64,000 nt of DNA from Amoebophrya sp. A120 (Eukaryota > Protista > Dinoflagellata). Where the stretch lies: the NCBI GenBank assembly GCA_905178155.1, contig CAJINV010000006.1, positions 2,644,658-2,708,657 on the forward strand. Reading direction: 5' to 3'. Shown here one piece after another: positions 1-64,000 of the stretch. A model generated the notes under the pieces. That model saw only the letters and a program-made list of their open reading frames with translations. It was not told where the DNA came from and did not search any database. Position 1 is the stretch's first letter, and every line of letters starts with the position of its first letter. Made by a program: the position numbers and the translations under genes.

Positions 1-150
1 AGTTTCCTCTGCGAGAGGAACAAGCACCGATTTATTCCTCAGTTCGGCTCTCTATCTCATTCTATTAACCCAACAGCAGCGAAAATTGCGACTCACGTGT
101 GCATCGCGTAAATTCATTTTATCTCGGTGAGCAGACACAGATTCGTCGTT

Positions 151-3100
151 CTACTTCCCATAAATCCGGAAGTCCCCTTCCAGAGACGCCAGCATTTTCT
201 GGTTCCTCTCAAACACATCTGACAACAGACTGTCACTCTGGTTATAGTGGCGATTTAGCTGTTGAGACGTTGAAAAATTTTGCATGACAGAAGTGCCCAT
301 GGTAGAAGTTGCGGACAGATTTAGGAGCGATTTGTTCATCATCTGCGTTTGATGTTCTCTACTGCTTCCTTGCATGGTCGGCATAACTAATCCCGCGCTA
401 TTAGAAGAAGAAATGTTCTTGCTTGCCAACACCGCCGCAGCCGCCACGTCGTCCTTTGCGTTCCGGCCCAACAGCTATGACAGTGCACAGCTTCCCCGCC
501 GCGCCCTCATTTGTATAGCATGAACGGCAATACAAGCATCAGCAAGACAGCCGGTTTTGCATGACAATTTGGTACTAGATCGTAGTGCTACTTGGGCTAC
601 CAGAACTTGTCATGCATAATAGTGACAGGAGGGAAAGCGTGGAATTGGTATTCTGCATGAGAAATGTGAACGAGGGGGAGTTGTGCACTGTAATACCAGC
701 TCCGCCTGGCACCGGATCAGCTCACGTCGCGCCAGCCCCACACAGTCGATGTTCGCAAACGTTTCGTTCGAGATGGCGCCGGCGGTTTTCCGCAAGGGGG
801 AGTTTTGCTTTTGCTCTTCCGACTTCACTAGCACTTGATACTCAAAGATCACAGGAAAAAAGTATTACAGTTACAGATTTGTTGGAGTTTCATCATCACA
901 AAGTTGCTCGACATGGCAACGAAAACCTGTGATGCGCAGACTATAACGGAAAACACGCACGAAATGAGGCTGGCGCTGGTAAGCATTTTCTGCATGACAG
1001 AGGTTGTCTGTCTTGCTTGGCTTCTATCACGTTGTGTAAGTGTAACACTTTTTTCTTACGATATCAAAAACCTTGCACGCGCGCACGTACTCGAGAAACT
1101 CCTTTTCCAGCGCGATCTGGTTGGAAAACGACCGAACCATCCGGCCCTTTATGGGAGTGTCAGGATCGAAATCGACATAATCGAAAAATTTGCAATGCAT
1201 AAAATGTAGGGCCCGCAAGGCCTGTGTTGGAGAGGAGGCAAATGAGACCGATCGCAAGCCTGTTTAGCCCTATACATGTACTGCCAGAGTAGCATGACAG
1301 GCGCAATCTTCTTTGCCTACACAGCATGACAGACTGGGTTTTGGTGCTCCCAAAATTTGTCATGCGCCACTTAGAAACTGAGGCTCCAACTGGTATCGAT
1401 TTTATGCATCACAAATTATTTCGATTTTGTTAATTTCGATCCTGACGCTTCCATACCCTTCTCCACCGTCGTGATGACAAACTCGCTTCTATTATCCCGG
1501 GGAAACATCCCCCCTCCCTATATCGAAAAGGTACGTCGCAGAAAATTTGCAATGCTGATTTGCGACCACAAATGATCTCTGTCTTGCAAGAAGGCAATTC
1601 CACAGGCCCCGCCGCATTATGCAGGCGATTCGTTTGTGATGCTGTTTGGCCTACAGCGCAGACGTTTCTCATGCTAAGCGCCTAGGCCAAAACCTCTCTA
1701 CTCAGGCTTGATGTGGGCCTGCAGTCCTCTTCAGCAAGACAAATCTGATTTGTGTACTCAAATCCAGCATCACAAATTTCGTTTTCGATATGGGGAGGAG
1801 GGATTTTTCCTTTTGATATCTATCCTCGGCAAAGACGTACGACCCACGCTGCAGTCTGTAGTGGGAACAAGACGCGCTACACATCAAATGCCTATAACAA
1901 ACCTGGAGGCGCAGCGTAGGTTTGCTTACCTACAAAAGCAGCATCACAAAGCCACCGGCTCCTCCTGACTCCAGTACCACAGATGGAAAATGCCGACTAC
2001 CTATGGGAGGCCGCACAAGAGATGTATCGCGCATGCAAATATGCATGACAAATCTGGTCGGGCGGGAAGTACGTTTTTACACAGGATAGTTTCGGGACTT
2101 CGCCGTCCGCCCCGTCTCGTACTCCATTCGCGTTCCGTCGAGAAATTTCGCATCGTGAGAAAAATCAGTTGTCTCAGTCTCAACTTGTAATGCGCAACTT
2201 CCTTGAAACACTTGTTTGTCATGCTCGACAGGCAAGAAACCCTTCTTTCGTATCTGTTTTCCCACTTTGTGCCTGACGCATCACAGGTTTTCTCGTCTAT
2301 CACGCTGACCAACTTTGTGTTGCTGGGCCTACTTCTGCAAAGGTTTGAGACCGACACAGTTGGTTTCCTCACGATATTTCGCGCGGATCAGGTAGTTCGC
2401 CTGCGGATGGAGAGGGAAATGACCGCGTTCGTCCGGAGAAGTAGCAGTAGCGGCAGCAGCATTACAGTGCACACCCCCCCCCACCCCTCATTTGTCATGC
2501 AAAAACCCAAATCCAGTTGCTACCTTGTGGCACGACCGTGTGCATGACAAATTCCGGAAAAAATCCAAACAGTACCACACTCGGCGCATGAACTTGTCAT
2601 GCACAGGGTCCACCTGTACTGGTGTTTGTAATGCGGCTGATGCCATACGAATGGGGGGGAGGGGGAGTTGTGCACCCTCATAAGCAGGCTCGTAAAACTC
2701 GTAACACGCAAACCGCCCGACATTTTCCACAGACATTTCGTGTTTCAGGTGCAGGTTGCTTCTGTTCTTTTCCGTGAGAAAATCCCCGTTTGTGATGCCA
2801 GCCAGCTGCAACAGCGTTGACGTGGACGCATTTTTGATACTATGCGACGAAACCTGGCTGCGCTCCGAAAACGGCCGGGGTGGTGGGACTGATAAAAAAC
2901 ATGTCACGATGAAGCGATTTGCTTGTAGATCCAGCACTATGATTTTCCGCAAGAACAGTAGAACCTGCTAGTACTAGTAGATTGATCAAAGCTAAAAAGA
3001 CCGAAAAAAGTTGTTCTGCTCGAACAAGTAGACGCAAAGTGAATGGACAAAGATCAAGTATACCATCCCTCTTCCCCTCCGTGCCGCCAAACCACCGAAC

Positions 3101-6100
3101 CGCGTTCGCCAACAGCGGTAAATCGAATTCCGAGGCCACGAACCGGCGATTTGTCCGACCGCACCTCCAAAACTGGCCGTTGGAGTAGGATTCGTAACAG
3201 TTCATGGGTAGCACTTCCACCACCGAAGACAATGAGTCACCTCCTGCCTGTAGACACTCCATCGCCCAGATTTGCTCCTGCTTCGCAAAAAGTGTCAAAG
3301 AGCTGGTTATTGAAGACCCGCCAGGAGTGCTGTTGTATTCGGGTAGAGCCACGTAGCTTATCCTGTGTAAAAACGTCCCCACACCAGAGTCAAGATCTGC
3401 TAGACAAATCAACCAGCCTTGGTTGTCTGGCATGACAAGTTTGTCCTCGTAGTGTAATCCTGTTTAGCTAGTTCAGAAGCATCACAGATCTAGCAGAGCA
3501 TGCTGATTCTAGCATCACAAATTCCAAAATACGAATAGAAAACGCTTCTCATAGGGCTCCGCATGAGAAACATTTTTGGCATGCAGAATTGCATGACAAC
3601 TCTGGGGTGGGGACGTTTTTACTCGGGATATAGCTCGGCAAGGAATTATTTCTCACCCACACGGCCAGGACTGCACGCGAATTGCTCTTCTGCTCCACCA
3701 GTTCGTCTAGGCTGGCTGGATATGCATTCGGAAAACTCTTGTCCAGGTCTGGAAGATGAAAGCCAGGTTCTTTGTCATGCTTGCCTGACATGAGTTCAAA
3801 ACTTTGTCATGCTAGCTACGGAACGGCTCTGCTTGTCCTACTTTGTAGTGCAAACGAAACGCTCTCTGTCATTTGCACAATACGCAGCCCCTACACAGCA
3901 GCTTAGCACAAACTTCTCATGCTTGGCTGTGCACGAGGAGAGTAGACGCTTGTGGTTCTTTCCACCAAACTTCCATAAACAACTTTCCAGCCCCGGACAA
4001 CATCTTTGCAATGCGTACTGGCGACACGTGGTCGTCTGCGTAGACAGAGGAGTGTACATCACTTGTGGTTTTCTCCAACTTCATCGCGGACGGTAGCGGG
4101 GTGACGACCTCTGCATGCTCTTCCCCCGGAGCTGCACCAACGCTGCAGCTGATCTCGCATCTGGCTGCTAAATCTTGCAGCGTCGTCCGTAGTGAAGGAT
4201 TTAAATTTTGTTCCGCGAGTTGTCGTAGTTGCGCAGGTCGTGCTCCGTCGGAAGTAGCCTCCGCTGTTGTTGATCCTTGTTGCGCAGAAGGTGTGGTTGT
4301 AACACCACTCTGCAGTAGTTCCTCCAATAGCTTCTGCAAACACAGCCGCACCGGGTAGCGCCAGCACAGTGGAAGAGTGTCGTGATTCAGGAGATATCCT
4401 ATGTAAAAACATCCCCACCCCAGAGTTGTCATGCAGATTTGCAATGACAGGAACATTTGTAGTGCGCATCGCCAGGAGAGGCATTTTTAGTCGTGTTTTG
4501 GAACTTGTAATGCTGTAAACAGGATAAGGAGACGGATTTCTTGTGCTGCTTCCCTTGCTAAACTGCACGACAGTACAGCCTGCAACTTGTGATGCGTGAC
4601 ACCCAAAAGTTCTAGGTTTGTGTTGCAAAATCCCCATCTTGACTCTGGTGTGCGTGTGGGGACGTTTTTACTCAGGATAGGAGAAAGTACTGCTTCATCT
4701 TTTCGTGTTGGTACATGACGCCGATTTTCGTCGTTTTTGACCGCAGATCCGTCGTCGTCTTCACGGTGCGATTATCAAATGCAAATATCTTCCCTGGATG
4801 TCTGGAAATACCTGTAATGCTGAATGGGCATGAAGATTGATTGAGGGCGTCTTCAAGTGCAATGAAGCATGACATTGGTGATCTACGGGCAGGACGTCCA
4901 TGACGCATGAAAAATTTTTCAAACGCTTTGTCCTCATGCGCAGTGCGCACTGCAAGGTCAGCGACTTTGCATGACGAAAGTGCGGCGCTTTACGTGCTGC
5001 TTCTACAATACAGATTTTTCACGAATTCGAAACACTCAACACAGAGCCAACCTTTCCAGACGTCCAGTCATCTTTGCACTGGATAGCGGTGGTCCGGAAT
5101 CAAGCAAGGCCAGGCGACCTCGACGAGGAGCAGCAAAGGTGAAGAACCGGAAGACAATGTCCTGCTCGTCGTCGTCGCACCTTGCCCTTTCTCTTCCGAC
5201 GCGCCGCCCGCATGAGAAGTTTCGTCTTCTCGTGGTCGCTGTTGTTGCAACAAAATAGGGTCGTTTTCAAAAAGGTTTCGCGCGGAACTGGTAATCACGT
5301 GGACTTTTACGACCGTGTCCCCGTCGGACGAGGCGATTTGTGTGGTCAGTTCCCCAACTCGACTGACACTTCTCGTCGTCCCTGACGGCCACCGTGCGTG
5401 CTCCTGTTTCGTGTAGCGGTCGAGGTAGCAAGTGGTAGTTTCTGTTGCTTGTCTCCCTACGTCCTCGCTTGATAGTTTCGTCGCAGTCGCAGTGTGGCGG
5501 TTGTGCGGCCTTCTATAATTGCTGCTGCTCGACGAAGCAGAGTGTGAAGATCCGCCATAGAAGTTGTTCCCCGGTGCTGGCGGTACGCAGATTGGTTCAG
5601 GGAGGTACTGGTTCGCGATTTTTACACAACACGCCAGTTTCTGCCGGATTTCCGTTATCACACGAAAAAAGTGTTACAGTGACACATTTTTCTGTGGTCA
5701 ATTCAGCAACACAAATTTTCTCCGCATGCGAAAGAAAACTTGGAATGCAAAGATCATAAGGGAAAACAGGTATGAACAAACGAGGCTCAAAGCCAAAAGC
5801 ATTTCTGGCATGACAGAGGTTGTCAGTCATGCAGGGCCTGCAAAGACGATGTGCGTAACTGTAACACTTTTTTCTCGTGATATCCGTGACCGCGTTTTCA
5901 ATGTTCCCGTTCAGCAAGGTCCTGTATGAAATGCAAAAGCATCGCACTAGTACTAGACCATTACGCCGGCGTCCAGGACGCCGGCGATAGGTGGCCTAGT
6001 AAGTCTAAACGCAACTACCAAGCAAACTAACAACAAAGAGGAAAAAACTTGGAGAGCGTTGGGCTGAAGACTAGTCGAAAGAGTCCCGCTCTTGGGAATC

Positions 6101-7081
6101 TGCTAGCGGAAACGCGGCCACTATTCGAAGCCCTTCGGGCCGCGGTTTTAGCATGACAAAACGGGCCCGCACTTGCTACTGAAGCCCTTCCCTAGTAGCG
6201 GCCCACATTAGTGGACGCGCGCGCCTTCGCTTCCGGGGCTTCTTCCTAACTAGCTCGCCCCCGTTCGACCCCCCCGGCCGCCGGCCTTGGCCTCGGCCCG
6301 GTCCCCCGCTTTTGGGCTTCCTGCCCTGCCAGCCTGATGTCTAGAGAAGACCTCTGCCCAGATATATCCCCAGATATATCCCCAGATATATCCCCAGATA
6401 TATCCCCAGATGCGGGAAGGGCCGCCCTTTTCATTTTGCATGCCGAGCTTCATCGCCCCCCCCCTACCCCCCCAAACGGGGCCGGTCTTTGGGGGTAGCC
6501 AGAATAGACCTGCTAAAAACCGGCCGGACCACCGCCCGCGTGGAAGACCTGCAGGATGTTTGTTCCCCGCGATGCCTTTTTTTTTCTTCCGCGTGTTCTT
6601 TTAGAAGCTTCCCTTAAGGGCCCCCTTAAGGGAAGTTTCTAGATGCCCTTTTTTCTAGAATTCATTTTCTAAGGGCGCCCCTATAATCTATAAGGGCGAA
6701 AAATCCGAGTAAAAATTCTATAGTGTTATTTTATAAAATGCATTGCAAATTTCCTTAGCGTGACAGATAAAATTGGTAATGCTGTTTTAGCTAAGGAAGG
6801 CGATTTGTCATGCATGTCTGCAATTAGTACGAGCTCGATACTTTTGCACAGCATATCCTGGTCCGCTTCCCAACTTTGTCAAAATAAGACACCGCTTTCA
6901 ACCGAGGCTGCAGAATCAGCCCCGTGTGGTCCTCAAACTTGGCCTCGACGCGACCGTTGGGCGAGATGATGATCCGGGTGGGGGCAGCGGCGGTGGAGGG
7001 GGAGAAAGCCACGGAGCTTCCAGATGCTGATTGCGCACCTGCTCCGGAGGTCCCAGTGGGAGGCGGTATAATCGGCGCCAT
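151..7081 (-). CDS. C5orf34-like protein (DUF4524/DUF4520-like), multi-exon
   Basis: I removed TAT..ATA elements at 5925-6855, 5656-5882, 4773-5085, 4395-4679, 3721-4017, 3359-3630, 2460-2682, 2151-2376, 1490-2088 (nested), 1150-1455, 847-1063 and 476-695, plus 5 nt each. This joins MAPIIPP..PTRIIISPNGRVEAKFEDHTGLILQPRLKAVSYFDKVGKRTR|TLLNGNIENAVT|EIRQKLACCVKIANQYLPEP ... EMSVENVGRFACYEF..LIRAK|FLDGTRMEY..EFVITTVEK|GRMVRSF..FLEYVRACKVF|EYQV..stop at 151. N- and C-terminal motifs resemble C5orf34 from memory. The frame across about 2700-3200 is not resolved (candidate GT-AG intron 2965-3063). Confidence 0.7.
5656..5882. mobile_element. Introner family F5 representative (TIR TATCACGAGAAAAAAGTGTTACAGTTACACA)
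   Basis: Other copies at 847, 8329 and 9829; related copies at 40880 and 63436. Confidence 0.88.
5953..6733 (-). mobile_element. Non-autonomous Helitron-like insertion nested inside an introner
   Basis: It splits the 5925-6855 element, whose halves rejoin to the family consensus. On the minus strand it ends in CTAG (5953-5956), preceded by a perfect 11-bp GC hairpin (5964-5986). It is inserted between A and T with no target-site duplication. The 5' end lacks the canonical TC. Confidence 0.6.
6357..6411. repeat. Tandem 12-mer (cccagatatatc) x~4.5
   Basis: Directly visible, inside the Helitron-like insert. A nearby palindrome agaagcttcccttaagggcccccttaagggaagtttct lies at about 6603-6640. Confidence 0.9.
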
Positions 7082-7738
7082 CATTCTTGATCTCGTGGTT
7101 CTTTAGTAATTGCTTTACTGCAATTGGTGTTTTGTCCTGCTGTTCCGTGCGACCACTTTTAGAAGCTGGTGTGTTATCTATTCACACGCGCGGGGGCAAC
7201 ATCGACGCACCACAAGTAAGAAAGTCACTTGCAAAAGATGCTTTGAGTTATTTCTTTGAAGCCTCTTTTCTTCTCAAGAAACGTCTACTCCAAAAAAGAA
7301 CTCAGACGGCCCGTACTTATTCATTTCGAGATTTGTAAGGAATAAAGCAAAGAAAATTCTATCAACTAGAAGACTCGATCAATCCCCTCAAGTAGTGCAT
7401 AGATAGACCAATCACGAACGACCGGCCGCACAGCGCTTGCGCACGCTTCGGTTACAAGAAAATTTTTTTACACGGCTGAACAACATCAAATCTGAAGACT
7501 CGTCGAACCGGCAGAGCGAAGCACTCGGGCACCCAAGTGCCTTTTTCTGCGATTCATCTCTTTGCAAAGAAAGTGACGCTTTGTTTTCGTAAGCGAGGGG
7601 CTTCTGATGATGTGCACGGACGTATATTAATATTTTTAGTTTATTTTAAGCCGCTTTACTAAGTAGTCATCCAGCCTTAGTTTCGATCACCACGAACACA
7701 GTTCAATTCCACTTCGCGCTCCTTGTTGTGGTCCCCTC

Positions 7739-10067
7739 TCAATGTTGATCCCAGCTGGCAAATTCTTGGACGAGCAATTGCAGCAGCTCCGGACAGGTTT
7801 GTTGCATGAAGTGCCCCTTGTTCTCAAACACGATGGCCTGGTAGAAGCCGTTCCTATTTTCCTTCTTCGGGTTTGGCGTAATTTCGTCCCCATGATCATT
7901 CCCGTGCTGATTGTTCCGCATGACAAGGTCCAGGCAGCTCGCAACCTCGTCGAACTCGCGCCGTGGTATGAAGGGATCGTCCGACCCGCAAATGGAGAAA
8001 ATTTTTCCCGCATGCATTGCAAATATGACTGGGTCTGGAAACTTGTCATGCTGAGTTGCGGACGACTGAAGCGCTTGCAATGGCAGCCAAGCATGACAAA
8101 ATTTTTTCGGACACGCCTGCTGATGCCTAGGACGCGTCACAAATTACGTTTTTGCATGACAACGGAAGCTGCTCTTTTGTTGCTCTTGCAACACAGATTT
8201 TCCAGGAATGCAAGACATGCATTACAAGTTCCACCTGTCGTGGTCCCGACCCAGATATATTTGCACTGGATATCCCGCGTTTCCCCTCATCCTCTCCCAC
8301 TGCCACGGCTTATCCGGGAGTCCGTTTATATCACGAGAAAAAAGTGTTACAGTTACACATTTGTTGGAGGCTCTGCATCACAAATTTTCTCTGTGTGGCA
8401 GGGAAAACTTGTAATGCGAATATCATAAGGGAAATAAAACAGGAAGGAAATGAGGCTCCCAAGTATTTCCTGCATGAGAAAGGTTATCTGTGTTGCCGGT
8501 CTTGCATAGACTATGTGTGTAACTGTAACACTTTTATTTTCCTGTGATACTTTGGCTGTTTGGGATAGTACCCGGACTCCAGCTCGTTGCTGTTGTTCAG
8601 ATGCGTTACACAGGGCGAGATCAGGTAGAATACGGGCTTGGTGCACAGGACTTCAAAACTAGTACCGGCCGCGTCGTTATAATTTGGGCACAGTTTCTAT
8701 CAACTGTACATAGGTCTGGGTCTGGCAATTTGTGATGCCAAAGCATGGATGAGTCTGGTGCTTTCAAAAAGTGCAGCCAAGCATGACAAGTTTAGTTGGC
8801 GCCGTCTGATGCGTAGCACGCATGACAAGCTGCTGCGTTTTTGCATCACAAAAGAGTCGCCCGTTTGATGGCTATGCAATACAGAGTTTTCAGAAATGCA
8901 GGACATGCAACACAAGTTCCACCTTTCCAGACCCAGACATATTTGCAATGGATAGATTCTCCCGCAGAAACGCCGGGTCCATCACCTCCGCCAGGCGCAT
9001 CAAGCACTGCGCGCCGGAACTGTGCCCCAGGAGAAGGAGCGAGATGTTCGCTTTCTTTGTGCTACGTGGAGGTCTAGCACCGTGTTCTTGACCGACTGGT
9101 GCACCGACAACTTCGGAAACGTCTTCCACCTCTAATTCGTTTGCCAAGTGGTCCTCGATCTCTTCGCGCAAGGATTTCACCACAAACGGAATCCACACGT
9201 ATCAAATGCAAAAATGTCTGGGTCTGGAAGACTGCGAGACTTGTCATGCTTGTCTGGGATGACCAAAAAGTTTGCGATGCGTGTCCAAGAAGAGACAGAC
9301 CCTTTTGCCTGTCGTGCAAAAACGCAGTTTGTCATGCGAAAAACGCAACACAAAGAAGCGCAGATATTTCGCATGCGTGGCTGTGCATTATAGAGCACTC
9401 CCCATCCCCAGCGCAGCATCACAAGTTTCCAGACCCAGACACTTTTGCAGCTGATAACACGCTCGCTCGCGCGACGTCTGGATCGGGCATCGGCTTGCAG
9501 ATCACGCTACTCAGGTTCGGCACGCAGGTCTGGAGCTGCTGCGCGAGCCACAGATACTATGAAAGTGCACAACCCCCCTCCCCCTCATTTGTGATGCAAA
9601 ATACCGAATCCACCACTTGTGCTGAAGCACTGTTTGCATGACAACTCTCGGAACCTGAAACAGTACTACAGTTCGTGTGTTGATTTGTCATGCAGAAGGC
9701 CCATTTCTGCCGTTGCTTGTGTTGCCGTTCATGCATTACAAATGAGGAGGAGGGGGAGTTGTGCATTGTCATAGATACCAGTTGGCGCCCACAAGCGTGT
9801 CCTCGTCGCACCCGTTGCCAGGCAGAATTATCGCAAGAAAAAAGTGTTAAAGATACACACTGTGTTGCAGGCCAAGCAAGACAGACCAGCTCTGTCATGT
9901 CGGATATGCATAGGAGCTTCGTTTCATAGGCGTTTTCCCTTAGGATTTCTGCATTGCAAGTCTTCTCTCTCATGCAGAGGAATTTGCGTTGCTGAATTGA
10001 CAACAAATGTGTAACTGTAGCACTTTTTTCGTGGGATAAGAATCATCGCGATGTTAATCCTTGGCAT
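7739..10067 (-). CDS. RBBP9: RBBP9/YdeN-like alpha/beta serine hydrolase, 7 exons
   Basis: Elements at 9829-10038, 9558-9773, 9200-9456, 8698-8954, 8329-8549 and 8011-8272 removed. Result: MPRINIAMIL|PGNGCDEDTLVGANWY|LWLAQQL..PMPDPDVARASV|WIPFV..LLGHSSGAQCLMRLAE..ELESGYYP..KPWQWERMRGNA|GKIFSICGSDDPFIP..KGHF. The PGNG, MPDP, GHSSG nucleophile, DDP and GHF motifs are in RBBP9 order. Confidence 0.9.
9558..9773. mobile_element. Introner family F6 representative (TIR TATGAAAGTGCACAACTCCCCCTCCCCCTCA)
   Basis: Other copies at 476, 2460, 26807 and 32109. Confidence 0.88.
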
Positions 10068-12173
10068 GGTCTTTGCAAAGCCGCCGGGCGGCGCTGCAAA
10101 AATCCTCCGTGGCGCAATGCGCAAAAGAAGTTCGTCCCGGGCAAGTAAGTAAGGAAGTATCTTTTTCCAAGCCGATAAAATTATATGCGGGGTTTTTCTA
10201 CTTCGACGAGCACAAGATAAGTACGTGCGCAAGTCTATTCCTTTTTCACTTTCTAGCACGGCGTTGCTTTGAGTAACGAACTGGAGAGGCGGCCCTTGTT
10301 GAAAACCACTTCTACCCGGTCGGGCGCTGAAAGTCGCAGCATTGCTGTGTAAAAGTGCTTCAGTACACGAGAAAACTGCGGTTGGAGTCCGGCAAAAAAA
10401 AAGCGCAAATAATGTTAAACCCTGATAGAACCAAACTCTTAGCAGTCGTGGCGCGCGCGGCGTGCAGCTAAGCCGTGGCCGTAACCTCGAGGAGCTGAGT
10501 TTGGGTCTCACGCGGCGGCGCCGCTGCTTTTGCGATTTTTGTCCTACCGCATCACCTAAAGCGCTGCACCGGGCGCGCAGCTTGGTTTGGGGAGGGAAGG
10601 TTCGTTCGGTTTTTCCGCGCAACCCGGACCGCTCTCCTGCGTTCGCAGCTTTTGCTGGTTCGGCGGCAATGCACCTTCATCCCTGCTGCGCGCTCGAGAA
10701 CTTCAAGTCGGGGCGCGCCCCGAGAGGGCCGGCCGCGGCGCACCGTCAGAGAAGGTCCGCAGACCAGAGCACGCTCGCGGCGAGCGACAATGTGAAGCCG
10801 GCGCAGCTTGCCGCTGCGGCGCCCGGCGTAAGCAAAGGCCCGCGCCGGGGCCCCGGCGCAAAATACCACCGGGCGGGGCTTTGGCAATTGCCCCGCGCCC
10901 TCTTGCGCCTGCTCCGCCCGAGCCGGCAGCCTTGGGCCCGCGCGGGGAAGGGTTACCCGCGCGCGCGGTAGCCCGCTTAAAACGCCGCCCGGCGGCGCTC
11001 TGAAAATGGCTCTGCGCCTTGTTTTCCTCGGCGGCCGGAAGGCCCGCGCCCGAAGCTAGCAGCCCAATTGGCAAAGGGCCAGGGAGCCCACCGAAGCAGC
11101 CGGTGCCCTTTCCGGCGGCCAACGCCCGGTCGAGTAGTTTAGCGCCGTCGCTGCACGGTTCGGCGCCCGTATCGCCTGCTGCGGTGGCCTTGGCCATGGC
11201 GCGCCGCGGCTGGTCTGGCCCTTGCCCGGGATCCGATGCAAAGCACCGCCGCGCGGCACCCTAGCGGCGACAGCGATGCCTCCACCTATGGACGGGGGCG
11301 GGGGCACTCCGCGCCGGCGTTTTTCTGGTTGGGGATAGAGGGCAGCACACGTTTTCCGCGCCCGCGTTTGCGGGCCGCAGTAGGCAGGCCTCGGAGCCGA
11401 GGCGGAAATAGATCTGCGGGCCACGTTATTCCGTCGGTTTTGCTGTTTCTTCCGATCCGCGGAACCACAGAGAAGACCAGCTGCAGCCTGATCCAGCTGC
11501 CCTCTTGATAAGTGACAAAATCCGCCGGAGTTGCCTTCTCCTCCCATGGTAAACATACCCGAAAAAGCCGGACAGAAACGGTGGCCAGAGGATGCCCTAA
11601 GCATGTGTATGCCCATTCTTCATATTGGCTAGGTTTCCACGCCTCTGGGTGACCCATGAGTGGGGGGCTCCCAAAAAAGTGAAAAACTAATCCAGTCCAT
11701 TTTTTCGGATTATGTTGATCAGCTGCCATCATGTGAAGACTGTCGGCAATATAAAGATAGATCATTGCGCTTTTCACAAATCATCTTCGTATACAAATGC
11801 AGAACATCATCTAAATCAGCAAAATTGTCAATTTTTCAAAAATTGAAAAATTCAACATTTTTTAGGATTACAAGTCTGGTGGTAAAATTTGCCTTTAAAG
11901 TCCCAGAGAGTCAATAGATAATATGTATTCACGTGTCTTGATATGCTATAACACTTTAAATCATTGGGCTGCGCTAAAATCCCACAAAAAATAAAAAATA
12001 TCAAAAAACGATCCAAGGATTTTTGTTTGAAATGTGTTGCATATTCCTGAAAAATGCATAATGGGAAGTGTTTGCGATACGCAGTCACTTACTATGTTTG
12101 TACTTATTCACTTACGGAAGCCACCTGCCATCAATATTGTGAGAAAGTAAGTCATTTTCAAAAAAATCAATTA

Positions 12174-12358
12174 GAGGGACGAGCCCGCCGCCTTTATTTC
12201 GGCAGGACCATGCCGGTGCATCTGAGTGTAGTCCAGTACGAGCGCTGAACGCGAGCGGTATTTGCGCGCCGCGCGCCTGTATGCATGCAAATAGATATAG
12301 CTCAAGGGTAGCAGGACCTCGAAGCACTCCAGCTCGCGTAGCTGGTGGCTTTTTCTTG
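12174..12358 (+). repeat. Split direct repeat A1
   Basis: 185 bp, matches 13168-13352 with 4 mismatches. Confidence 0.95.
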
Positions 12359-12986
12359 GTTTCACGGTCTCGCCGTCCGTGCCCACTGCCGGCGCTAATC
12401 TCCGGCGTCGCTCCATGGTAGCACAGCTGACGGAGGCTAGGTTGTGATTGAGGCTGGTCCACAAGTGTGGCAGCACAGTGTACAGGCAGGTAGCCAGGTA
12501 GAGAAGTGCGGTTTAGTGCGAAGTGTGCACAGGTGCGAATGCGTGTTGCAGCGTCCTAGGTGGATGTAGGCTGATACAGTGGCTGCAGAGCATATGGCGT
12601 CAGCGCTGCCCTCGGGGAGTCGGTAGTTTCTCGTCCAGGCGAGGATCACCTCTCCGGTGGTGCGCCCCCACTCGTGTGACGGGTCTGACGGTGGAACTTG
12701 CTTCGCTGTTAGCACCAGGCTGCGCGCGTGGCGCTGCTTATCGACTCGTCGAGAGGCAGTGCTGCGTGCCTGTTGTTGTCGAAAGCGGGCATCAGATATG
12801 CTTGCTAAGGCGCCGCAGCCAGTGTTGTGTGCAGCTCACGATGAGCGAGTAGTAGGATGTCAAAACGCGGCACCAGCATGCGTCGCTGTAGGTCTTCGAG
12901 ACGCTCGCGTCGTCGAGCGGGGTGGGGGAGTTCCAGATGCGCCTCAGTCGGCGCCCTCTCCTCGTGGTCGAGCGTAGGTGGCGAAA

Positions 12987-13158
12987 GGCCCTCCCCCGTG
13001 GTGTTTGGATTCGACGTGCGAAACGCCTTCCGGTCTGCGTTGCGAAGCTGGTATCCCGTCGGCGGGCTCGGCGATCGTTTCTCGCGTGGCCAGTAGTCCA
13101 CATTCGTGTCATCACATCAATGTAAATGTACACCAAGCTAGACATGCAAGAAATAAAG
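12987..13158 (+). repeat. Split direct repeat B1
   Basis: 172 bp, matches 20007-20178 with 1 mismatch. Confidence 0.95.
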
Positions 13159-13167
13159 GAGAGCGGC

Positions 13168-13352
13168 GAGGGACGAGCCCGCCGCCTTTATTTCGGCAGG
13201 ACCATGCCGGTGCATCTGAGTGTAGTCCAGTACGAGCGCTGAACGCGAGCGGTATTTGCGCGTCGCGCGCCTGTATACATACAAATAGATATAGCTCAAG
13301 GGTAGCAGGACCTCGAAGAACTCCAGCTCGCGTAGCTGGTGGCTTTTTCTTG
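13168..13352 (+). repeat. Split direct repeat A2
   Basis: Copy of 12174-12358; follows B1 after 9 nt. Confidence 0.95.
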
Positions 13353-13368
13353 CCCACCCACCCGCGCC

Positions 13369-14920
13369 ATGTTGTCAGAAAGTGAAGATGATTTCGATGC
13401 CTCGATGGAGGCAGAGTTGGAAGCGCAGGCAGCAGACAACCTGCGGTCGGTCGATAGCATGAAAAAAGCCTTCGGAGAAAGGGTGGCAGCGAAAGCCATA
13501 CGAGACTGCGCAGCTAGCGGCACCAGGTTGCCAGCGCAGCTACTTGCGAGTGCAGGAGAGCTTCCTGCCAGTACGTTCACGCACGAGCAGTTGCAAGAAC
13601 GAGTACCGACGCCCACCAGTAAGGGAGTGATGATTTTGAACCAGGCACAGGCAGTGCAGATGAGCAACACGCTTTCCCAGTTACGGTTCAGCATACAGTA
13701 CAAAAACGGGGAGCCAGTGCTCGACAGCATCAGGTGTAGACGGAAAGATGATCCGTCTCAGCGCAGCAACGTGCTCGACGTCCCCAAGGACGTGTTTGTC
13801 AAGCAGATGGTGACGGCGCAAGCCAGTATCGACGCAGTGTTCAACGCCCGTACGGAGGCGGAGGGGCGGACAGCGCAGAGCAAGCTGGCTCTGGCGTTGG
13901 ATATCGCCAAGGACCCCATGTTACTACAGTCGGCGATGTCGGAGTTGGACCAGATGTCCTCCACAAAAAAAGCCGATGACAATCGTGCTTCACGGATTAG
14001 ACGGCATGAAAAAGTGGCGCAGAATCTCCCGCACCACCTGTGGTCGTATCCATCAGTGCGGGCGTTTGTGGGGACGAGTATGGCCGCCGGGTATGCAAGC
14101 ATACAACCGGCTGTGAAGGATGTTTTGGCGGACGAGCGCTGCAGGTTATCCGGTACAGAAAAAGAAAATGTGATGAAGGAGCTCTCTACACTGGTTCGTA
14201 GAGGCTTTCTAGGCAGGAAAAAGCAGAAGTCTCCCATGACGATAGTGCATATCTACCAAATGTGGGTGTGCAGTAAATTGTTGCATCAAGAGGCGGTGGC
14301 TCTGCTCTTGGCTTTTTATGCAGCATTGAGGAAAAGTGAAGCCTTTTTGCTGGACGTGAAGAACACAGGCGACACAGGTCTCATCTCTTTGCGATATGAT
14401 GTTAGTGGAGATTTGTTACTAAACTTTCAGGAAGCCTCTACCAAAGTTAACAAGTACGCCATGGTAAGGGTCGCTTGCATTTGTGAGCAGTTGAAGCGCA
14501 TCAAGTACCCGCCAGAGTTCTGTGTTTGCAAGTTCAAAAGTGTGTTGCCACATCTGTGCAGAGAAGACTTGGACATTGCTAAGATAATGAAGCGCACGTT
14601 TCCGCATGAAAAAGATGCCGCAAGCCATAGTTGGAGGATAGGAAGTGCTACGCATCTGTACCTGATGAAGATCGATCCAGTTCGTGTCATCGTGCATTGC
14701 CCTATGATGTGCAGCTCTTGCGATGCCAGCTTGAGGCTTTTGTGTGGAGATTGTGATGGAAAAATTGAAAAAATAAGAGTGCAGAAATGTGAAGCTAGCA
14801 GCGCAAGTGTGAAGCGTGATAGTGTGCTGGGCTAACATGCAAATGCTGATGTATTACATAAGATCTATCCCGTATGTGAGTCGGAGCATGTTTGTCCCTC
14901 TGAACTTCTGCGGCATTTAA
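13369..14920 (+). CDS. Tyrosine recombinase, join(13369..14701,14826..14920)
   Basis: Motifs LLLAFYAALRKSEA (catalytic R), STKVNK (K) and SHSWRIGSAT (HxxR). After removing 14702-14825 the C-terminus reads IVHCRWANMQMLMYYIR (W and catalytic Y), with stop at 14918-14920. Confidence 0.85.
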
Positions 14921-15241
14921 GGTTACGCAAAATGATGAAGTGCATGAAGATGTTGGCTTTTTGTTTAAGAGCATGTGAAGAGCATAGAAAAATAGGAATG
15001 CACAGCTTGCGTCAAGAAAGTCTCCACATCTGTCACCCGCGTGTTCAGCAAAATGCACAGTAAAGGTTCTGCCGGGGATCAAAGTGCCACGATTTCAAGT
15101 CACAGCGCGTCACTGGTTTTCGTTGCGTTACAGTTGAGCTTCAATTAAAAAAAAAAAAAACACACCCGTAGGAAAAGTCCGTTTACACCTCTGAGGATAT
15201 CAAAACTCTGTTGAAGTAGCTTTTAGCACTTCGTAAAAAAA

Positions 15242-16552
15242 ATGGCCAATGTCAACGTTAACCAACAGCAGCAGGTGGCTGCGGTTGCCCAGGGTGTGAT
15301 AGTTTTCTTTGTTGTTTGAGTTCATGCAGCCATGATGCATGCGTGTAGTATGTTTCTTTCAAAATGAGTAAGAGCTGATGAGAAGTCCATGTGACATGCA
15401 TGTTGCGTTTTCCGATATGGAAAAAATCACATCACAGCGGGTGCTGCCAACAGGGAGTTGACCGACTTCATTGTCGGACAAGACAATCAGATTGAGCAGA
15501 GTTTCCAGAACTTGTCGCTCGACGTCCCCGAGTTACGGCCCACCCAGGCCGACTTCACCAAGTGTGCCAAGGTCATCAACTCCCGTGCGTTGTGGGAAAG
15601 TGGTATAGATCATTAGTTGTGCATGCATAATTGGTATGCAAAGTTATTTGTGCAAGTGTAAAAACATGTGGCAATCATGGAAATGCAATTGGGCAAATCG
15701 TTCATTATCAGGTAAAACGATGAAGGAGTTCAAGAAGCTGCTGACTCAGGAGGATGGTACCGCCAAGGTCAACAAGGACCTCCCTTTCTCGGTCAACGCG
15801 TTGCTGGCGGCCATGGCGGCCAAGGTCCATAGGGACCGCGACCCCTTGATTACGGTCGACAGGCGTAGCCAGATCATCAGTCAGTTCATGTTGGCCAAGA
15901 CCACGATCTCCGAGGAGACCGCCATCAGGGCGCTGGGGACCATCGTCTACAAGACGGAGCAGTGGACCCCCGACAGTTCCCAGCCCGGCACTACCTTCGG
16001 AGGCCGTATGAGAACCTTTTTTGCCGAAAATCGTTTCAACAAGGTCTGGGGTGAAGAATTGCAGCGTTTGAAGAACCTGCGTGAGGCGTCGGCGGAGGCT
16101 ACGGCCGAAGCCCGCTCTTTGATCGCAGAGGAACGTGCCGCTATGCGGGAAGAAATGTCCAACCTCAGGGACTCGTATGGGCCCTATCAGAGTGGTGGAA
16201 AAAACAACAAAGGTAGGTATCAATGTGGTGTCATGAGACAGTCTTTGCAGTTGTTTTTCATGCATATGTTCAGACATGAAGTTGACACGGTAGTCATGCA
16301 TGTGTAGCGATTCCTTCAGGTAAGGGTAAAAACGGCAAAAAAGGCAAGAAGGGCAACGCCAAGTGGTGCCACGACTTTCTCAAGAACAAGGGTTCGTGCA
16401 AGTTCGGTAGCGAGTGCAGGTTTCGCCACGCGGCGGCGGGCGACATGAGCCAGAACGAGTGGAAGAACTTGCAGTCCGCGTTTAGCGACAAGCTCAAGGA
16501 CATTGAGTACGAGTCGTGGTGCAAGCCGGTGGCTGAGGCTGCCGCGGTGTGA
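15242..16552 (+). CDS. Gag-like protein with CCCH zinc finger, 4 exons
   Basis: GT-AG introns at 15294-15437, 15603-15711 and 16213-16319 give an open frame: MANVNVNQQQQ..ALWES|GKTMKEF..GGKNNK|GKGKNGKKGKKGNAKWCHDFLKNKGSCKFGSECRFRH (C-x9-C-x5-C-x3-H). Confidence 0.8.
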
Positions 16553-17352
16553 ATGTGATTCTTGCCTTTTATGAGTTTTTCAAATGTACAGCGCACAGCA
16601 GCTTCCGCTAATGTCGTTTCAAAAAATGAAAATAAAAATTAGAAAGTAATTAACTCTCCATGAGAGTACTTATACATGTTTTTTTCGGGCTGCTGTGCAC
16701 TGATTTGTTTATCAAAAATTCAATTTTCTGATTTTTTATCCAGTGACGTGACCTGGCAACAGTATAGTTTATGATGATTGACGTTGATTTGTCAATACTG
16801 GAAAATAAATGACAGAGCAAGTTGTTATCGTCATGCACAAACTTACTGTTGGAAATGCACAGCAACGGAAGATACATATTTGTTTTAAAAAATGTGAGCG
16901 CAAGTGCGAACTTGTAGTTGCAGCTAGGAGCTGCAGATATGTGTGTGTCCCCAGCAAGAAAGATTGCTGCCCATGTGGCCAAAGTGCAACGCAGTCGTCG
17001 TGAACGTCCTCAAGAGCGTCGGTTGCTGTGTACAAAGTAGCAGTCAAGCTTGGACGTCGGTTGTAACTGGAAGTCGTGTAGCTGGCCAGAGTCAAGGAAG
17101 CACTGTCGCAAATCGTTCAAAAGTCGCGCAAACGCAGCATTTGCAAGTCGTACGCATTGGGGGCAAAGAAGTAGTGTGCAAAGAATTGAAGTTACTCATA
17201 CAAAGTAGCAGCTAGTCATCGTTTATTTTCATCAAAGTGTAAGACTAAAGTAGATCATCACATGCCACTTGTTTCACATGCAAAGACTGAGTGCGTTGGT
17301 ACACAGAGTAGAGCTGAAGTGAAGTCGCCGAGTCTTTCTACGTCTGATTTGA

Positions 17353-19707
17353 TTGAAATCGATACTCACGTCACTTGAGGAAAAAGAAAACAGTATGCCG
17401 CTGCCCACGGCACTCGATGTTCATAAGGTTATGAAAAGGGTGGAGTTCGACATGCTGCGCGAACACCCCTTTGATGTGGCCCAACAACTGCCCGACCCGG
17501 CGCAGATGTCGGAAGACAAAATAAAGCGTGCACATGCGGAGATGAAGAGGTGGCACGAAGAAACGGCGTCGAGATCAGCAGACCTTTTCTCGCAGATCGA
17601 CAGCAGGATCAACAAGCCCAAGACTTGTCAGAAGCTTGGCTTGTGGGAGCTCTTGGGGCAGAGATACCACGGCAGCGATCCCTGTGCGTGGCGCGTGTGG
17701 CTTCATGGCCTCTCCATGATTGGAGAGTGCCAGGTGGATCCGACATGGAGTCCGAGAGCAAGGAAGGACCGCATGTGCGACGACCCCAGCGCTTTTAAAC
17801 CCAGTAAAATCGTCGCCAAAGTGCTAGAAGGAGCGCATGCAAAACCGGCGTGGTCGGAAGACGATATTCGTCTCGTCTGGGAGAAGTCCGTCAAAGAGAC
17901 GGCGGTGGTGCCCGAGCTGGGATACGCGCTCTTAGAAGGCCCACCTGAAGTTCCAGATGATATCCGCGCCAACAAGTCTGCGCGAGAAGCCATTTATTAT
18001 GGCATGCGGAGACTTCCACGGCACCAGGCGAAAAAAGTCCGGCTGATAGACCCGGCGTGCAGTGCGAGCCAGTGTTCGCCACTGCCGTGTCGAGTGCCAA
18101 TACCGTCGGCACTCGACGTTTTGGCGAACGCGGCAGTGGCGCGCGACCCCTCCTGCGCTGGTAAAAAGATTGCCCGACACAATCGCAAAGTACTGCAGAG
18201 GAGCAGGAAGCAGGAAAAGCAGTATGAGAAAGAATTTCTCAGATACGTGTCCGGACAGCAGGAGAAGCTCAGTGAGGAGTTGTTAAAACCAGGAGCAAAG
18301 CAGCCGGCGTTTGCGGATAAGGCGGCGTTCGCCAGCGTGGACGAGGAAATGTCGAACAGGAAATTCCGGCGTGCCATGAATGTTGTAAAAAACGAGCTCG
18401 ACGTCGTTTTGCTCGACATTGCGAAGTGTTACAGCAACATGATGGTGAAGCCGGAACATCGTTGTTACAACACCATCCTCGTCTTCCACCCCGAGCTGCG
18501 GAAATATTTTTACTTCGTGGGAGTGTCTGCCATCTTTGGCAGCAGACACTCCGTCACGGGCTGGCGCAGGCCGGGGAAACTGCTGCGGAGTGTGCTCAGG
18601 AAGCACTACGGGATCAACTCGGAGGATTATGTGGATGATTTCCCGAATTTTGTGTTGCGAGGATTAGGCGAGTTGGTCCGCGATGTGCTCCTGGAACTGC
18701 TGCAGATGTTGGGATTGCCGGCGATGACGGACAAAATCAACGTGGGCGTGTTTTTAGAAATATTGGGATTGCTTTTTGATGTCAGAGGAGATCATCCTAC
18801 TGCGCAGCTGACCGAGCAAAAGAAGATGCAAATTGTGCAGGTTTGTGATGTTGCGATAAACGCGTTGATTTTGGACATGACCACCGCCGACGCGTTGCTA
18901 GGCCGATTGACCTTCTCCTTGGCTGCGGTGGCAGATAGGTCTTTAAACCCGATCATGAAGCCGTTAAGGCTGCATCTGGCACGGGAAGAAATCGCGGCGT
19001 GTGAAGATGTGAAGAACGCGTTGTACGCCATCAGGCATGTGATGAGCTTGCCGCTCAAGCGCAGTGTGCAGTTTGAAGATGCGACTTCGAGCAGCCTGCT
19101 GCTCTACACCGACGCACAGTGGAGCGATCGGAAGGGAGTCTTGGCGGCGGTCCTGGTGAAAGATGGGCGGTTCAGGTGTGTCCGACAGCAGTGTACAGCA
19201 GCACAACTACACTCCTCCTACCGCCTGTACCCGATCAATGTGTTGGAAACAGCTGTTGCCTCCCTGGCATTGCGGTACTTTTTCAAGGAGCTGCAGGGGA
19301 GGAGGTTTGATCACGCCATAGATAATACTTGTGCTCAGCAAAATTTGTTAGCACAAGGCAAAAGTAGCAAGGAGCAAAAGTGGGTGTTCACACGGCTTAC
19401 AGCGGAATTTTGGTCGATTGCGGCGGAAGGTGATATGAAGCCGTGGAACACCCGCGTCCCTACGCACTTCAATCTTGCTGATTATCCTACCAGGGACGAA
19501 AAAGTGTCGATTTTGTTGAAGCTGTTTCCGAATTTATTTGATGAAATTGTTGATGGCTTTGGGATGGATGATTATTATAAAAAACTGTTAGTAGTTGATG
19601 TGTCCCCAGGCGTGTCACACTTGGCCGATGCCTTGGCAGCCTGGCAAGTAATGCAAGAAGAAGGTCGTACTGGTGATCGCTCTTCAGATGAAGAAGTGGA
19701 TTTCTAG
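17353..19707 (+). CDS. Reverse transcriptase / RNase H (DIRS-type pol)
   Basis: RT motifs LLDIAKCY, AIFGSRHS and YVDD; RNase H motifs LYTDA, INVLE, IDNT and NLADYPTR. The true start is uncertain (first ATG 17395; possible upstream exons from about 16809). Confidence 0.92.
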   Translation: MKSILTSLEEKENSMPLPTALDVHKVMKRVEFDMLREHPFDVAQQLPDPAQMSEDKIKRAHAEMKRWHEETASRSADLFSQIDSRINKPKTCQKLGLWELLGQRYHGSDPCAWRVWLHGLSMIGECQVDPTWSPRARKDRMCDDPSAFKPSKIVAKVLEGAHAKPAWSEDDIRLVWEKSVKETAVVPELGYALLEGPPEVPDDIRANKSAREAIYYGMRRLPRHQAKKVRLIDPACSASQCSPLPCRVPIPSALDVLANAAVARDPSCAGKKIARHNRKVLQRSRKQEKQYEKEFLRYVSGQQEKLSEELLKPGAKQPAFADKAAFASVDEEMSNRKFRRAMNVVKNELDVVLLDIAKCYSNMMVKPEHRCYNTILVFHPELRKYFYFVGVSAIFGSRHSVTGWRRPGKLLRSVLRKHYGINSEDYVDDFPNFVLRGLGELVRDVLLELLQMLGLPAMTDKINVGVFLEILGLLFDVRGDHPTAQLTEQKKMQIVQVCDVAINALILDMTTADALLGRLTFSLAAVADRSLNPIMKPLRLHLAREEIAACEDVKNALYAIRHVMSLPLKRSVQFEDATSSSLLLYTDAQWSDRKGVLAAVLVKDGRFRCVRQQCTAAQLHSSYRLYPINVLETAVASLALRYFFKELQGRRFDHAIDNTCAQQNLLAQGKSSKEQKWVFTRLTAEFWSIAAEGDMKPWNTRVPTHFNLADYPTRDEKVSILLKLFPNLFDEIVDGFGMDDYYKKLLVVDVSPGVSHLADALAAWQVMQEEGRTGDRSSDEEVDF

Positions 19708-20006
19708 ACATTGGGTCGCGACATGTACATTAGTATTTTTGTGTAGAGTCTATTAAAAAAAAATGTGTGCAGTTACAAGTGCTGACAGCACGATGTGCAG
19801 ACAGGTGTGCAGTACGTAGCAGCATCAGCAGCTGCAGCTCGAGTGATCTCTGTTCGTGTGGTTCGGTGTGGTGATACGGAGGTGGACTATAGAGTGCCGA
19901 TAGTCAGGTTTTCTGGTTCTATCGCGGCGCTCACTCAGATCTCGTTCCCGCAGAAGGGATAGCTTCGTTAGCTTTCAGGCGTTTGTGCAGAGAGGGTGTG
20001 CAGAGC

Positions 20007-20178
20007 GGCCCTCCCCCGTGGTGTTTGGATTCGACGTGCGAAACGCCTTCCGGTCTGCGTTGCGAAGCTGGTATCCCGTCGGCGGGCTCGACGATCGTTT
20101 CTCGCGTGGCCAGTAGTCCACATTCGTGTCATCACATCAATGTAAATGTACACCAAGCTAGACATGCAAGAAATAAAG
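20007..20178 (+). repeat. Split direct repeat B2 (right terminus)
   Basis: Copy of 12987-13158. Confidence 0.95.
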
Positions 20179-21633
20179 TTTTTGAGTTTTTGTATAGACT
20201 GAAACTTGTGAAGAAACGCAAGAAGATTGGAGAGATGTGGTGTGTCGGTTTGTATATATTAGGATTTTCTTTGGATCTGGAAGAGCAGACAGGATATCAC
20301 TGGGAAAAATGCATCCCATTTGTGGAAAATTTAAAAAATGAAAAGGCTGATTTTTTCAAAATATGGTGACGCGCCTTTAGTGTTGCATAGAAGGTGTCTG
20401 CTATGAGTGAAGGTCATACAGTTATGCACTTTTGTTCCATTTGTACACCCCGTTCACGCTGATTCCGACAAATTTTTGCGACTTTGACAAAAATGGAAAA
20501 AATGGACATTGTCAGTTTTCCCAGTTCTGGCCACAAAGCCTGTTAGACAGGAAATATATACTGTTGTGGAGCGGTTTCTCTATCGCTTTCCGTCGCCGCG
20601 CGATCCGCTAACACCGATGGCGCACGCCTTTGCTTAGGCCTGATTTCGAAAATTCTAGAAGAGCTCCAGTGTGATTTTGCCCTTCTATACTGGCCGCACC
20701 TTGGGGCGCGACGCAAATGGCTTTGTGGGGCGCTCTTCCCATGTTCCAGCGACCTCTTTCCATCGGCGGGAATCGAATAGACACGCCGCGGCGACGATCG
20801 GCTGCATTCTCGAAGCCCCTAATTAGTAAGGAAGGACGCCACCGCAGCTGTTGCGGAACCGCATGCGCCCGCCGCTGGGCAAACGAGTGGCAGGGGCATG
20901 CCGATCCGTAGCCCGTGCCGCGAGTTTTCCTTCCTGACGGACTTGATCGCCCATGCCGTTCTCGCCGTTGTGAGCGCGTGTGCGTTCGAGCAGTAGCAGG
21001 CGCAAGGCACTGTCCGTCCGGTTGTTGGGAGCCTCCGTTGTATGGTATAGCCTTGCCGGCCGTGCGCTATACGAACCTTCTATTTCTACAGCTGAGTATC
21101 TACCTTGCGTCACCAGCAGCTCGGGCTCACGACTGGTAAAAGCAGCATACTAGCAGTGCATTGCGAGAGCAATCCTTGATGCGGTCCGAAGTGATTGCGG
21201 AGTTAAATGCTTCCTCCGAATAAATTGCTGCACATAATTTTTGCGTCGTTTTTGAAAACAAACCAGAGGCGCGCCATGGGCGTGCCAGGGAAAAAAATCT
21301 GCGCATCGGAGTATCTGTTCAGGCATGCTCTTCGCAATGAAGAGAGTGGATCACTTCACAACTACCTGTCGGTTTTTTCGTTAACTGTCGTTGCAAAATT
21401 GAGCACGATAATACGAAGGAACGCTATTGAAGAAGATGAATGTCTCGACTGCGCCGTTCTTGTTCGTATAAAAGTTCTACTGCTCCTCAAGTACAGCTGC
21501 TTTCGGTTAATATGGCGAAGCCCACCACTTTGCTGCTCCGCTTACGCCCTCGGTAGGAGGGTTTCGCTCGGGATAGAGAAAGGATTTATTCGGCGGCGCA
21601 ACTTATAAAGACAGCCGGAGATTGATCAAGATC

Positions 21634-24600
21634 ATGCTCTACCTTTCCTTCGTGGTGTTCCCCTGCGTGTTTGTTTATCTCAGCCTGCACACCGGCGGCC
21701 GGCGCTTCTTTTACGGAGTGCTACGGAACAGGGAAAGCAAGCCGGCGCGTGCTGGAGGAGTGGCACAACTATCGGGTTCTTCGACCTCGTGGTTTGGAAA
21801 GAACGGTAGAAAACCAGGAGATCAATATGGAGAATCTACTCACAATGATGCTCGGAAACAAAGAACAACTTCCTCCGCCGGCCTGTACCGAAGCATTTCG
21901 AGGCGATCGTCTCACTCAATCGACGCAACCGGAGGGGCAACAGCAGCAGCAGCAGGCGCGTCCGGGGGAAATCACCAAGGCTCTCTCTCGCCGACGACGT
22001 CCTCAGGCGGTAAGAATTCGTATGACGTCCTCGCAGGAGGAGGAACGGCAACGCAACCCGGCTCCGCGCGACCGGCCGAGCTCCCGGTTTCGACCATTGA
22101 CGAGAAGTATGCAGGCCGGCTGACGCTGATGCCGTATCAATTGCAAATATCTCTGGGTCTGGAAGATTCTGGGACTTGTCATGCACGTTTTGCATGAGCC
22201 ACGGCGTCGGTGATGCATGCCGTAGCGTCACAGATTTTCTGAGGGGGTCTTGATGCCTATTCCGCATGACAAGTGCGCTCTCCGCGTAGCAAAATTTACA
22301 GTCCCTTTGCTGCTCATGCAAGACAAATTTTTTTGGAATCCAGGTGCAGCATCAGCATCACAAGTTGCATTCTTCCAGACCCAGACATATTTGCACTTGA
22401 TATGCCGGTCGTGGATGCGAATTTTGCGGGGAAAAACTTCATCCAGCTGTACAGCATTCAGTGCTACGCAAGAAAACACGGCTACAAGTTCGAACTGCTC
22501 AACCTCAATTCGCAACGGTTCGCGGACTGCAACGCGGCCTACCCCAATGATTTTTTCTTTCGCAAACACTGCGCGGTCGCGCAAGTGCTGAAGGCCCGAC
22601 AGACGGGCGGCGGGAGCAATAGTAGGGCCGGCGCGTCGGGGGTGGTTCGGAATGGGAACAGTGATCATGGTGGTGACAAAGACTCCCGGCGGCGGCTCAA
22701 CAGCGCGGTGCCAGCAGCCGGGCCCGGGCCGGAATACTATTTCGTGGTGGATAGCGACATGGCGGTTGCGGGTTTGGAGCAGAGTTTTATCGCAGGTGAA
22801 AAATTGTTGTCGAGTTCTAGCATCGATTAGAAGGAGTCACCAGATTTATTGTTGTGTGGTCGTTCGTAGTTCTATGTGAACATCAGAGACGGCGACTTCA
22901 TTCTGTCTCTACTTGTTGCGCACGACGTCAGCCTGCTGTGTGGCTGCAGCAATCGCAATAAATTCGGCGTGCATGGCCTAAAATTTGTTTCGCATTTTGA
23001 AAAATACGAGAGGCAAATCCCACGTTTAAAAACGTGTATCCAGAGCTGTACTCATTTTTCCAAGCGAGAAGCCTGGCGCCCTGGCTAGACGGAAATCCAT
23101 ATGAATTGCAAAAGCATCGTACTAGTACTAATAAATTGCATTACAAATTACCTCAGCATTAGGAATGGAATGTGTCATGCTGTTTTACCTTGGGATGAAG
23201 ATTTGTAATGCATAATTGCAATTACTACGAGCGCGATGCTTTTGCACTGGAAAATCCAGCGGACTTGACGTTTTACGAACGAAGTTGGAACTTTGAGGTA
23301 TATGCAACATTTGATTATTTTTGTCATGCTGTTGCTCATGCCAAAACCAAAAGTGAAAATCAGTGTCAACAGGTCTATACTTTGTCTTGATCGTCCTAGA
23401 CACACAACACCGATCGGATCCTTCGCCGTGGTTCAACTCGGGTTCTGCAAAAAATTTAGAGCTGCATTCAAATTCTATCAGGTTATGGCCGGGAATTACA
23501 TCGTTAAAAACACGCCGTTTGCGACCCAGTTTTTAGAAAACTGGGCGAAATTCTACCACCGCCGGCCTCCGGGGTTTTCGTCTTCGGACCAGGGTGCGTA
23601 TCGTATTTAAAAACACTCCCACCCCGTAGTTGTAATGCAAATCTGCATGCTGAGATTGTCCCTCATGCGGAGCCCCAAGATGAGAAGCATTTTCTATTTG
23701 CGTTTTGAAATTTGTAATGCTCCAATCAGCATGGTATACTGGATCTGTGATGCTGCTGAACTACCTCACTCAGCACTACACTAGGAGTCCAAATTTGTCA
23801 TGCAAAACAGCCAAAGCATGTGGATTACTCTAGCCGATTCCCCGTCTTGACTATGGGATCGTGGGGACGTTTTTCCACAGGATAGTGCGATACACCAACT
23901 TCTCGCGGAGGCACTCTGGCTATCCTGTGCAAAAATCCCTGGACGTCTGGAAGGTTGGAACTTGTGATGCTGGCTTTCCATTCCTACGAAATCTGTATTG
24001 CATAACCAACAAAAGTCGCAGCCTCTTTTGGACATGCAAAAACCACGCAGCTTTTCATACGGATTGCCTATGAGAAAGCGCTCTGGAAAGTTGTCATGCT
24101 AGGTTGCGTTCGAAAAACTGTTTCCATCATCCACATTTTAGCATCACAAGTTTCCAGACCCAGACATATTTGCATATGACACTGGCTAAAGGGACGGCAG
24201 AAGTGCGACGACATGTACAAGCACTTGACCGCGTCTGTGATGGTATCGAAGGCAAATTTGTCTGGGTCTGGATGAAGGCCCTTGTTTGTCATGCATCTTC
24301 TGCATTATGCAAATGGTCTGTAATGCACGCAAAAGCATTACAGGTTTATTTGCGGCGGCTTTCTGATACCGATCCTGCATCAGAAATTCCAATTCCCAAT
24401 TTGAGTAGCACGAAGTAGGCAGCTTTATTTGGCGATCATGCAATACAAAGTTTTGCCTATTACATAATCCGCATCACAAGTTCCAACCTTCCAGACCCAG
24501 ACTACGTATTTGCAATGCATAGATGGATTTGAAACCGTATTTCCGGTTCGTCAGCTGCGTGAAGCAGCTCCTTATGCATTGCAAAAGTATCGTACTCGTA

Positions 24601-27600
24601 TAAATGCATTACAAATTTTCTCAGCATGAGAAACAAAATTTGTAATGCGGATTCACCTCGAGAAAAAGATTTGTAATGCATGACTGCAATTACTACGAGT
24701 GCGATACTTTTGCCCAGGATGCTCCTCGGCCCGCCGCGGGATTGGGAAACGAAAATAAAGTTAACGCGGAAAACCCATGCTGGTGCTCAGCAAAAGATGG
24801 GGAGCAGTAGTGCAGCCACCGCAGACGAGGACGCAGCGGACGGTGGAACTACGAGTAAAACTAAGTGGCTTTCCGGCTATGACCCGCTCAAACGTTGCAA
24901 TCTCAAATCGGTTACAATAGAATACTTATGGACATCTGTGATGCACGAGCGCATGATCTAGCTAACTCTCATAGCATTGCGCATGAGAAGTTATCCGGCC
25001 CTCCAAACCCCAGTACAATCTGGCGAAAATTGTATTGCAGAAAGTGGAACGGTGTGAGAGTCTGTGATGCTCATGATGCAAGACAGATCTCAGATCGTAG
25101 TGCAACGTTGGAGATTGTAACACCTGAGCAGGTTATACCGGCGGCATCCGCATTTTACCCCGGTGGCACGGGTTTGCGGCGGACGGGGTTTTTAGCGGGA
25201 CAAGGTGCTTATTGTGAGGAAAAATCCCCCTGCCCCATATCGAAGCGAAGTTTCTGATGCTGGATTTGCGTTGTACACAAATCAGATTTGTCTTGCAGAA
25301 AGTGCTTGGCGGCATTTTCTGAGCCAGTTTGGGTATGCAGAATGCTAGCAATTACGCATGACAAACAGGTTTGCAGTAGTCAAAAGCACATGACAGACTG
25401 GCTGCGGAATGTGCCACATGGCTCCTATTATTACCCTAGAGGCATGACAAAGGTGATTTGTGACCACAAAGCAGCATCACAAATTTCCATTTTGATATGG
25501 GGAGGGGGGAATTTTCCTCTTGATAGTGCTCCATGTTTCACGTCTTTCACCACGGGGTGAAGGGGAGCATATGCATTGCAAATATGTCTTGGTCTGAAAG
25601 AGGTTGCAACTTGTGTTGCATGTTTTGCATTCCTGAAAGATCTGTGTTGCATAGCCAGCAAAAGCGTTACGCTGTTGTCATACGAAGACACAGCGGTTAG
25701 CGTCGAATAGACTTGTCATGCGCGGCTGCACTTGAAAGCACCAGACTCATCCATACTTTTGCATCACAAATTTATTCCAGACCCAGACATATTTGCATTA
25801 GATAGAGCAAAGAAGCGGGCAACAACTATCCGCACATCAAATTTGCGATCGGGAGTAAGCTATCAAATGCAAATATGTCTGGGTCTGGAAACTTGTGATG
25901 CACGGAAGGGAATAGCGAAACCACTGTAATGCGCTGCCCAGCATGACAAGTTTTGCCGTGATTCTGAGTTGCGTACTTCGCATGAGAAACAACTGCGCCT
26001 TTGCATGACAGGCAAGAGGAGCTCTTCGCGGCCACGCAATACAGAGTTCAGTGTCATGCCAAATAGCATGACAAATCTCGCAATCTCCCAGACCCAGACA
26101 TATTTGCAGTTGATATAAGCACTTGCTCAACCTCCTCTCCGCCGCGTTTTACAACGGTCTGGAGCAAAAACCGTACGATTTTTTGCAGACCATATCAAGT
26201 GCAAATATCCCTGGATGTCTGGAACGTTGCAAGACTTGTCAGATGCAAGTTTTCCATGACCCACGAGGTCTGGAATGCGAGACCGAGCATGACAGATTCG
26301 TTTAGGTCTCTATCATGCCTTTCCTGCATGAGAAACTCCCTCTCAATCATTGGCCAAAAGCGGAGGACAGCTTTTGTTACTCACGCAACACAGATTTTTC
26401 CATCATTCTGATTGAGCATGACAAGTTGCAGTGTTGTTCCAGACCACATCCAGGGATATTTGCATTTGATAGACCAGCTACGACGACAACATCTGCACGT
26501 TCGACAGTGTATGAATTGCAAAAGTATCGTGCTCGTACTTCTAATTGCGGCAATGCATTACAACTTTCCTTCTTGAGGTAAATCCACATCACAAATTCAA
26601 TCTCTCAATTATGCTGCGGAAATTTGTGTTGCGAGAATTACAATTACAATTACTACTAGCTGCAGGCTGCTTTTGCAATGCATAAAGTAAGAAATGCGGC
26701 AATTGGAATCCGGTCGGGAACCGGCTAAATCCGCCGTGGTTCATCACCGACCGGCGAAAATCCTCCGAAATGCTGTTGGCGGGCGAAGGCTGGCTGTGGG
26801 GCACGATATGAAAGTGCACAGTTGTTCCCCCTCCCCCTCATGCGTACTATTACATGAACAGCAATACAAACGTCGGCAAGAATACAGGTTTTGCATAACG
26901 AATTTGGCCAGGAGCGTAGCTGCTATTTGGGCTGCCAGAGTGAACTTGTCATGCAAACAGTACCAAGAGCCAAGGCGTGCATTGGGTATCTTGCATGACA
27001 AATGAGGTGGAGGTGGAGTTGTGCACGGTCATACGGGAAAACGGGGGACCACGGGGTGGTGGCCAGGTGGCCGATTCGAGACTGCCTATCAAATGTAAAA
27101 ATGTCTGGGTCTGGAAACTTGTGATGCTGGGTGGCGCATCATGATGAGGCTCCGAATGCTGGCTCAGCATGACAAGTTTCTGAGCTCCTCGGTGTTGCCT
27201 ATTCCGCATGACAAACTGCGCTTCTGCATCACAGAAAAACGGAGCTCTTGGGTAACGTGCATGACAGATTTAACAGCCATGCCAGACAAGCATGACAAAC
27301 ATGAATTCTTCCAGACCCAGACACTTTTACATTTGATACTGCCTGATAAACTACCAGTGCAAACCATTGAATACGCAAAATGCAAAAGCATCGCACTCGT
27401 ACTAATCGCCGTGTTACGGCGCTGCATCACAAATCTCTTTCTCAGGGTAAGTCCGCATTGCAAATTTCAGTTCCCATGCGGAGGAAATTTGTCATGCGAT
27501 TTGCACCCGTGCGAGACTTTTGCACAGGATACTCAAACCGGGCGATAAGATAAAAAACGTTCCGTACGCCGGGCCGGTAGCGGTATTGTGAGGAAAAACG

Positions 27601-27997
27601 TCTCCACCACAGAGTTGTCATGCAGATTTGCAATGACAGGAACTACTTGTCATGCAGATTTGCAATTACTAGAACGACCCGTGTAAAAATGCGCATACCC
27701 ATCGGGGGTATTTTTTCCCATCTTGAGTTGGCATTTGTATTGCTCAATAAACAGAATGAGGGGAAGTACTTAGATGGCTTTGCGAAGATGCGGCTGTCCT
27801 TCCTAAAACTGCACTACAGTACAGAGTGGAACTTCTTGCCATATCAGTGACTCCTAAAACTTCTGGATTTGTTTTGCACAGTTCCAAAGAAGAACTTGAC
27901 TCCGTGTCGGGGACGTTTTCACATACGATTAGCCGTCACGGAGAGTTTGTCGTCTATGTATCCGACTGGGGTTCCGGAACAGGAGGTGCCGGCGTAG
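21634..27997 (+). CDS. DUF273-like putative nucleotide-sugar glycosyltransferase, type II membrane protein, 19 exons
   Basis: Elements at 22135-22402, 22788-23069, 23100-23253, 23301-23479, 23599-23884, 23921-24181, 24244-24521, 24573-24721, 24878-25137, 25210-25525, 25570-25804, 25861-26115, 26193-26471, 26510-26684, 26807-27033, 27087-27338, 27372-27531 and 27584-27930. The joined frame is open to TAG at 27995-27997. It has an N-terminal TM segment, SIQCYARKHGY, DFFFRKHCAVA, VDSD (DxD), FYERSWNFE|VMAGNYIVKNT, SDQGA|IHQLLAE and FHHGVK. Confidence 0.82.
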
Positions 27998-28242
27998 GGC
28001 GAGAACTGTACTGCATCAAGAGAGGGTTAGCATTTTCCTATCTCAAACAACTCCCGATCTTCACGATCTTTGCAGCTGTATATAGGAATTGCAGCAACAA
28101 CATTCTTGTCCCAGTTCATCTCTGCGCAATTTAAATCTAAATGCAAAAACGAACTTCTACAAGCTTGTAATATAAACTTTTTCGAGCGCGACCGAATCGT
28201 TATGAAGATCTCGTCGTCTGCCCTGAACGAGGAGCAGGTTCC

Positions 28243-28494
28243 TATCAAATGATAAAATGTCTGGGTCTGGAAACTTGTGATGCTGGGTGGCGTATCATGA
28301 GGAGGCCACAACTGCCTGCACAGCATGACAAGCTTCTGAGCTTCTAGGTGTTGCCTCTTCTGCATGACAGACTGCGTTTCTGCATGACAGAAAAGTGGCG
28401 CTCTTGGGTAGCGTGCATGACAGATTTGAGAGTCATGCCGGACAAGCATGACAAACATGCACTCTTCCAGACCCAGACATTTTTACATTTGATA
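28243..28494. mobile_element. TAT..ATA element downstream of the stop codon (3' UTR or intergenic)
   Basis: TIR tatcaaatgataaaatgtctgggtctggaa, direct repeat gttcc/gttcc; close copy of 27087-27338. Confidence 0.9.
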
Positions 28495-29387
28495 GTTCCA
28501 CTTTCGAAGCCAAAGATTTCGCTTCAGTCTCCTCTTGGTACACGATCTTCAATCAAACCTGAGCGTAATTTTGATTGTAGATTTTCATTTTTTTAGCATC
28601 AATATCAAATACCGATACTCAAGCCCACAACTTGGCTTTCTCGGAAAATAAATGGCAGATACTATACATAAATTAGAGACTATGTGTCGTCTCATAATTC
28701 TGATCAACAGATGATTGAATTCAATATCAGGCGCGAAAAGAAAAGAAGTTTCGCGAGATGAACCACGTAGGTACCGCTACAAAAACGTAGGCCTGTAAAG
28801 GACATGGGTCTCCTTTGCGATATGAAAAGTTCTAGTTCATCCGATCGCTGAAGGGCAATTCATTGCAACAGCAGCGTTTTTCGCAAAACGAGTTCTTTTC
28901 TTTCTCAGAACAACAGAAGAAACTTTTATTTTATTTGCCAGCACACGACCACGCAAAGTAGAGATCTCTTTGGCCACGCCTAACTTGGAAGAACTTTGTG
29001 CTGGTGATCCCTCTCTAGTATACTAGACAGATCTGTTGGAAAAACCTAATAACGCCAGCTTCAATATATCGTGTATGCGATGAAAACAAGATCCATGATG
29101 TGCCTCTCAATGTTGCTGCTGCTTTTCCGCCTGAATAGGTCTGGTTTCATTTTTTGACTTCACTCAATGTTCTGATTCCTACCATTTTACTTTTCGCGTC
29201 AACAGCGACCACACAGCAACCGTATTTCTCTTTTTCGTTTTAAAAATGCGACTTATTTATTGTACCAGTTCTTTCACCACCCGACCTCCGCGAACAGATA
29301 GTCTAGTAGATTTTTCACCTTCACACTAGTTTCGGCTCAACATCTAGGAAATTCAGTAAAGTGCCACCAGCATCACAAATTTCGAAA

Positions 29388-32300
29388 ATGGACGGCTTCG
29401 CGCCGCAGCAGAACGGCCAGGGCGGGGGAGATGGTATTTTTTAGAACGTTTTTCAAATTAGCATTACAAATTTCCACCTTAGCATGAGAAACAAAATTTG
29501 TAATGCGGACTGACCTTACGAAAAAGATTTGTAATGCAAAAAACACGACACACGGTTCTTGCAAAAATAGACACATTTTTTTCACCGTCTACGCAGGTAA
29601 CGCGAATCCACCAGTTGCCACGGTATCCTTTGTAAAAGCGTCCCCACCCCATAATCAAGATGTGAAATCTGCAAGACAAATCAGCGAGCTTTGATTGTTG
29701 CGCATGACAGATTTTGGCTCGCAGCGTAATCTTCTTTAGCTAGTGCAGCAGCATCACAGATCTAGCACATCATGCCGATTCGAGCATCACAAGCCTCAAA
29801 CTACCACTACGAAATGCTTTGCGTGGGTCTTCGCATGAGAAACATGTTGAGCATGCAGATATGCATTACAACACTAGGGTGGGGATGTTTTCACACAGGA
29901 TATATGGGCGGCATGGACGTGAACCAGATGCGAACCAAAGGCGACCTGCTCGTCCGCAAGGGCGAGGGGTTGCGCGCGGAAAATCCGGAAAAGGGGCAAA
30001 TGCTGGTGCACAAGGGCACCTTGCTCCTGCAGGCCGCCGCGAAAGTATCGTGAGGAAAAATTCCCCCTCGCCATACTTACAATGGAAATTTGTGATGCTG
30101 ATTTGTGACCACAAATCAGCTTTGTCTTGCATAAGAGGCAAATGGGAGCCGTGTGGCGCATTCCACAGCCAACCTGTCATGCGCGTTTGCCTACTGCAAA
30201 GCTGTCTGTCATGCCTGAGCGCCAGCCTTTTGCATACCTAACCAGGCTTAGGAAATGCCTGCAAGCGCTCGCTGCAATACAGCGCTGATTTGTGTACACA
30301 AATCCAGCAACAGAAACTTCCGTTTCAATATGGGGAGGGGGCTTTCTTCACTTCGATAGAAGGGCGGGGTTCCTTCTTCCATGGGAACTACAGGAGGTGC
30401 AGCAGCAAACCAACAGCAGCCTAGTCCGAATGAGAGTACGAGCAAGGGAGGTGCAGGCCTGAATAACATGATGATGGGAGGACCTCCACAACAGCAAAAC
30501 CCGAATCAAAAAGGCGGACTTGCGGCTCTCGGTGGTCCTCCAGGGGGGCACAGTAACTTTGGGAACATCAAAGGCGGCCAGCAAACCGGTGCCGGGGGAG
30601 CTTCGGGGCCCGGCGGCTACGGCCCCGCCATGGGAGGAGCAGGGAACAATCCGCAAAACGCAGCGATGATGATGCACGGAAACAATAAGTCTGGGCCCTA
30701 CGGGGCCCCCCCCGGCGGAGGCGTTGGTGGTGCTATGGGAGGGCCAGGAATGATGCAGAAGGGCGGCTCCAGCCAGAGCACGCCCTACCACGGACCCCAG
30801 CAGGGCGGAAAGAATTACAGCATGGACTTTGTTCATCACAAGGGTGGAGGACCAACGCCGGGCGGTCAGAATTACCATGCGGCCCACGCGCATCATCAGC
30901 ACCACTACAACAATAACCCACAGGTGGGACCTAGCGGGGGCCACCAGCCGGGGCAAATAACCCACCACGCCGGGATATCAAATGCAAATATGTCGGGGTC
31001 TGGAAGGATGCAAGCTTTGGCATGCTTGTCTGGCATGACTGAAGGCTTTTGTGATGCGTGTGGAAGAAGAGACCCTGTTGGCTGTCACGCAAAAACGCAG
31101 CGTGTCATGTAGAAAGCGCAACACTAAGCCGCGAGAATATTTCTCATCATGCTTGGCCGTGCATTACAGAGCATTCTTTGTAGTTCGCGAGCCTGCATTA
31201 CAAGTTTCCAGACCCAGACATTTTTGTATTTCATACGGGAAAAACTATTACAACAACCAACTCGCGCTAAAGGGCGGTTCCTTTTCGGGGCATGATATTG
31301 TGAGGAAAAATGTCCCCACCCCATAGTGAAGATGGGAAATCTGCAACACAAACCCGGAAGTTTTGGGAGTCACGCATGACAAGTTGCCCTCTGTATTGTA
31401 GTGCAGTTTCGCAAGGACAGCCGCATCACAAAGCCAGCTCCTCATCCTATTTGCAGCATCACAAATTCCAAAACACGACTGGAAATGGCTCGCATGGGCG
31501 ACATGCGCATTACAAGTCTTCCTGTCTTTGCAAATCTGCATTACAACTCTGGGGTGGAGACGTTTTTACTCAGGATACATGAGGGCTCCCACTCGCAGTC
31601 GGAACACCACCACGGAAGTGGCCAGTTTTTTCACCATCAAGGGAGTATGAACTGCAAAAGTATCGTACTCGTATAAATGCATGACAAATTCCCTCAGCAT
31701 GAGAAATAAAATTTGTCATGCGGATTTACCTTCAGAAAAAAATTTGTAATGCATAAATGCAATTACTACGAGTACGATACTTTTGCACAGGATAGGGAGA
31801 CGGAAAGTGGAAAAGGTACTGTATGAGATTTTTTTTTTGTACTAACTCATTTGTTCTTTCTCAACATGCAGGCGTGTTTATTTCATAGTTCTTGTTCACC
31901 TAGGTTGGACTTGTTTCTTAGCATGATAACAACACCAGCCGCGACTCCGTATTGTAGCAACCGTGCCTGGCACCATTTAAGTGAAATTCAAATGTACATC
32001 AGCTGAACCTCCGCGGTTCGTTTCCCGAGCCGGACCTCTGGACGCTGTTGCTCGCCAATCTAGATCCGGAGATGCCCACGGTTTTCCTCCTAAATCAAGT
32101 GCTGAAGATATGAGAGTGCACAACCCCTCCGCCTCCCCCTCACTTGTAATGCGAAATACCAAATCCACGCTTTGCCACTTGACACTGTTCTTTGCATGAC
32201 AAGTTCTGGCAGCCCAGATATTAGCACTACTTTCCTTTGCAGATCTGTCGTGCAAGTCCTGTATACTAGCTGATGCTTGTATTGCTGTTTCTCGCGCCTA

Positions 32301-35300
32301 TCGAATGAGGGGCAGGGGGAGTTGTGCGCTGTCATAGAAGAACTGCGGCACCGTAAAGGGCTTTCACCGGGAGGACGACTTCTGCTTTGTGCAGTATGGC
32401 GCGGCGGTGGACGCCTACATTTGCTACCTGGTTCTGAATATGAACTGCAAAAGTATCGTACTCGTATGAATGCATTACAAATTTTCTCAGCGTGAGAAAT
32501 AAAATTTGCAATGCTGATTTACCTCAAGACAAAGAGTTGTAATGCAAGCCTTGCATTTATACGAGTGCGATACTTTTGCAGTTCATACTGAACGACAAGG
32601 AGCTCCCCTTCATGACGGACGACAGGGCGTCCGATTTGGACGACGACCTGTCCAGTGAGGACGAGGACGAACAACCAGTTATCACACTGAAAAATCCCCC
32701 CTCCTCTCACTCAATGTTGGAATTTGTGTAGCATGATTTGTGATCACAAATCACGTTGTCATGCTAGAAGGCAAAAGATGCGGACTGTAGGGCCGGGTGG
32801 CGCGGAAATAAAGCCTTGCATCTTGAGCATGGCACGAACCAACTGCATTGCCCAGAACAGCATGACAAAGTGTCTAAAGGTAACCCGCGGGTGTGTCTCT
32901 TCAGCTTCCAGCAATACAGGTAGATTTGTCTACACAAATTGCGCATCAGAAATCTTCTTTTGATATGGGGAGGGGAAATTTTTCCTTCCAATACCAGTCG
33001 GCGGAGCTACAACTGCGTTTTCTACTTCAGCACAACCCACGACCACGGGAGGTAGACAGCCCGTGCCCGCCCTGAAGTCCGCCACCGCGAAGCCGAAAGC
33101 CAAGCCATTGGCGCGAAATAGAAAGAAGAAAACTACCGTGGAGAGTAGAACGAGCAACAAAGACGGTGGACCAGGAGCGGTTGACGCGCCGGTGCAGACG
33201 TGCTACCAACTGAAGGTGATTTATGAAGAGCAGACCGAAAAGAAGGTCACAGCCTGGAAGAAATCCGCCCGAGTAGAGCTGTCCAAAAGGCTTTTAACCG
33301 CGAACAACACGAAATTGACGGAGGAGGAGCTGGAATTCGAGCTAGAAAAGTCCACCGCCGATATCCTGAGTAAAAATGTCCCCACACCAGAGTTGTAATG
33401 CCAATGTGCATATTGAAAACATTTCTCATGCAAAGCCCCATGAGAAGCATTTTCGAGTCGTGTTTTGGAATTTGTCATGCTCCAATCAGCATGATATAGG
33501 AGATCTGTGATGCTGCTGAATTACCTAAAACAGCACTGCACTACGACGACAAACTTGTCATGCGAAACAGCCACAGATGGTTGATTTGTGTAGCAGAATT
33601 CGCATCTTGACTACGGGGTGTTTTATGTACTGGAAAAGACCAAAAGTAAAGCACGGAGAAGTTTCGGGGTGGGGACATTTTTGCTCAGGATAGCCGACAA
33701 GCAGGCGCTTGTAGACTCCGCGCTGAATCAATACACGGAAAAGGTGAATCAACTGAAACTTTCCACCGCTTTCCTCGAGAACCAGCACGCGCTGGCGCAC
33801 GGCGGAGGTGGCGGCGGGAGGAAAATGCTTTTGAATAAGGAGGAGGCTTTGGAAAAAGCATATCAAATGTAAAAATGTTTGGGTCTGGAACAAAACAACT
33901 TGTCGTACTAAATCTGAATCATGTAAAAATCTGCGTTGCGTGATTACCAAAAGCCGTCCACTTTTGAGCTAATCGAGAGGCAGTTTCTCATCCAGGATCA
34001 TAGGCATGGTAGAACTCTCACAGAATCTGTCATGCTATGTCCTTCATACCAGACCGCATGGGTCATGGGAAACCTGCATGACAAGTCTGGCATTCTTCCA
34101 GACCCATCCATTTTTGCAGTTGATAAAGCAAAACGGAAAAACGCGAAGGAAGCCGCGACTCTGCTCCGCAAAAGAAGAGCCGCTCTGATCGACGTATAAT
34201 GATTTTTGTGCTGCACATATGCAATACAAATTTCCTGTACATGTACAACATGCATCACAAATTTCACCAATTTGAAGGGTAAAACTTGTCATGCTAAACT
34301 AGGATCGAAGTCAAGTTTTGTCATGCAGAGGCCGCATTTGTACGTGTACGGGAAATTTCCTGTGGATAGCACATCTGTTTTTATGTGCAACAATTATTTA
34401 GTCGTTCTTGTATTTACCTAGACAGGTTCTATCTTGTGCGTCCCTGCTGTGGTTGTCGTGCCCCGCACACCACGGGAGCTGCGGGCACCGCAGGGACGAG
34501 ACTTATGATGAAGTCGATGTTCTCCATCTTTGCCAAAGGTCGAAGGAGTAGCCAGGGTCGTGATAAAGTATACAAAAAGAAAACAAACCCCACAGGAAAT
34601 CCGGGTTCTGGAAAAGCGGCGGCGCGTGCAGGAAGTTTTGACCGATTGCAAGGACGTGGAGCAAGAGTTGCTGGACCTGAAGCGGCCGAAGCCACCGTAT
34701 CTGGATATGACCTGCTCAAACGTTACAATCTCAGACGTTACAATCGAATCTGGGATTTGTCTTGCATAATGAGCATGACATTCCACTTTCTGCAACACAA
34801 ATTTCGGCAGATTGTAATGCGGTTTGGGACTCCGGAACTTGGCTAGATCGTGCACTTCTTGCGTCTCAGATTTCCAAAATCTATTGCAACGGTTGAGATT
34901 GTAACGCTTGAGCAGGTCATACGGGAAGTCGTCGCGGAGCCCACCCGCTGGAAGACGTTGTTGCGGTTCTGCGCGCACGAAATCCCGGACGACATCCTGA
35001 TGACCATTCGCTTCGACAAGTGGGAACTGAAAGCCAGCTGCGTGCTGTCCGCGAAGGCCCGGCCCTGGCTTATTGTGAGGAAAAATCCCCCCTCCCCATA
35101 TCGACAACGAAATTTGTGTTGCTGTATTTGAGTATACAAATCGACTTGCATTGCTAGAACGCCAAGCCACGCTGTTGCTGCCTCGTTTGTAGGCAGTTTG
35201 CCATGCTGTTTCCCGTTTCCAGTTGCTTCCTGTCGTGCTGAAGACGCTAGGCCTTCCTACGCCAGCCAGCACTACAGTGCGCATCTCTTCCCTTCTAGCA

Positions 35301-36687
35301 TGACAAAAGGATTTGTGGTCACAAATCACGCTACACAAATCTCCGGTTTAGTATGGGGAGGGGGGATTTTTCCTTTTGATATGGCTGCAGGAGCGGCTGT
35401 GCGAGGAGATTCTGGGCGGGAGGCAGAACGTATGGATTGCAAAAATGTCTGGGTCTGGAAAGATGCAACTTGTCATGCGCATTTTAGAACAATGAAAAAA
35501 TCTGTCATGCACGGGGAGCAAAAGTAGCCATCTTTCTGGTCTCCGAAAGAAGGGATTTGTCATGCGGATTAGGCATTGAGAAAACTGCTCAAAACCTGTT
35601 TTGCTGGGGCTTGCATGACAGACCTTCTGTGTGACGCAGACTCTGCATCACAAACATTTGCAATCTTCCAGACCCAGACATTTTTACACTTGATAGAACG
35701 AGCTGTGCGACTATTTGATGCAGCAGATTCTGGAAAATCAGGTCCAGCTGAGGTACCCGGACGGCACGTTGAAGCCAAAATGGACGTCGGTGGACAGTGA
35801 AAACAACGACACGATAATAGACGACGACGATGACGAGTACAATTTGAAACTAAACTCCACCACCAACGGCTACGAGTTTGTGGAACTGCTTCGGAAGACC
35901 TGCATCCCGCACCTGCAACAAGCGACGTTTGTGACCGTCCGGTTGTGGCGCATGCTGGTCTTCGAGTTTAGGAGGCGGGGGCTGGACCACTGCTTATCAA
36001 AAGGAAAAATCTACTTCCCTCTCCCCAGTAGATCTGAAACGAAATTTATTGTGATGCTGGTTTAGTATCTATTTGGGTACACAAAAAGTTTACTTCATGC
36101 AGATCCTAAGCGGCCCACGTAGCGATCATTATCTATCATGTAGTCCTCTCGGCGTAGATGTGTCGCATGGCAGACGCAACCGGCCCATCTGGAAGCCTAA
36201 ACTATTAAACAGCCTGAGAAATTATAATTATCGTGTCGTGCACCATCCGCCGGCGGACACCACTGGCGTTGCTTTCCTGCAAGTAGTCATGACAGAGCTG
36301 ATTTATTATTGTGTACACAAATGAGCAAGTAGAGGACGAACACAGACTTGTTCTCTTTTGAATACGGGGACGGGGGGAAATTCTTGCCCACAATACTGCT
36401 TCATGGACTTTGACACCCAGGAGTTAAACCGGATTTCCGAACTCTACTTTGAGTCGGTCGACCAGCGGGCGAATGACTATTTTGCCAAGTTGCCCCGCGC
36501 GCGCGCCGCGGAGAACCATGGAGCCACAGAGGAGGAACTGGAGGCCGCGCGCACGGAGCGGTGGGGCGAGTGGCTACAGTGGTGCGAGGAAAGGTTCGGA
36601 GACCAAAAGGCGAAAGTGGCCCAGGAAGAGTTTGAGCACCGGCTGGAGACCGGGAATCTCAATTTGGGGTACCGCCACTGGGAATAA
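29388..36687 (+). CDS. RBM25: RBM25/Snu71-like splicing factor (Gly/Gln-rich N-terminus, RRM, coiled coil, PWI)
   Basis: Elements at 29624-29902, 30046-30358, 30976-31235, 31296-31577, 31646-31794, 32109-32336, 32439-32587, 32680-32993, 33362-33692, 33861-34125, 34706-34921, 35071-35381, 35431-35695 and 35995-36395, plus GT-AG introns 29434-29596, 31816-32002 and 34194-34595. RRM: TLLLANLDPE..VLK|NCGTVKGFHREDDFCFVQY..LVLN. PWI: ARPWL|QERLCEEILGGRQN|ELCDYLMQQI..VRLWRMLVFE. Confidence 0.75.
31646..31794. mobile_element. Introner family F4 representative (TIR TATGAACTGCAAAAGTATCGTACTCGTA; about 150 bp)
   Basis: Other copies at 5925, 23100, 24573, 26510, 27372, 32439 and 39208. Confidence 0.88.
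34706..34921. mobile_element. Introner family F7 representative (TIR TATGACCTGCTCAAACGTTACAATCTC)
   Basis: Other copies at 24878 and 55536. Confidence 0.85.
35071..35381. mobile_element. Introner family F3 representative (TIR TATTGTGAGGAAAAATCCCCCCTCCCCATAT)
   Basis: Other copies at 1493, 25210, 30046, 32680, 35995, 44752, 48331, 52993 and 57618. Confidence 0.88.
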
Positions 36688-37811
36688 GTATAAGTAGTAT
36701 AACAAATGAACGAGCAGTTGTACCTGGTTCTTGAGACGTGGTGCGAAATAAACTTTTGCCCTCTGGGTAAGTACTTACTTATACAACATCTCTGCCGAAG
36801 TAGAAGAAAACGACATTGAATTTGAGTGTTTGAACAAAGAGCCCAAGTAGAAGAAGTTCTTGTCATGAAGAAACACATATTTGAATCAACAGTGACGACG
36901 AGACCTAGTACAACTACATTTTGCCCAGGCCGTGGCCCGCGCTCTCAACAAGAACTTCTTGCGGTGATAAAGAACTTTGTCACAATTATACCTGTTCGTC
37001 TCGATGTTCACGTGTAGTGCATGGAGTTCTTGTTCAATATGGTCAGCCAGGAACAACTCAATAGTGGTGTCATCCTTAGACAGAAGAACAAGTCGTTTCC
37101 TTTCACGCTTTCAAAATCCTGAAGTAGGACTTTCTCGTCGCGCAAAGCATTTTTTTTCGTTCGTTCTTTGTCCTTCTCCTCTGCGCTGGCCAGCGACGCT
37201 GCGGTTCTCGAAAAGCGCAGTTAGTAGTTACTACCAGATCATTAACGTCCACCCTCGTCCAGCTCGTGGCGGTAGAAATAGTAAATTGAATAATCTACAC
37301 GTTCGAGTGCATCATGATATCTTGACCAACACATCGTCCATTTTCGTTCTTCCGTTCTGTTGGATCTTTATAAATTTCACGACCGCAGGTAATCTAATAT
37401 GGATTTTATTAGTCCACGTATCGTGTCTGATAGTACAACAACGGCAGTCCTCGTCCCTGCAGTCGTAAGTATGCGTTTCTGTACTGCTGCTCCTCGTCCG
37501 AATAATTCTCGTGCATCGTATTATTGACTATAGTACTGAGTCGTGGTAGCAGCTTGTTTTGCCCCACGAAGAGGTTGACCATTAACTTCCGAAAACAAGT
37601 TGACCACATAAAAATTCGCTCCTTCGATACTGAAGACTTTGAAGAATCTTCCATCATCTTGGCAGTGCTCCGTTACCACCCGACTTCGAAGGAGATAAAC
37701 TTCACTCGCCTTTCGATTTATGTGTTTATTTTTTCACCGGTCCTCGCATTTTTACTTTGGCGAGCGCGGGATAATAATTCCTGTCTACCCAACGAACCTT
37801 AACAAGAAAAA

Positions 37812-40800
37812 ATGGCGACCAGAAAAAACGTAAACGGCCTGCTTGTATCCGTATCGGCCGCAGTAGCACCCCCTCAGGCACCAGGCGAGAACCCCCGGTA
37901 CTCTCGAACCGGCTGCGACCACCAGCAGCGCTTGTCTTGTTCGCTAGAAGAACTACAAAAAAGCACGAAAAAACGGACGCGTTTGACGTTCTTCCCCTGC
38001 TCAAAGAAACTGCAGCTCCTGGCCAGCGCAGTGCTGTTCTTCATTTCCGGGCACGATGAAAATATTTACCGTGGTACCAACGCGCTTTATTCTTTCACAA
38101 ATGGTTTGCTACTGCCGAAGGTGCAGCAGAGGCGGCACCGCCAGAGGAAAGTGAGTAGAACGGTCACGGCTACTGATGTTCCCAGTACAGCTCCTGCTTC
38201 CAGCACGACGGCTACTGACGTTCCCAGTACAACTCCTGCTTCCATCGCGGAGATTGCCGGGGAGGACAAGAAGGGGCGGGCGGCTACTTCTTTCACGTCT
38301 CAAACATCAGGAGAAGATCAAGACTCCTTGCCCCGGAAGCGCAATCAAAACCTCCTGCTGCAGAGGGAGATGAAAAAAGAGCGGCAGGCCGGGGAAACGA
38401 CCGAAAGCGCGGGGGCGAATATTAAACACGAGGATTTGTTGCGCTCTGTTGAAACGATCGGCTCGGTTCTACTGGAAAGCGGCAGCACGGGCGGGAACAA
38501 GAGATCATCTCCAACGACTTTCCCTACGTCTAAAAACACTTCCGGCAGGAAAGAGCAAAAGCAGAAGAAGAAGAAGAAGAAGAAGAAGACCACCTACTAC
38601 CCGTCTAAAAATAAATCTCTGCTGGAGCTTATGAAAACGCGGAAAGAGCACTGCTCCGGCGGCGGCGGGGGCACACAGTACACCTTTGGTGCCGCCCCGC
38701 AGGCGTACACGGCGATGCCCGGCGCTACCATATATCAAATGCAAATGTCTCTGGGTCTGGAATAAACTTGTGATGCTGGCCGGCGAATCCTGAAGACGCC
38801 ACAAATTATGACGGCTCAGCATGACAAGTTTCTGAGTTGCAAGGTGTTATCTATTCAGCATGACAGACTGCGTTTTTGCATGGCAGAACATTGGGACTTT
38901 TGCGTAAGAACGCGCATGACAGTTTTGGGAGTCATGCTAGCAGAGCAACACAAACTTGCACTCTTCCAGAGGACGCAGACATCTTTGCAATGCATACTAT
39001 CTTGGGGGTATCAAGTCCCGACGCGGCTGGATTGGTCGGGGCCAGAGCGGGGGCAGTTTTCGGTGGGGGTACGAATCCCGACCAGTCCCTGTCCGCAGGA
39101 ACGGCGAGCTCCTCTACCACGTCCAGCACTAGTAGTACCAGCACTACACGGGAGCCCTGGGTCCCCGACCGCTGCCAAGGGGTGCAGGCGAACCCGGGGA
39201 AAACCGGTATGCATTGCAAAAGTATCGTAGTCGTAGTAAAAGTAATTGCAGTAATGCATGACAAATCCAACTGTCTACCCGAACACGCATGACAAATTGC
39301 ATTTGTCTTGTTGCGAAAATTAGTAATGCAATTTTTTCTACTAGTAAGTACGTGTAGTTTTGCAATGCATAACCGTGCCGCCGGAGCGGTACGTGGACTA
39401 CAACGGGCAGAAGGTGAAAGGCGTTTTCATGGTGATAGCGGACTGGGGCTGGACCCCGGGCGCCAAGTCGGACACCGGCTGCCAGATGGCCATCGGTATG
39501 AATTGCAAAAATGTCTGGGTCTGGAAGAGGACAAGTTTCTCATGCACATTTTCCATGATCCACGATGTCTGTTATGCATGCCCTAGCAGCACAGATTTTT
39601 TGAGCGCTTATGGATGCGCATCCCGCATGACAAATGCCCTATCCGTGTAGCCAAATTTGACTCCTCTTGCTGCTCACGCAATACAGATTTTTTTTAGCAT
39701 CCAAATGCAGCATCACAAGTTGCACTGCTCCACCCCCAGACATATTTGCAATGCATAATCGGCCGCGAGGCGCTGAACTACCTAAACGACAAGGGCATGA
39801 CGCACCTGCTCAAATTTGTGCTTGCCGCGGGGGACAATATCTACGGCGGCGCTGTGGACGGCAGTTTGCAGGATATCTGGCTATGAAGTACAAATATGTC
39901 TGGGTCTGGAAGAATGCAATATTTGTGATACAGGTTTTCCATGACCCACGAGGCCTGGCATGCAGCACCGAGCATGAGAGATGCTGTGAGGTGTCTACCA
40001 TGCCTATTCCGCATGAGAAACTCCCTGTCCACCTGGTCAAAAGCGGACATCTTTTGGTAATCATGCAATACAAATTTTTGCATGATCCAGACTCAGCATG
40101 ACAGGTTGCAACCTTCCCGACCCAGACATATTTGCATTTGATACTGGCTGAATCGGTACGACAAGGAGCTCACCTGCGTACCCTGGTACGCAGTGCTGGG
40201 GAACCACGATTTCGGGCTATCCTGAGTAAAAACGTCCCCACACCAGAGTCAAGGTGGGACGAAATCTGCTAGGCAAATCTGTCAGCTTTTGCTGTTGCGC
40301 ATGACAAGTTTGGCGCCGTAGTGTAACTCTGTTTAGCTTGTTCAGCAGCGTCACAGATCTATAGGACTACGCTGATCCTCGCATCACAAATCCCAAAAAG
40401 CGACTAGAGACTGCTTCTCATGGGTCTTCGACTGAGAAACATTTTCAGCATGCAGATTTGCATTACAACTCTGGGGAGCTGGGAACGTTTTTACAAATGA
40501 TACGGGCACACCGGGGAAAAGCGGTGCTGGCCCTACCCGGAGGAGGCGAATTGTGGGCAGATAATATGCATTGCAAAAATGTCGGGATCTGGAAAAATGT
40601 AGGACTCGTCATGCTTGTGTGGCATGCCTCTTAGATCTGTGATGCGTAAGCAGGAACGGGGCCTCTTGCCTGTCATGCAAAAACGCAGGTTGCCATGCGG
40701 AAAACGAAACACATGGCAGTGCAAAAAACTTGTCATGCTCGGCTGCATATAATTGTAGTGCGCCCACCATTCAGAGACTTGCATCACAAATTTCCAGACC

Positions 40801-42709
40801 CAAACATTTTTGCATTTGATAGATAAACGGCGATTACGAAACGGTGCGGACGAGCAAGCAGTGCATCCCCAAGCGTGAGTATCGCAAGAAAAAACTGTTT
40901 CACTGTGAAGTTGTGATGCAGAAAATGGAGCACAGAGCTATTTGTCTTGCTACACCTGCAAGACATTGGATTTTGAAGCGTGTTTCCCCTTGGGAAGCGC
41001 GCATGGCAAGTGCTTCGCGTCATGTGTAGCAAACTGGTGATGCAGATATTGCAAAATCATCACAGTGAAACAGTTTTTTCGTGGGATAGTGAGTGGAGCG
41101 GCAGCCGGGACTGCTGGGCCATGCCCAAGGCGAGCTACTCTGTGACGGCCTGGGAGGAGGAGCTGAACTTGACGCTGATTGGCATATCGAGTGCAAAAAT
41201 GTCTGGGTCTGGAAAAATTGGAATCTGTAATGCGTGTCTTGCACTCCTGTCAAATCTGTATTGCGCGACCGACAAAAGCGCGAATTCTTTGTCATGCAAA
41301 AACGCAGGTTCTCATGCGGATTACACATGAGAAGGCGCCCTGAAAATTCGTCATGCTTGGCTGCACTCAGGGGTGTGCTCAGTCATCGCCACTTGGCATC
41401 ACAAGTTTCCAGACCCAGACATATTTGCAATTCATATGGCACCGACGGCAACGATCTGTGGCACTACGGGTACCCCTTCGGCTCCTGGGGGCGCGGGGCG
41501 ACGCAGGGTCCGCTGGGGCGGCTCAAGGAGGAGGGCCTGGCCGAGCTGCGCGACCGCCTGGGGCAAAAAACGGCACAGAACATCGTATCAAATGCAAATA
41601 TGTCTGGGTCTGGAAAGTTCCGAGATTTGTCATGCTAGTCTGGCATGACTCCTAGCTCTGTGTTGCGTCACCGCGAACAAGAGCTCCACTTGACAGTCGT
41701 GCAAAAACGCATTTCTCATGCGAATTACGCAACTCAGAACTACGGAAAAACTTGTCATGCTTGGTAGCGCATTAGAGTGTTGTGTACTCACTACTCCCTT
41801 CCTTGCATCACAAGTTTCCAGACATCCAGGGATATTTGCAACGCATACATCGTGGTGTTTAACCACTACCCGTGGGACTACGCGGGAGATTCGCGACAGT
41901 GGTACGAATATCAAGTGCAAAAATGTCTGGGTCTGGAAAAGTGCAAACTTGTCATGCAGATTTTCCCTGACCCATAAGGTCTGGAATGCGGGACTTAGCA
42001 TGACAGACATTCTGTGAGATCCCTATCATGCCTATCCTGCATGAGAAACTCCCTCCCAACTTGGTCAAAAGTGGACAGCTTTTGGCACGCATGCAGCACA
42101 GATTTTTGCATGCTTCAGATTTACCATGACAAGTTGCCACCTTCCAGACCCAGACATATTTGCAATTGATAACGAAAATGACCTGAACGGCGCCGTGCGC
42201 GACCAGGGAAAAACGGTGTTCTTCTTTGCGGGGCACACCCACACCACGCAGGGGCCGAAGGACTTTGACCCAAAAAACGACGTGCAGCACTACATTTCCG
42301 GGGGGGCCGGCGGCTACTGCACCGACGAGTGTGGCGGGGGGTGGGGCGGAGTCAATTTCGGCCTGGTGAAAGAGGACGGAACCATCGAGGTGGTCAAAGC
42401 GCCTATCAACTGTAAAAATGTCTGGGTCTGGAAGATTGCAGACTTGTCATGCATATTTTGTATGATGATTGACGCCTCTAATGCATGATCTAGCAACACA
42501 GATTTTTAGAGAGCTTCCTAATGCCTATTCCGCATGAGAAATGCCCTCTCCGCGTAACACAAACTGGAGTCCTGTTGCTGGTCATCCAATACAGATTTTT
42601 TTGGAATCCAAAGACAGCATTACAAGTTGCATCCTTCCAGACCCAGACATTTTTACATTTGATAGCGCCGGAGGGAAAACAAATCGACGAGTGCCGCAAG
42701 TTCCGCTAG
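37812..42709 (+). CDS. Purple/tartrate-resistant acid phosphatase-like metallophosphoesterase, 12 exons
   Basis: 11 elements (38733-38996, 39208-39371, 39497-39757, 39882-40143, 40218-40502, 40565-40821, 40880-41088, 41185-41436, 41586-41847, 41909-42171, 42404-42664). The joined frame has all five metal motifs in order (IADWG, AGDNIY, LGNHD, FNHYP, AGHTH), then ISGGAG and stop at 42707-42709. Confidence 0.92.
42404..42664. mobile_element. Introner family F1 representative (TIR TATCAAATGCAAAAATGTCTGGGTCTGGAA; most abundant)
   Basis: About 40 copies with several internal subtypes. Near-identical sets include 42404/54888, 41909/53380/58639, 25861/59015 and 27087/28243. Confidence 0.9.
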
Positions 42710-44400
42710 AACACAAAATGTTCCGACCTCAGGGCCATTTTTGTGGCAATGCTTTTTCCACGACGACGGCCCTGAGGCTTGTTCGCATTTTTGACAGCGA
42801 AGAGGTGATTTACTATGAAGCACCAGAATAAGAAGTAGCAAAGCCAAAAGAACTTCCTGTGAAATTTCTACTAGGAAATACCCAGCACTCAATACTACAA
42901 TATCTACGAAGTAAGAAGATGTTGATCATCTTTTCTCTTAGGGTTTGATGACTCGATTTTCGTTCAGTTTGCCGTTTTTCGGTTCTTTTCTACAACACCC
43001 GCAAACTATTTCCTTCCCGAAATGCACCCTTGTTTTCTCTTTGTCTTTCCAGCGGAAATAGAAAGACGAAGTGCTTCTGCTTTCTTTTTCCCTTTATTGC
43101 GGTAATGAAGGCTGGGCCAAGATGAACTGGTGTTCCGCTGAAAAGAACGACGAGCAAAAGAAGTTGCAAGGAAACCTGTTCGACTCGTCCCGGTTGGCTT
43201 CACTTTCATCTGACACGCTGATAATGATCGTGCATGGCGTCTAGTGTCCTCGTTCGGCGTTTATTTCGTAGCTTTGAAATAAAATCGCACATATGAACTC
43301 GTCTTTGCATGTAAGAAGTGAGTCACTGGAAAGCATCGTACTCGTACCAAATGTCGTCGAACATCATGACCTTAACCTGCGTTCTGTACTTGTTAGTACT
43401 ACTACTTCCTCGCTCCCGCAACGGAAGGTCGCAGGTGAATAGATAGATTTATCTTCGTTGTCGTGCCCAAAGAAGTTTTAGTTTTGCTTAGAATTACGAA
43501 TCTACTTCTGTCTTCCTTTAATGCAAACGAGGATGATCCCATGTTGACTTTCAAGTTCGTGCGTGGCCAGTCTTTGTCGTTCTTCTACGACCCAACGTTC
43601 ACGTCATTCGTCCACTGTCGCGTTTTCAGCATCTAGTATATTTCCAGTCAGACTACTTACACAACCGCTTCGACTTCTACGTACTTCCCCTCAGTTTCTT
43701 TGTATACCGCGCTCTTTCGACGTTTTTACTATTCCTTCAAGTGGTGAATGAATCGTCCTAGTTGTATATACTCCTCGTGGTCACGACTTGAAGTAAGCGG
43801 ACTAAGTACATCACTCCACTGCATGTGCGCACCAGTTGCCGTGTCGGTAGAGACATGATTACATATCATTATCCTAGTAGTTGTTCATCGTTTCGGCAAG
43901 GAGAAAAAGAAACGCACTCCTGTGCACGTTGCCTAGTAGTGGAAACACATTTATATGAGATTATAGAAACTTGGATTTCGTTCATCTCAGCGTGCTGCTG
44001 TCGCGTTGATATTGGAAGTCAGCTACTTACACTCCTTCGATTTATTATCTTCTCGCGGTCGTGCCTGACGTAATAAAGTTTCTCAAGAACTATTTTTACA
44101 GCCATTCTTATCCTCACGACAGCACAGGTCCCAATTCGTGTAGATTGCATTATCATGACCACGCAGCTTCTTCTTGTTCTTCCCAAAAGAAAAATATCAC
44201 CTCCCTCCTACATAAAGCACATTAAACTTCGTTGGTTTAGTGTGAGAACTGTAGTGCGACCTGTTGTAGTACAGCCGTATCAAAAACGAGATTCTCAACG
44301 CCGTAGCTGCAGGAGGAAATAACCATGAAGAGCAAATCTTTCGCGTGTAGATTTTTTGTTTGATCAAAATATAGTAGTGCTGCGCAACCGCAAGAGAACT

Positions 44401-47400
44401 ATGTCCAACATGAGCAGCAGCAAGAGGATGGTCTGCCGGCGCTACTATTTTACCTCATCACAACTGTATGCATTGCAAATATACGTCTGGGTCGGGAACA
44501 TTGTCGGTGAGAGACTTGTAAGATACAATTGCCGGCGGGGCTGAGAGCGTTCGGAAAACTTGCCACTGTGCTTGTTTTCACTTCAACGTCGACGTCGTGT
44601 TGCAACATTCTACGATTCTGCGTCACAAGGTTCCAGGACCACGAGATGATGTATTTTTTGCAATGCATACGCACCTTCTGACACTCACGACATTTTTCGA
44701 CCATGGTGTGGTTGTCCGAACAGCAACTACAGCCGATGAGTGTGAAAATCGTATCGTGGAAGAAAATGCTCCCTCCCGACGCCTCAAGGAGATTTGTACT
44801 GCTGGATATGTGTACAAAGGTTTTTCGATTTTACAAGAAAGCACTGCGTGGTTATGATGTGGCCGGTCGCCGTGCATAATTGCTGTTCAGTTTACTATGA
44901 CAGCACACAGCTCTGGCTGCACGCGAAACCGTTCGTACGCTACAACAAACTGCCGCCCAGGACGAAACCGTTGTCCTGTGCCGGCAGCCGTTGTCCTGGA
45001 CCGGGTGCCAAAGTGACTTGTACGGGTGAACAAATTCAGCACGATACGCATCAGCTGGCAACTGGGAGGGAGGATCATTTTTCATCGTGATAAACCTGGG
45101 TCCGAGTTTTGTTTGGCGTTCGGATCGTCCAGATGATATACCGGACAAATGCATCGAGAGAACGTGCGCCAACCCGTTCGCCACAGTATCTGGTGAAGGA
45201 CACCCGACACCGTTTTTGGAGGCATCACTCTCGGAGGTAAGGCACGATGAAGATACAGACCGGCACTGGTTCCAAGGTTGCAGGGAGGTAGTCGAAAATC
45301 CCGCGGACGTTGATTGCAGCGGCCTACTTACCGGCAGATGCACTGCCGAGCAGTGTTGCAAGAGGATGAATTTGTGTCAAAAGAAGCCCGCGGAAAGCGA
45401 TTGGTCAAATACAGAGATCGGCTTGATACCAGTCTATCCCTCTTGTGCTGATCGAGGGGGCGCCGTGATTGTGGACTTGTACTCGTCGTACCCACATAGC
45501 CTGATAAAGTGTACAGACGACATGAAGAACTGTCCAGATAACGTTTGTTGCTTCGAAGAGGGAGCTGCTACACAAGCACAGAGCTCAATGACCTGTCAAA
45601 ATTTCTGCGAGAATTTGCGCGACAAAAATGGTGGATCACCGTTTCTGGCACCGCTGGGGTCCTCGGACCTTCTGAACAAGGAATGCGCAAACTTTGACTC
45701 TACCGTCGGCGGCTGGTGCAGTGTGAAGGAATGCCAGTGCGGGTGCAATGAAAATGATGGCTTTTTTATCACTTTGAAAACAGTGCTGGCCCTCCGAGTT
45801 CTCCCAGAAGTGTTGCCATGCCCGGAAAATTGTACAGGCAGGAACGTTTTTTACTCGGAAGCTTGTTGGGGAAAAGAGGCACGAACAGCAAGCGAGGTAA
45901 GTTTGGTGTATCAGAACAAGCATAGTCTGCTAGTCAGTTGAACAAACAGCAACTACCACCTGACGCATCACTCTAGCCATACAACTGAGCCTTTCTTACA
46001 GACAACGCGCTTCCTTTCTTGGTGAGGCATTGAATATTTGTATCCGCGGCGCCTGTATTTGTCGTGGTAATGCATTCTGTTCTTCTGGTCATGATATCAG
46101 CACCACTGATAAGGATATAACTTTTTCCTGTGGAGACGATAGGGCCAACGCTTTTCGTTGTGATAGCCTTCTTGAAAAGTCTTCGCGGCGTGGGCTACGC
46201 AACATCGTTGGCGGACTGCACAACGGAGTACGACATGGAAAGCACTCCTCCCGTTCAATGAATGGTTGTCTTTGACTTTGTCGTGCATTAAAATACAAAA
46301 TGACGAGATGAGGCATGCATTAGCATATAAATGAAAATGGGTACTATGGGATGATCCATGCAAGGAAGCACTCCGCCTCCCTGCAGGCCACAGCCCTGGC
46401 ATGCGGAAAAGTACTGATGCAATTGGAGAAGAACTAGCGTGCTGTCTTTTTGGTTAAATTTGAAACACAAGTAATTGCCGCAGTCGCATGATTACTCTCG
46501 CCAAAATAGGCGTCGCACGAAATCGCATTTTTGCACCGTGGCGCGCGACTCCTTGTGCGGAAGATTGTTCTGAGTGAAACCTATATCCCCAAAATTTGTT
46601 CGCGGCCCAGTTCTGACGACAAAAAAACAAAGTTTTCAAGAACGAATAAAAAAATCAAAATGCATAGTAATATACAGGACTGGTCCAACCCAACGTACGG
46701 GAGGGGGCGGCTTTCCTTACATTGGGGAACACCTCATTACGCGTTGCTTATCCTGAGGGAAAACGCCCGAGCCCCAGAGGCAAGCGGGGAATTGTGCATC
46801 ACAAATCCGGAAGTTTTGGGAGTCACGCACGACAAGGTCCTATCGGTGGTGTAGGGCACGTTAGCAAGGATTGCCGCATATCAAAGCCATGAGCTTATTA
46901 TACTGTTTACAGCATCACAACTTCGAAACATGACAACGAATGCGCTTCATGGGGATACGCGTGACAAATCTTCCTGTGGATGCAACCCTGCATGACAACT
47001 CTGGGATGGGGACGTTTTTCCTCTGGATGTTGCTGTGTGGAAATTATGAGTGCCCTGCTGCCACCCCTACGCCGGTGCGGGTAGTGCCCTCGACATACCC
47101 ATTGGAAGCGAGATTCGACTGCAGTAATTCCGGTGATTGCCCTGTGGCTGACGCAGCGGGGGTTTGTTGCTTGGAAAATAGTGTAGAAGTCACCGCCCAA
47201 GGCCAAGAGGGAAGTACTCGCAATTGCCAAACATTTTGTACCAACTTGCCGGGCTACCAGGGGCCGAACGATGCAGATAAAAAGGCTGCTCGGTGCCGCG
47301 AAGATAAAGACATGGGCTGGTGTAGTGTGAGGAAATGCGAGTGCGTTTGTGACACGGATTCCGGCTTCGCCGTCCAGGACGATGGGTCTTGCTCGTGTGA

Positions 47401-50400
47401 TGTATGCGTTGCAAATATGACTGGTTTTCGAAGTAGGATCACGCAAACTTGTCATGCTAATTTTGAAACGAACGGAGAAAAATCTGCCTTGCACAATCAG
47501 CATCAAGGGAGCCATCAAGGAATGGATCCGTACGGTCGACCCTGCCTAGTTAGTCCCACAGCGGGGGTTCGCCAATATGTATAGGCGATGGACTACCCGG
47601 TCGGCGGAAAAGCTCTACCGCCGATCCAACGCTGATGATAATCAGCATTAAGGGAGGATGCGCAATTTTTGTTTTTCGGAGTAAGCATTCCGCATGTAGG
47701 CTAGGCGTGAGATGAAAGCCGAAGCCTCCGCAGAGCCTGTTATTATATATTCTGCGTGCATTCCAGACCTTCTGGCAGACGCAGATCCAAAAAGTAAAAT
47801 GAGCATGACAGTATTCCAGATCATCACTATCGCGGAGGGCAGTGCCTGCACCAGCCAGGACAGGCGCTATCCAATCAACCAACCAAATATCTGCATTCTT
47901 GGAAACCCAGACACATTTGCAATGCATATGATGAGGAACGTGGATACGTGGCAGTCGGGAATCAATTGGCGCAGACATGCGTTCAAAGAACGTGCGAGAA
48001 CCCGAAGGCCACTGCGGGCGGCGGTTCTACTGCATTCACGGCAGCAGATGTAGATGTACCCTTCAAAGACGGCTGCGACCCCGTTGGCGACGGGGGCAAG
48101 GTAGTTTGCGCCGGTGGCGCGGAGGGCAAGTGCACTGTCACGCAGTGTTGCAAGACCCGGTATTTGTGCCAAGGGTACGAGGGTGTATGCTCCAACAACT
48201 TCAATCCTCTCAAGGTGGCGCCCTCATACGAGGTCCTCGATTGTGCTGCCTCCATTGCCGACGCCGACGCTGTCGCGTGCCAACCTGCCGTGTGTTGCAC
48301 CGAAGAGGACATAGCGCAAGACCAAAGTGTTATTGTGCGGAAAATTTCCTCTTCCCCATTCCTGGTTTAGAAGCTACTGATGCTGGCTGTTAGTGGCCTT
48401 AAATCAGGTCTCTCTTGTTGCATACAGGGGAAGAAGCAGGAGTTCTTGTTGCGCGAAGAATTGTAAAGTCTGCAACTACAACCTGTGTAGCGTGTATGCG
48501 TTTCAGCTCACGGCCGACCCGTCTGTCATGCTCGACATCGGCCTAGGAGAGCCCTGCGCTGCCGTGGCGCAAAACAGGGCTGGTGTCCTTGCTCAAATCG
48601 GCATGGGAAAAAATTGGTGTGAACAAAAGTCGGCGGCATGGCAAATTAAGTTTATCTAGCTTCAGTACTATAGGGATGAGGGAGATTTTTTCATCTTGAT
48701 AAGCCAGAAAACCTGTGCAGACTTTTGCGAAAGCCTGGCGGACGGAAAGGCAGATGGTGCGCGAAGCGTTTTTATTGCCCCGGCTGCGGCAGCGGATAAG
48801 ACTAAAAAATGCAAAGGCCAGGCGGTCGCGGGTGACTGGTGCAGTGTCGCGTCTTGTGGGTGCCAGTGTAATGCGGCCCAGGGATACCATTTACACGCCA
48901 ACCACGTTAATTCCCCCGATGGCAAAGCAACGGGCTTTTCCGATTGCGTGCGGAAGACCTGCGCGAACCCCACACCTGCTCTTCCTCCAACAAGTCCGGG
49001 CGCCCAGTCGAGGCATTATGAGTGCAGCGATTTGTCCACGGTGCCGCGGCTCGTCCCGGAGGACTACAATTGCTTCACAAGCGAAAGCGACACTGATATC
49101 CTGTGTAAAAACATCCCCACCCCAGAGTTGTAATGCAAATCTGCATGCTGAAAATGTTTCTCATGCAGAGCCCCATGAGAAGCAGTTTCTATTCGTGTTT
49201 TGCAATTTGTCATGCTCCATTCAGCATGGTATGCTAGATCTGTGATGCTGCTGAGCTAGCTCAAACAGCACTGCGCTACGAGTCCAAATTTGTCATGCAA
49301 AACAGCCAAAACTTGTGGACTTGTCTAGCCGATCCCCATCTTGACTATGGTGTGGGGACATTTTTACTCAGGATAACTGAGTGCACCGATGCGAAGTGCT
49401 GCAGGACCCGGGTTCCCGTCGTGCGCGATAACGAAATGCAAGTAGAGCTGTTAGCGGGCTCGGCGGTGGCGTCGAGCGAACGCAGCGACTACGCTGCAGC
49501 GAATTTGATTGACGACAGGGGTAGCGCAGACTTCGCGGCTGCACTCCAGCAGGACAGTGATCTCTCTTTCTACAAGCTGCTCAAAGCGGATGCCGCAGAA
49601 ACTGGTCGAACAGAAGCTGCGGGACGCCGGTGCCCCTGGATGCAAATTGGTTTGGGGGCTGAAAAACTCGTCACAAGTGTGCACCTCTTTGCGTCAAATT
49701 CCGTTCCGCGGCTGGGCGTTTTGTTTTTCAACGTCAAGTACAGCGACCTTAACGAAGACGCCTCAGCCATTTCGCTCGAAGCTGTAAAAAATGCTGGCTC
49801 GTTGGTGGACGCGGGATTTCGCGTTGTGGTTTCATCTACGCCCCGAGATCCTTCCTCGTGGGGAGCGGACGATGCGTGCCCGGATCCGGAAGCTGTTGCT
49901 GATGTAGCTGAATGCGAGACAGTGAAGTGGGCCGGTGGCGCCGGCGAGCGGCGGTTCCAAAGAGTGGGTGATGGGTCGGAGGTGATCGTAGTCAACGAGG
50001 GTCCTCCGGGGTACAATAGAGGCCCAATTGATCAGGACCTGCCGCGCGGAGATTTTCGGCACCTGGTTGCGGCGAGGATTGAGTGCAAGAGCCAGCTATC
50101 AAATGTACATATCGAAGACCTGGGTCTGGGAGGATGCGAACTTGTGATGCTGCAGCTTGATTCTACAAAAATCTGTATTGCAACATGAACAGCAAATAAA
50201 GACATGGCTTAGAAGTTTTTGCCATAGCGAGAGGGCATTGCTCATGCGGTATAGGCATCAGAAAGCTCTCACAAAATCTGTGATGCTAGGGTATGCATCA
50301 CAGACATCAGGACTCATGCGTAAAAAGAATGTGCATGACAATCCCTGCATCCTTCCGGACCCAGATCGATATTTGCATTCGATGCCAGCCCGGCCGGTAC

Positions 50401-53400
50401 GTGATCATCGAGTTGCCGGTATTCTGAGTGAAAACGTCTCCACCCCAGAGTTGTCATGCAGATTTGCAATGACAGGAGCGTTTGCGATGCGCTTTCCCAT
50501 GATAGGCATTTTCAATCGCGTTTGGAAGTTGTAATGCTGTAAACACGATAAGCAGATAGATTTGCAACGCGGCTGTCCTCGCCAGCCTGCACTACACTAC
50601 GGACTGCAACTTGTGATGCGTGACTGCCAAAGCTTCTGCACTTGTGTTGCGAGATCCCGAGCTTGACTCTGAGGCGGGGACGTTTTTACACAGGATAGCC
50701 GGGGGCGGCCGCCGGCGAACGGCGTGTGTTGGGGCTGCACGAGGCAAAAGTTTACGCCGAATTCGCTACCATAAAGGTGTCCAAGCCTTCATCGGCATCG
50801 GCTACGGCATCGAGCACCTATACTCATACCAGCACCCCGAACGGGGCGGATCGACTTGTCGACGGAGAAATGGGTACCCTCGCGCAGACCGGAGTGGACC
50901 AGGGCGCGCAGAAGTGCCCCTGGCTGCAAATCGACCTGGGGTCTTCGCAGCATGTCGGGCATGTGGATCTCTATACCGCAGATCGGACTTCAAGGCTGGC
51001 CTTTCTGTTTTTTGCAACGGCAACGTTAGCGCTTGATGAAAACACATTTCTGGACGATTCAGACCTAGATACGATTTCTTCCTCTCTTAACGACGTGGGC
51101 TTCCGGGTTTTGGTGGCGTCCACGCCCCGGACCGCGTCAGCAGGCGATGCGTGCCCCGCCGTTCCGGGCGAAGCGGGAGCGAGTGACGCGAAACTCTGCG
51201 AGTTGGTGTCGTACGACGGCGGCAAAGGGCGCGACCGGTTCAAAAACGTGTTCTTTGATGCGAGTGGGGAGAAGAGGCAGGTGTCGGACACCGGCGGCCC
51301 GGGTGCGGAGGGGACATACGACCTGCTCTATCCTGAGTAAAAACGTACCCACACCAGAGTCAGGATGGGGAATCTGCTAGACAAATCAGCCAGCTTTGGT
51401 TGTTTGGCATGACAAGTTTGTCCGCGTAGTGTAGTGCTGTTTGAGCTAGTTTAGCAGCATTACAGATCTAGCATCTCGTGCTGATTGGAGCATGACAAAT
51501 TTCAAAACCGCATTAGAAAATGCTTCTCATAGGGCTCCGCATGAGAAACATTTTAAGCATGCAGAGTTGCATGACAACTATGGTGTGGGTACGTTTTTAC
51601 TCAGGATATGCTCAAGGCGAGGATCGAGTGCTGGGGGCACGAAGGACAGTACGTCATCATCGACTTGCCGGACCGCGAGGATGGATCAGGCCGCAGCCTC
51701 GGATTGCTGGAGGCCGAGGTTGCTGTCACCAGCGGCGGTGCTCTGGAAAGCGTCCGCGTGGACAAGACTTGCATATCAACTGTAAAAATGTCTGGGTCTG
51801 GAAGATTGCAACTTGTGATGCTGTCTCTGCATTTTACAAAAATGAATCTGTATTGCATCCCCAGCAAGAGGGCTCCAGTTTGTGCTACATGGAGAGGGTA
51901 TTTGTTCTCATGCGAGATAGGCATCAGAAAGCCCACTAAAAATCTGTGATGCCAGGTTGTGCATTACAGACGTCATGTGTCATGTAAAATCTGCATGACA
52001 TCCAGACCCAGACACTTTTACATTTGATATTGCAGTGGGTACCTTGAGTCCTACGCGCAGAGCAGGGAAGGAGAAACGATCCCACTGGGAGTTGAAGCCC
52101 CCACACCGGACTTTTGTATCGACCCCAGAGGCCTCCGGTCGTACGGCGCGCCGGCGACGCGGTCACACAAGCTTCCTCCCGAAGCCACCTATATCACCGT
52201 CGGGATATCAAATGCAAAAATGTCTGGGTCTGGAAGAGCGCAACTTGTGATGCTGCCTTTGGATGCCTAAAAAATTTGTGTTGCATGAGCAGCAAAAGGA
52301 TTCTAATTTTTGCTACGCGGAGAGGGCATCTGTCATGCGGATTAGGCATCAAGAATCCCTCAAAAAACCTGTGATGCTAGGGCATGCATCACAGACATCA
52401 TGGGTCATGCAAACTGTGCATGACAAGTCTCAGAATCTTCCAGACCCAGACATTTTTGCATTTGATACGGGAAGCAGTACCGCAATTACTGTTGCGTCGA
52501 GACGTGCGAGAAAGCCACCGTGGAGAACAAGCACTGCGAACGCCAGGACATCGTGGAGGCCTTCGGGGTATCGAATGCAAATATCGATCTGGGTCTGGAA
52601 ACTTGTAATGCTAAAAGTGAACAATGAGAGTTCCACTGCAATACGCAGCCAAGCATGACAAATTTTTGGGCTCCTATCATGTGTTGATTCTTCCGCATGG
52701 CAAACTACGTTTTTGCATGACAGGAAAGAGGACAGCTTCGTGCCCATGCATCACAGATTCTTGAGCCATGTCAGACGTGCATGACAAATGTAGCAATCTT
52801 CCAGACCCAGATCGATATTTGCATTTGATACGGGGCCATGTGGCCCCTGGACCCGAAAAAGCTCGAAGAGCACGGGGGAGGGGAAGTCGTTCCGAAGCTT
52901 CCGGGCACAATTTGCTTCGGCGGGGAGTGCACGGTGATGGGGTGCTGCCAGCTCCGGAACCGGGTGGGGGGCAAAAAGGAGGCCTTTCTCGTTATCGAAA
53001 GGAAAAATCCCCCCTCCCCATATCAAAACGGAACTTGTGATGCTGGATTTGTGTACACAAATCCGATCTGTCTTGCTGGAGAGGACTGCAGGCCCATATC
53101 AAGCCTGAGTAGAGAGATTTTCTTGGCCTCGACGCTTAGCATGAAGAACGTCCGTGCTGTAGGCCCAACAGCATCACAAACCGCCAGCATAATGCGGCGG
53201 TTGTCTGTGGAGTTGCCTTCTTGCAAGACAGACACCATTTGTGGTCACAAATCAGCAACAGAAATTTTCGAAATAAACATACCTTGTCACTATGGGGAGG
53301 GGGGGTTTTTCCTTTTGATACTGGTGCGCGGCCTGATTCTGAAATCCACCCTACCGGACTGGCAGTCGGAACGCGCCAGTATCAAATGCAAAAGTGTCTG

Positions 53401-56400
53401 GGACTGGAAGAGTGCGCGATTTGTCATGCAGCTTTTCCATGGCTCATGAGGTCTGGAATGCAGGACCTAGCATGACAGATTCTCTGCGATCTCTCTCATG
53501 CCCGCCCTGCATGAGAAACTCCCTCCCGACTTGATCACAACTGGCCGACTTTTGGTAATCATGCAACACAGATTTCTGCATGCTTCAGATTTAGCATGAC
53601 AAGTTGCATTCTTCCAGACATCCAGGGATTTTTGCAGTTGATAGCCAGAAACACGGTGCTGGCGTTCGTGCGGGAAAAGCTGGAGGCGGTATATCTTCCC
53701 GGCGGCGTCGGGGACCCCCCCGAAGGACAAGGGAACTTTTACCCCCTGATTATGAAAGTGTCAGAATCGAAATTGACAAAGTCGAAAAATTTGTGATGCA
53801 CAAAATCGATGTCAGTTGGAGCCTCAGTTTCCAAGTGGCGCATGACAAATTTGGGTGGAGCCGAAACCCAGTCTGTCATGCTGTTTGGGCAAAGAAGACT
53901 CCTCCTGTCATGCTACTCTGGCAGCGCATTGCATACCCCTAAACAGGCCGATAATCGGTCCCATTTGCCTGCTCCCCAATACAGGCCTTCAGTGCCCAAT
54001 ATTTTATGCATCACAAATTTTTCGATTTTGTTGATTTCGATCCTGACCCATTCATAGTGATGGAAAAGGTCAGCCTGGTTGCCGGAGGCGACAGCTTGCG
54101 GAAAACAGCCCGTCGCGCGCTCGACGACGCTATCGAATGCAAATATGTCTAGGTTCTCTCCTGGAAAGATGCAAACTTGTCATGCTCATCGTCAGTCACA
54201 CAAAATTCTCTCATGCAGGAGCACCAAAACCTTAAATTTTTGCCCACGCGGAGAGAAGATTTCTCATGCTGAGTAGGCATTGCAAAGCTCCCGCAAGAAT
54301 AAAACCTGTTGTGCGAGGCTCTGCATCTTCGCAGACCTGCCGGGTGATGCAAAACCTCCATGACAAACTTGACATATTTGCAGTGCATAGACGCCGACGA
54401 GGCGGCCAGCACGGCGACATGGAACGTGACCGAGTATGACTTCTATTTTGACACCGTGCTGGACCCGACGAGGCAAATCAAGGCGCTGACGACCGTGGAG
54501 CTGGTGGAAAGGCTCAACAAGAAGATTGGGAGTAACGTATCCAAAGGAAAAACGTCCCCACCCCAGAGTCACGATGGGGATTGTGCAACACAAACCTTGA
54601 AGTTTTGGCAGCCACGTATGACAAATTGCAGGCTGTATTGTAATGCAGTTCAGCAAGGGGTGGAGTCGCATTACGAATCCATCTGCTTATCCTGTTTACA
54701 GCATTACAAGTTCCAACACACGAACGGGAATGCCTATCATGGGGATGCGCATTACAAATGCACTTGTGCTTGCAGATCTGCAAGACAACTCTGGGACGGG
54801 GATGTTTTTACACAGGATATAGCGCCCAGGTGCGGGCGACGAAGTGCGGGTATTTTGCGCAGCCCGGCGTTGTCGGAACGAGCTGGGTATGGCCTGCAAA
54901 AATGTCTGGGTCTGGAAGGTTGTCAGGTTTGTCATGCAGATTCTGCATGATCCGCGACGCCTGTAATGCATGATCTAGCATCACAGATTTTTCAAGGGCT
55001 CTCTAATGCCTATCCCGCATGAGAAATTCCCTCTCCGCGTAACACAAACTGGACTCCTCTTGCTGGTCATGCAATACAGATTTTTTTGGAATCCAAAGAC
55101 AGCATCACAAGTTGCATTCTTCCAGACCCAGACACATTTGCATTTGATATTGTGTGGACAAACCCCCGGTGGAGACGTATCCTAAGTAAAAACGTCCCCA
55201 TCCTCCCATAGTCAAGATGGGATATCTGCTAGACAAATCAGCCAGCTTAGGTTGTTGCGCATAACAAAGTTGGCCTCGTAGTGTAGTAGTCGCGTTTACT
55301 TAAAAATAGCTTGCTCACCAGCATCACTGATCTAGCCTATTATGCTGATTGGCGCATGGCAAATTATTCCAAAGCACGACTAGAAGAGGCTTGCCATTGA
55401 GCTCCGCATGGGAAACCTTTTGAGCATGCAGAATGGCATAAGAGCTATGTTATTGGGTGGGGGCGTTTTTACATAGGATAAGACGCACATCAAAACAAAC
55501 ACCACGCTGTCCAAGTGGGACAAGCACGAAAAACTTATGACCCACTCAGGTGTTACAATTTCAAACGTTGCAATAGAGTCGGGGTTTCGTCTTGCATGAT
55601 GAGCATGACAGACTCGCAGAGCTGCGTTCCACTTTCTGCAATACAAATTTCGCCAGATAATTGTAGTGGGGTTTGGAGCTCCGGATAACTTCTCATGCGC
55701 AATCCTATGAGAGTTGGCTAGATCATTCGCACTCTTGCATCACAGATTTCCATATTCTATTGCAACCGATTTGAGTATTGTAACAGCTGAGCGCGCTATA
55801 CGACTGTGGTGGAAAATCGTCTTTGGGTGCATCGTTCTCCTGGTGGTGCTCATGTACTTGTATGTCTGCTACTTGCACCCCCTGACGATGGCGCGGCTGG
55901 AGCGGGAGGAAAAAGAGCAGGAGATGGCGCAGGCGGCCTCCGACTGGGCGAGCCACTACAACGTGCAGCAGGCGGACTACACGTCGGCGCAAGGCGGGCT
56001 CTTCGGCGTGACGCTGTCCGGCGGTTTGCCGAACAACCGGGGCACGCACGGCGGCACCTGGGGCGGTCCTTCGTCCTTCAGCGGCACCGCGGCCGGCGCC
56101 GGCCGGCCGCAGTCCTGGGGCGGGCCAAGCTCCTTCGCCGGAACGGCGCGAGGCGGGGGCGCCGGTATCAAAACGAAAAACTCCTTTTCCTTGCTTTATC
56201 CTTTTTCTTTGTGACGAGATGCTGCAATACAAATTTTTAATTTTGATTTGTGCTGTGCATCTATCACAAGTCGTACATGATCGCAAATCCCCGTTTGAGT
56301 ATGGGGACATCAAAATATCAAAGGATTATTTTAAGAACATTTTTCGACAACAGGCGGCCAGCAGTCCTGGGGCGGGCCCAGTTCTTTCGCCGGAACGGCG

Positions 56401-56658
56401 CGCGGCGGGGGCGGCGCCGCCTCGCAAGCGCAGTGGTGGGGCGGCGCTGGCCAGTACTATGGGGACGGGCAGCAAGGAAGCTGGGACGGGCAGTGGGGCG
56501 GCGTCGGACAGTCTTGGGACGGTGGAGGCCACGGATACGCGGGCGGGTCGAGACAATGGGATTGGAATGGCACTGCCGGTGGGTACACGAATAACGGGCA
56601 AGCAGCGCGTTGGAACGCCGCACCTCAAGTCTACGGCAACTCGGCTTACCACTACTAA
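44401..56658 (+). CDS. Large Cys-rich single-pass surface protein with two F5/8-C/fucolectin-like domains and a Gly/Trp-rich tail
   Basis: Elements at 44467-44669, 44752-45092, 46749-47029, 47403-47928, 48331-48701, 49097-49375, 50097-50384, 50420-50697, 51329-51608, 51774-52029, 52206-52467, 52569-52830, 52993-53320, 53380-53643, 53751-54056, 54131-54389, 54538-54819, 54888-55149, 55178-55480, 55536-55800 and 56166-56349. It has three Cys repeats (TCQNFC..GWCSVKECQCGC..RTCANP), two PW(M/L)QI(G/D)LG..V.L...G(R/Q)YVII(E/D)LP..LGL.EA.V domains, and a TM segment WWKIVFGCIVLLVVLMYLYVCYL. Exon structure over about 45770-46740 is unresolved. Confidence 0.7.
49097..49375. mobile_element. Introner family F2 representative (TIR TATCCTGTGTAAAAACGTCCCCACCCCAGAGT)
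   Basis: Other copies at 3359, 4395, 23599, 27584, 29624, 31296, 33362, 40218, 46749, 50420, 51329, 54538, 55178, 62273 and 62681. Confidence 0.9.
53751..54056. mobile_element. Introner family F8 representative (TIR TATGAAAGTGTCAGAATCGAAATTGAC)
   Basis: The second copy at 1150-1455 is in inverted genomic orientation. Confidence 0.85.
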
Positions 56659-56922
56659 ACGAAGTGGAGCCACCAGCAAGTAGAAATGCAAGTTCAACGT
56701 AAGTACAAAACCAAGCGTCAAAAATAATCGATGGCAAATTTATTGTGTTGACGCAAAGATTTTTATTGTTAATTTTTTCTTCTTTTCTTTGGCAAAGAAA
56801 TTATGTTTGGTCTCTTACCTCTTTCACAGTTTTCATTTTGTTTACATTTTCAGTTTCAACAGCAAGACACAATGTTTCAACTTTTTGAGTCGTAGCAGCA
56901 GTGGTTTATAGCTTCAGTGTCA

Positions 56923-57022
56923 TATTACCTTTTCCTCTGATCCATCATCTTTCGGTATTTTGTGCTCTTATTTATTACCTTTTCCTCTGATCCATCATCT
57001 TTCGGTATTTTGTGCTCTTATT
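56923..57022. repeat. Perfect 50-bp tandem duplication
   Basis: tattaccttttcctctgatccatcatctttcggtattttgtgctcttatt x2. Confidence 0.9.
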
Positions 57023-57617
57023 TCTCAGGCCTAAGCAGGCTACGTGAAACCTAGATTTGCCAGCTCGCGTTTTTCATCTTGAAGTATTAACTAATCTGTC
57101 CTGACCACGCGAGAAGGAAGCACGACACTCAAGGAGAAAAGCACGTTTCCCATTCCAACAGACAAACAAGGGTCTTTTTTTCTTTTGGCTACCCACCCTT
57201 GTGGACGACCACAGACGCACTCATTTACAGTAGCACGCCCTGCTTGTGAGACGTTTTGCTTGGAGCTGCAGTCGTATCCCGATGAAGGACACATAGCATT
57301 ATCTAGAATTCTGACGTGCTACTTTTGCATCCGACCTGGTGCTATCATTCACGTTTTACGTTTTTTTCCGAACAAACCCTTTAAAAACTCCTTGGCAGAG
57401 CGGATCCCGCGCGACGTCCTAGCGTACTAGAGGTGGGGCGCAAGACACAAGTTTTTTGATTATCCACTTGCAGGAAGTAGACGAAGAGCAAGAGAAGAAC
57501 ATTCGAAGGTCAACATTATCATATCTCCCCCATTGCGCCACAACATCAAGAAGCAGACAAGGAAGGAGACGGGTCGTAAAGCGAGGTGGAAGAAGCGCAG
57601 TTTTGGCGTCGCGTGTT

Positions 57618-57940
57618 TATTGTGCGGAAAAATCCCCCCTCCCCATATCGAAAGCGGAATTTGTGTTGCTGTATTTGAGTACACAAATCACATCTGTCTT
57701 GCTAGAGAGGACTGCAGACCCATATCAAGCCTGAGCAGAGAGGCTTTGACTTAGGCGCTTAGCATGAAAAGCGTCCGTGATGTTGGCTCAACAGCATGAC
57801 AAACCGCCTCCATAATGGGACGGAAGCTGTTGCCCTTGTCTTCTTGCAACACAAACGTGATTTGTGACCTCAAATCAGCAACACAAAATTTCGAAAGCCT
57901 AACTCTTCAATATGGGGAGGGGGGATTTTTCCTTTTGATA
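57618..57940. mobile_element. TAT..ATA element, host context unresolved
   Basis: TIR tattgtgcggaaaaatccccc; direct repeat gtgtt/gtgtt; close copy of 52993-53320. Confidence 0.9.
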
Positions 57941-58584
57941 GTGTTCGAAGCTTATTTACATTCGCGTACATCCTCGTCGCGTGTTCGAAGCTCCTCTCCT
58001 CCCAGATCAAAGTCGCGCACTTCTGTGAAGCCGGGATATGATGATCTCCTCTGAATGATGAGTGCCCAGGTCTTCAAAGGCGCACACTGCTTTTGTGACG
58101 CAAGATGAAGATCTCATCTTCTTAGAGACCTGATCACATCATAATAGTGTGAGTTTTTAAAGCACAGTCAGAATGAATCAGTACTATCCCAGCCAGTGTC
58201 AGTACTTCTTCTATCGCTGTTCTTTTCCAGATTTATCAATCTTGCAGCTCACGATCTACTGGCGGCGTGGTGCTTTGAGGTCGTACCTGCATATCGATCT
58301 GGAAGCCCTTGCAGCTCGGGGCCGCACCTCCTCGAAGGTGCCAGTAGAAGTTCTTAGGTACTACACATGCTGCTGCGAAAGGCAAGATAGAACCGCTTGC
58401 GCGATGGCTAGCACTTTAAACCAGGAACAAGCAGTGCTATGCTGTATAAAAGGCAGTGTAAATTTTTTGGGGGCAACAACATAACAAGGAAAAGAAAAAG
58501 AAGAGCCTTACTTTGCTATGCTTATTGTTGCATTTCTCTTGAGCAGGAAAAGCATTGAAATGTGAGAAAGAAAGTAAGACCACC

Positions 58585-59474
58585 ATGCCGTTTTTCCTCC
58601 CTCCAGAATTCGATCAGCTGCTGAATTACATCCGGCAATATCAAATGTTAGTATGTCTGGGTCTGGAAGAATGCGTGATTTGTCGTGCAGCTTTTTCATG
58701 ACCCGTGAGGTCTGGAATGCAGGACCTAGCATGACACATTCTGTGCGATCTTTCTCATGCCTATCCTGCATGAGAAACTGCCTCCCGACTTGGTCAAAAC
58801 TGGACGACTTTTGGTAATCATGCAACACAGATTTTTGCATGCTTCAGATTTAGCATGACAAGTTGCATTCTTCCAGACCCAGACATTTTTACATTTGATA
58901 GGCAAACCGTCCTCCTGAAACTGGTTTTTTGCCTTCTGCTCGACCTGTTTGGCGTCGCCTCCTTCCTGCTGCCCGGTTTTGGGGAGCTGGCAGACATCAG
59001 CTACGCTCCCGTGCTATGCATTGCAAATATGTCTGGGTCTGGAAACCTGTGGTGCAAGGAAGGGACAGTGAGCACTCTGTAATGCGCTGCGCAGCATGAC
59101 AAGTTTTTCCGCGGTACTGAGTTGCGTACTCCGCATGCGAAACTGCGTTTTTGGATGACAGGCAAGCGGAGCTCTTCGCGGCCACGCAATACAGAGTTCA
59201 GAGTCATATCAGACTAGCGCGACAAATCTCGGAATCAGCGAGACCAAGACACTTTTGCATTTGATACGTGCAGGCGTACCTGCTCTACCGGCTCTTTAAC
59301 AACAGCTTCCGCATCGCAGCCCTCGGATTTGCGGAGGAAATTTTGCCGGGGACAGATGTGCTTCCCACGGCGACGCTTGCTTGGGTTTTGGAAAACACGA
59401 GCCTACTGCCGGAACAGCTCAATCTGTTGCTCGGCGTGATTCGGAATGCCAGCAGTGCACGAAGGAACCAATAG
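58585..59474 (+). CDS. Small conserved hypothetical membrane protein, 3 exons
   Basis: Elements 58639-58900 (repeat ggcaa) and 59015-59266 (repeat cgtgc) removed: MPFFLPPEFDQLLNYIRQ|TVLLKLVFCLLLDLFGVASFLLPGFGELADISYAPV|QAYLLYRLFNNSFRIAALGFAEEILPGTDVLPTATLAWVLE. Confidence 0.8.
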
Positions 59475-60671
59475 AAAACAAGGAATTAGTACCGCCTGAG
59501 CAGGGTTTGCTGCTTTTCTGAGCAGGGTTTGCTGCTTTTCCGTACGAATTGTGTAGTGAGTACGACCTTGGTAAATAAAGCTCCTACACGAGGACCGACA
59601 CAGAAACCACGGATGTGAAAAGTGAATTTTTGCAGCAGTCTAAAAACTTCTGCACTCGTAGAGGAGCAGCACGACCTGCTAGTGATATTGAAACATCAGT
59701 CGCAAACTGCGTAGCCTCCTTGCAGGAGTGATATTCCGAAAAACTTAGCTGCGCCACTTCTAAATACTTTTGACGAAGTGTGGGTTTATTGTTCCTCATC
59801 TGTCACCAGTTCACTTGGTCGGTTTCAATTTCATCAGTACGCGCTTTCCAATTGTTTTGTGAGCGGCGCTCACCAGCTCTGCAAGAACCCTGGGACGGGG
59901 TGCAAGTTGTAGCTCTGCAGGGCGACGACACTGGTCCTGGAGTTTCAGTGCCAGGAACAATATCTTTCAAATTCGCGACGCGTGCTGGCCGTAGGCTTCT
60001 TCCGCTTGATTCGCACTGAGGATGTTGGGGGTGGTCGTCTTGATATAATTACACAACTTCTGAGCGACGTTCTATTTGTTTCTCTTTGACGAGTGGCAGG
60101 GTTTGGCTCTGTTTTTCTAACACGCATTGAGCACCAGCACCGAGAGGACATCAGGGAGGTTGGAACAGACGAGAGTTTGACAAAGAGGAGGATGGGGTGT
60201 GGTACTGAACAGCCTACAACTTTTTGCCCACTAGTTTGGTCTTTTGTGCTGGTGTATGAGAGGTAGAGATGAGAAGTAGATGAAAAAGAGTTTATTGTCA
60301 CACAGAAGATCTTCAAAGATGAATAAAGTGTTGGTTTGATGTCATGCAGGGTGAGATAAACAAGCACGTGCACGGTCCACAAAATAAATTCTACCCAGGT
60401 ACGAAATCGACGAAGCAGAAAAAGACGTGGTCGACCTCCGTCGCATGCGAAGGCAAATCAGGTGTCTATTTGGGACGCAGACGAGGCCCGAAGTCAGTCG
60501 CATGTTCGATTCACCCACAACCAGCACGGGCAGTGGAGATGTGTCATGCACACCAGGCATTCCATTCCAATCCGACATAGTAAAGCTAACCAACCATTTC
60601 ATCTCACCTTGAACTCAACAGGCAGTCGCTTTTCGACGAGTTTGGGAGGTCACCGGTGGTAAACCAGAGCA

Positions 60672-61216
60672 ATGCCGTCGGCTCCTCCTCCTCGCACCAC
60701 AACCCCTCTTTCCTGCGGCAGCCCAACAACAATTACCCAATATCGCCCAAGCTGGGGCAGCTCACCAGGAATAGCGACGCGAGGGAGAATATGCATTCTG
60801 CGAATTAGTATGTCTGGGTCACTTGCAATGTGTCATGCTAAAAATCTGTGAATTTCAAGATGACTAGAGTACGCAGCCAAGCATGACAGAGTTACTTTGA
60901 ACAGTGCCGTAGTGCCTATAATAATTCGCACGAGAAACTTCTGCGCTACTCCGAAAGATGCATTTCGGAACTCGGGAGTATAGTTGGAGTTCAGCATTCC
61001 AAGTCTGGCATGAACCTTCAAGACCCAGACCACATACTCTCAATGTCGATAAGGAAGGAAAAGGAGATGCAATCGATACTGAAGAACATACCAAATAATC
61101 CGGACTGGGCCCAGGAAGTTGTGAAAGCCGCAACTGCACCGGGGAACCAGTGGCACCTTTTAGGGAACGCCAATGTCTGCTATACTAGTACAGGGTTATT
61201 TGATGGTGAAGTTTGA
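60672..61216 (+). CDS. Short hypothetical protein or 5' exons
   Basis: The frame from ATG 60672 stays open across degenerate element 60790-61051 (repeats gagaa/aggaa): ..NSDAREK|EKEMQSILKNIPNNPDWAQEVVKAA. No recognisable domain. Confidence 0.4.
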
Positions 61217-61883
61217 AGATGGATAAAGAAATGTTTCATGTACGTCGGATGAACATGAAAGAGTAGTAAAGAGAAGCACACCTCTGTCTTCGTCAAATAT
61301 AACAGCAAGCACCAGAGAGCACCAGCACCGAGAGGACATCAGGGAGGTTGGAACAGACGGTCTTTCTTGCCGCCTGAGTAGAGTAGAGGGATCAATTATG
61401 AACCTCAATGGAACATACATCGAGGCGAGATTGCGGGGTCTGCTCCTGATGAGGGATTTTTTTCGGAGCAAGGATACATTAAAAGTTCGGGTTTTATAAA
61501 TAGTTTGATTTTCAATGATGCAGTTGCAGCCAGCCGCGCGAGCTCCATCTGGGGTTAGCTCAGGGAACAAGTAAAGCAGCCGGCGTAAAAATATCTTCTA
61601 GATGCGTGATGTTGACCTCGAACGCGCTGCTGTCTATAGCCTCCTGTGGCCTGTACAGCTTAGCTTACGACCTACTGATTGTTGTAGCACTTCGAAAATT
61701 ATTCTCCTAGAGCTTTGTTTGTACTGATCTTCTAGTACGACCTAGAGGAGCAGAGAGCGAATTGTATATTTCAAGGATCGTTGTACATCTACTGTCGGAT
61801 TTGTTGTTTGAAGTTTTGTCGTATAATTCACAACACTCTCTGTTTTGAGTGCATAGAAGTAGTTTTTTTGAAGAAAAGCCAGC

Positions 61884-64000
61884 ATGCCGGACGAGGCGGA
61901 GGGAGCAGACCCTGGCAGCAAGCTATCCAATGCAAATACTATATGTCTGGGTCTGGAAAGAACTTGTGATGCAAATCTGTGAATGGCAGGTCGTGCACTG
62001 CAGTGCGCAGCCAAGGATGACAAGTTTATGACGCGCTAGGTGTTTCGTCGTTTTCCGCATAGCAAACTGCGTTCTTTTTGCCTGACAGGCAAGGGACCCT
62101 TTTATTCCTGCTCACACAACACAGGTTTAAGACTCATGCCAGACAAGCATGACAAACTTGCATTCTTCCAGACATGATCCAGGGATATTTGCAATGCATA
62201 CAAGCCAGCAGGGGACGATCAAGCGGAGCCGGCATCCCCAGAGAAAAAGTCGAAGAAAGAGAAGAAGGAGAATATCCTATAGCAAAAACGTCCCCATGAT
62301 TCCAGAGTTCTCATGCAGATTTGCAATTTTACAGGAATTATGCTTGTAATGCGCACTTGCACGCGAATTTGTGTCCGATCGTGCTTTGGAATGATTTGTA
62401 AAGCTGTAAAAAAACAGGAGAAGGGGATAGATTGATTTGTGACGCGGGTCGTCGTGTCCTTGCTAAAAGTTGTAACCTGCAGCTGCACTACAATACAGAG
62501 GGAACAAGCTTGGCAACATGCGTGACTCCTAAAACTTCTGGATTTGTCCTTATTTTTGCAGAGTTCTTTCTTCCCACTTATTGACTTTCGTGGGGACGTT
62601 TTTACACAGGATAGGGAAAAAATCGAAGGAAAAATCGCCCGACAAGGACGAGGGAGAGAAGGAAAAGAAAGAGAAAAAGATATCCTACGTAAAAACGTCC
62701 CCGCGGTATGGTCAAGATGGGAAATCTGCAACACAAATCTCCAAGTTTTGGGAGTTCTGCATGACAAGTTTCCGTCTGCAGTGGAGTGCTGGTCAGAAAG
62801 GAAAGCCGCATGAGAAAGCCATTTACTCATGATGTCTACAGCATTACAAGTTCCAAAACACGACTGGAAATGCCTCTCAAGGAGATGCGCATTACAAACG
62901 TTTTCAGCATGACAACTCTGGGGTCGTGGGGACGCTTTTACACAGGATAAAAGAAAAAATCGAAAGAGAAAAAATCAAAAAACGACGACGAAAAAGAGTC
63001 CGCGAGAAGTCCCAAGCCCGACGAGGGCGAAACCAAGCCGGGCGAGGAAGCTCCTGCTACGGCACCAGATGGGGTCCAACAAGTAGAGGCGGAAGCGAAA
63101 GCCACAGAGGGTGAAGTAGATGCGGAGCAGAACAACCCAACAGCTGGAGATGAGGGCAAAGGGGAAGGCGAAGCGGCAGTAGGAGACGGGGAGGAGGCCT
63201 CTGGAAGCAAGGAGCCAGGACCAGAGACAAATGCACCAGACGGAGAGCAGGACGAGAAGCCGGCCGGAGAGGACGGGGAACCAGCAACAGGAGAACAGGG
63301 AGCAGCAAAAACAGCACCAGACGAGCAAGCAGAATCCTCTGCCCTGGCTGCACCGGCGGAGCCAACAGTGACGAAAATAGAAAACGACGACGAAAAGGAG
63401 ATGGTGGTCAATGTGTCCCTACCCGGGGAGGGGGATATCCAAGAAAAAAACTGTGTTAGTGTAACTATTTTTGGCTGACAGCGTCACAAATTCGCTCTAC
63501 ATTACAGAGAAAACCTGTCATGCGTGGTTTGTAAGGGAAAACACACATGAAAAGAGGACTGCGTGGCTGTCTGGCATGACAGGCGTAACTCTGTTGCGTG
63601 TTCGGCGTCACAGATTTACACTTACACAGTTTTTTTCTTGCGATAGGTGAGGACGGCGGAATAATAAACCAGCAGACCACATTCAACGCCAGCAATAAGT
63701 CCCTCGACCTTGCGCAGCAGCAGAACCAAGTGCAAAACATCATTTCCACACTGCAGGACGCGATCCAGCAGCTAACCGAGGGCACGCATCTAGTCGACAA
63801 TATCGAATGCAAATACGATTGGGTCCGGATTTGTGATGCGAAATTTGAAGGATAGCGAGCATTTGTGATGCATGAATACGATTGGGCAGAAGTCTTTTTG
63901 TCATGCTGTGAAATAACTCAGTTTGTCATGCAAAACACGGTAGAAACCTCAATACCAATGGAAAAATTTGTGATGCGCAGATGCCGTACAAAACATCGCT
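61884..64000 (+). CDS. Lys/Glu-rich low-complexity protein, 5' part (runs off the window)
   Basis: Elements at 61924-62200, 62273-62613, 62681-62949, 63436-63645 and 63801-end. The joined frame MPDEAEGADPGSK|PAGDDQAEPASPEKKSKKEKKE|KKSKEKSPDK..EG|EDGGIINQQTTFNASNKSLDLAQQQNQVQNIISTLQDAIQQL is open. Confidence 0.7.

Follow-up and report, generated by a model that had tools for sequence, protein, structure and literature searches.

Genes and elements of the window

The analysed window is a stretch of 64,000 nucleotides of contig CAJINV010000006.1 of Amoebophrya sp. A120, and three annotated A120 proteins (CAD7953842.1, CAD7953830.1 and CAD7953834.1) are 100% identical to its coding sequence. Ninety-two paired TAT…ATA elements with 5-bp direct repeats (DR) were found in this 64-kb window; they measure 149–931 bp each and 25,235 bp in total, which is 39% of its length. 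About four extra elements that were unpaired or cut off (near 3721, at 29370–29540, at 60790–61055 and from 63801 to the window end) were left out of the 92. The region between 10.1 and 22.1 kb contains a retroelement and none of the elements. A Pfam search gave no match for the retroelement ORFs, for the protein P0002 or for single exons.

On the minus strand, restored ORFs and a codon model place 12 elements in coding sequence at 476..6855, within a gene region at 154–7102 (476–695, 847–1063, 1150–1455, 1493–1818, 1821–2088, 2151–2376, 2460–2682, 3359–3630, 4395–4679, 4773–5085, 5656–5882 and 5925–6855). The last of these is 931 bp long and holds additional internal sequence. Six more minus-strand elements (8011–8272, 8329–8549, 8698–8954, 9200–9456, 9558–9773 and 9829–10038) lie in gene GSA120T00020701001 (8011..10038; P0002, 291 aa), the annotated protein of which was rebuilt.

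The plus-strand gene GSA120T00020703001 (22135..27930; P0003, 636 aa, DUF273), also rebuilt to its annotated protein, carries 17 elements starting at 22135, 22788, 23100, 23599, 23921, 24244, 24573, 24878, 25210, 25570, 25861, 26193, 26510, 26807, 27087, 27372 and 27584, and it also contains an ordinary GT-AG intron without repeats at 23298..23481. The element 3' of the P0003 stop codon (28243..28494) received no strand call. Ten plus-strand elements in coding sequence at 29624..34368 start at 29624, 30046, 30976, 31296, 31646, 32109, 32439, 32680, 33362 and 33861 and are accompanied by one at 34218–34368 whose strand was not called; four further plus-strand elements at 34706..36395 start at 34706, 35071, 35431 and 35995.

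Eleven plus-strand elements at 38733..42664 lie in a restored ORF of 703 aa, the motifs of which we take to be metallophosphoesterase-like. Gene GSA120T00020707001 (P0001, 1722 aa) carries 23 elements at 44467..56349 on the plus strand, and its annotated protein was likewise rebuilt. Three elements at 57618..59266 (plus strand) comprise 57618–57940, without a strand call, and 58639–58900 and 59015–59266, both in a restored ORF of 135 aa; four elements follow on the plus strand at 61924..63645 (61924–62200, 62273–62613, 62681–62949 and 63436–63645).

Ends, families and origin of the elements

A TAT/ATA-anchored scan of the window returned 121 pairs, 52 of them with a perfect 5-bp DR, and in the chance control five dinucleotide shuffles gave 4–7 pairs per shuffle and none with a perfect DR. 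Among the 92 elements, the DR is perfect in 64, identical at 4/5 positions in 12, at 3/5 in 12, at 2/5 in three and at 1/5 in one. An earlier, sequence-only reading of this DNA had described about 90 terminal-inverted-repeat (TIR) elements inside coding sequence, occupying about a third of the window; the number is borne out, and the large share stands at the measured 39%. It had also given the TIR as roughly 30 bp. The TAT…ATA arms do pair, but not uniformly: arm positions 1–3 and 9–13 are paired in 78–98% of elements and positions 4–8 in 34–79%. TAT is present in 87 of the 89 window elements with a strand call, A occupies arm positions 11, 12 and 13 in 72, 82 and 83 of the 89, respectively, and only four of the 89 allow open read-through in any frame.

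In BLAST (E ≤ 1e-10), 83 of the 92 elements matched a second assembly. For the replicate, 59 of 160 loci from that assembly were used, 8 overlapping and 93 short loci having been dropped. No strand was called for 31 of 267 replicate elements and three of 92 window elements, which leaves 236 + 89 = 325 stranded copies. All 359 copies from the window and the second assembly fell into 101 clusters. Copies in either orientation occur often, at 38:27 and 24:20 in the two largest families, and the large families show no orientation bias.

By their sequence features, the elements are classed as non-coding terminal-inverted-repeat transposons (MITE-like) of Amoebophrya A120, and the 5-bp flanking repeat is likely the target duplication. 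The longest DR-flanked copies (631–931 bp) have no ORF above 137 aa, and no autonomous partner with a transposase and the same ends was found in the 64 kb + 510 kb searched, which cover little of the genome. Likewise, no autonomous element was found in A120 by Farhat et al. 2021 (PMC7789003); integrase-like TIR families are reported in A120 in PMC12130899. Neither orthologous DNA nor an orthologous empty site occurred among the 160 second-assembly loci. Colinearity with the orthologous AT5.2 protein extends over 12 of the 17 P0003 element junctions, the five others lying at or beyond the alignable end, which at the protein level fits insertion.

Position of removal

The number of upstream DR bases kept in the mRNA is denoted k. 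Removal of the element plus 5 nt yielded ORFs of 1420 aa (18 junctions) and 703 aa (11 junctions) with element lengths modulo 3 of 29/34/29 (n = 92), which upholds the earlier claim that this deletion restores the frame whatever the element length. Offsets of +2 and +8 restored ORFs nearly as well as +5, and other offsets did not; the exact +5 removal was set by the annotated proteins and the transcript-like contigs.

Read in the transcript direction, the rule on both strands is intron = N + TAT…ATA + NNNN; the intron takes in 1 nt upstream of the element and 4 nt downstream of it. With k = 4, P0001 (23 elements), P0002 (six, minus strand) and P0003 (17) were rebuilt with no mismatches over 46 element junctions; k = 0, 1, 2 and 5 failed for all three proteins and k = 3 for two. 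Decayed DRs pin the borders that identical DRs conceal. In P0002, the imperfect DR of element 8329–8549 (intron 8325..8550) permits k = 1–4, and that of 8698–8954 (intron 8694..8955) demands k of at least 4. Three RNA joints that share no letters fall exactly at the fixed register on the plus strand, and DR identity is therefore dispensable: 44466–44673 (element 44467–44669; DR 1/5), 46228–46727 (an old intron, element 46229–46723) and 48330–48705 (element 48331–48701; DR 2/5), for the last of which the annotated protein also fits k = 4 only. Three more RNA joints permit k = 3–4, k = 3–5 or any k. A contig joint at element 38733 permits k = 2–4, a transcript-like contig piece beginning at 30363 suggests k of at least 4 for element 30046, and transcript-like contigs omit 33357–33692 (331 + 5) and 35989–36394 (401 + 5). 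Five old boundaries (22788, 27372, 45767, 46229 and 56166) were set with the aid of the annotation or of a nearby TA(T/C).

The mRNA retains four bases of the upstream DR and one of the downstream DR, so that in a fresh copy the original exon is restored. In the tested genes there is one fixed removal position, whatever the boundary letters.

Removal from RNA

Transcript-like contigs lack the element plus 5 nt, and genomic contigs retain the elements. Contigs of genomic run X1 run unbroken across all seven elements of 44250–49090, and none of six RNA joints occurred in them (contigs of a single DNA run). At the RNA joints that lack shared letters the depth is 71–81, and no contig covers the intron interior. 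Runs X3 and X4 include low-depth unspliced contigs inside one intron. The transcript-like runs X3–X5 represent one sample, as contigs only, and their RNA origin is guessed (label 'RNA?'); since they may stem from the same project as the annotation, the two are possibly not independent. The listing of contig joints was dominated by other element copies. Raw-read runs X9 and X10 gave 122 and 2 matching reads, all partial at element ends and none on exons, and are uninformative for these genes. As far as the contigs show, removal acts on RNA.

Boundary letters and arm pairing

All four bases occur at intron positions +1, −1 and −2 (+1: G 107, A 87, C 69, T 62, n = 325; pyrimidine in 131/325), and also at the first exon base after the intron. 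GT-AG occurs at the fixed register in 9/325 copies overall and 2/89 in the window. Most boundaries are non-canonical, as had been claimed, but the statement that most elements lack GT or AG at any register was overstated: neither is available in 32/89, GT is in 35/89 and AG in 42/89. Because the nine GT-AG copies share the register, canonical and non-canonical copies form one series. The old element 56166–56349, with GT…AG at the fixed register (56165..56353, plus strand) and a decayed 3' arm, possibly drifted from a non-canonical to a canonical intron.

The clearly constrained signal is one sequence letter on one side only, the U at intron +2, which deviates in 0/325 copies compared with 15/325 at the mirror base (p≈6e-5). 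When only the second assembly was considered and positions 1–3 were ignored in calling the ends, the counts were 0/236 and 6/236 (p = 0.03). Of the 15 changes at the mirror end, 11 are A-to-G and preserve a U·G pair; pairing could therefore account for part of the asymmetry. Position +3 A was assessed on 230 copies (159 replicate copies after removal of fetch-pattern matches and 71 window copies found by blind scan); it deviates in 1/230, where half the DR mismatch rate would give about 7 (p = 0.005). Positions +2 to +5 read TATC in about 60% of copies, and +6 to +8 are variable.

Constraint on the A at −7 appears weak. This A is present in 89/89 window copies but has three exceptions among 236 in the second assembly; it deviates in 2/230 compared with about 7 expected (p = 0.02), and against its mirror the counts, 3 and 9 of 325, do not differ significantly (p = 0.14). 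Branch motifs are not enriched on the sense side (CTRAY 19 vs 22, YTNAY 221 vs 217, n = 325). The motif GCA(T/A)NA(C/G)A was rejected as a branch point, because it occurs equally often, as mirror images, close to the two ends (227 vs 228 of 325) and is missing from five old introns whose removal continues; it is more probably a signal on the transposase side.

In the predicted folds, arm positions 9–13 pair at a probability >0.5 in 86% of 86 elements, so the intron ends can be brought together, which agrees in part with the earlier proposal that the TIR stem joins the splice sites. The stem alone as definer of the sites is unsupported, as some old introns are removed with no predicted end pairing (44752 and 48331 in RNA contigs, 22788 and 27372 in the annotation). 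Read along the transcript, G·U and A·C mismatches in the stem are about equally frequent, at 95 vs 84 for the window and 171 vs 163 for the second assembly. Arm pairing likely helps to bring the ends together and is not the sole determinant.

Possible mechanisms of removal

We cautiously favour a modified major spliceosome that would read N-U-A as the donor and place the acceptor by distance. The TAT of the element would supply an N-U-A-U donor that resembles GU-AU except that its first base may vary; the 3' site would be placed by distance from the far arm (ATA + 4), possibly from a branch A at −7, and arm pairing would probably help to join the ends in place of U1. Both arms carry TAT-N7-AAA, and therefore either orientation would work. 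The usual docking of G(+1) with G(−1) conflicts with the free +1 and the free −2/−1, and of the GT/GC donor and AG acceptor of major (U2) introns only the +2 T is kept. The spliceosomal step is an inference. In A120, nearly all spliceosomal proteins and U2, U4, U5 and U6 are present and U1 is undetected, and all nine dinucleotide pairs termed 'predominant in A120' in Table S4 of Farhat et al. start with NT (PMC7789003). Fixed branch-to-end distances are known in Yarrowia, Trichomonas and Giardia (PMC2483917). A narrower proposal, which we put forward tentatively and with more doubt than assent, is that one end motif does two jobs: UA would be the whole donor, with a free first base and no U1, and the reversed motif would provide the branch A at −7 and a four-base ruler, with no AG. 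If this were true, any insertion, in either orientation and at any site, would be born a precise intron.

A separate nuclease and ligase of the kind proposed for euglenids might plausibly act instead, although we think it the less probable agent; it would bind the paired arms, cut at spacers of 1 nt on the 5' side of the stem and 4 nt on its 3' side, and release a circular or linear intron. The fixed spacers from the inverted repeat and the disregard of boundary letters recall the Euglena rule 5'-N3CDG…CH'GN5-6|R (PMC12501133), most copies have arms with predicted pairing, no consensus for a branch site emerged, and U1 is undetected in A120 (PMC7789003). Against it, G·U is not favoured over A·C in the stem, some old introns are still removed without predicted end pairing, the strictness is not that of a pair (U at +2 is strict and its partner base free), and U at +2 with A at +3 matches a spliceosomal donor.

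Removal by a minor (U12-type) or U12-like spliceosome is improbable. The U12 donor RTATCCTT is resembled by N-TATCC, U12 introns tolerate odd ends, TATC stands at +2 to +5 in about 60% of copies, and transposon-like U12 introns with inverted repeats have been reported in Physarum. However, U11, U12, U4atac and U6atac are reported absent (PMC7789003). The U12 branch motif CCTTRAY occurs in 1/325 copies, no more often than in the antisense control, and with +1 being C or T in 131/325 and +6 to +8 variable, the U12 reading was rejected.

Precise deletion from DNA before transcription, as of ciliate IESs, whose pointers likewise lose one repeat-length, is very improbable. X1 may be the window's own source sample, and contigs drop rare variants; yet its contigs cross the seven elements with no joints, the register and the +2 asymmetry track gene direction on both strands, and the unspliced contigs of X3 and X4 lie inside an intron. 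Finally, hairpins with flanking direct repeats are the classic setting for reverse-transcriptase template switches, but such an origin of the joints is scarcely credible given the joints with no shared letters at a depth of 71–81 with no interior contig, the read-through open in only 4/89 elements and the AT5.2 colinearity at 12/17 P0003 junctions.

Comparison with known introners and non-canonical introns

By every feature tested, the window elements are the A120 introner elements of Farhat et al. 2021 (PMC7789003). Those elements, from the same genome, are about 240 nt long and of many families, start with TAT + 7 variable nt + AAA, have inverted repeats (IRs) of 8–20 nt and direct repeats of 3–5 nt, and were proposed to form a hairpin; their splice sites are given as 'variable' and their border as 'unknown' (Fig. 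3 legend). The window, from the A120 genome, shows the TAT+7+AAA IR, 5-bp direct repeats, families and, in transcript-like contigs, mostly non-GT-AG removal from RNA. As the class is published for this genome, the finding as first worded is not new; the sequence-only reading had itself named the class as one reported before, and had rightly taken the excision mechanism to be unresolved in the cited papers. The borders were unplaced by Farhat et al. because the direct repeat hides them. In contrast to that account, we find that a single register applies, with 1 base removed before the element and 4 behind it; the offset is always 5 nt, the U at +2 does not vary, and DR identity is dispensable.

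A120 removes tens of thousands of non-GT-AG introns, and U1 has not been found in it. With a single register, 'no splicing signature' gives way to a rule, N|UA…AUA-NNNN, which predicts the lariat 5' end and branch positions, the essential base (+2 U) and the critical spacer lengths. It implies that much of the reported A120 splice-site diversity consists of random target-site letters read at, or misplaced around, one fixed position, and it would permit correction of the A120 annotation.

Euglenid nonconventional introns also have non-GT-AG ends at fixed IR spacers, TSD-like repeats and a probable MITE origin; they carry CDG…CH'G with spacers of 3 and 5–6 nt and a purine exon start, and circles are reported (PMC12501133, PMC11282704). 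The A120 elements, unlike these, have TAT…ATA, spacers of 1 and 4 and a free exon start, and do not follow N3-CDG…CH'G-N5-6 with a purine exon start. The introns of Fritillaria borealis are likewise MITE-derived, with TIR and TSD, mostly non-GT-AG and massively gained, and these non-canonical introns are reported to be removed by the spliceosome; their preferred ends are AG-AC and AG-AT, U1 is kept and U2AF duplicated (PMC11282704; bioRxiv 2025.08.15.670264), whereas A120 leaves positions +1, −2 and −1 free, and its U1 is reported undetected. In the introners of Micromonas, Aureococcus and Polarella, as here, a TIR element turns into an intron when it inserts, and its removal takes along part of the target duplication, but those introners use or co-opt GT/GC/GA-AG (PMC12130899, PMC11282704), whereas GT-AG is found in 9/325 A120 copies.

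Element census and class

A scan of the window revealed 121 pairs of TAT…ATA inverted ends, 52 of them flanked by a perfect 5-bp direct repeat (DR), compared with 4–7 pairs and no perfect DR in each of five shuffled controls. Library-guided pairing and curation resulted in a set of 92 elements (25,235 bp, 39% of the window, about four partial copies being left outside the count), in agreement with the roughly 90 expected from the sequence-only reading. Their lengths are evenly spread modulo 3, and the region 10.1–22.1 kb is element-free. The claim that deletion of the element plus 5 nt restores the reading frame was also confirmed: the deletion gave frames of 1420 aa over 18 junctions and 703 aa over 11, and long frames were open at offsets 2, 5 and 8 only. 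Of 267 junctions from a second assembly, 194 passed a two-sided test for coding sequence at +5, whereas out-of-frame offsets gave 7–21. The statement that most elements lack GT or AG at any register was too strong, as both are missing at all registers in 32/89, although GT-AG is indeed scarce (2/89). At 1493–2088, two elements lie 2 bases apart, so their repeat borders overlap. The 931-bp element at 5925–6855 carries a GC-rich insert, including four tandem 12-bp units near 6356–6410, and is a possible nested insertion.

The exons of three genes retrieved proteins named Amoebophrya sp. A120 by their source (gene models GSA120T00020707001, GSA120T00020701001 and GSA120T00020703001). The window elements are the A120 introners of Farhat et al. 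2021 (PMC7789003), which describes repeats beginning with TAT + 7 nt + AAA, DRs of 3–5 nt and 29,850 copies, and reports U1 as undetected; in the legend of its Fig. 3 the splice sites are called variable and the border unknown. Introner-type non-canonical introns have been reported for Amoebophrya, as the sequence-only reading held. The class and these copies are already known. Integrase-like TIR introner families have been reported in A120 (PMC12130899); a search for a transposase of the window elements, covering the window and 510 kb of the second assembly, found none.

Probable removal at the RNA level

Over 44250–49090, one 4.9-kb contig (depth 71–81) lacking all seven elements came from each of three transcript-like runs, which stem from a single sample labelled 'RNA?'. 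The contigs of the genomic run X1 (44250–47017 and 46993–49090) retain the elements, and the transcript-like joints are absent from X1, which is possibly the source of the window itself and whose contigs drop rare forms. With this reservation, the comparison supports RNA removal over DNA excision. Three further exact skips of element plus 5 nt were found in contigs (33362, 35995 and 38733). Raw RNA reads from another sample (run X9) match only element ends (26378–26430 and 28463–28494) and then diverge into other sequence; a related end family is transcribed in that sample.

Fixed cut register

How many upstream DR bases remain in the mRNA (k) is readable where the two DR copies differ. Three RNA joints without shared letters (44466–44673, 46228–46727 and 48330–48705) all gave k = 4, with 1 base removed before the element and 4 after it. 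Two other RNA joints permit k = 3–4 and k = 3–5, and the joint at 38733, in a transcript-like contig, permits k = 2–4. Among the annotated proteins, k = 4 is the sole fit at the element starting at 48331, k of at least 4 is required at 44467, 54888 and minus-strand 8698, and k of at most 4 at 44752, 26510 and minus-strand 8329. With k = 4 throughout, counted in the direction of the transcript, the three proteins (1722, 291 and 636 aa) were rebuilt with no mismatches across 46 element junctions and one ordinary GT-AG intron; five old boundaries, for which the annotation or a neighbouring TA(T/C) served as a guide, are not independent tests, and the annotation and RNA runs possibly come from the same project. 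At k = 3 two proteins fail, and at the remaining values all three do. The orthologue of the 636-aa protein in strain AT5.2 is colinear over 12 of 17 element junctions. Elements whose DR match has fallen to 1/5 or 2/5 are still removed exactly; repeat identity is thus needed by neither the machinery nor the aligner. At 56165–56353, an old element with a decayed 3' arm has GT…AG when read at this register, and may mark a path by which non-canonical introns become canonical.

No paper stating the register or the +2 rule described below was found, although Fig. 3 and S19–S25 of Farhat et al. and the datasets of PMC12130899 could already show the register; neither is given in passages of PMC11453091 and bioRxiv 2024.09.05.611473. 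The fixed-register rule makes the removal mechanism of a known class testable.

Constrained positions

A degenerate end-pattern search detected these families in a single further assembly (JACKZZ01 series), whose copies reach 95% identity to those of the window; for one end pattern, the number of matching stretches is estimated at about 670. The replicate comprised 59 non-overlapping long loci out of 160 (510 kb) and yielded 267 elements, 236 of them stranded. Ends were called blind to positions 1–3, and strand was taken from a codon model that agreed in 86/89 cases on its own training window and was contradicted in none.

Intron +2 is T in every stranded copy (0/325 changes), compared with 15 changes at the mirror base of the other end (p≈6e-5; for the replicate taken separately, 0 vs 6, p=0.03). 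All four bases occur at +1, -1 and -2 in these 325 copies. With half the DR mismatch rate as the baseline, constraint is seen at +2 (0/230) and +3 (1/230) and, weakly, at the A of -7 (2/230 changed, p=0.02), but not at +4 and -5. Of the 15 mirror-end changes, 11 would preserve a U·G pair and 4 would not, so the asymmetry may be due in part to pairing. All nine predominant non-canonical A120 pairs listed in Table S4 of Farhat et al. start with NT, as the k = 4 register predicts, and aligner bias could contribute.

Stem and internal motifs

The proposal that the TIR stem joins the splice sites was borne out in part. Positions 9–13 are paired in 86% of 86 predicted folds, but the stems show no preference for G·U relative to A·C, and end pairing is not predicted for several old introns that are still removed. 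Arm positions 4–8 pair poorly. Within families these positions diverge by 10–39%, against 1–4% at positions 1–3, 9 and 11–13 and 8–20% in interiors, and the two arms often differ there even in young copies. Branch motifs of the U2 and U12 types show no sense-side enrichment. An abundant internal motif, of type GCA(T/A)NA(C/G)A, is present in nearly all young elements, at about four matches per element, in either orientation and in families with different repeats; it is mirror-symmetric and is lost with element age. In the window, 369 of its 413 matches fall within called elements, and it is a candidate transposase-binding site.

Neighbouring sequences

A retroelement without introners occupies 12174–20178. 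Its tyrosine-recombinase-like ORF (13336–14835; atlas matches with PF00589 in 13–36% of members) lies upstream of an RT/RNase H-like ORF (17353–19707; PF00078 in 10–28% of members), with split direct repeats A (12174–12358 and 13168–13352) and B (12978–13158 and 19998–20178). It resembles the DIRS group, with the recombinase ahead of RT and the order A-B-A-ORFs-B. The restored ORFs at 29488–36684, either one gene or two, presumably resemble an RNA-binding protein, RRM-like and then PWI-like; a Pfam search with the single exons gave no match.

Possible mechanism and comparison with known systems

The removed length, the register and its dependence on strand, the dispensability of DR identity and the invariant +2 are established by the data; the machinery is inferred. 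On balance, we lean towards a major spliceosome with relaxed ends, which would recognise N-U-A(U) as the donor and place the 3' site at a set spacing from the far arm; pairing of the arms would assist removal. The main rival, possible but in our view less likely, is a nuclease/ligase distinct from the spliceosome that would measure its cuts from the stem, by analogy with that proposed for Euglena (PMC12501133). U12-type removal is unlikely given the lack of sense-side enrichment of its branch motif, and so is DNA elimination, as the X1 contigs keep the seven elements and lack the joints. Template switching is an unlikely artefact, since exact removal at decayed DRs counts against it. For the relaxed-end spliceosome there are published precedents: the branch-to-AG distance is described as fixed in Yarrowia, Trichomonas and Giardia (PMC2483917), a parallel for an acceptor set by distance, and MITE-derived introns are reported to be handled by the spliceosome in Fritillaria (PMC11282704; bioRxiv 2025.08.15.670264).

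Follow-up and report, generated by a model that had tools for sequence, protein, structure and literature searches.

A 124-nt TAT...ATA hairpin as a likely non-canonical intron just ahead of the catalytic tyrosine of a retrotransposon recombinase in Amoebophrya sp. A120

About 65% of the 66,565 RNA-supported introns of Amoebophrya sp. A120 are non-canonical, with borders that were called variable or unknown (Farhat 2021, PMC7789003); the genome paper could not place these borders because a flanking repeat hides the cut. The introners of this strain are recognized by an inverted repeat that starts with TAT and pairs both ends, and by direct repeats of 3–5 nt at the borders. Retroelements of the Ngaro/PAT type, on the other side of the comparison, contain genes for gag, reverse transcriptase/RNase H (RT/RH) and tyrosine recombinase (YR), and their split direct repeats follow the order A1-ORFs-B1A2B2. 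In the locus described here, a 124-nt hairpin located just before the catalytic tyrosine codon of a retrotransposon YR gene is likely, judging from sequence comparisons, to be removed as a non-canonical intron.

The window, i.e. the whole 64-kb stretch of A120 DNA that was analysed, contains a retrotransposon at 12174–20178 with three plus-strand genes in the order YR, gag, RT/RH (Table 1). Genes and split direct repeats are those of the Ngaro/PAT type, but the repeats are arranged as A, 620 nt, B, A, genes, B. This layout mirrors that of Ngaro/PAT and could be a circular permutation of it. Integration of a circular intermediate may have used the alternative B-A junction; otherwise, the standard layout would be that of the minus strand, with all three genes in antisense orientation to it, and the persistence of introns would be accounted for. 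The B-A junction contains a linker of 9 nt (13159–13167) that is missing from both termini. Outside the element, a 12-nt tandem unit of about 4–5 copies (6355–6410) lies inside a GC-rich intron-free stretch, and a second GC-rich stretch is located at about 10450–11500, just left of the retroelement.

Table 1. Coordinates, within the 64-kb window, of the retrotransposon features and of the host introns that bear on the splice register
Feature	Position	Strand	Basis
Split direct repeat A, copy 1; 4/185 bases differ from copy 2	12174–12358	+	
Split direct repeat B, copy 1	12978–13158	+	
Split direct repeat A, copy 2; B-A junction with 9-nt linker	13168–13352	+	
Tyrosine recombinase, exon 1	13369–14701	+	Box I R-x-x-E, H-x-x-R, H-C; ESM Atlas PF00589 clusters, Cre-like profile, 28 homologues
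Upstream 5-nt repeat position, TGCCC; bases 1–4 exonic, base 5 = intron +1	14698–14702	+	Sequence, register
Predicted non-canonical hairpin intron, 124 nt (N+TAT...ATA+NNNN; begins CT, ends GT)	14702–14825	+	Phase 1, inside Arg codon of H-C-R-W
TAT...ATA hairpin unit, 119 nt; inner arms 14715–14732 and 14792–14809	14703–14821	+	Predicted fold, end-duplex test
Downstream 5-nt repeat position, GTGTG; bases 1–4 intronic, base 5 exonic	14822–14826	+	Sequence
Tyrosine recombinase, exon 2	14826–14920	+	R-W; catalytic Tyr codon 14855–14857 (W+9); stop 14918–14920; Cre W315/Y324 spacing
gag-like gene, CCCH zinc finger; predicted GT-AG introns 15294–15437, 15603–15711, 16213–16319	15242–16552	+	Open spliced frame
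Reverse transcriptase/RNase H ORF, 770 aa, uninterrupted	17395–19707	+	ESM Atlas RVT_1 clusters at 0.95
Split direct repeat B, copy 2; 2/173 bases differ over aligned core; element 3' end	19998–20178	+	
Two host introns, 8325–8550 and 8694–8955; jointly allow only the 4+1 split	8325–8955	-	Annotated protein
Host intron, 1/5 repeat bases matching, removed in transcript-based model	44466–44673 (44467–44669)	+	Annotated protein
Host intron fixing the register alone (AGTGT/AGCCA repeats); the annotated protein fits no split but 4+1, as predicted beforehand	48330–48705 (48331–48701)	+	Annotated protein

The unspliced YR frame starts with the ATG at 13369 and comprises 488 aa up to a stop at 14833–14835. 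Its coordinates and frame confirm what had been claimed in an earlier note on this DNA, namely that homology ends after H-C (IVHC); neither Trp nor Tyr is present at the catalytic positions. Deletion of 124 nt opens a downstream exon of 31 codons with Trp and, nine residues further, Tyr, resulting in a product of 475 aa. Only after this deletion do the catalytic R, H-x-x-R, H/W and Y occur at conserved spacing, the Arg-to-Trp (23) and Trp-to-Tyr (9) distances being those of Cre, without gaps. Frameshifting or readthrough instead of splicing was rejected because the homologues lack the 41 extra codons.

Assignment of the gene product to the YR family is based on its nearest ESM Atlas clusters, which are eukaryotic PF00589 integrases (0.97 and 0.96; family in 58% and 52% of the members), and on a profile of eight Cre-like sequences. 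The latter aligned without gaps to box I and, after splicing, to H-x-x-R, Trp and Tyr, but supports the identity weakly, with 9.4–10.6 bits as compared to 7.3 bits for the best of 500 shuffled sequences. Searches of Pfam, NCBIfam, PHROGs and PDB sequences and tblastn against phages gave no match for YR or for the RT/RH ORF, a word-based protein search with YR returned nothing, and a single-sequence AlphaFold model of YR (pLDDT 41.5) was too poor for a fold search. No match to YR occurs among the annotated A120 proteins of 244–777 aa, and the collection contains neither the YR nor the RT frame in exact form; repeat masking may be behind these missing models.

The position of the cuts was deduced from the residues preceding the catalytic Trp. 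Shifting the 124-nt deletion by its start position yields VCW (14698), LCW (14699), WCW (14700), CCW (14701), CRW (14702) and CPW (14703 and 14704). A full HMMER scan returned 28 relatives. The 17 that reach the site all show H-x-R-W (HCRW in five, HLRW in five, HARW in three, HMRW in two, HFRW and HQRW in one each), so the residue before Trp, to which the earlier note had drawn attention, is Arg throughout; the remaining 11 stop short of the site or continue into gag and are outside the motif count. The 17 homologues were picked by a pattern that contains the motif, and a listing of every H-x-x-R site revealed none that reaches the site with another residue. Sequences with H-C-R-W include homologues from Amoebophrya AT5.2 and another A120 YR, and the Cys two residues before Trp, a position occupied by Gly in Cre, is likewise present in close homologues. 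A family related to this element also occurs in A120 (CAD7966023). At the sequence level, only deletion of 14702–14825 was shown to give the motif common to all site-reaching homologues.

A profile built from the 17 homologues scored 92.9 bits for this deletion, 87.2 bits for the next register, 64.6–81.0 bits for six other deletion lengths, and 55.8 bits for the unspliced frame. Exon 2 alone reached 19.7 bits, as compared to 8.6 bits for the best of 1000 shuffles, and its stop is at the same distance from Trp as in several close relatives. Six candidates with canonical (GT/GC-AG) borders were listed, and the four that were scored stayed between 64.6 and 85.4 bits, none of them giving the conserved protein. 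The note's claim that 14702–14825 alone yields R-W thus held for the neighbouring registers, but it had overlooked 14699–14822, a GC...AG segment which would give H-L-C-W. This deletion is of equal length, with canonical-type ends, and is the only canonical candidate with correct Arg-to-Trp spacing; moreover, gag of the same element uses GT-AG-type introns, and the Cre-like profile does not separate the candidate registers. On the homologue profile, however, it scored 85.4 bits, 7.5 bits less than the preferred register, Cys before Trp occurs in none of the 17 homologues, its offset fits only 4 of 12 host introns (see below), and GC-AG introns account for about 1% of A120 introns, making a GC-AG spliceosomal intron at this site very improbable.

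Six AT5.2 gene models (P0009, P0011, P0016–P0019) consist of a truncated YR fused to gag and skip the stretch with the catalytic Trp and Tyr. They probably are erroneous predictions that combine neighbouring genes of one element family, although the fusions may also derive from alternative splicing. The gag gene of the A120 element resembles the C-terminal part of these models (E down to 8e-17); its zf-CCCH matches fall below the Pfam cut-off. Fusion of a related YR to a related gag in the AT5.2 models suggests that the YR-gag order is shared. Its first intron (window 15294–15440) permits two in-frame readings from one donor, GT-AG at 15294–15437 or G+TGT...ACA+4 nt at 15294–15440, and may be an intermediate between two intron types.

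The segment predicted to be removed from the YR transcript shows the inverted repeat of A120 introners, starting with TAT (14703–14705), ending with ATA (14819–14821) and pairing both ends. As described in the earlier note, the ends of this imperfect hairpin pair and a direct repeat is lacking, but the stem quoted there (14715–14732/14792–14809) sits 12 nt inside the ends; the predicted fold runs on via an internal loop to TAT/ATA. The flanks TGCCC and GTGTG are identical at 0 of 5 positions, the minimum in 29 annotated host introns being 1 of 5. Folding of the whole segment gave z = -2.55 (4 of 200 shuffles as good) and that of the complement strand z = -1.48, and the predicted fold is more stable on the coding strand (-32.0 kcal/mol) than on the complement (-20.9 kcal/mol). 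With end-to-end duplexes of 30 or 36 nt, none of 1000 shuffles was as good, as compared to 7 of 1000 with 20 nt; of 1124 coding windows of equal length from the element, 9 were as strong. With -27.0 kcal/mol, the end duplex is inside the range of the host elements (-53.9 to -7.6 kcal/mol), all 29 of which, at 184–526 nt, are longer than the YR segment. Within the window the segment resembles no introner beyond chance, which says little because A120 has 1954 introner families (Farhat 2021, PMC7789003). A search with its DNA pattern gave 0 exact matches in metagenome contigs and none in viral contigs; the sole metagenome locus was rejected as an unrelated bacterial response regulator.

A second test of the register made use of the host genes in the window, which is rich in elements of 150–530 nt that start with TAT, end with ATA, have paired ends and are flanked by 5-nt direct repeats. 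Two window exons are 100% identical to annotated A120 proteins (P0001; P0002). Where the two copies of a repeat differ, the protein residue shows which base survived; since the A120 annotation was built from BLAT-aligned transcripts, these residues likely reflect RNA. The two proteins cover 29 TAT-type introns, 16 with perfect and 13 with imperfect repeats, of which 12 are informative (intron 52993–53320 is imperfect but silent). For nine introns, two in P0001 and seven in P0002, retention of four upstream repeat bases and one downstream base (4+1 split) had been predicted before the proteins were seen; all nine matched, and three introns added later also fit, one of the 12 (46229–46723) having been located with the help of the protein. 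For 0, 1, 2, 3, 4 and 5 upstream repeat bases kept, the number of fitting introns is 1, 4, 6, 7, 12 and 9, respectively. At the protein level, one fixed offset, 1 nt before TAT and 4 nt after ATA, fits all 12 informative introns, with a chance probability of 1.8e-4 if registers were uniform; the test comprises two genes and protein residues rather than reads, with element ends chosen by the analyst. Stop codons alone, without the proteins, gave no decisive test for imperfect host repeats. Both the formula N+TAT...ATA+NNNN and the dispensability of the direct repeat, as proposed in the note, are supported by the host introns and by the 17 homologues; the host intron 44467–44669 is removed in the transcript-based model with only 1 of 5 repeat bases matching.

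Several further features of the host introns were observed. A strongly decayed intron at 46228–46727, with TAC...ATT ends, a GT donor and a terminal GG, is removed in P0002 with the same offset. In the introns that differ in the fifth repeat base (44467, 44752, 46229, 48331, 8329), the intron-side +1 base is G in 4 of 5, which suggests drift toward a GT donor with age; in the YR segment it is C. T seemed to be avoided at repeat position 4 (1 of 52), a restriction that the YR intron would break, but this failed in the annotated set, where 5 of 29 introns end with T. The gene with introns 8325–8550 and 8694–8955 presumably encodes an alpha/beta-hydrolase-like protein. The 1722-aa product of a gene at 44400–56660, which carries 23 TAT-type introns, contains Cys-rich repeats and PF22633 domains, probably a transmembrane helix, and a tail of Gly/Trp-rich repeats; it has a paralogue in A120. 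Another intron-rich gene is located at 29600–36700; the C-terminal part of its product may resemble the PWI domain of the splicing factor RBM25. The introner 1493–1818 apparently was inserted into the 5' end of introner 1821–2088; its 5-nt duplication includes the TAT of the latter, so that removal of the first would rebuild the second.

On the evidence of both tests, we consider it probable that the 124-nt hairpin is spliced at 14702–14825 by the host pathway for non-canonical introns, which would cut one base before TAT and four after ATA, restoring H-C-R-W and joining the catalytic tyrosine to the rest of the protein. The stem would bring the ends together, and the paired ends would serve as a ruler by which both cuts are placed at constant distances, leaving the bases at the cuts and the 5-nt repeat free to drift. 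Under this rule the 29 annotated host introns start with GT (12), TT (8), CT (5) or AT (4) and have 14 different final dinucleotides; only the U at +2 is fixed at the intron borders.

Two kinds of catalyst can be considered. A relaxed spliceosome that lacks U1 and takes N-U-A-U for a degenerate G-U-A-U donor is slightly favoured, because the register places the invariant U at intron +2, where a canonical donor has the U of GU. Of the spliceosomal components, most proteins as well as U2, U4, U5 and U6 are present in A120, in contrast to U1, which was not detected (Farhat 2021, PMC7789003). The nine top non-canonical motifs of A120 in Table S4 of the same paper all begin with N-T, which may reflect the choice made by the aligner. 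Among 52 plus-strand host elements the 5' TAT is invariant and the 3' ATA varies in four, three of them with ATG, which keeps a U.G pair; two TAC starts occur among more degenerate elements. In 60 introns, 31 of them with assumed strand, G.U was preferred over A.C (42 vs 21, p = 0.011); this bias is weak, the annotated 29 showing 24 vs 12 (p = 0.065), and a strand bias was not seen in the energies of the end duplexes (14 vs 13, p = 0.24).

Introns of tRNAs and archaeal bulge-helix-bulge introns are removed by a structure-guided endonuclease plus a ligase. The same type of cutter could act here with the intron and register unchanged, and the absence of U1 among the detected components, the occurrence of all four bases at intron +1 and at the last position, and the diversity of the final dinucleotides would be in line with it; moreover, euglenid hairpin introns are described in passages of PMC11282704 as leaving as circles, not lariats. 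However, the U at +2 and the A at +3 recall a canonical donor and, on the coding strand, vary less than the 3' bases with which they pair, +1 is most often G (12 of 29), and most spliceosomal components are present, so a nuclease and ligase appear less likely than the relaxed spliceosome. A more far-reaching proposal, namely that the tens of thousands of TAT...ATA introns of A120 are cut by a structural ruler without any base requirement, and that the YR family keeps one of them as a switch between template RNA and integrase mRNA, is conceivable but doubtful.

Regarding its origin, the segment may go back to an introner whose 5-bp target duplication later decayed, a reading that we moderately prefer. 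That an older intron or another insert converged on the hairpin rule of the host is an unlikely but serious competitor, given that the segment is short, has no target duplication and matches no introner family of the window, and that the first gag intron, too, allows a hairpin reading (TGT...ACA). What argues against convergence is that metagenome relatives, known from gene calls on short contigs, carry the H-x-R-W motif in apparently uninterrupted genes, which points to a lineage-specific gain. The intron probably is older than this copy and was carried through reverse transcription: its flanking repeats have decayed to 0 of 5 with the stem kept, whereas the terminal repeats of the copy are still 97–99% identical. 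Unspliced RNA (or an opposite-strand template) would then have been reverse transcribed, and spliced RNA would make the integrase. The same comparison bears on the possibility of a disabling insertion in a dead copy that is never removed; such a post-integration insert should be younger than the terminal repeats. In line with a dead copy, no transcript-based model of YR was found among the annotated proteins of 244–777 aa and no exact match in metagenome contigs, but conservation of exon 2 extends up to its stop codon and the remaining reading frames are open as well, so a dead copy is improbable.

Since the catalytic tyrosine is encoded by exon 2 and Tyr324 is described as strictly required in Cre (PMC2943603, in part), the element would need host splicing to produce an active integrase, as the note had proposed; expression of the gag frame is predicted to require, in addition, removal of its three GT-AG-type introns. 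Reliance on a host-specific pathway would restrict activity of the element in other hosts. For A120 itself, a fixed offset amounts to a rule that is open to genome-wide tests with available RNA-seq data and would correct gene models, and it frames the question of mechanism as N-U-A-U reading by a U1-less spliceosome versus a nuclease and ligase. The retrotransposon provides a natural experiment without any repeat, in which the hairpin likely is sufficient. It also adds a retroelement that apparently keeps introns through reverse transcription and relies on host-specific splicing for a catalytic residue. Spliceosomal introns have been reported in some DIRS elements, so that intron retention in this order may not be new; passages of the literature on DIRS elements did not confirm such introns.

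The 4+1 register is not stated in the literature found. It is absent from the passages retrieved of PMC12130899, PMC9860276, PMC12005148, PMC11453091, PMC13465315, PMC3783388, PMC5718144 and bioRxiv 2020.10.14.339549, and Figures S19–S23 of the Farhat supplement, known by their legends, may bear on it. The closest described systems are the A120 introners (Farhat 2021, PMC7789003), which share with the YR segment the strain, the TAT-starting inverted-repeat ends, the end-joining hairpin and, as predicted for the segment, the non-GT-AG borders. In contrast to these, the YR segment has no direct repeat and no family match in the window, and is part of an autonomous-looking retroelement.

As to the element, Ngaro, PAT, VIPER and TATE (order DIRS) are described in parts of PMC8547959 and PMC6681497 with gag, RT/RH and YR, A and B repeats and an internal B-A junction, but their layout is A-ORFs-BAB, as compared to A-spacer-BA-ORFs-B here, and the A120 element differs in its order of ORFs and its four predicted introns. 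Penelope-like elements also retain introns, which passages of PMC8557442 call highly unusual for a retroelement; however, they belong to a different subclass, and the introns described there are ordinary, often situated in the 5' UTR, and do not split an integrase active site. Cre of phage P1 shares the R/E, H-x-x-R, Trp and Tyr spacing with the spliced YR; the similarity is remote, about 10 bits on the eight-sequence profile, and Cre, according to parts of PMC2943603, has Gly-Gly before Trp where YR has Cys-Arg.

The introns of euglenids and diplonemids, a lineage unrelated to Amoebophrya, resemble the YR segment in end-to-end pairing and in the non-canonical junctions predicted for it, and junction repeats are described for them in passages of PMC11282704 and PMC12621601. 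In the euglenid introns covered by the former source, the paired triplets (CAG/CTG) are at +4 to +6 and -8 to -6, and the junctions are pyrimidine|purine; in the YR segment, TAT/ATA is at +2 to +4 and -7 to -5, and the junction bases are free at both cuts. The YR segment is therefore best described as an analogue that would work like the euglenid nonconventional introns, not as a member of this group.
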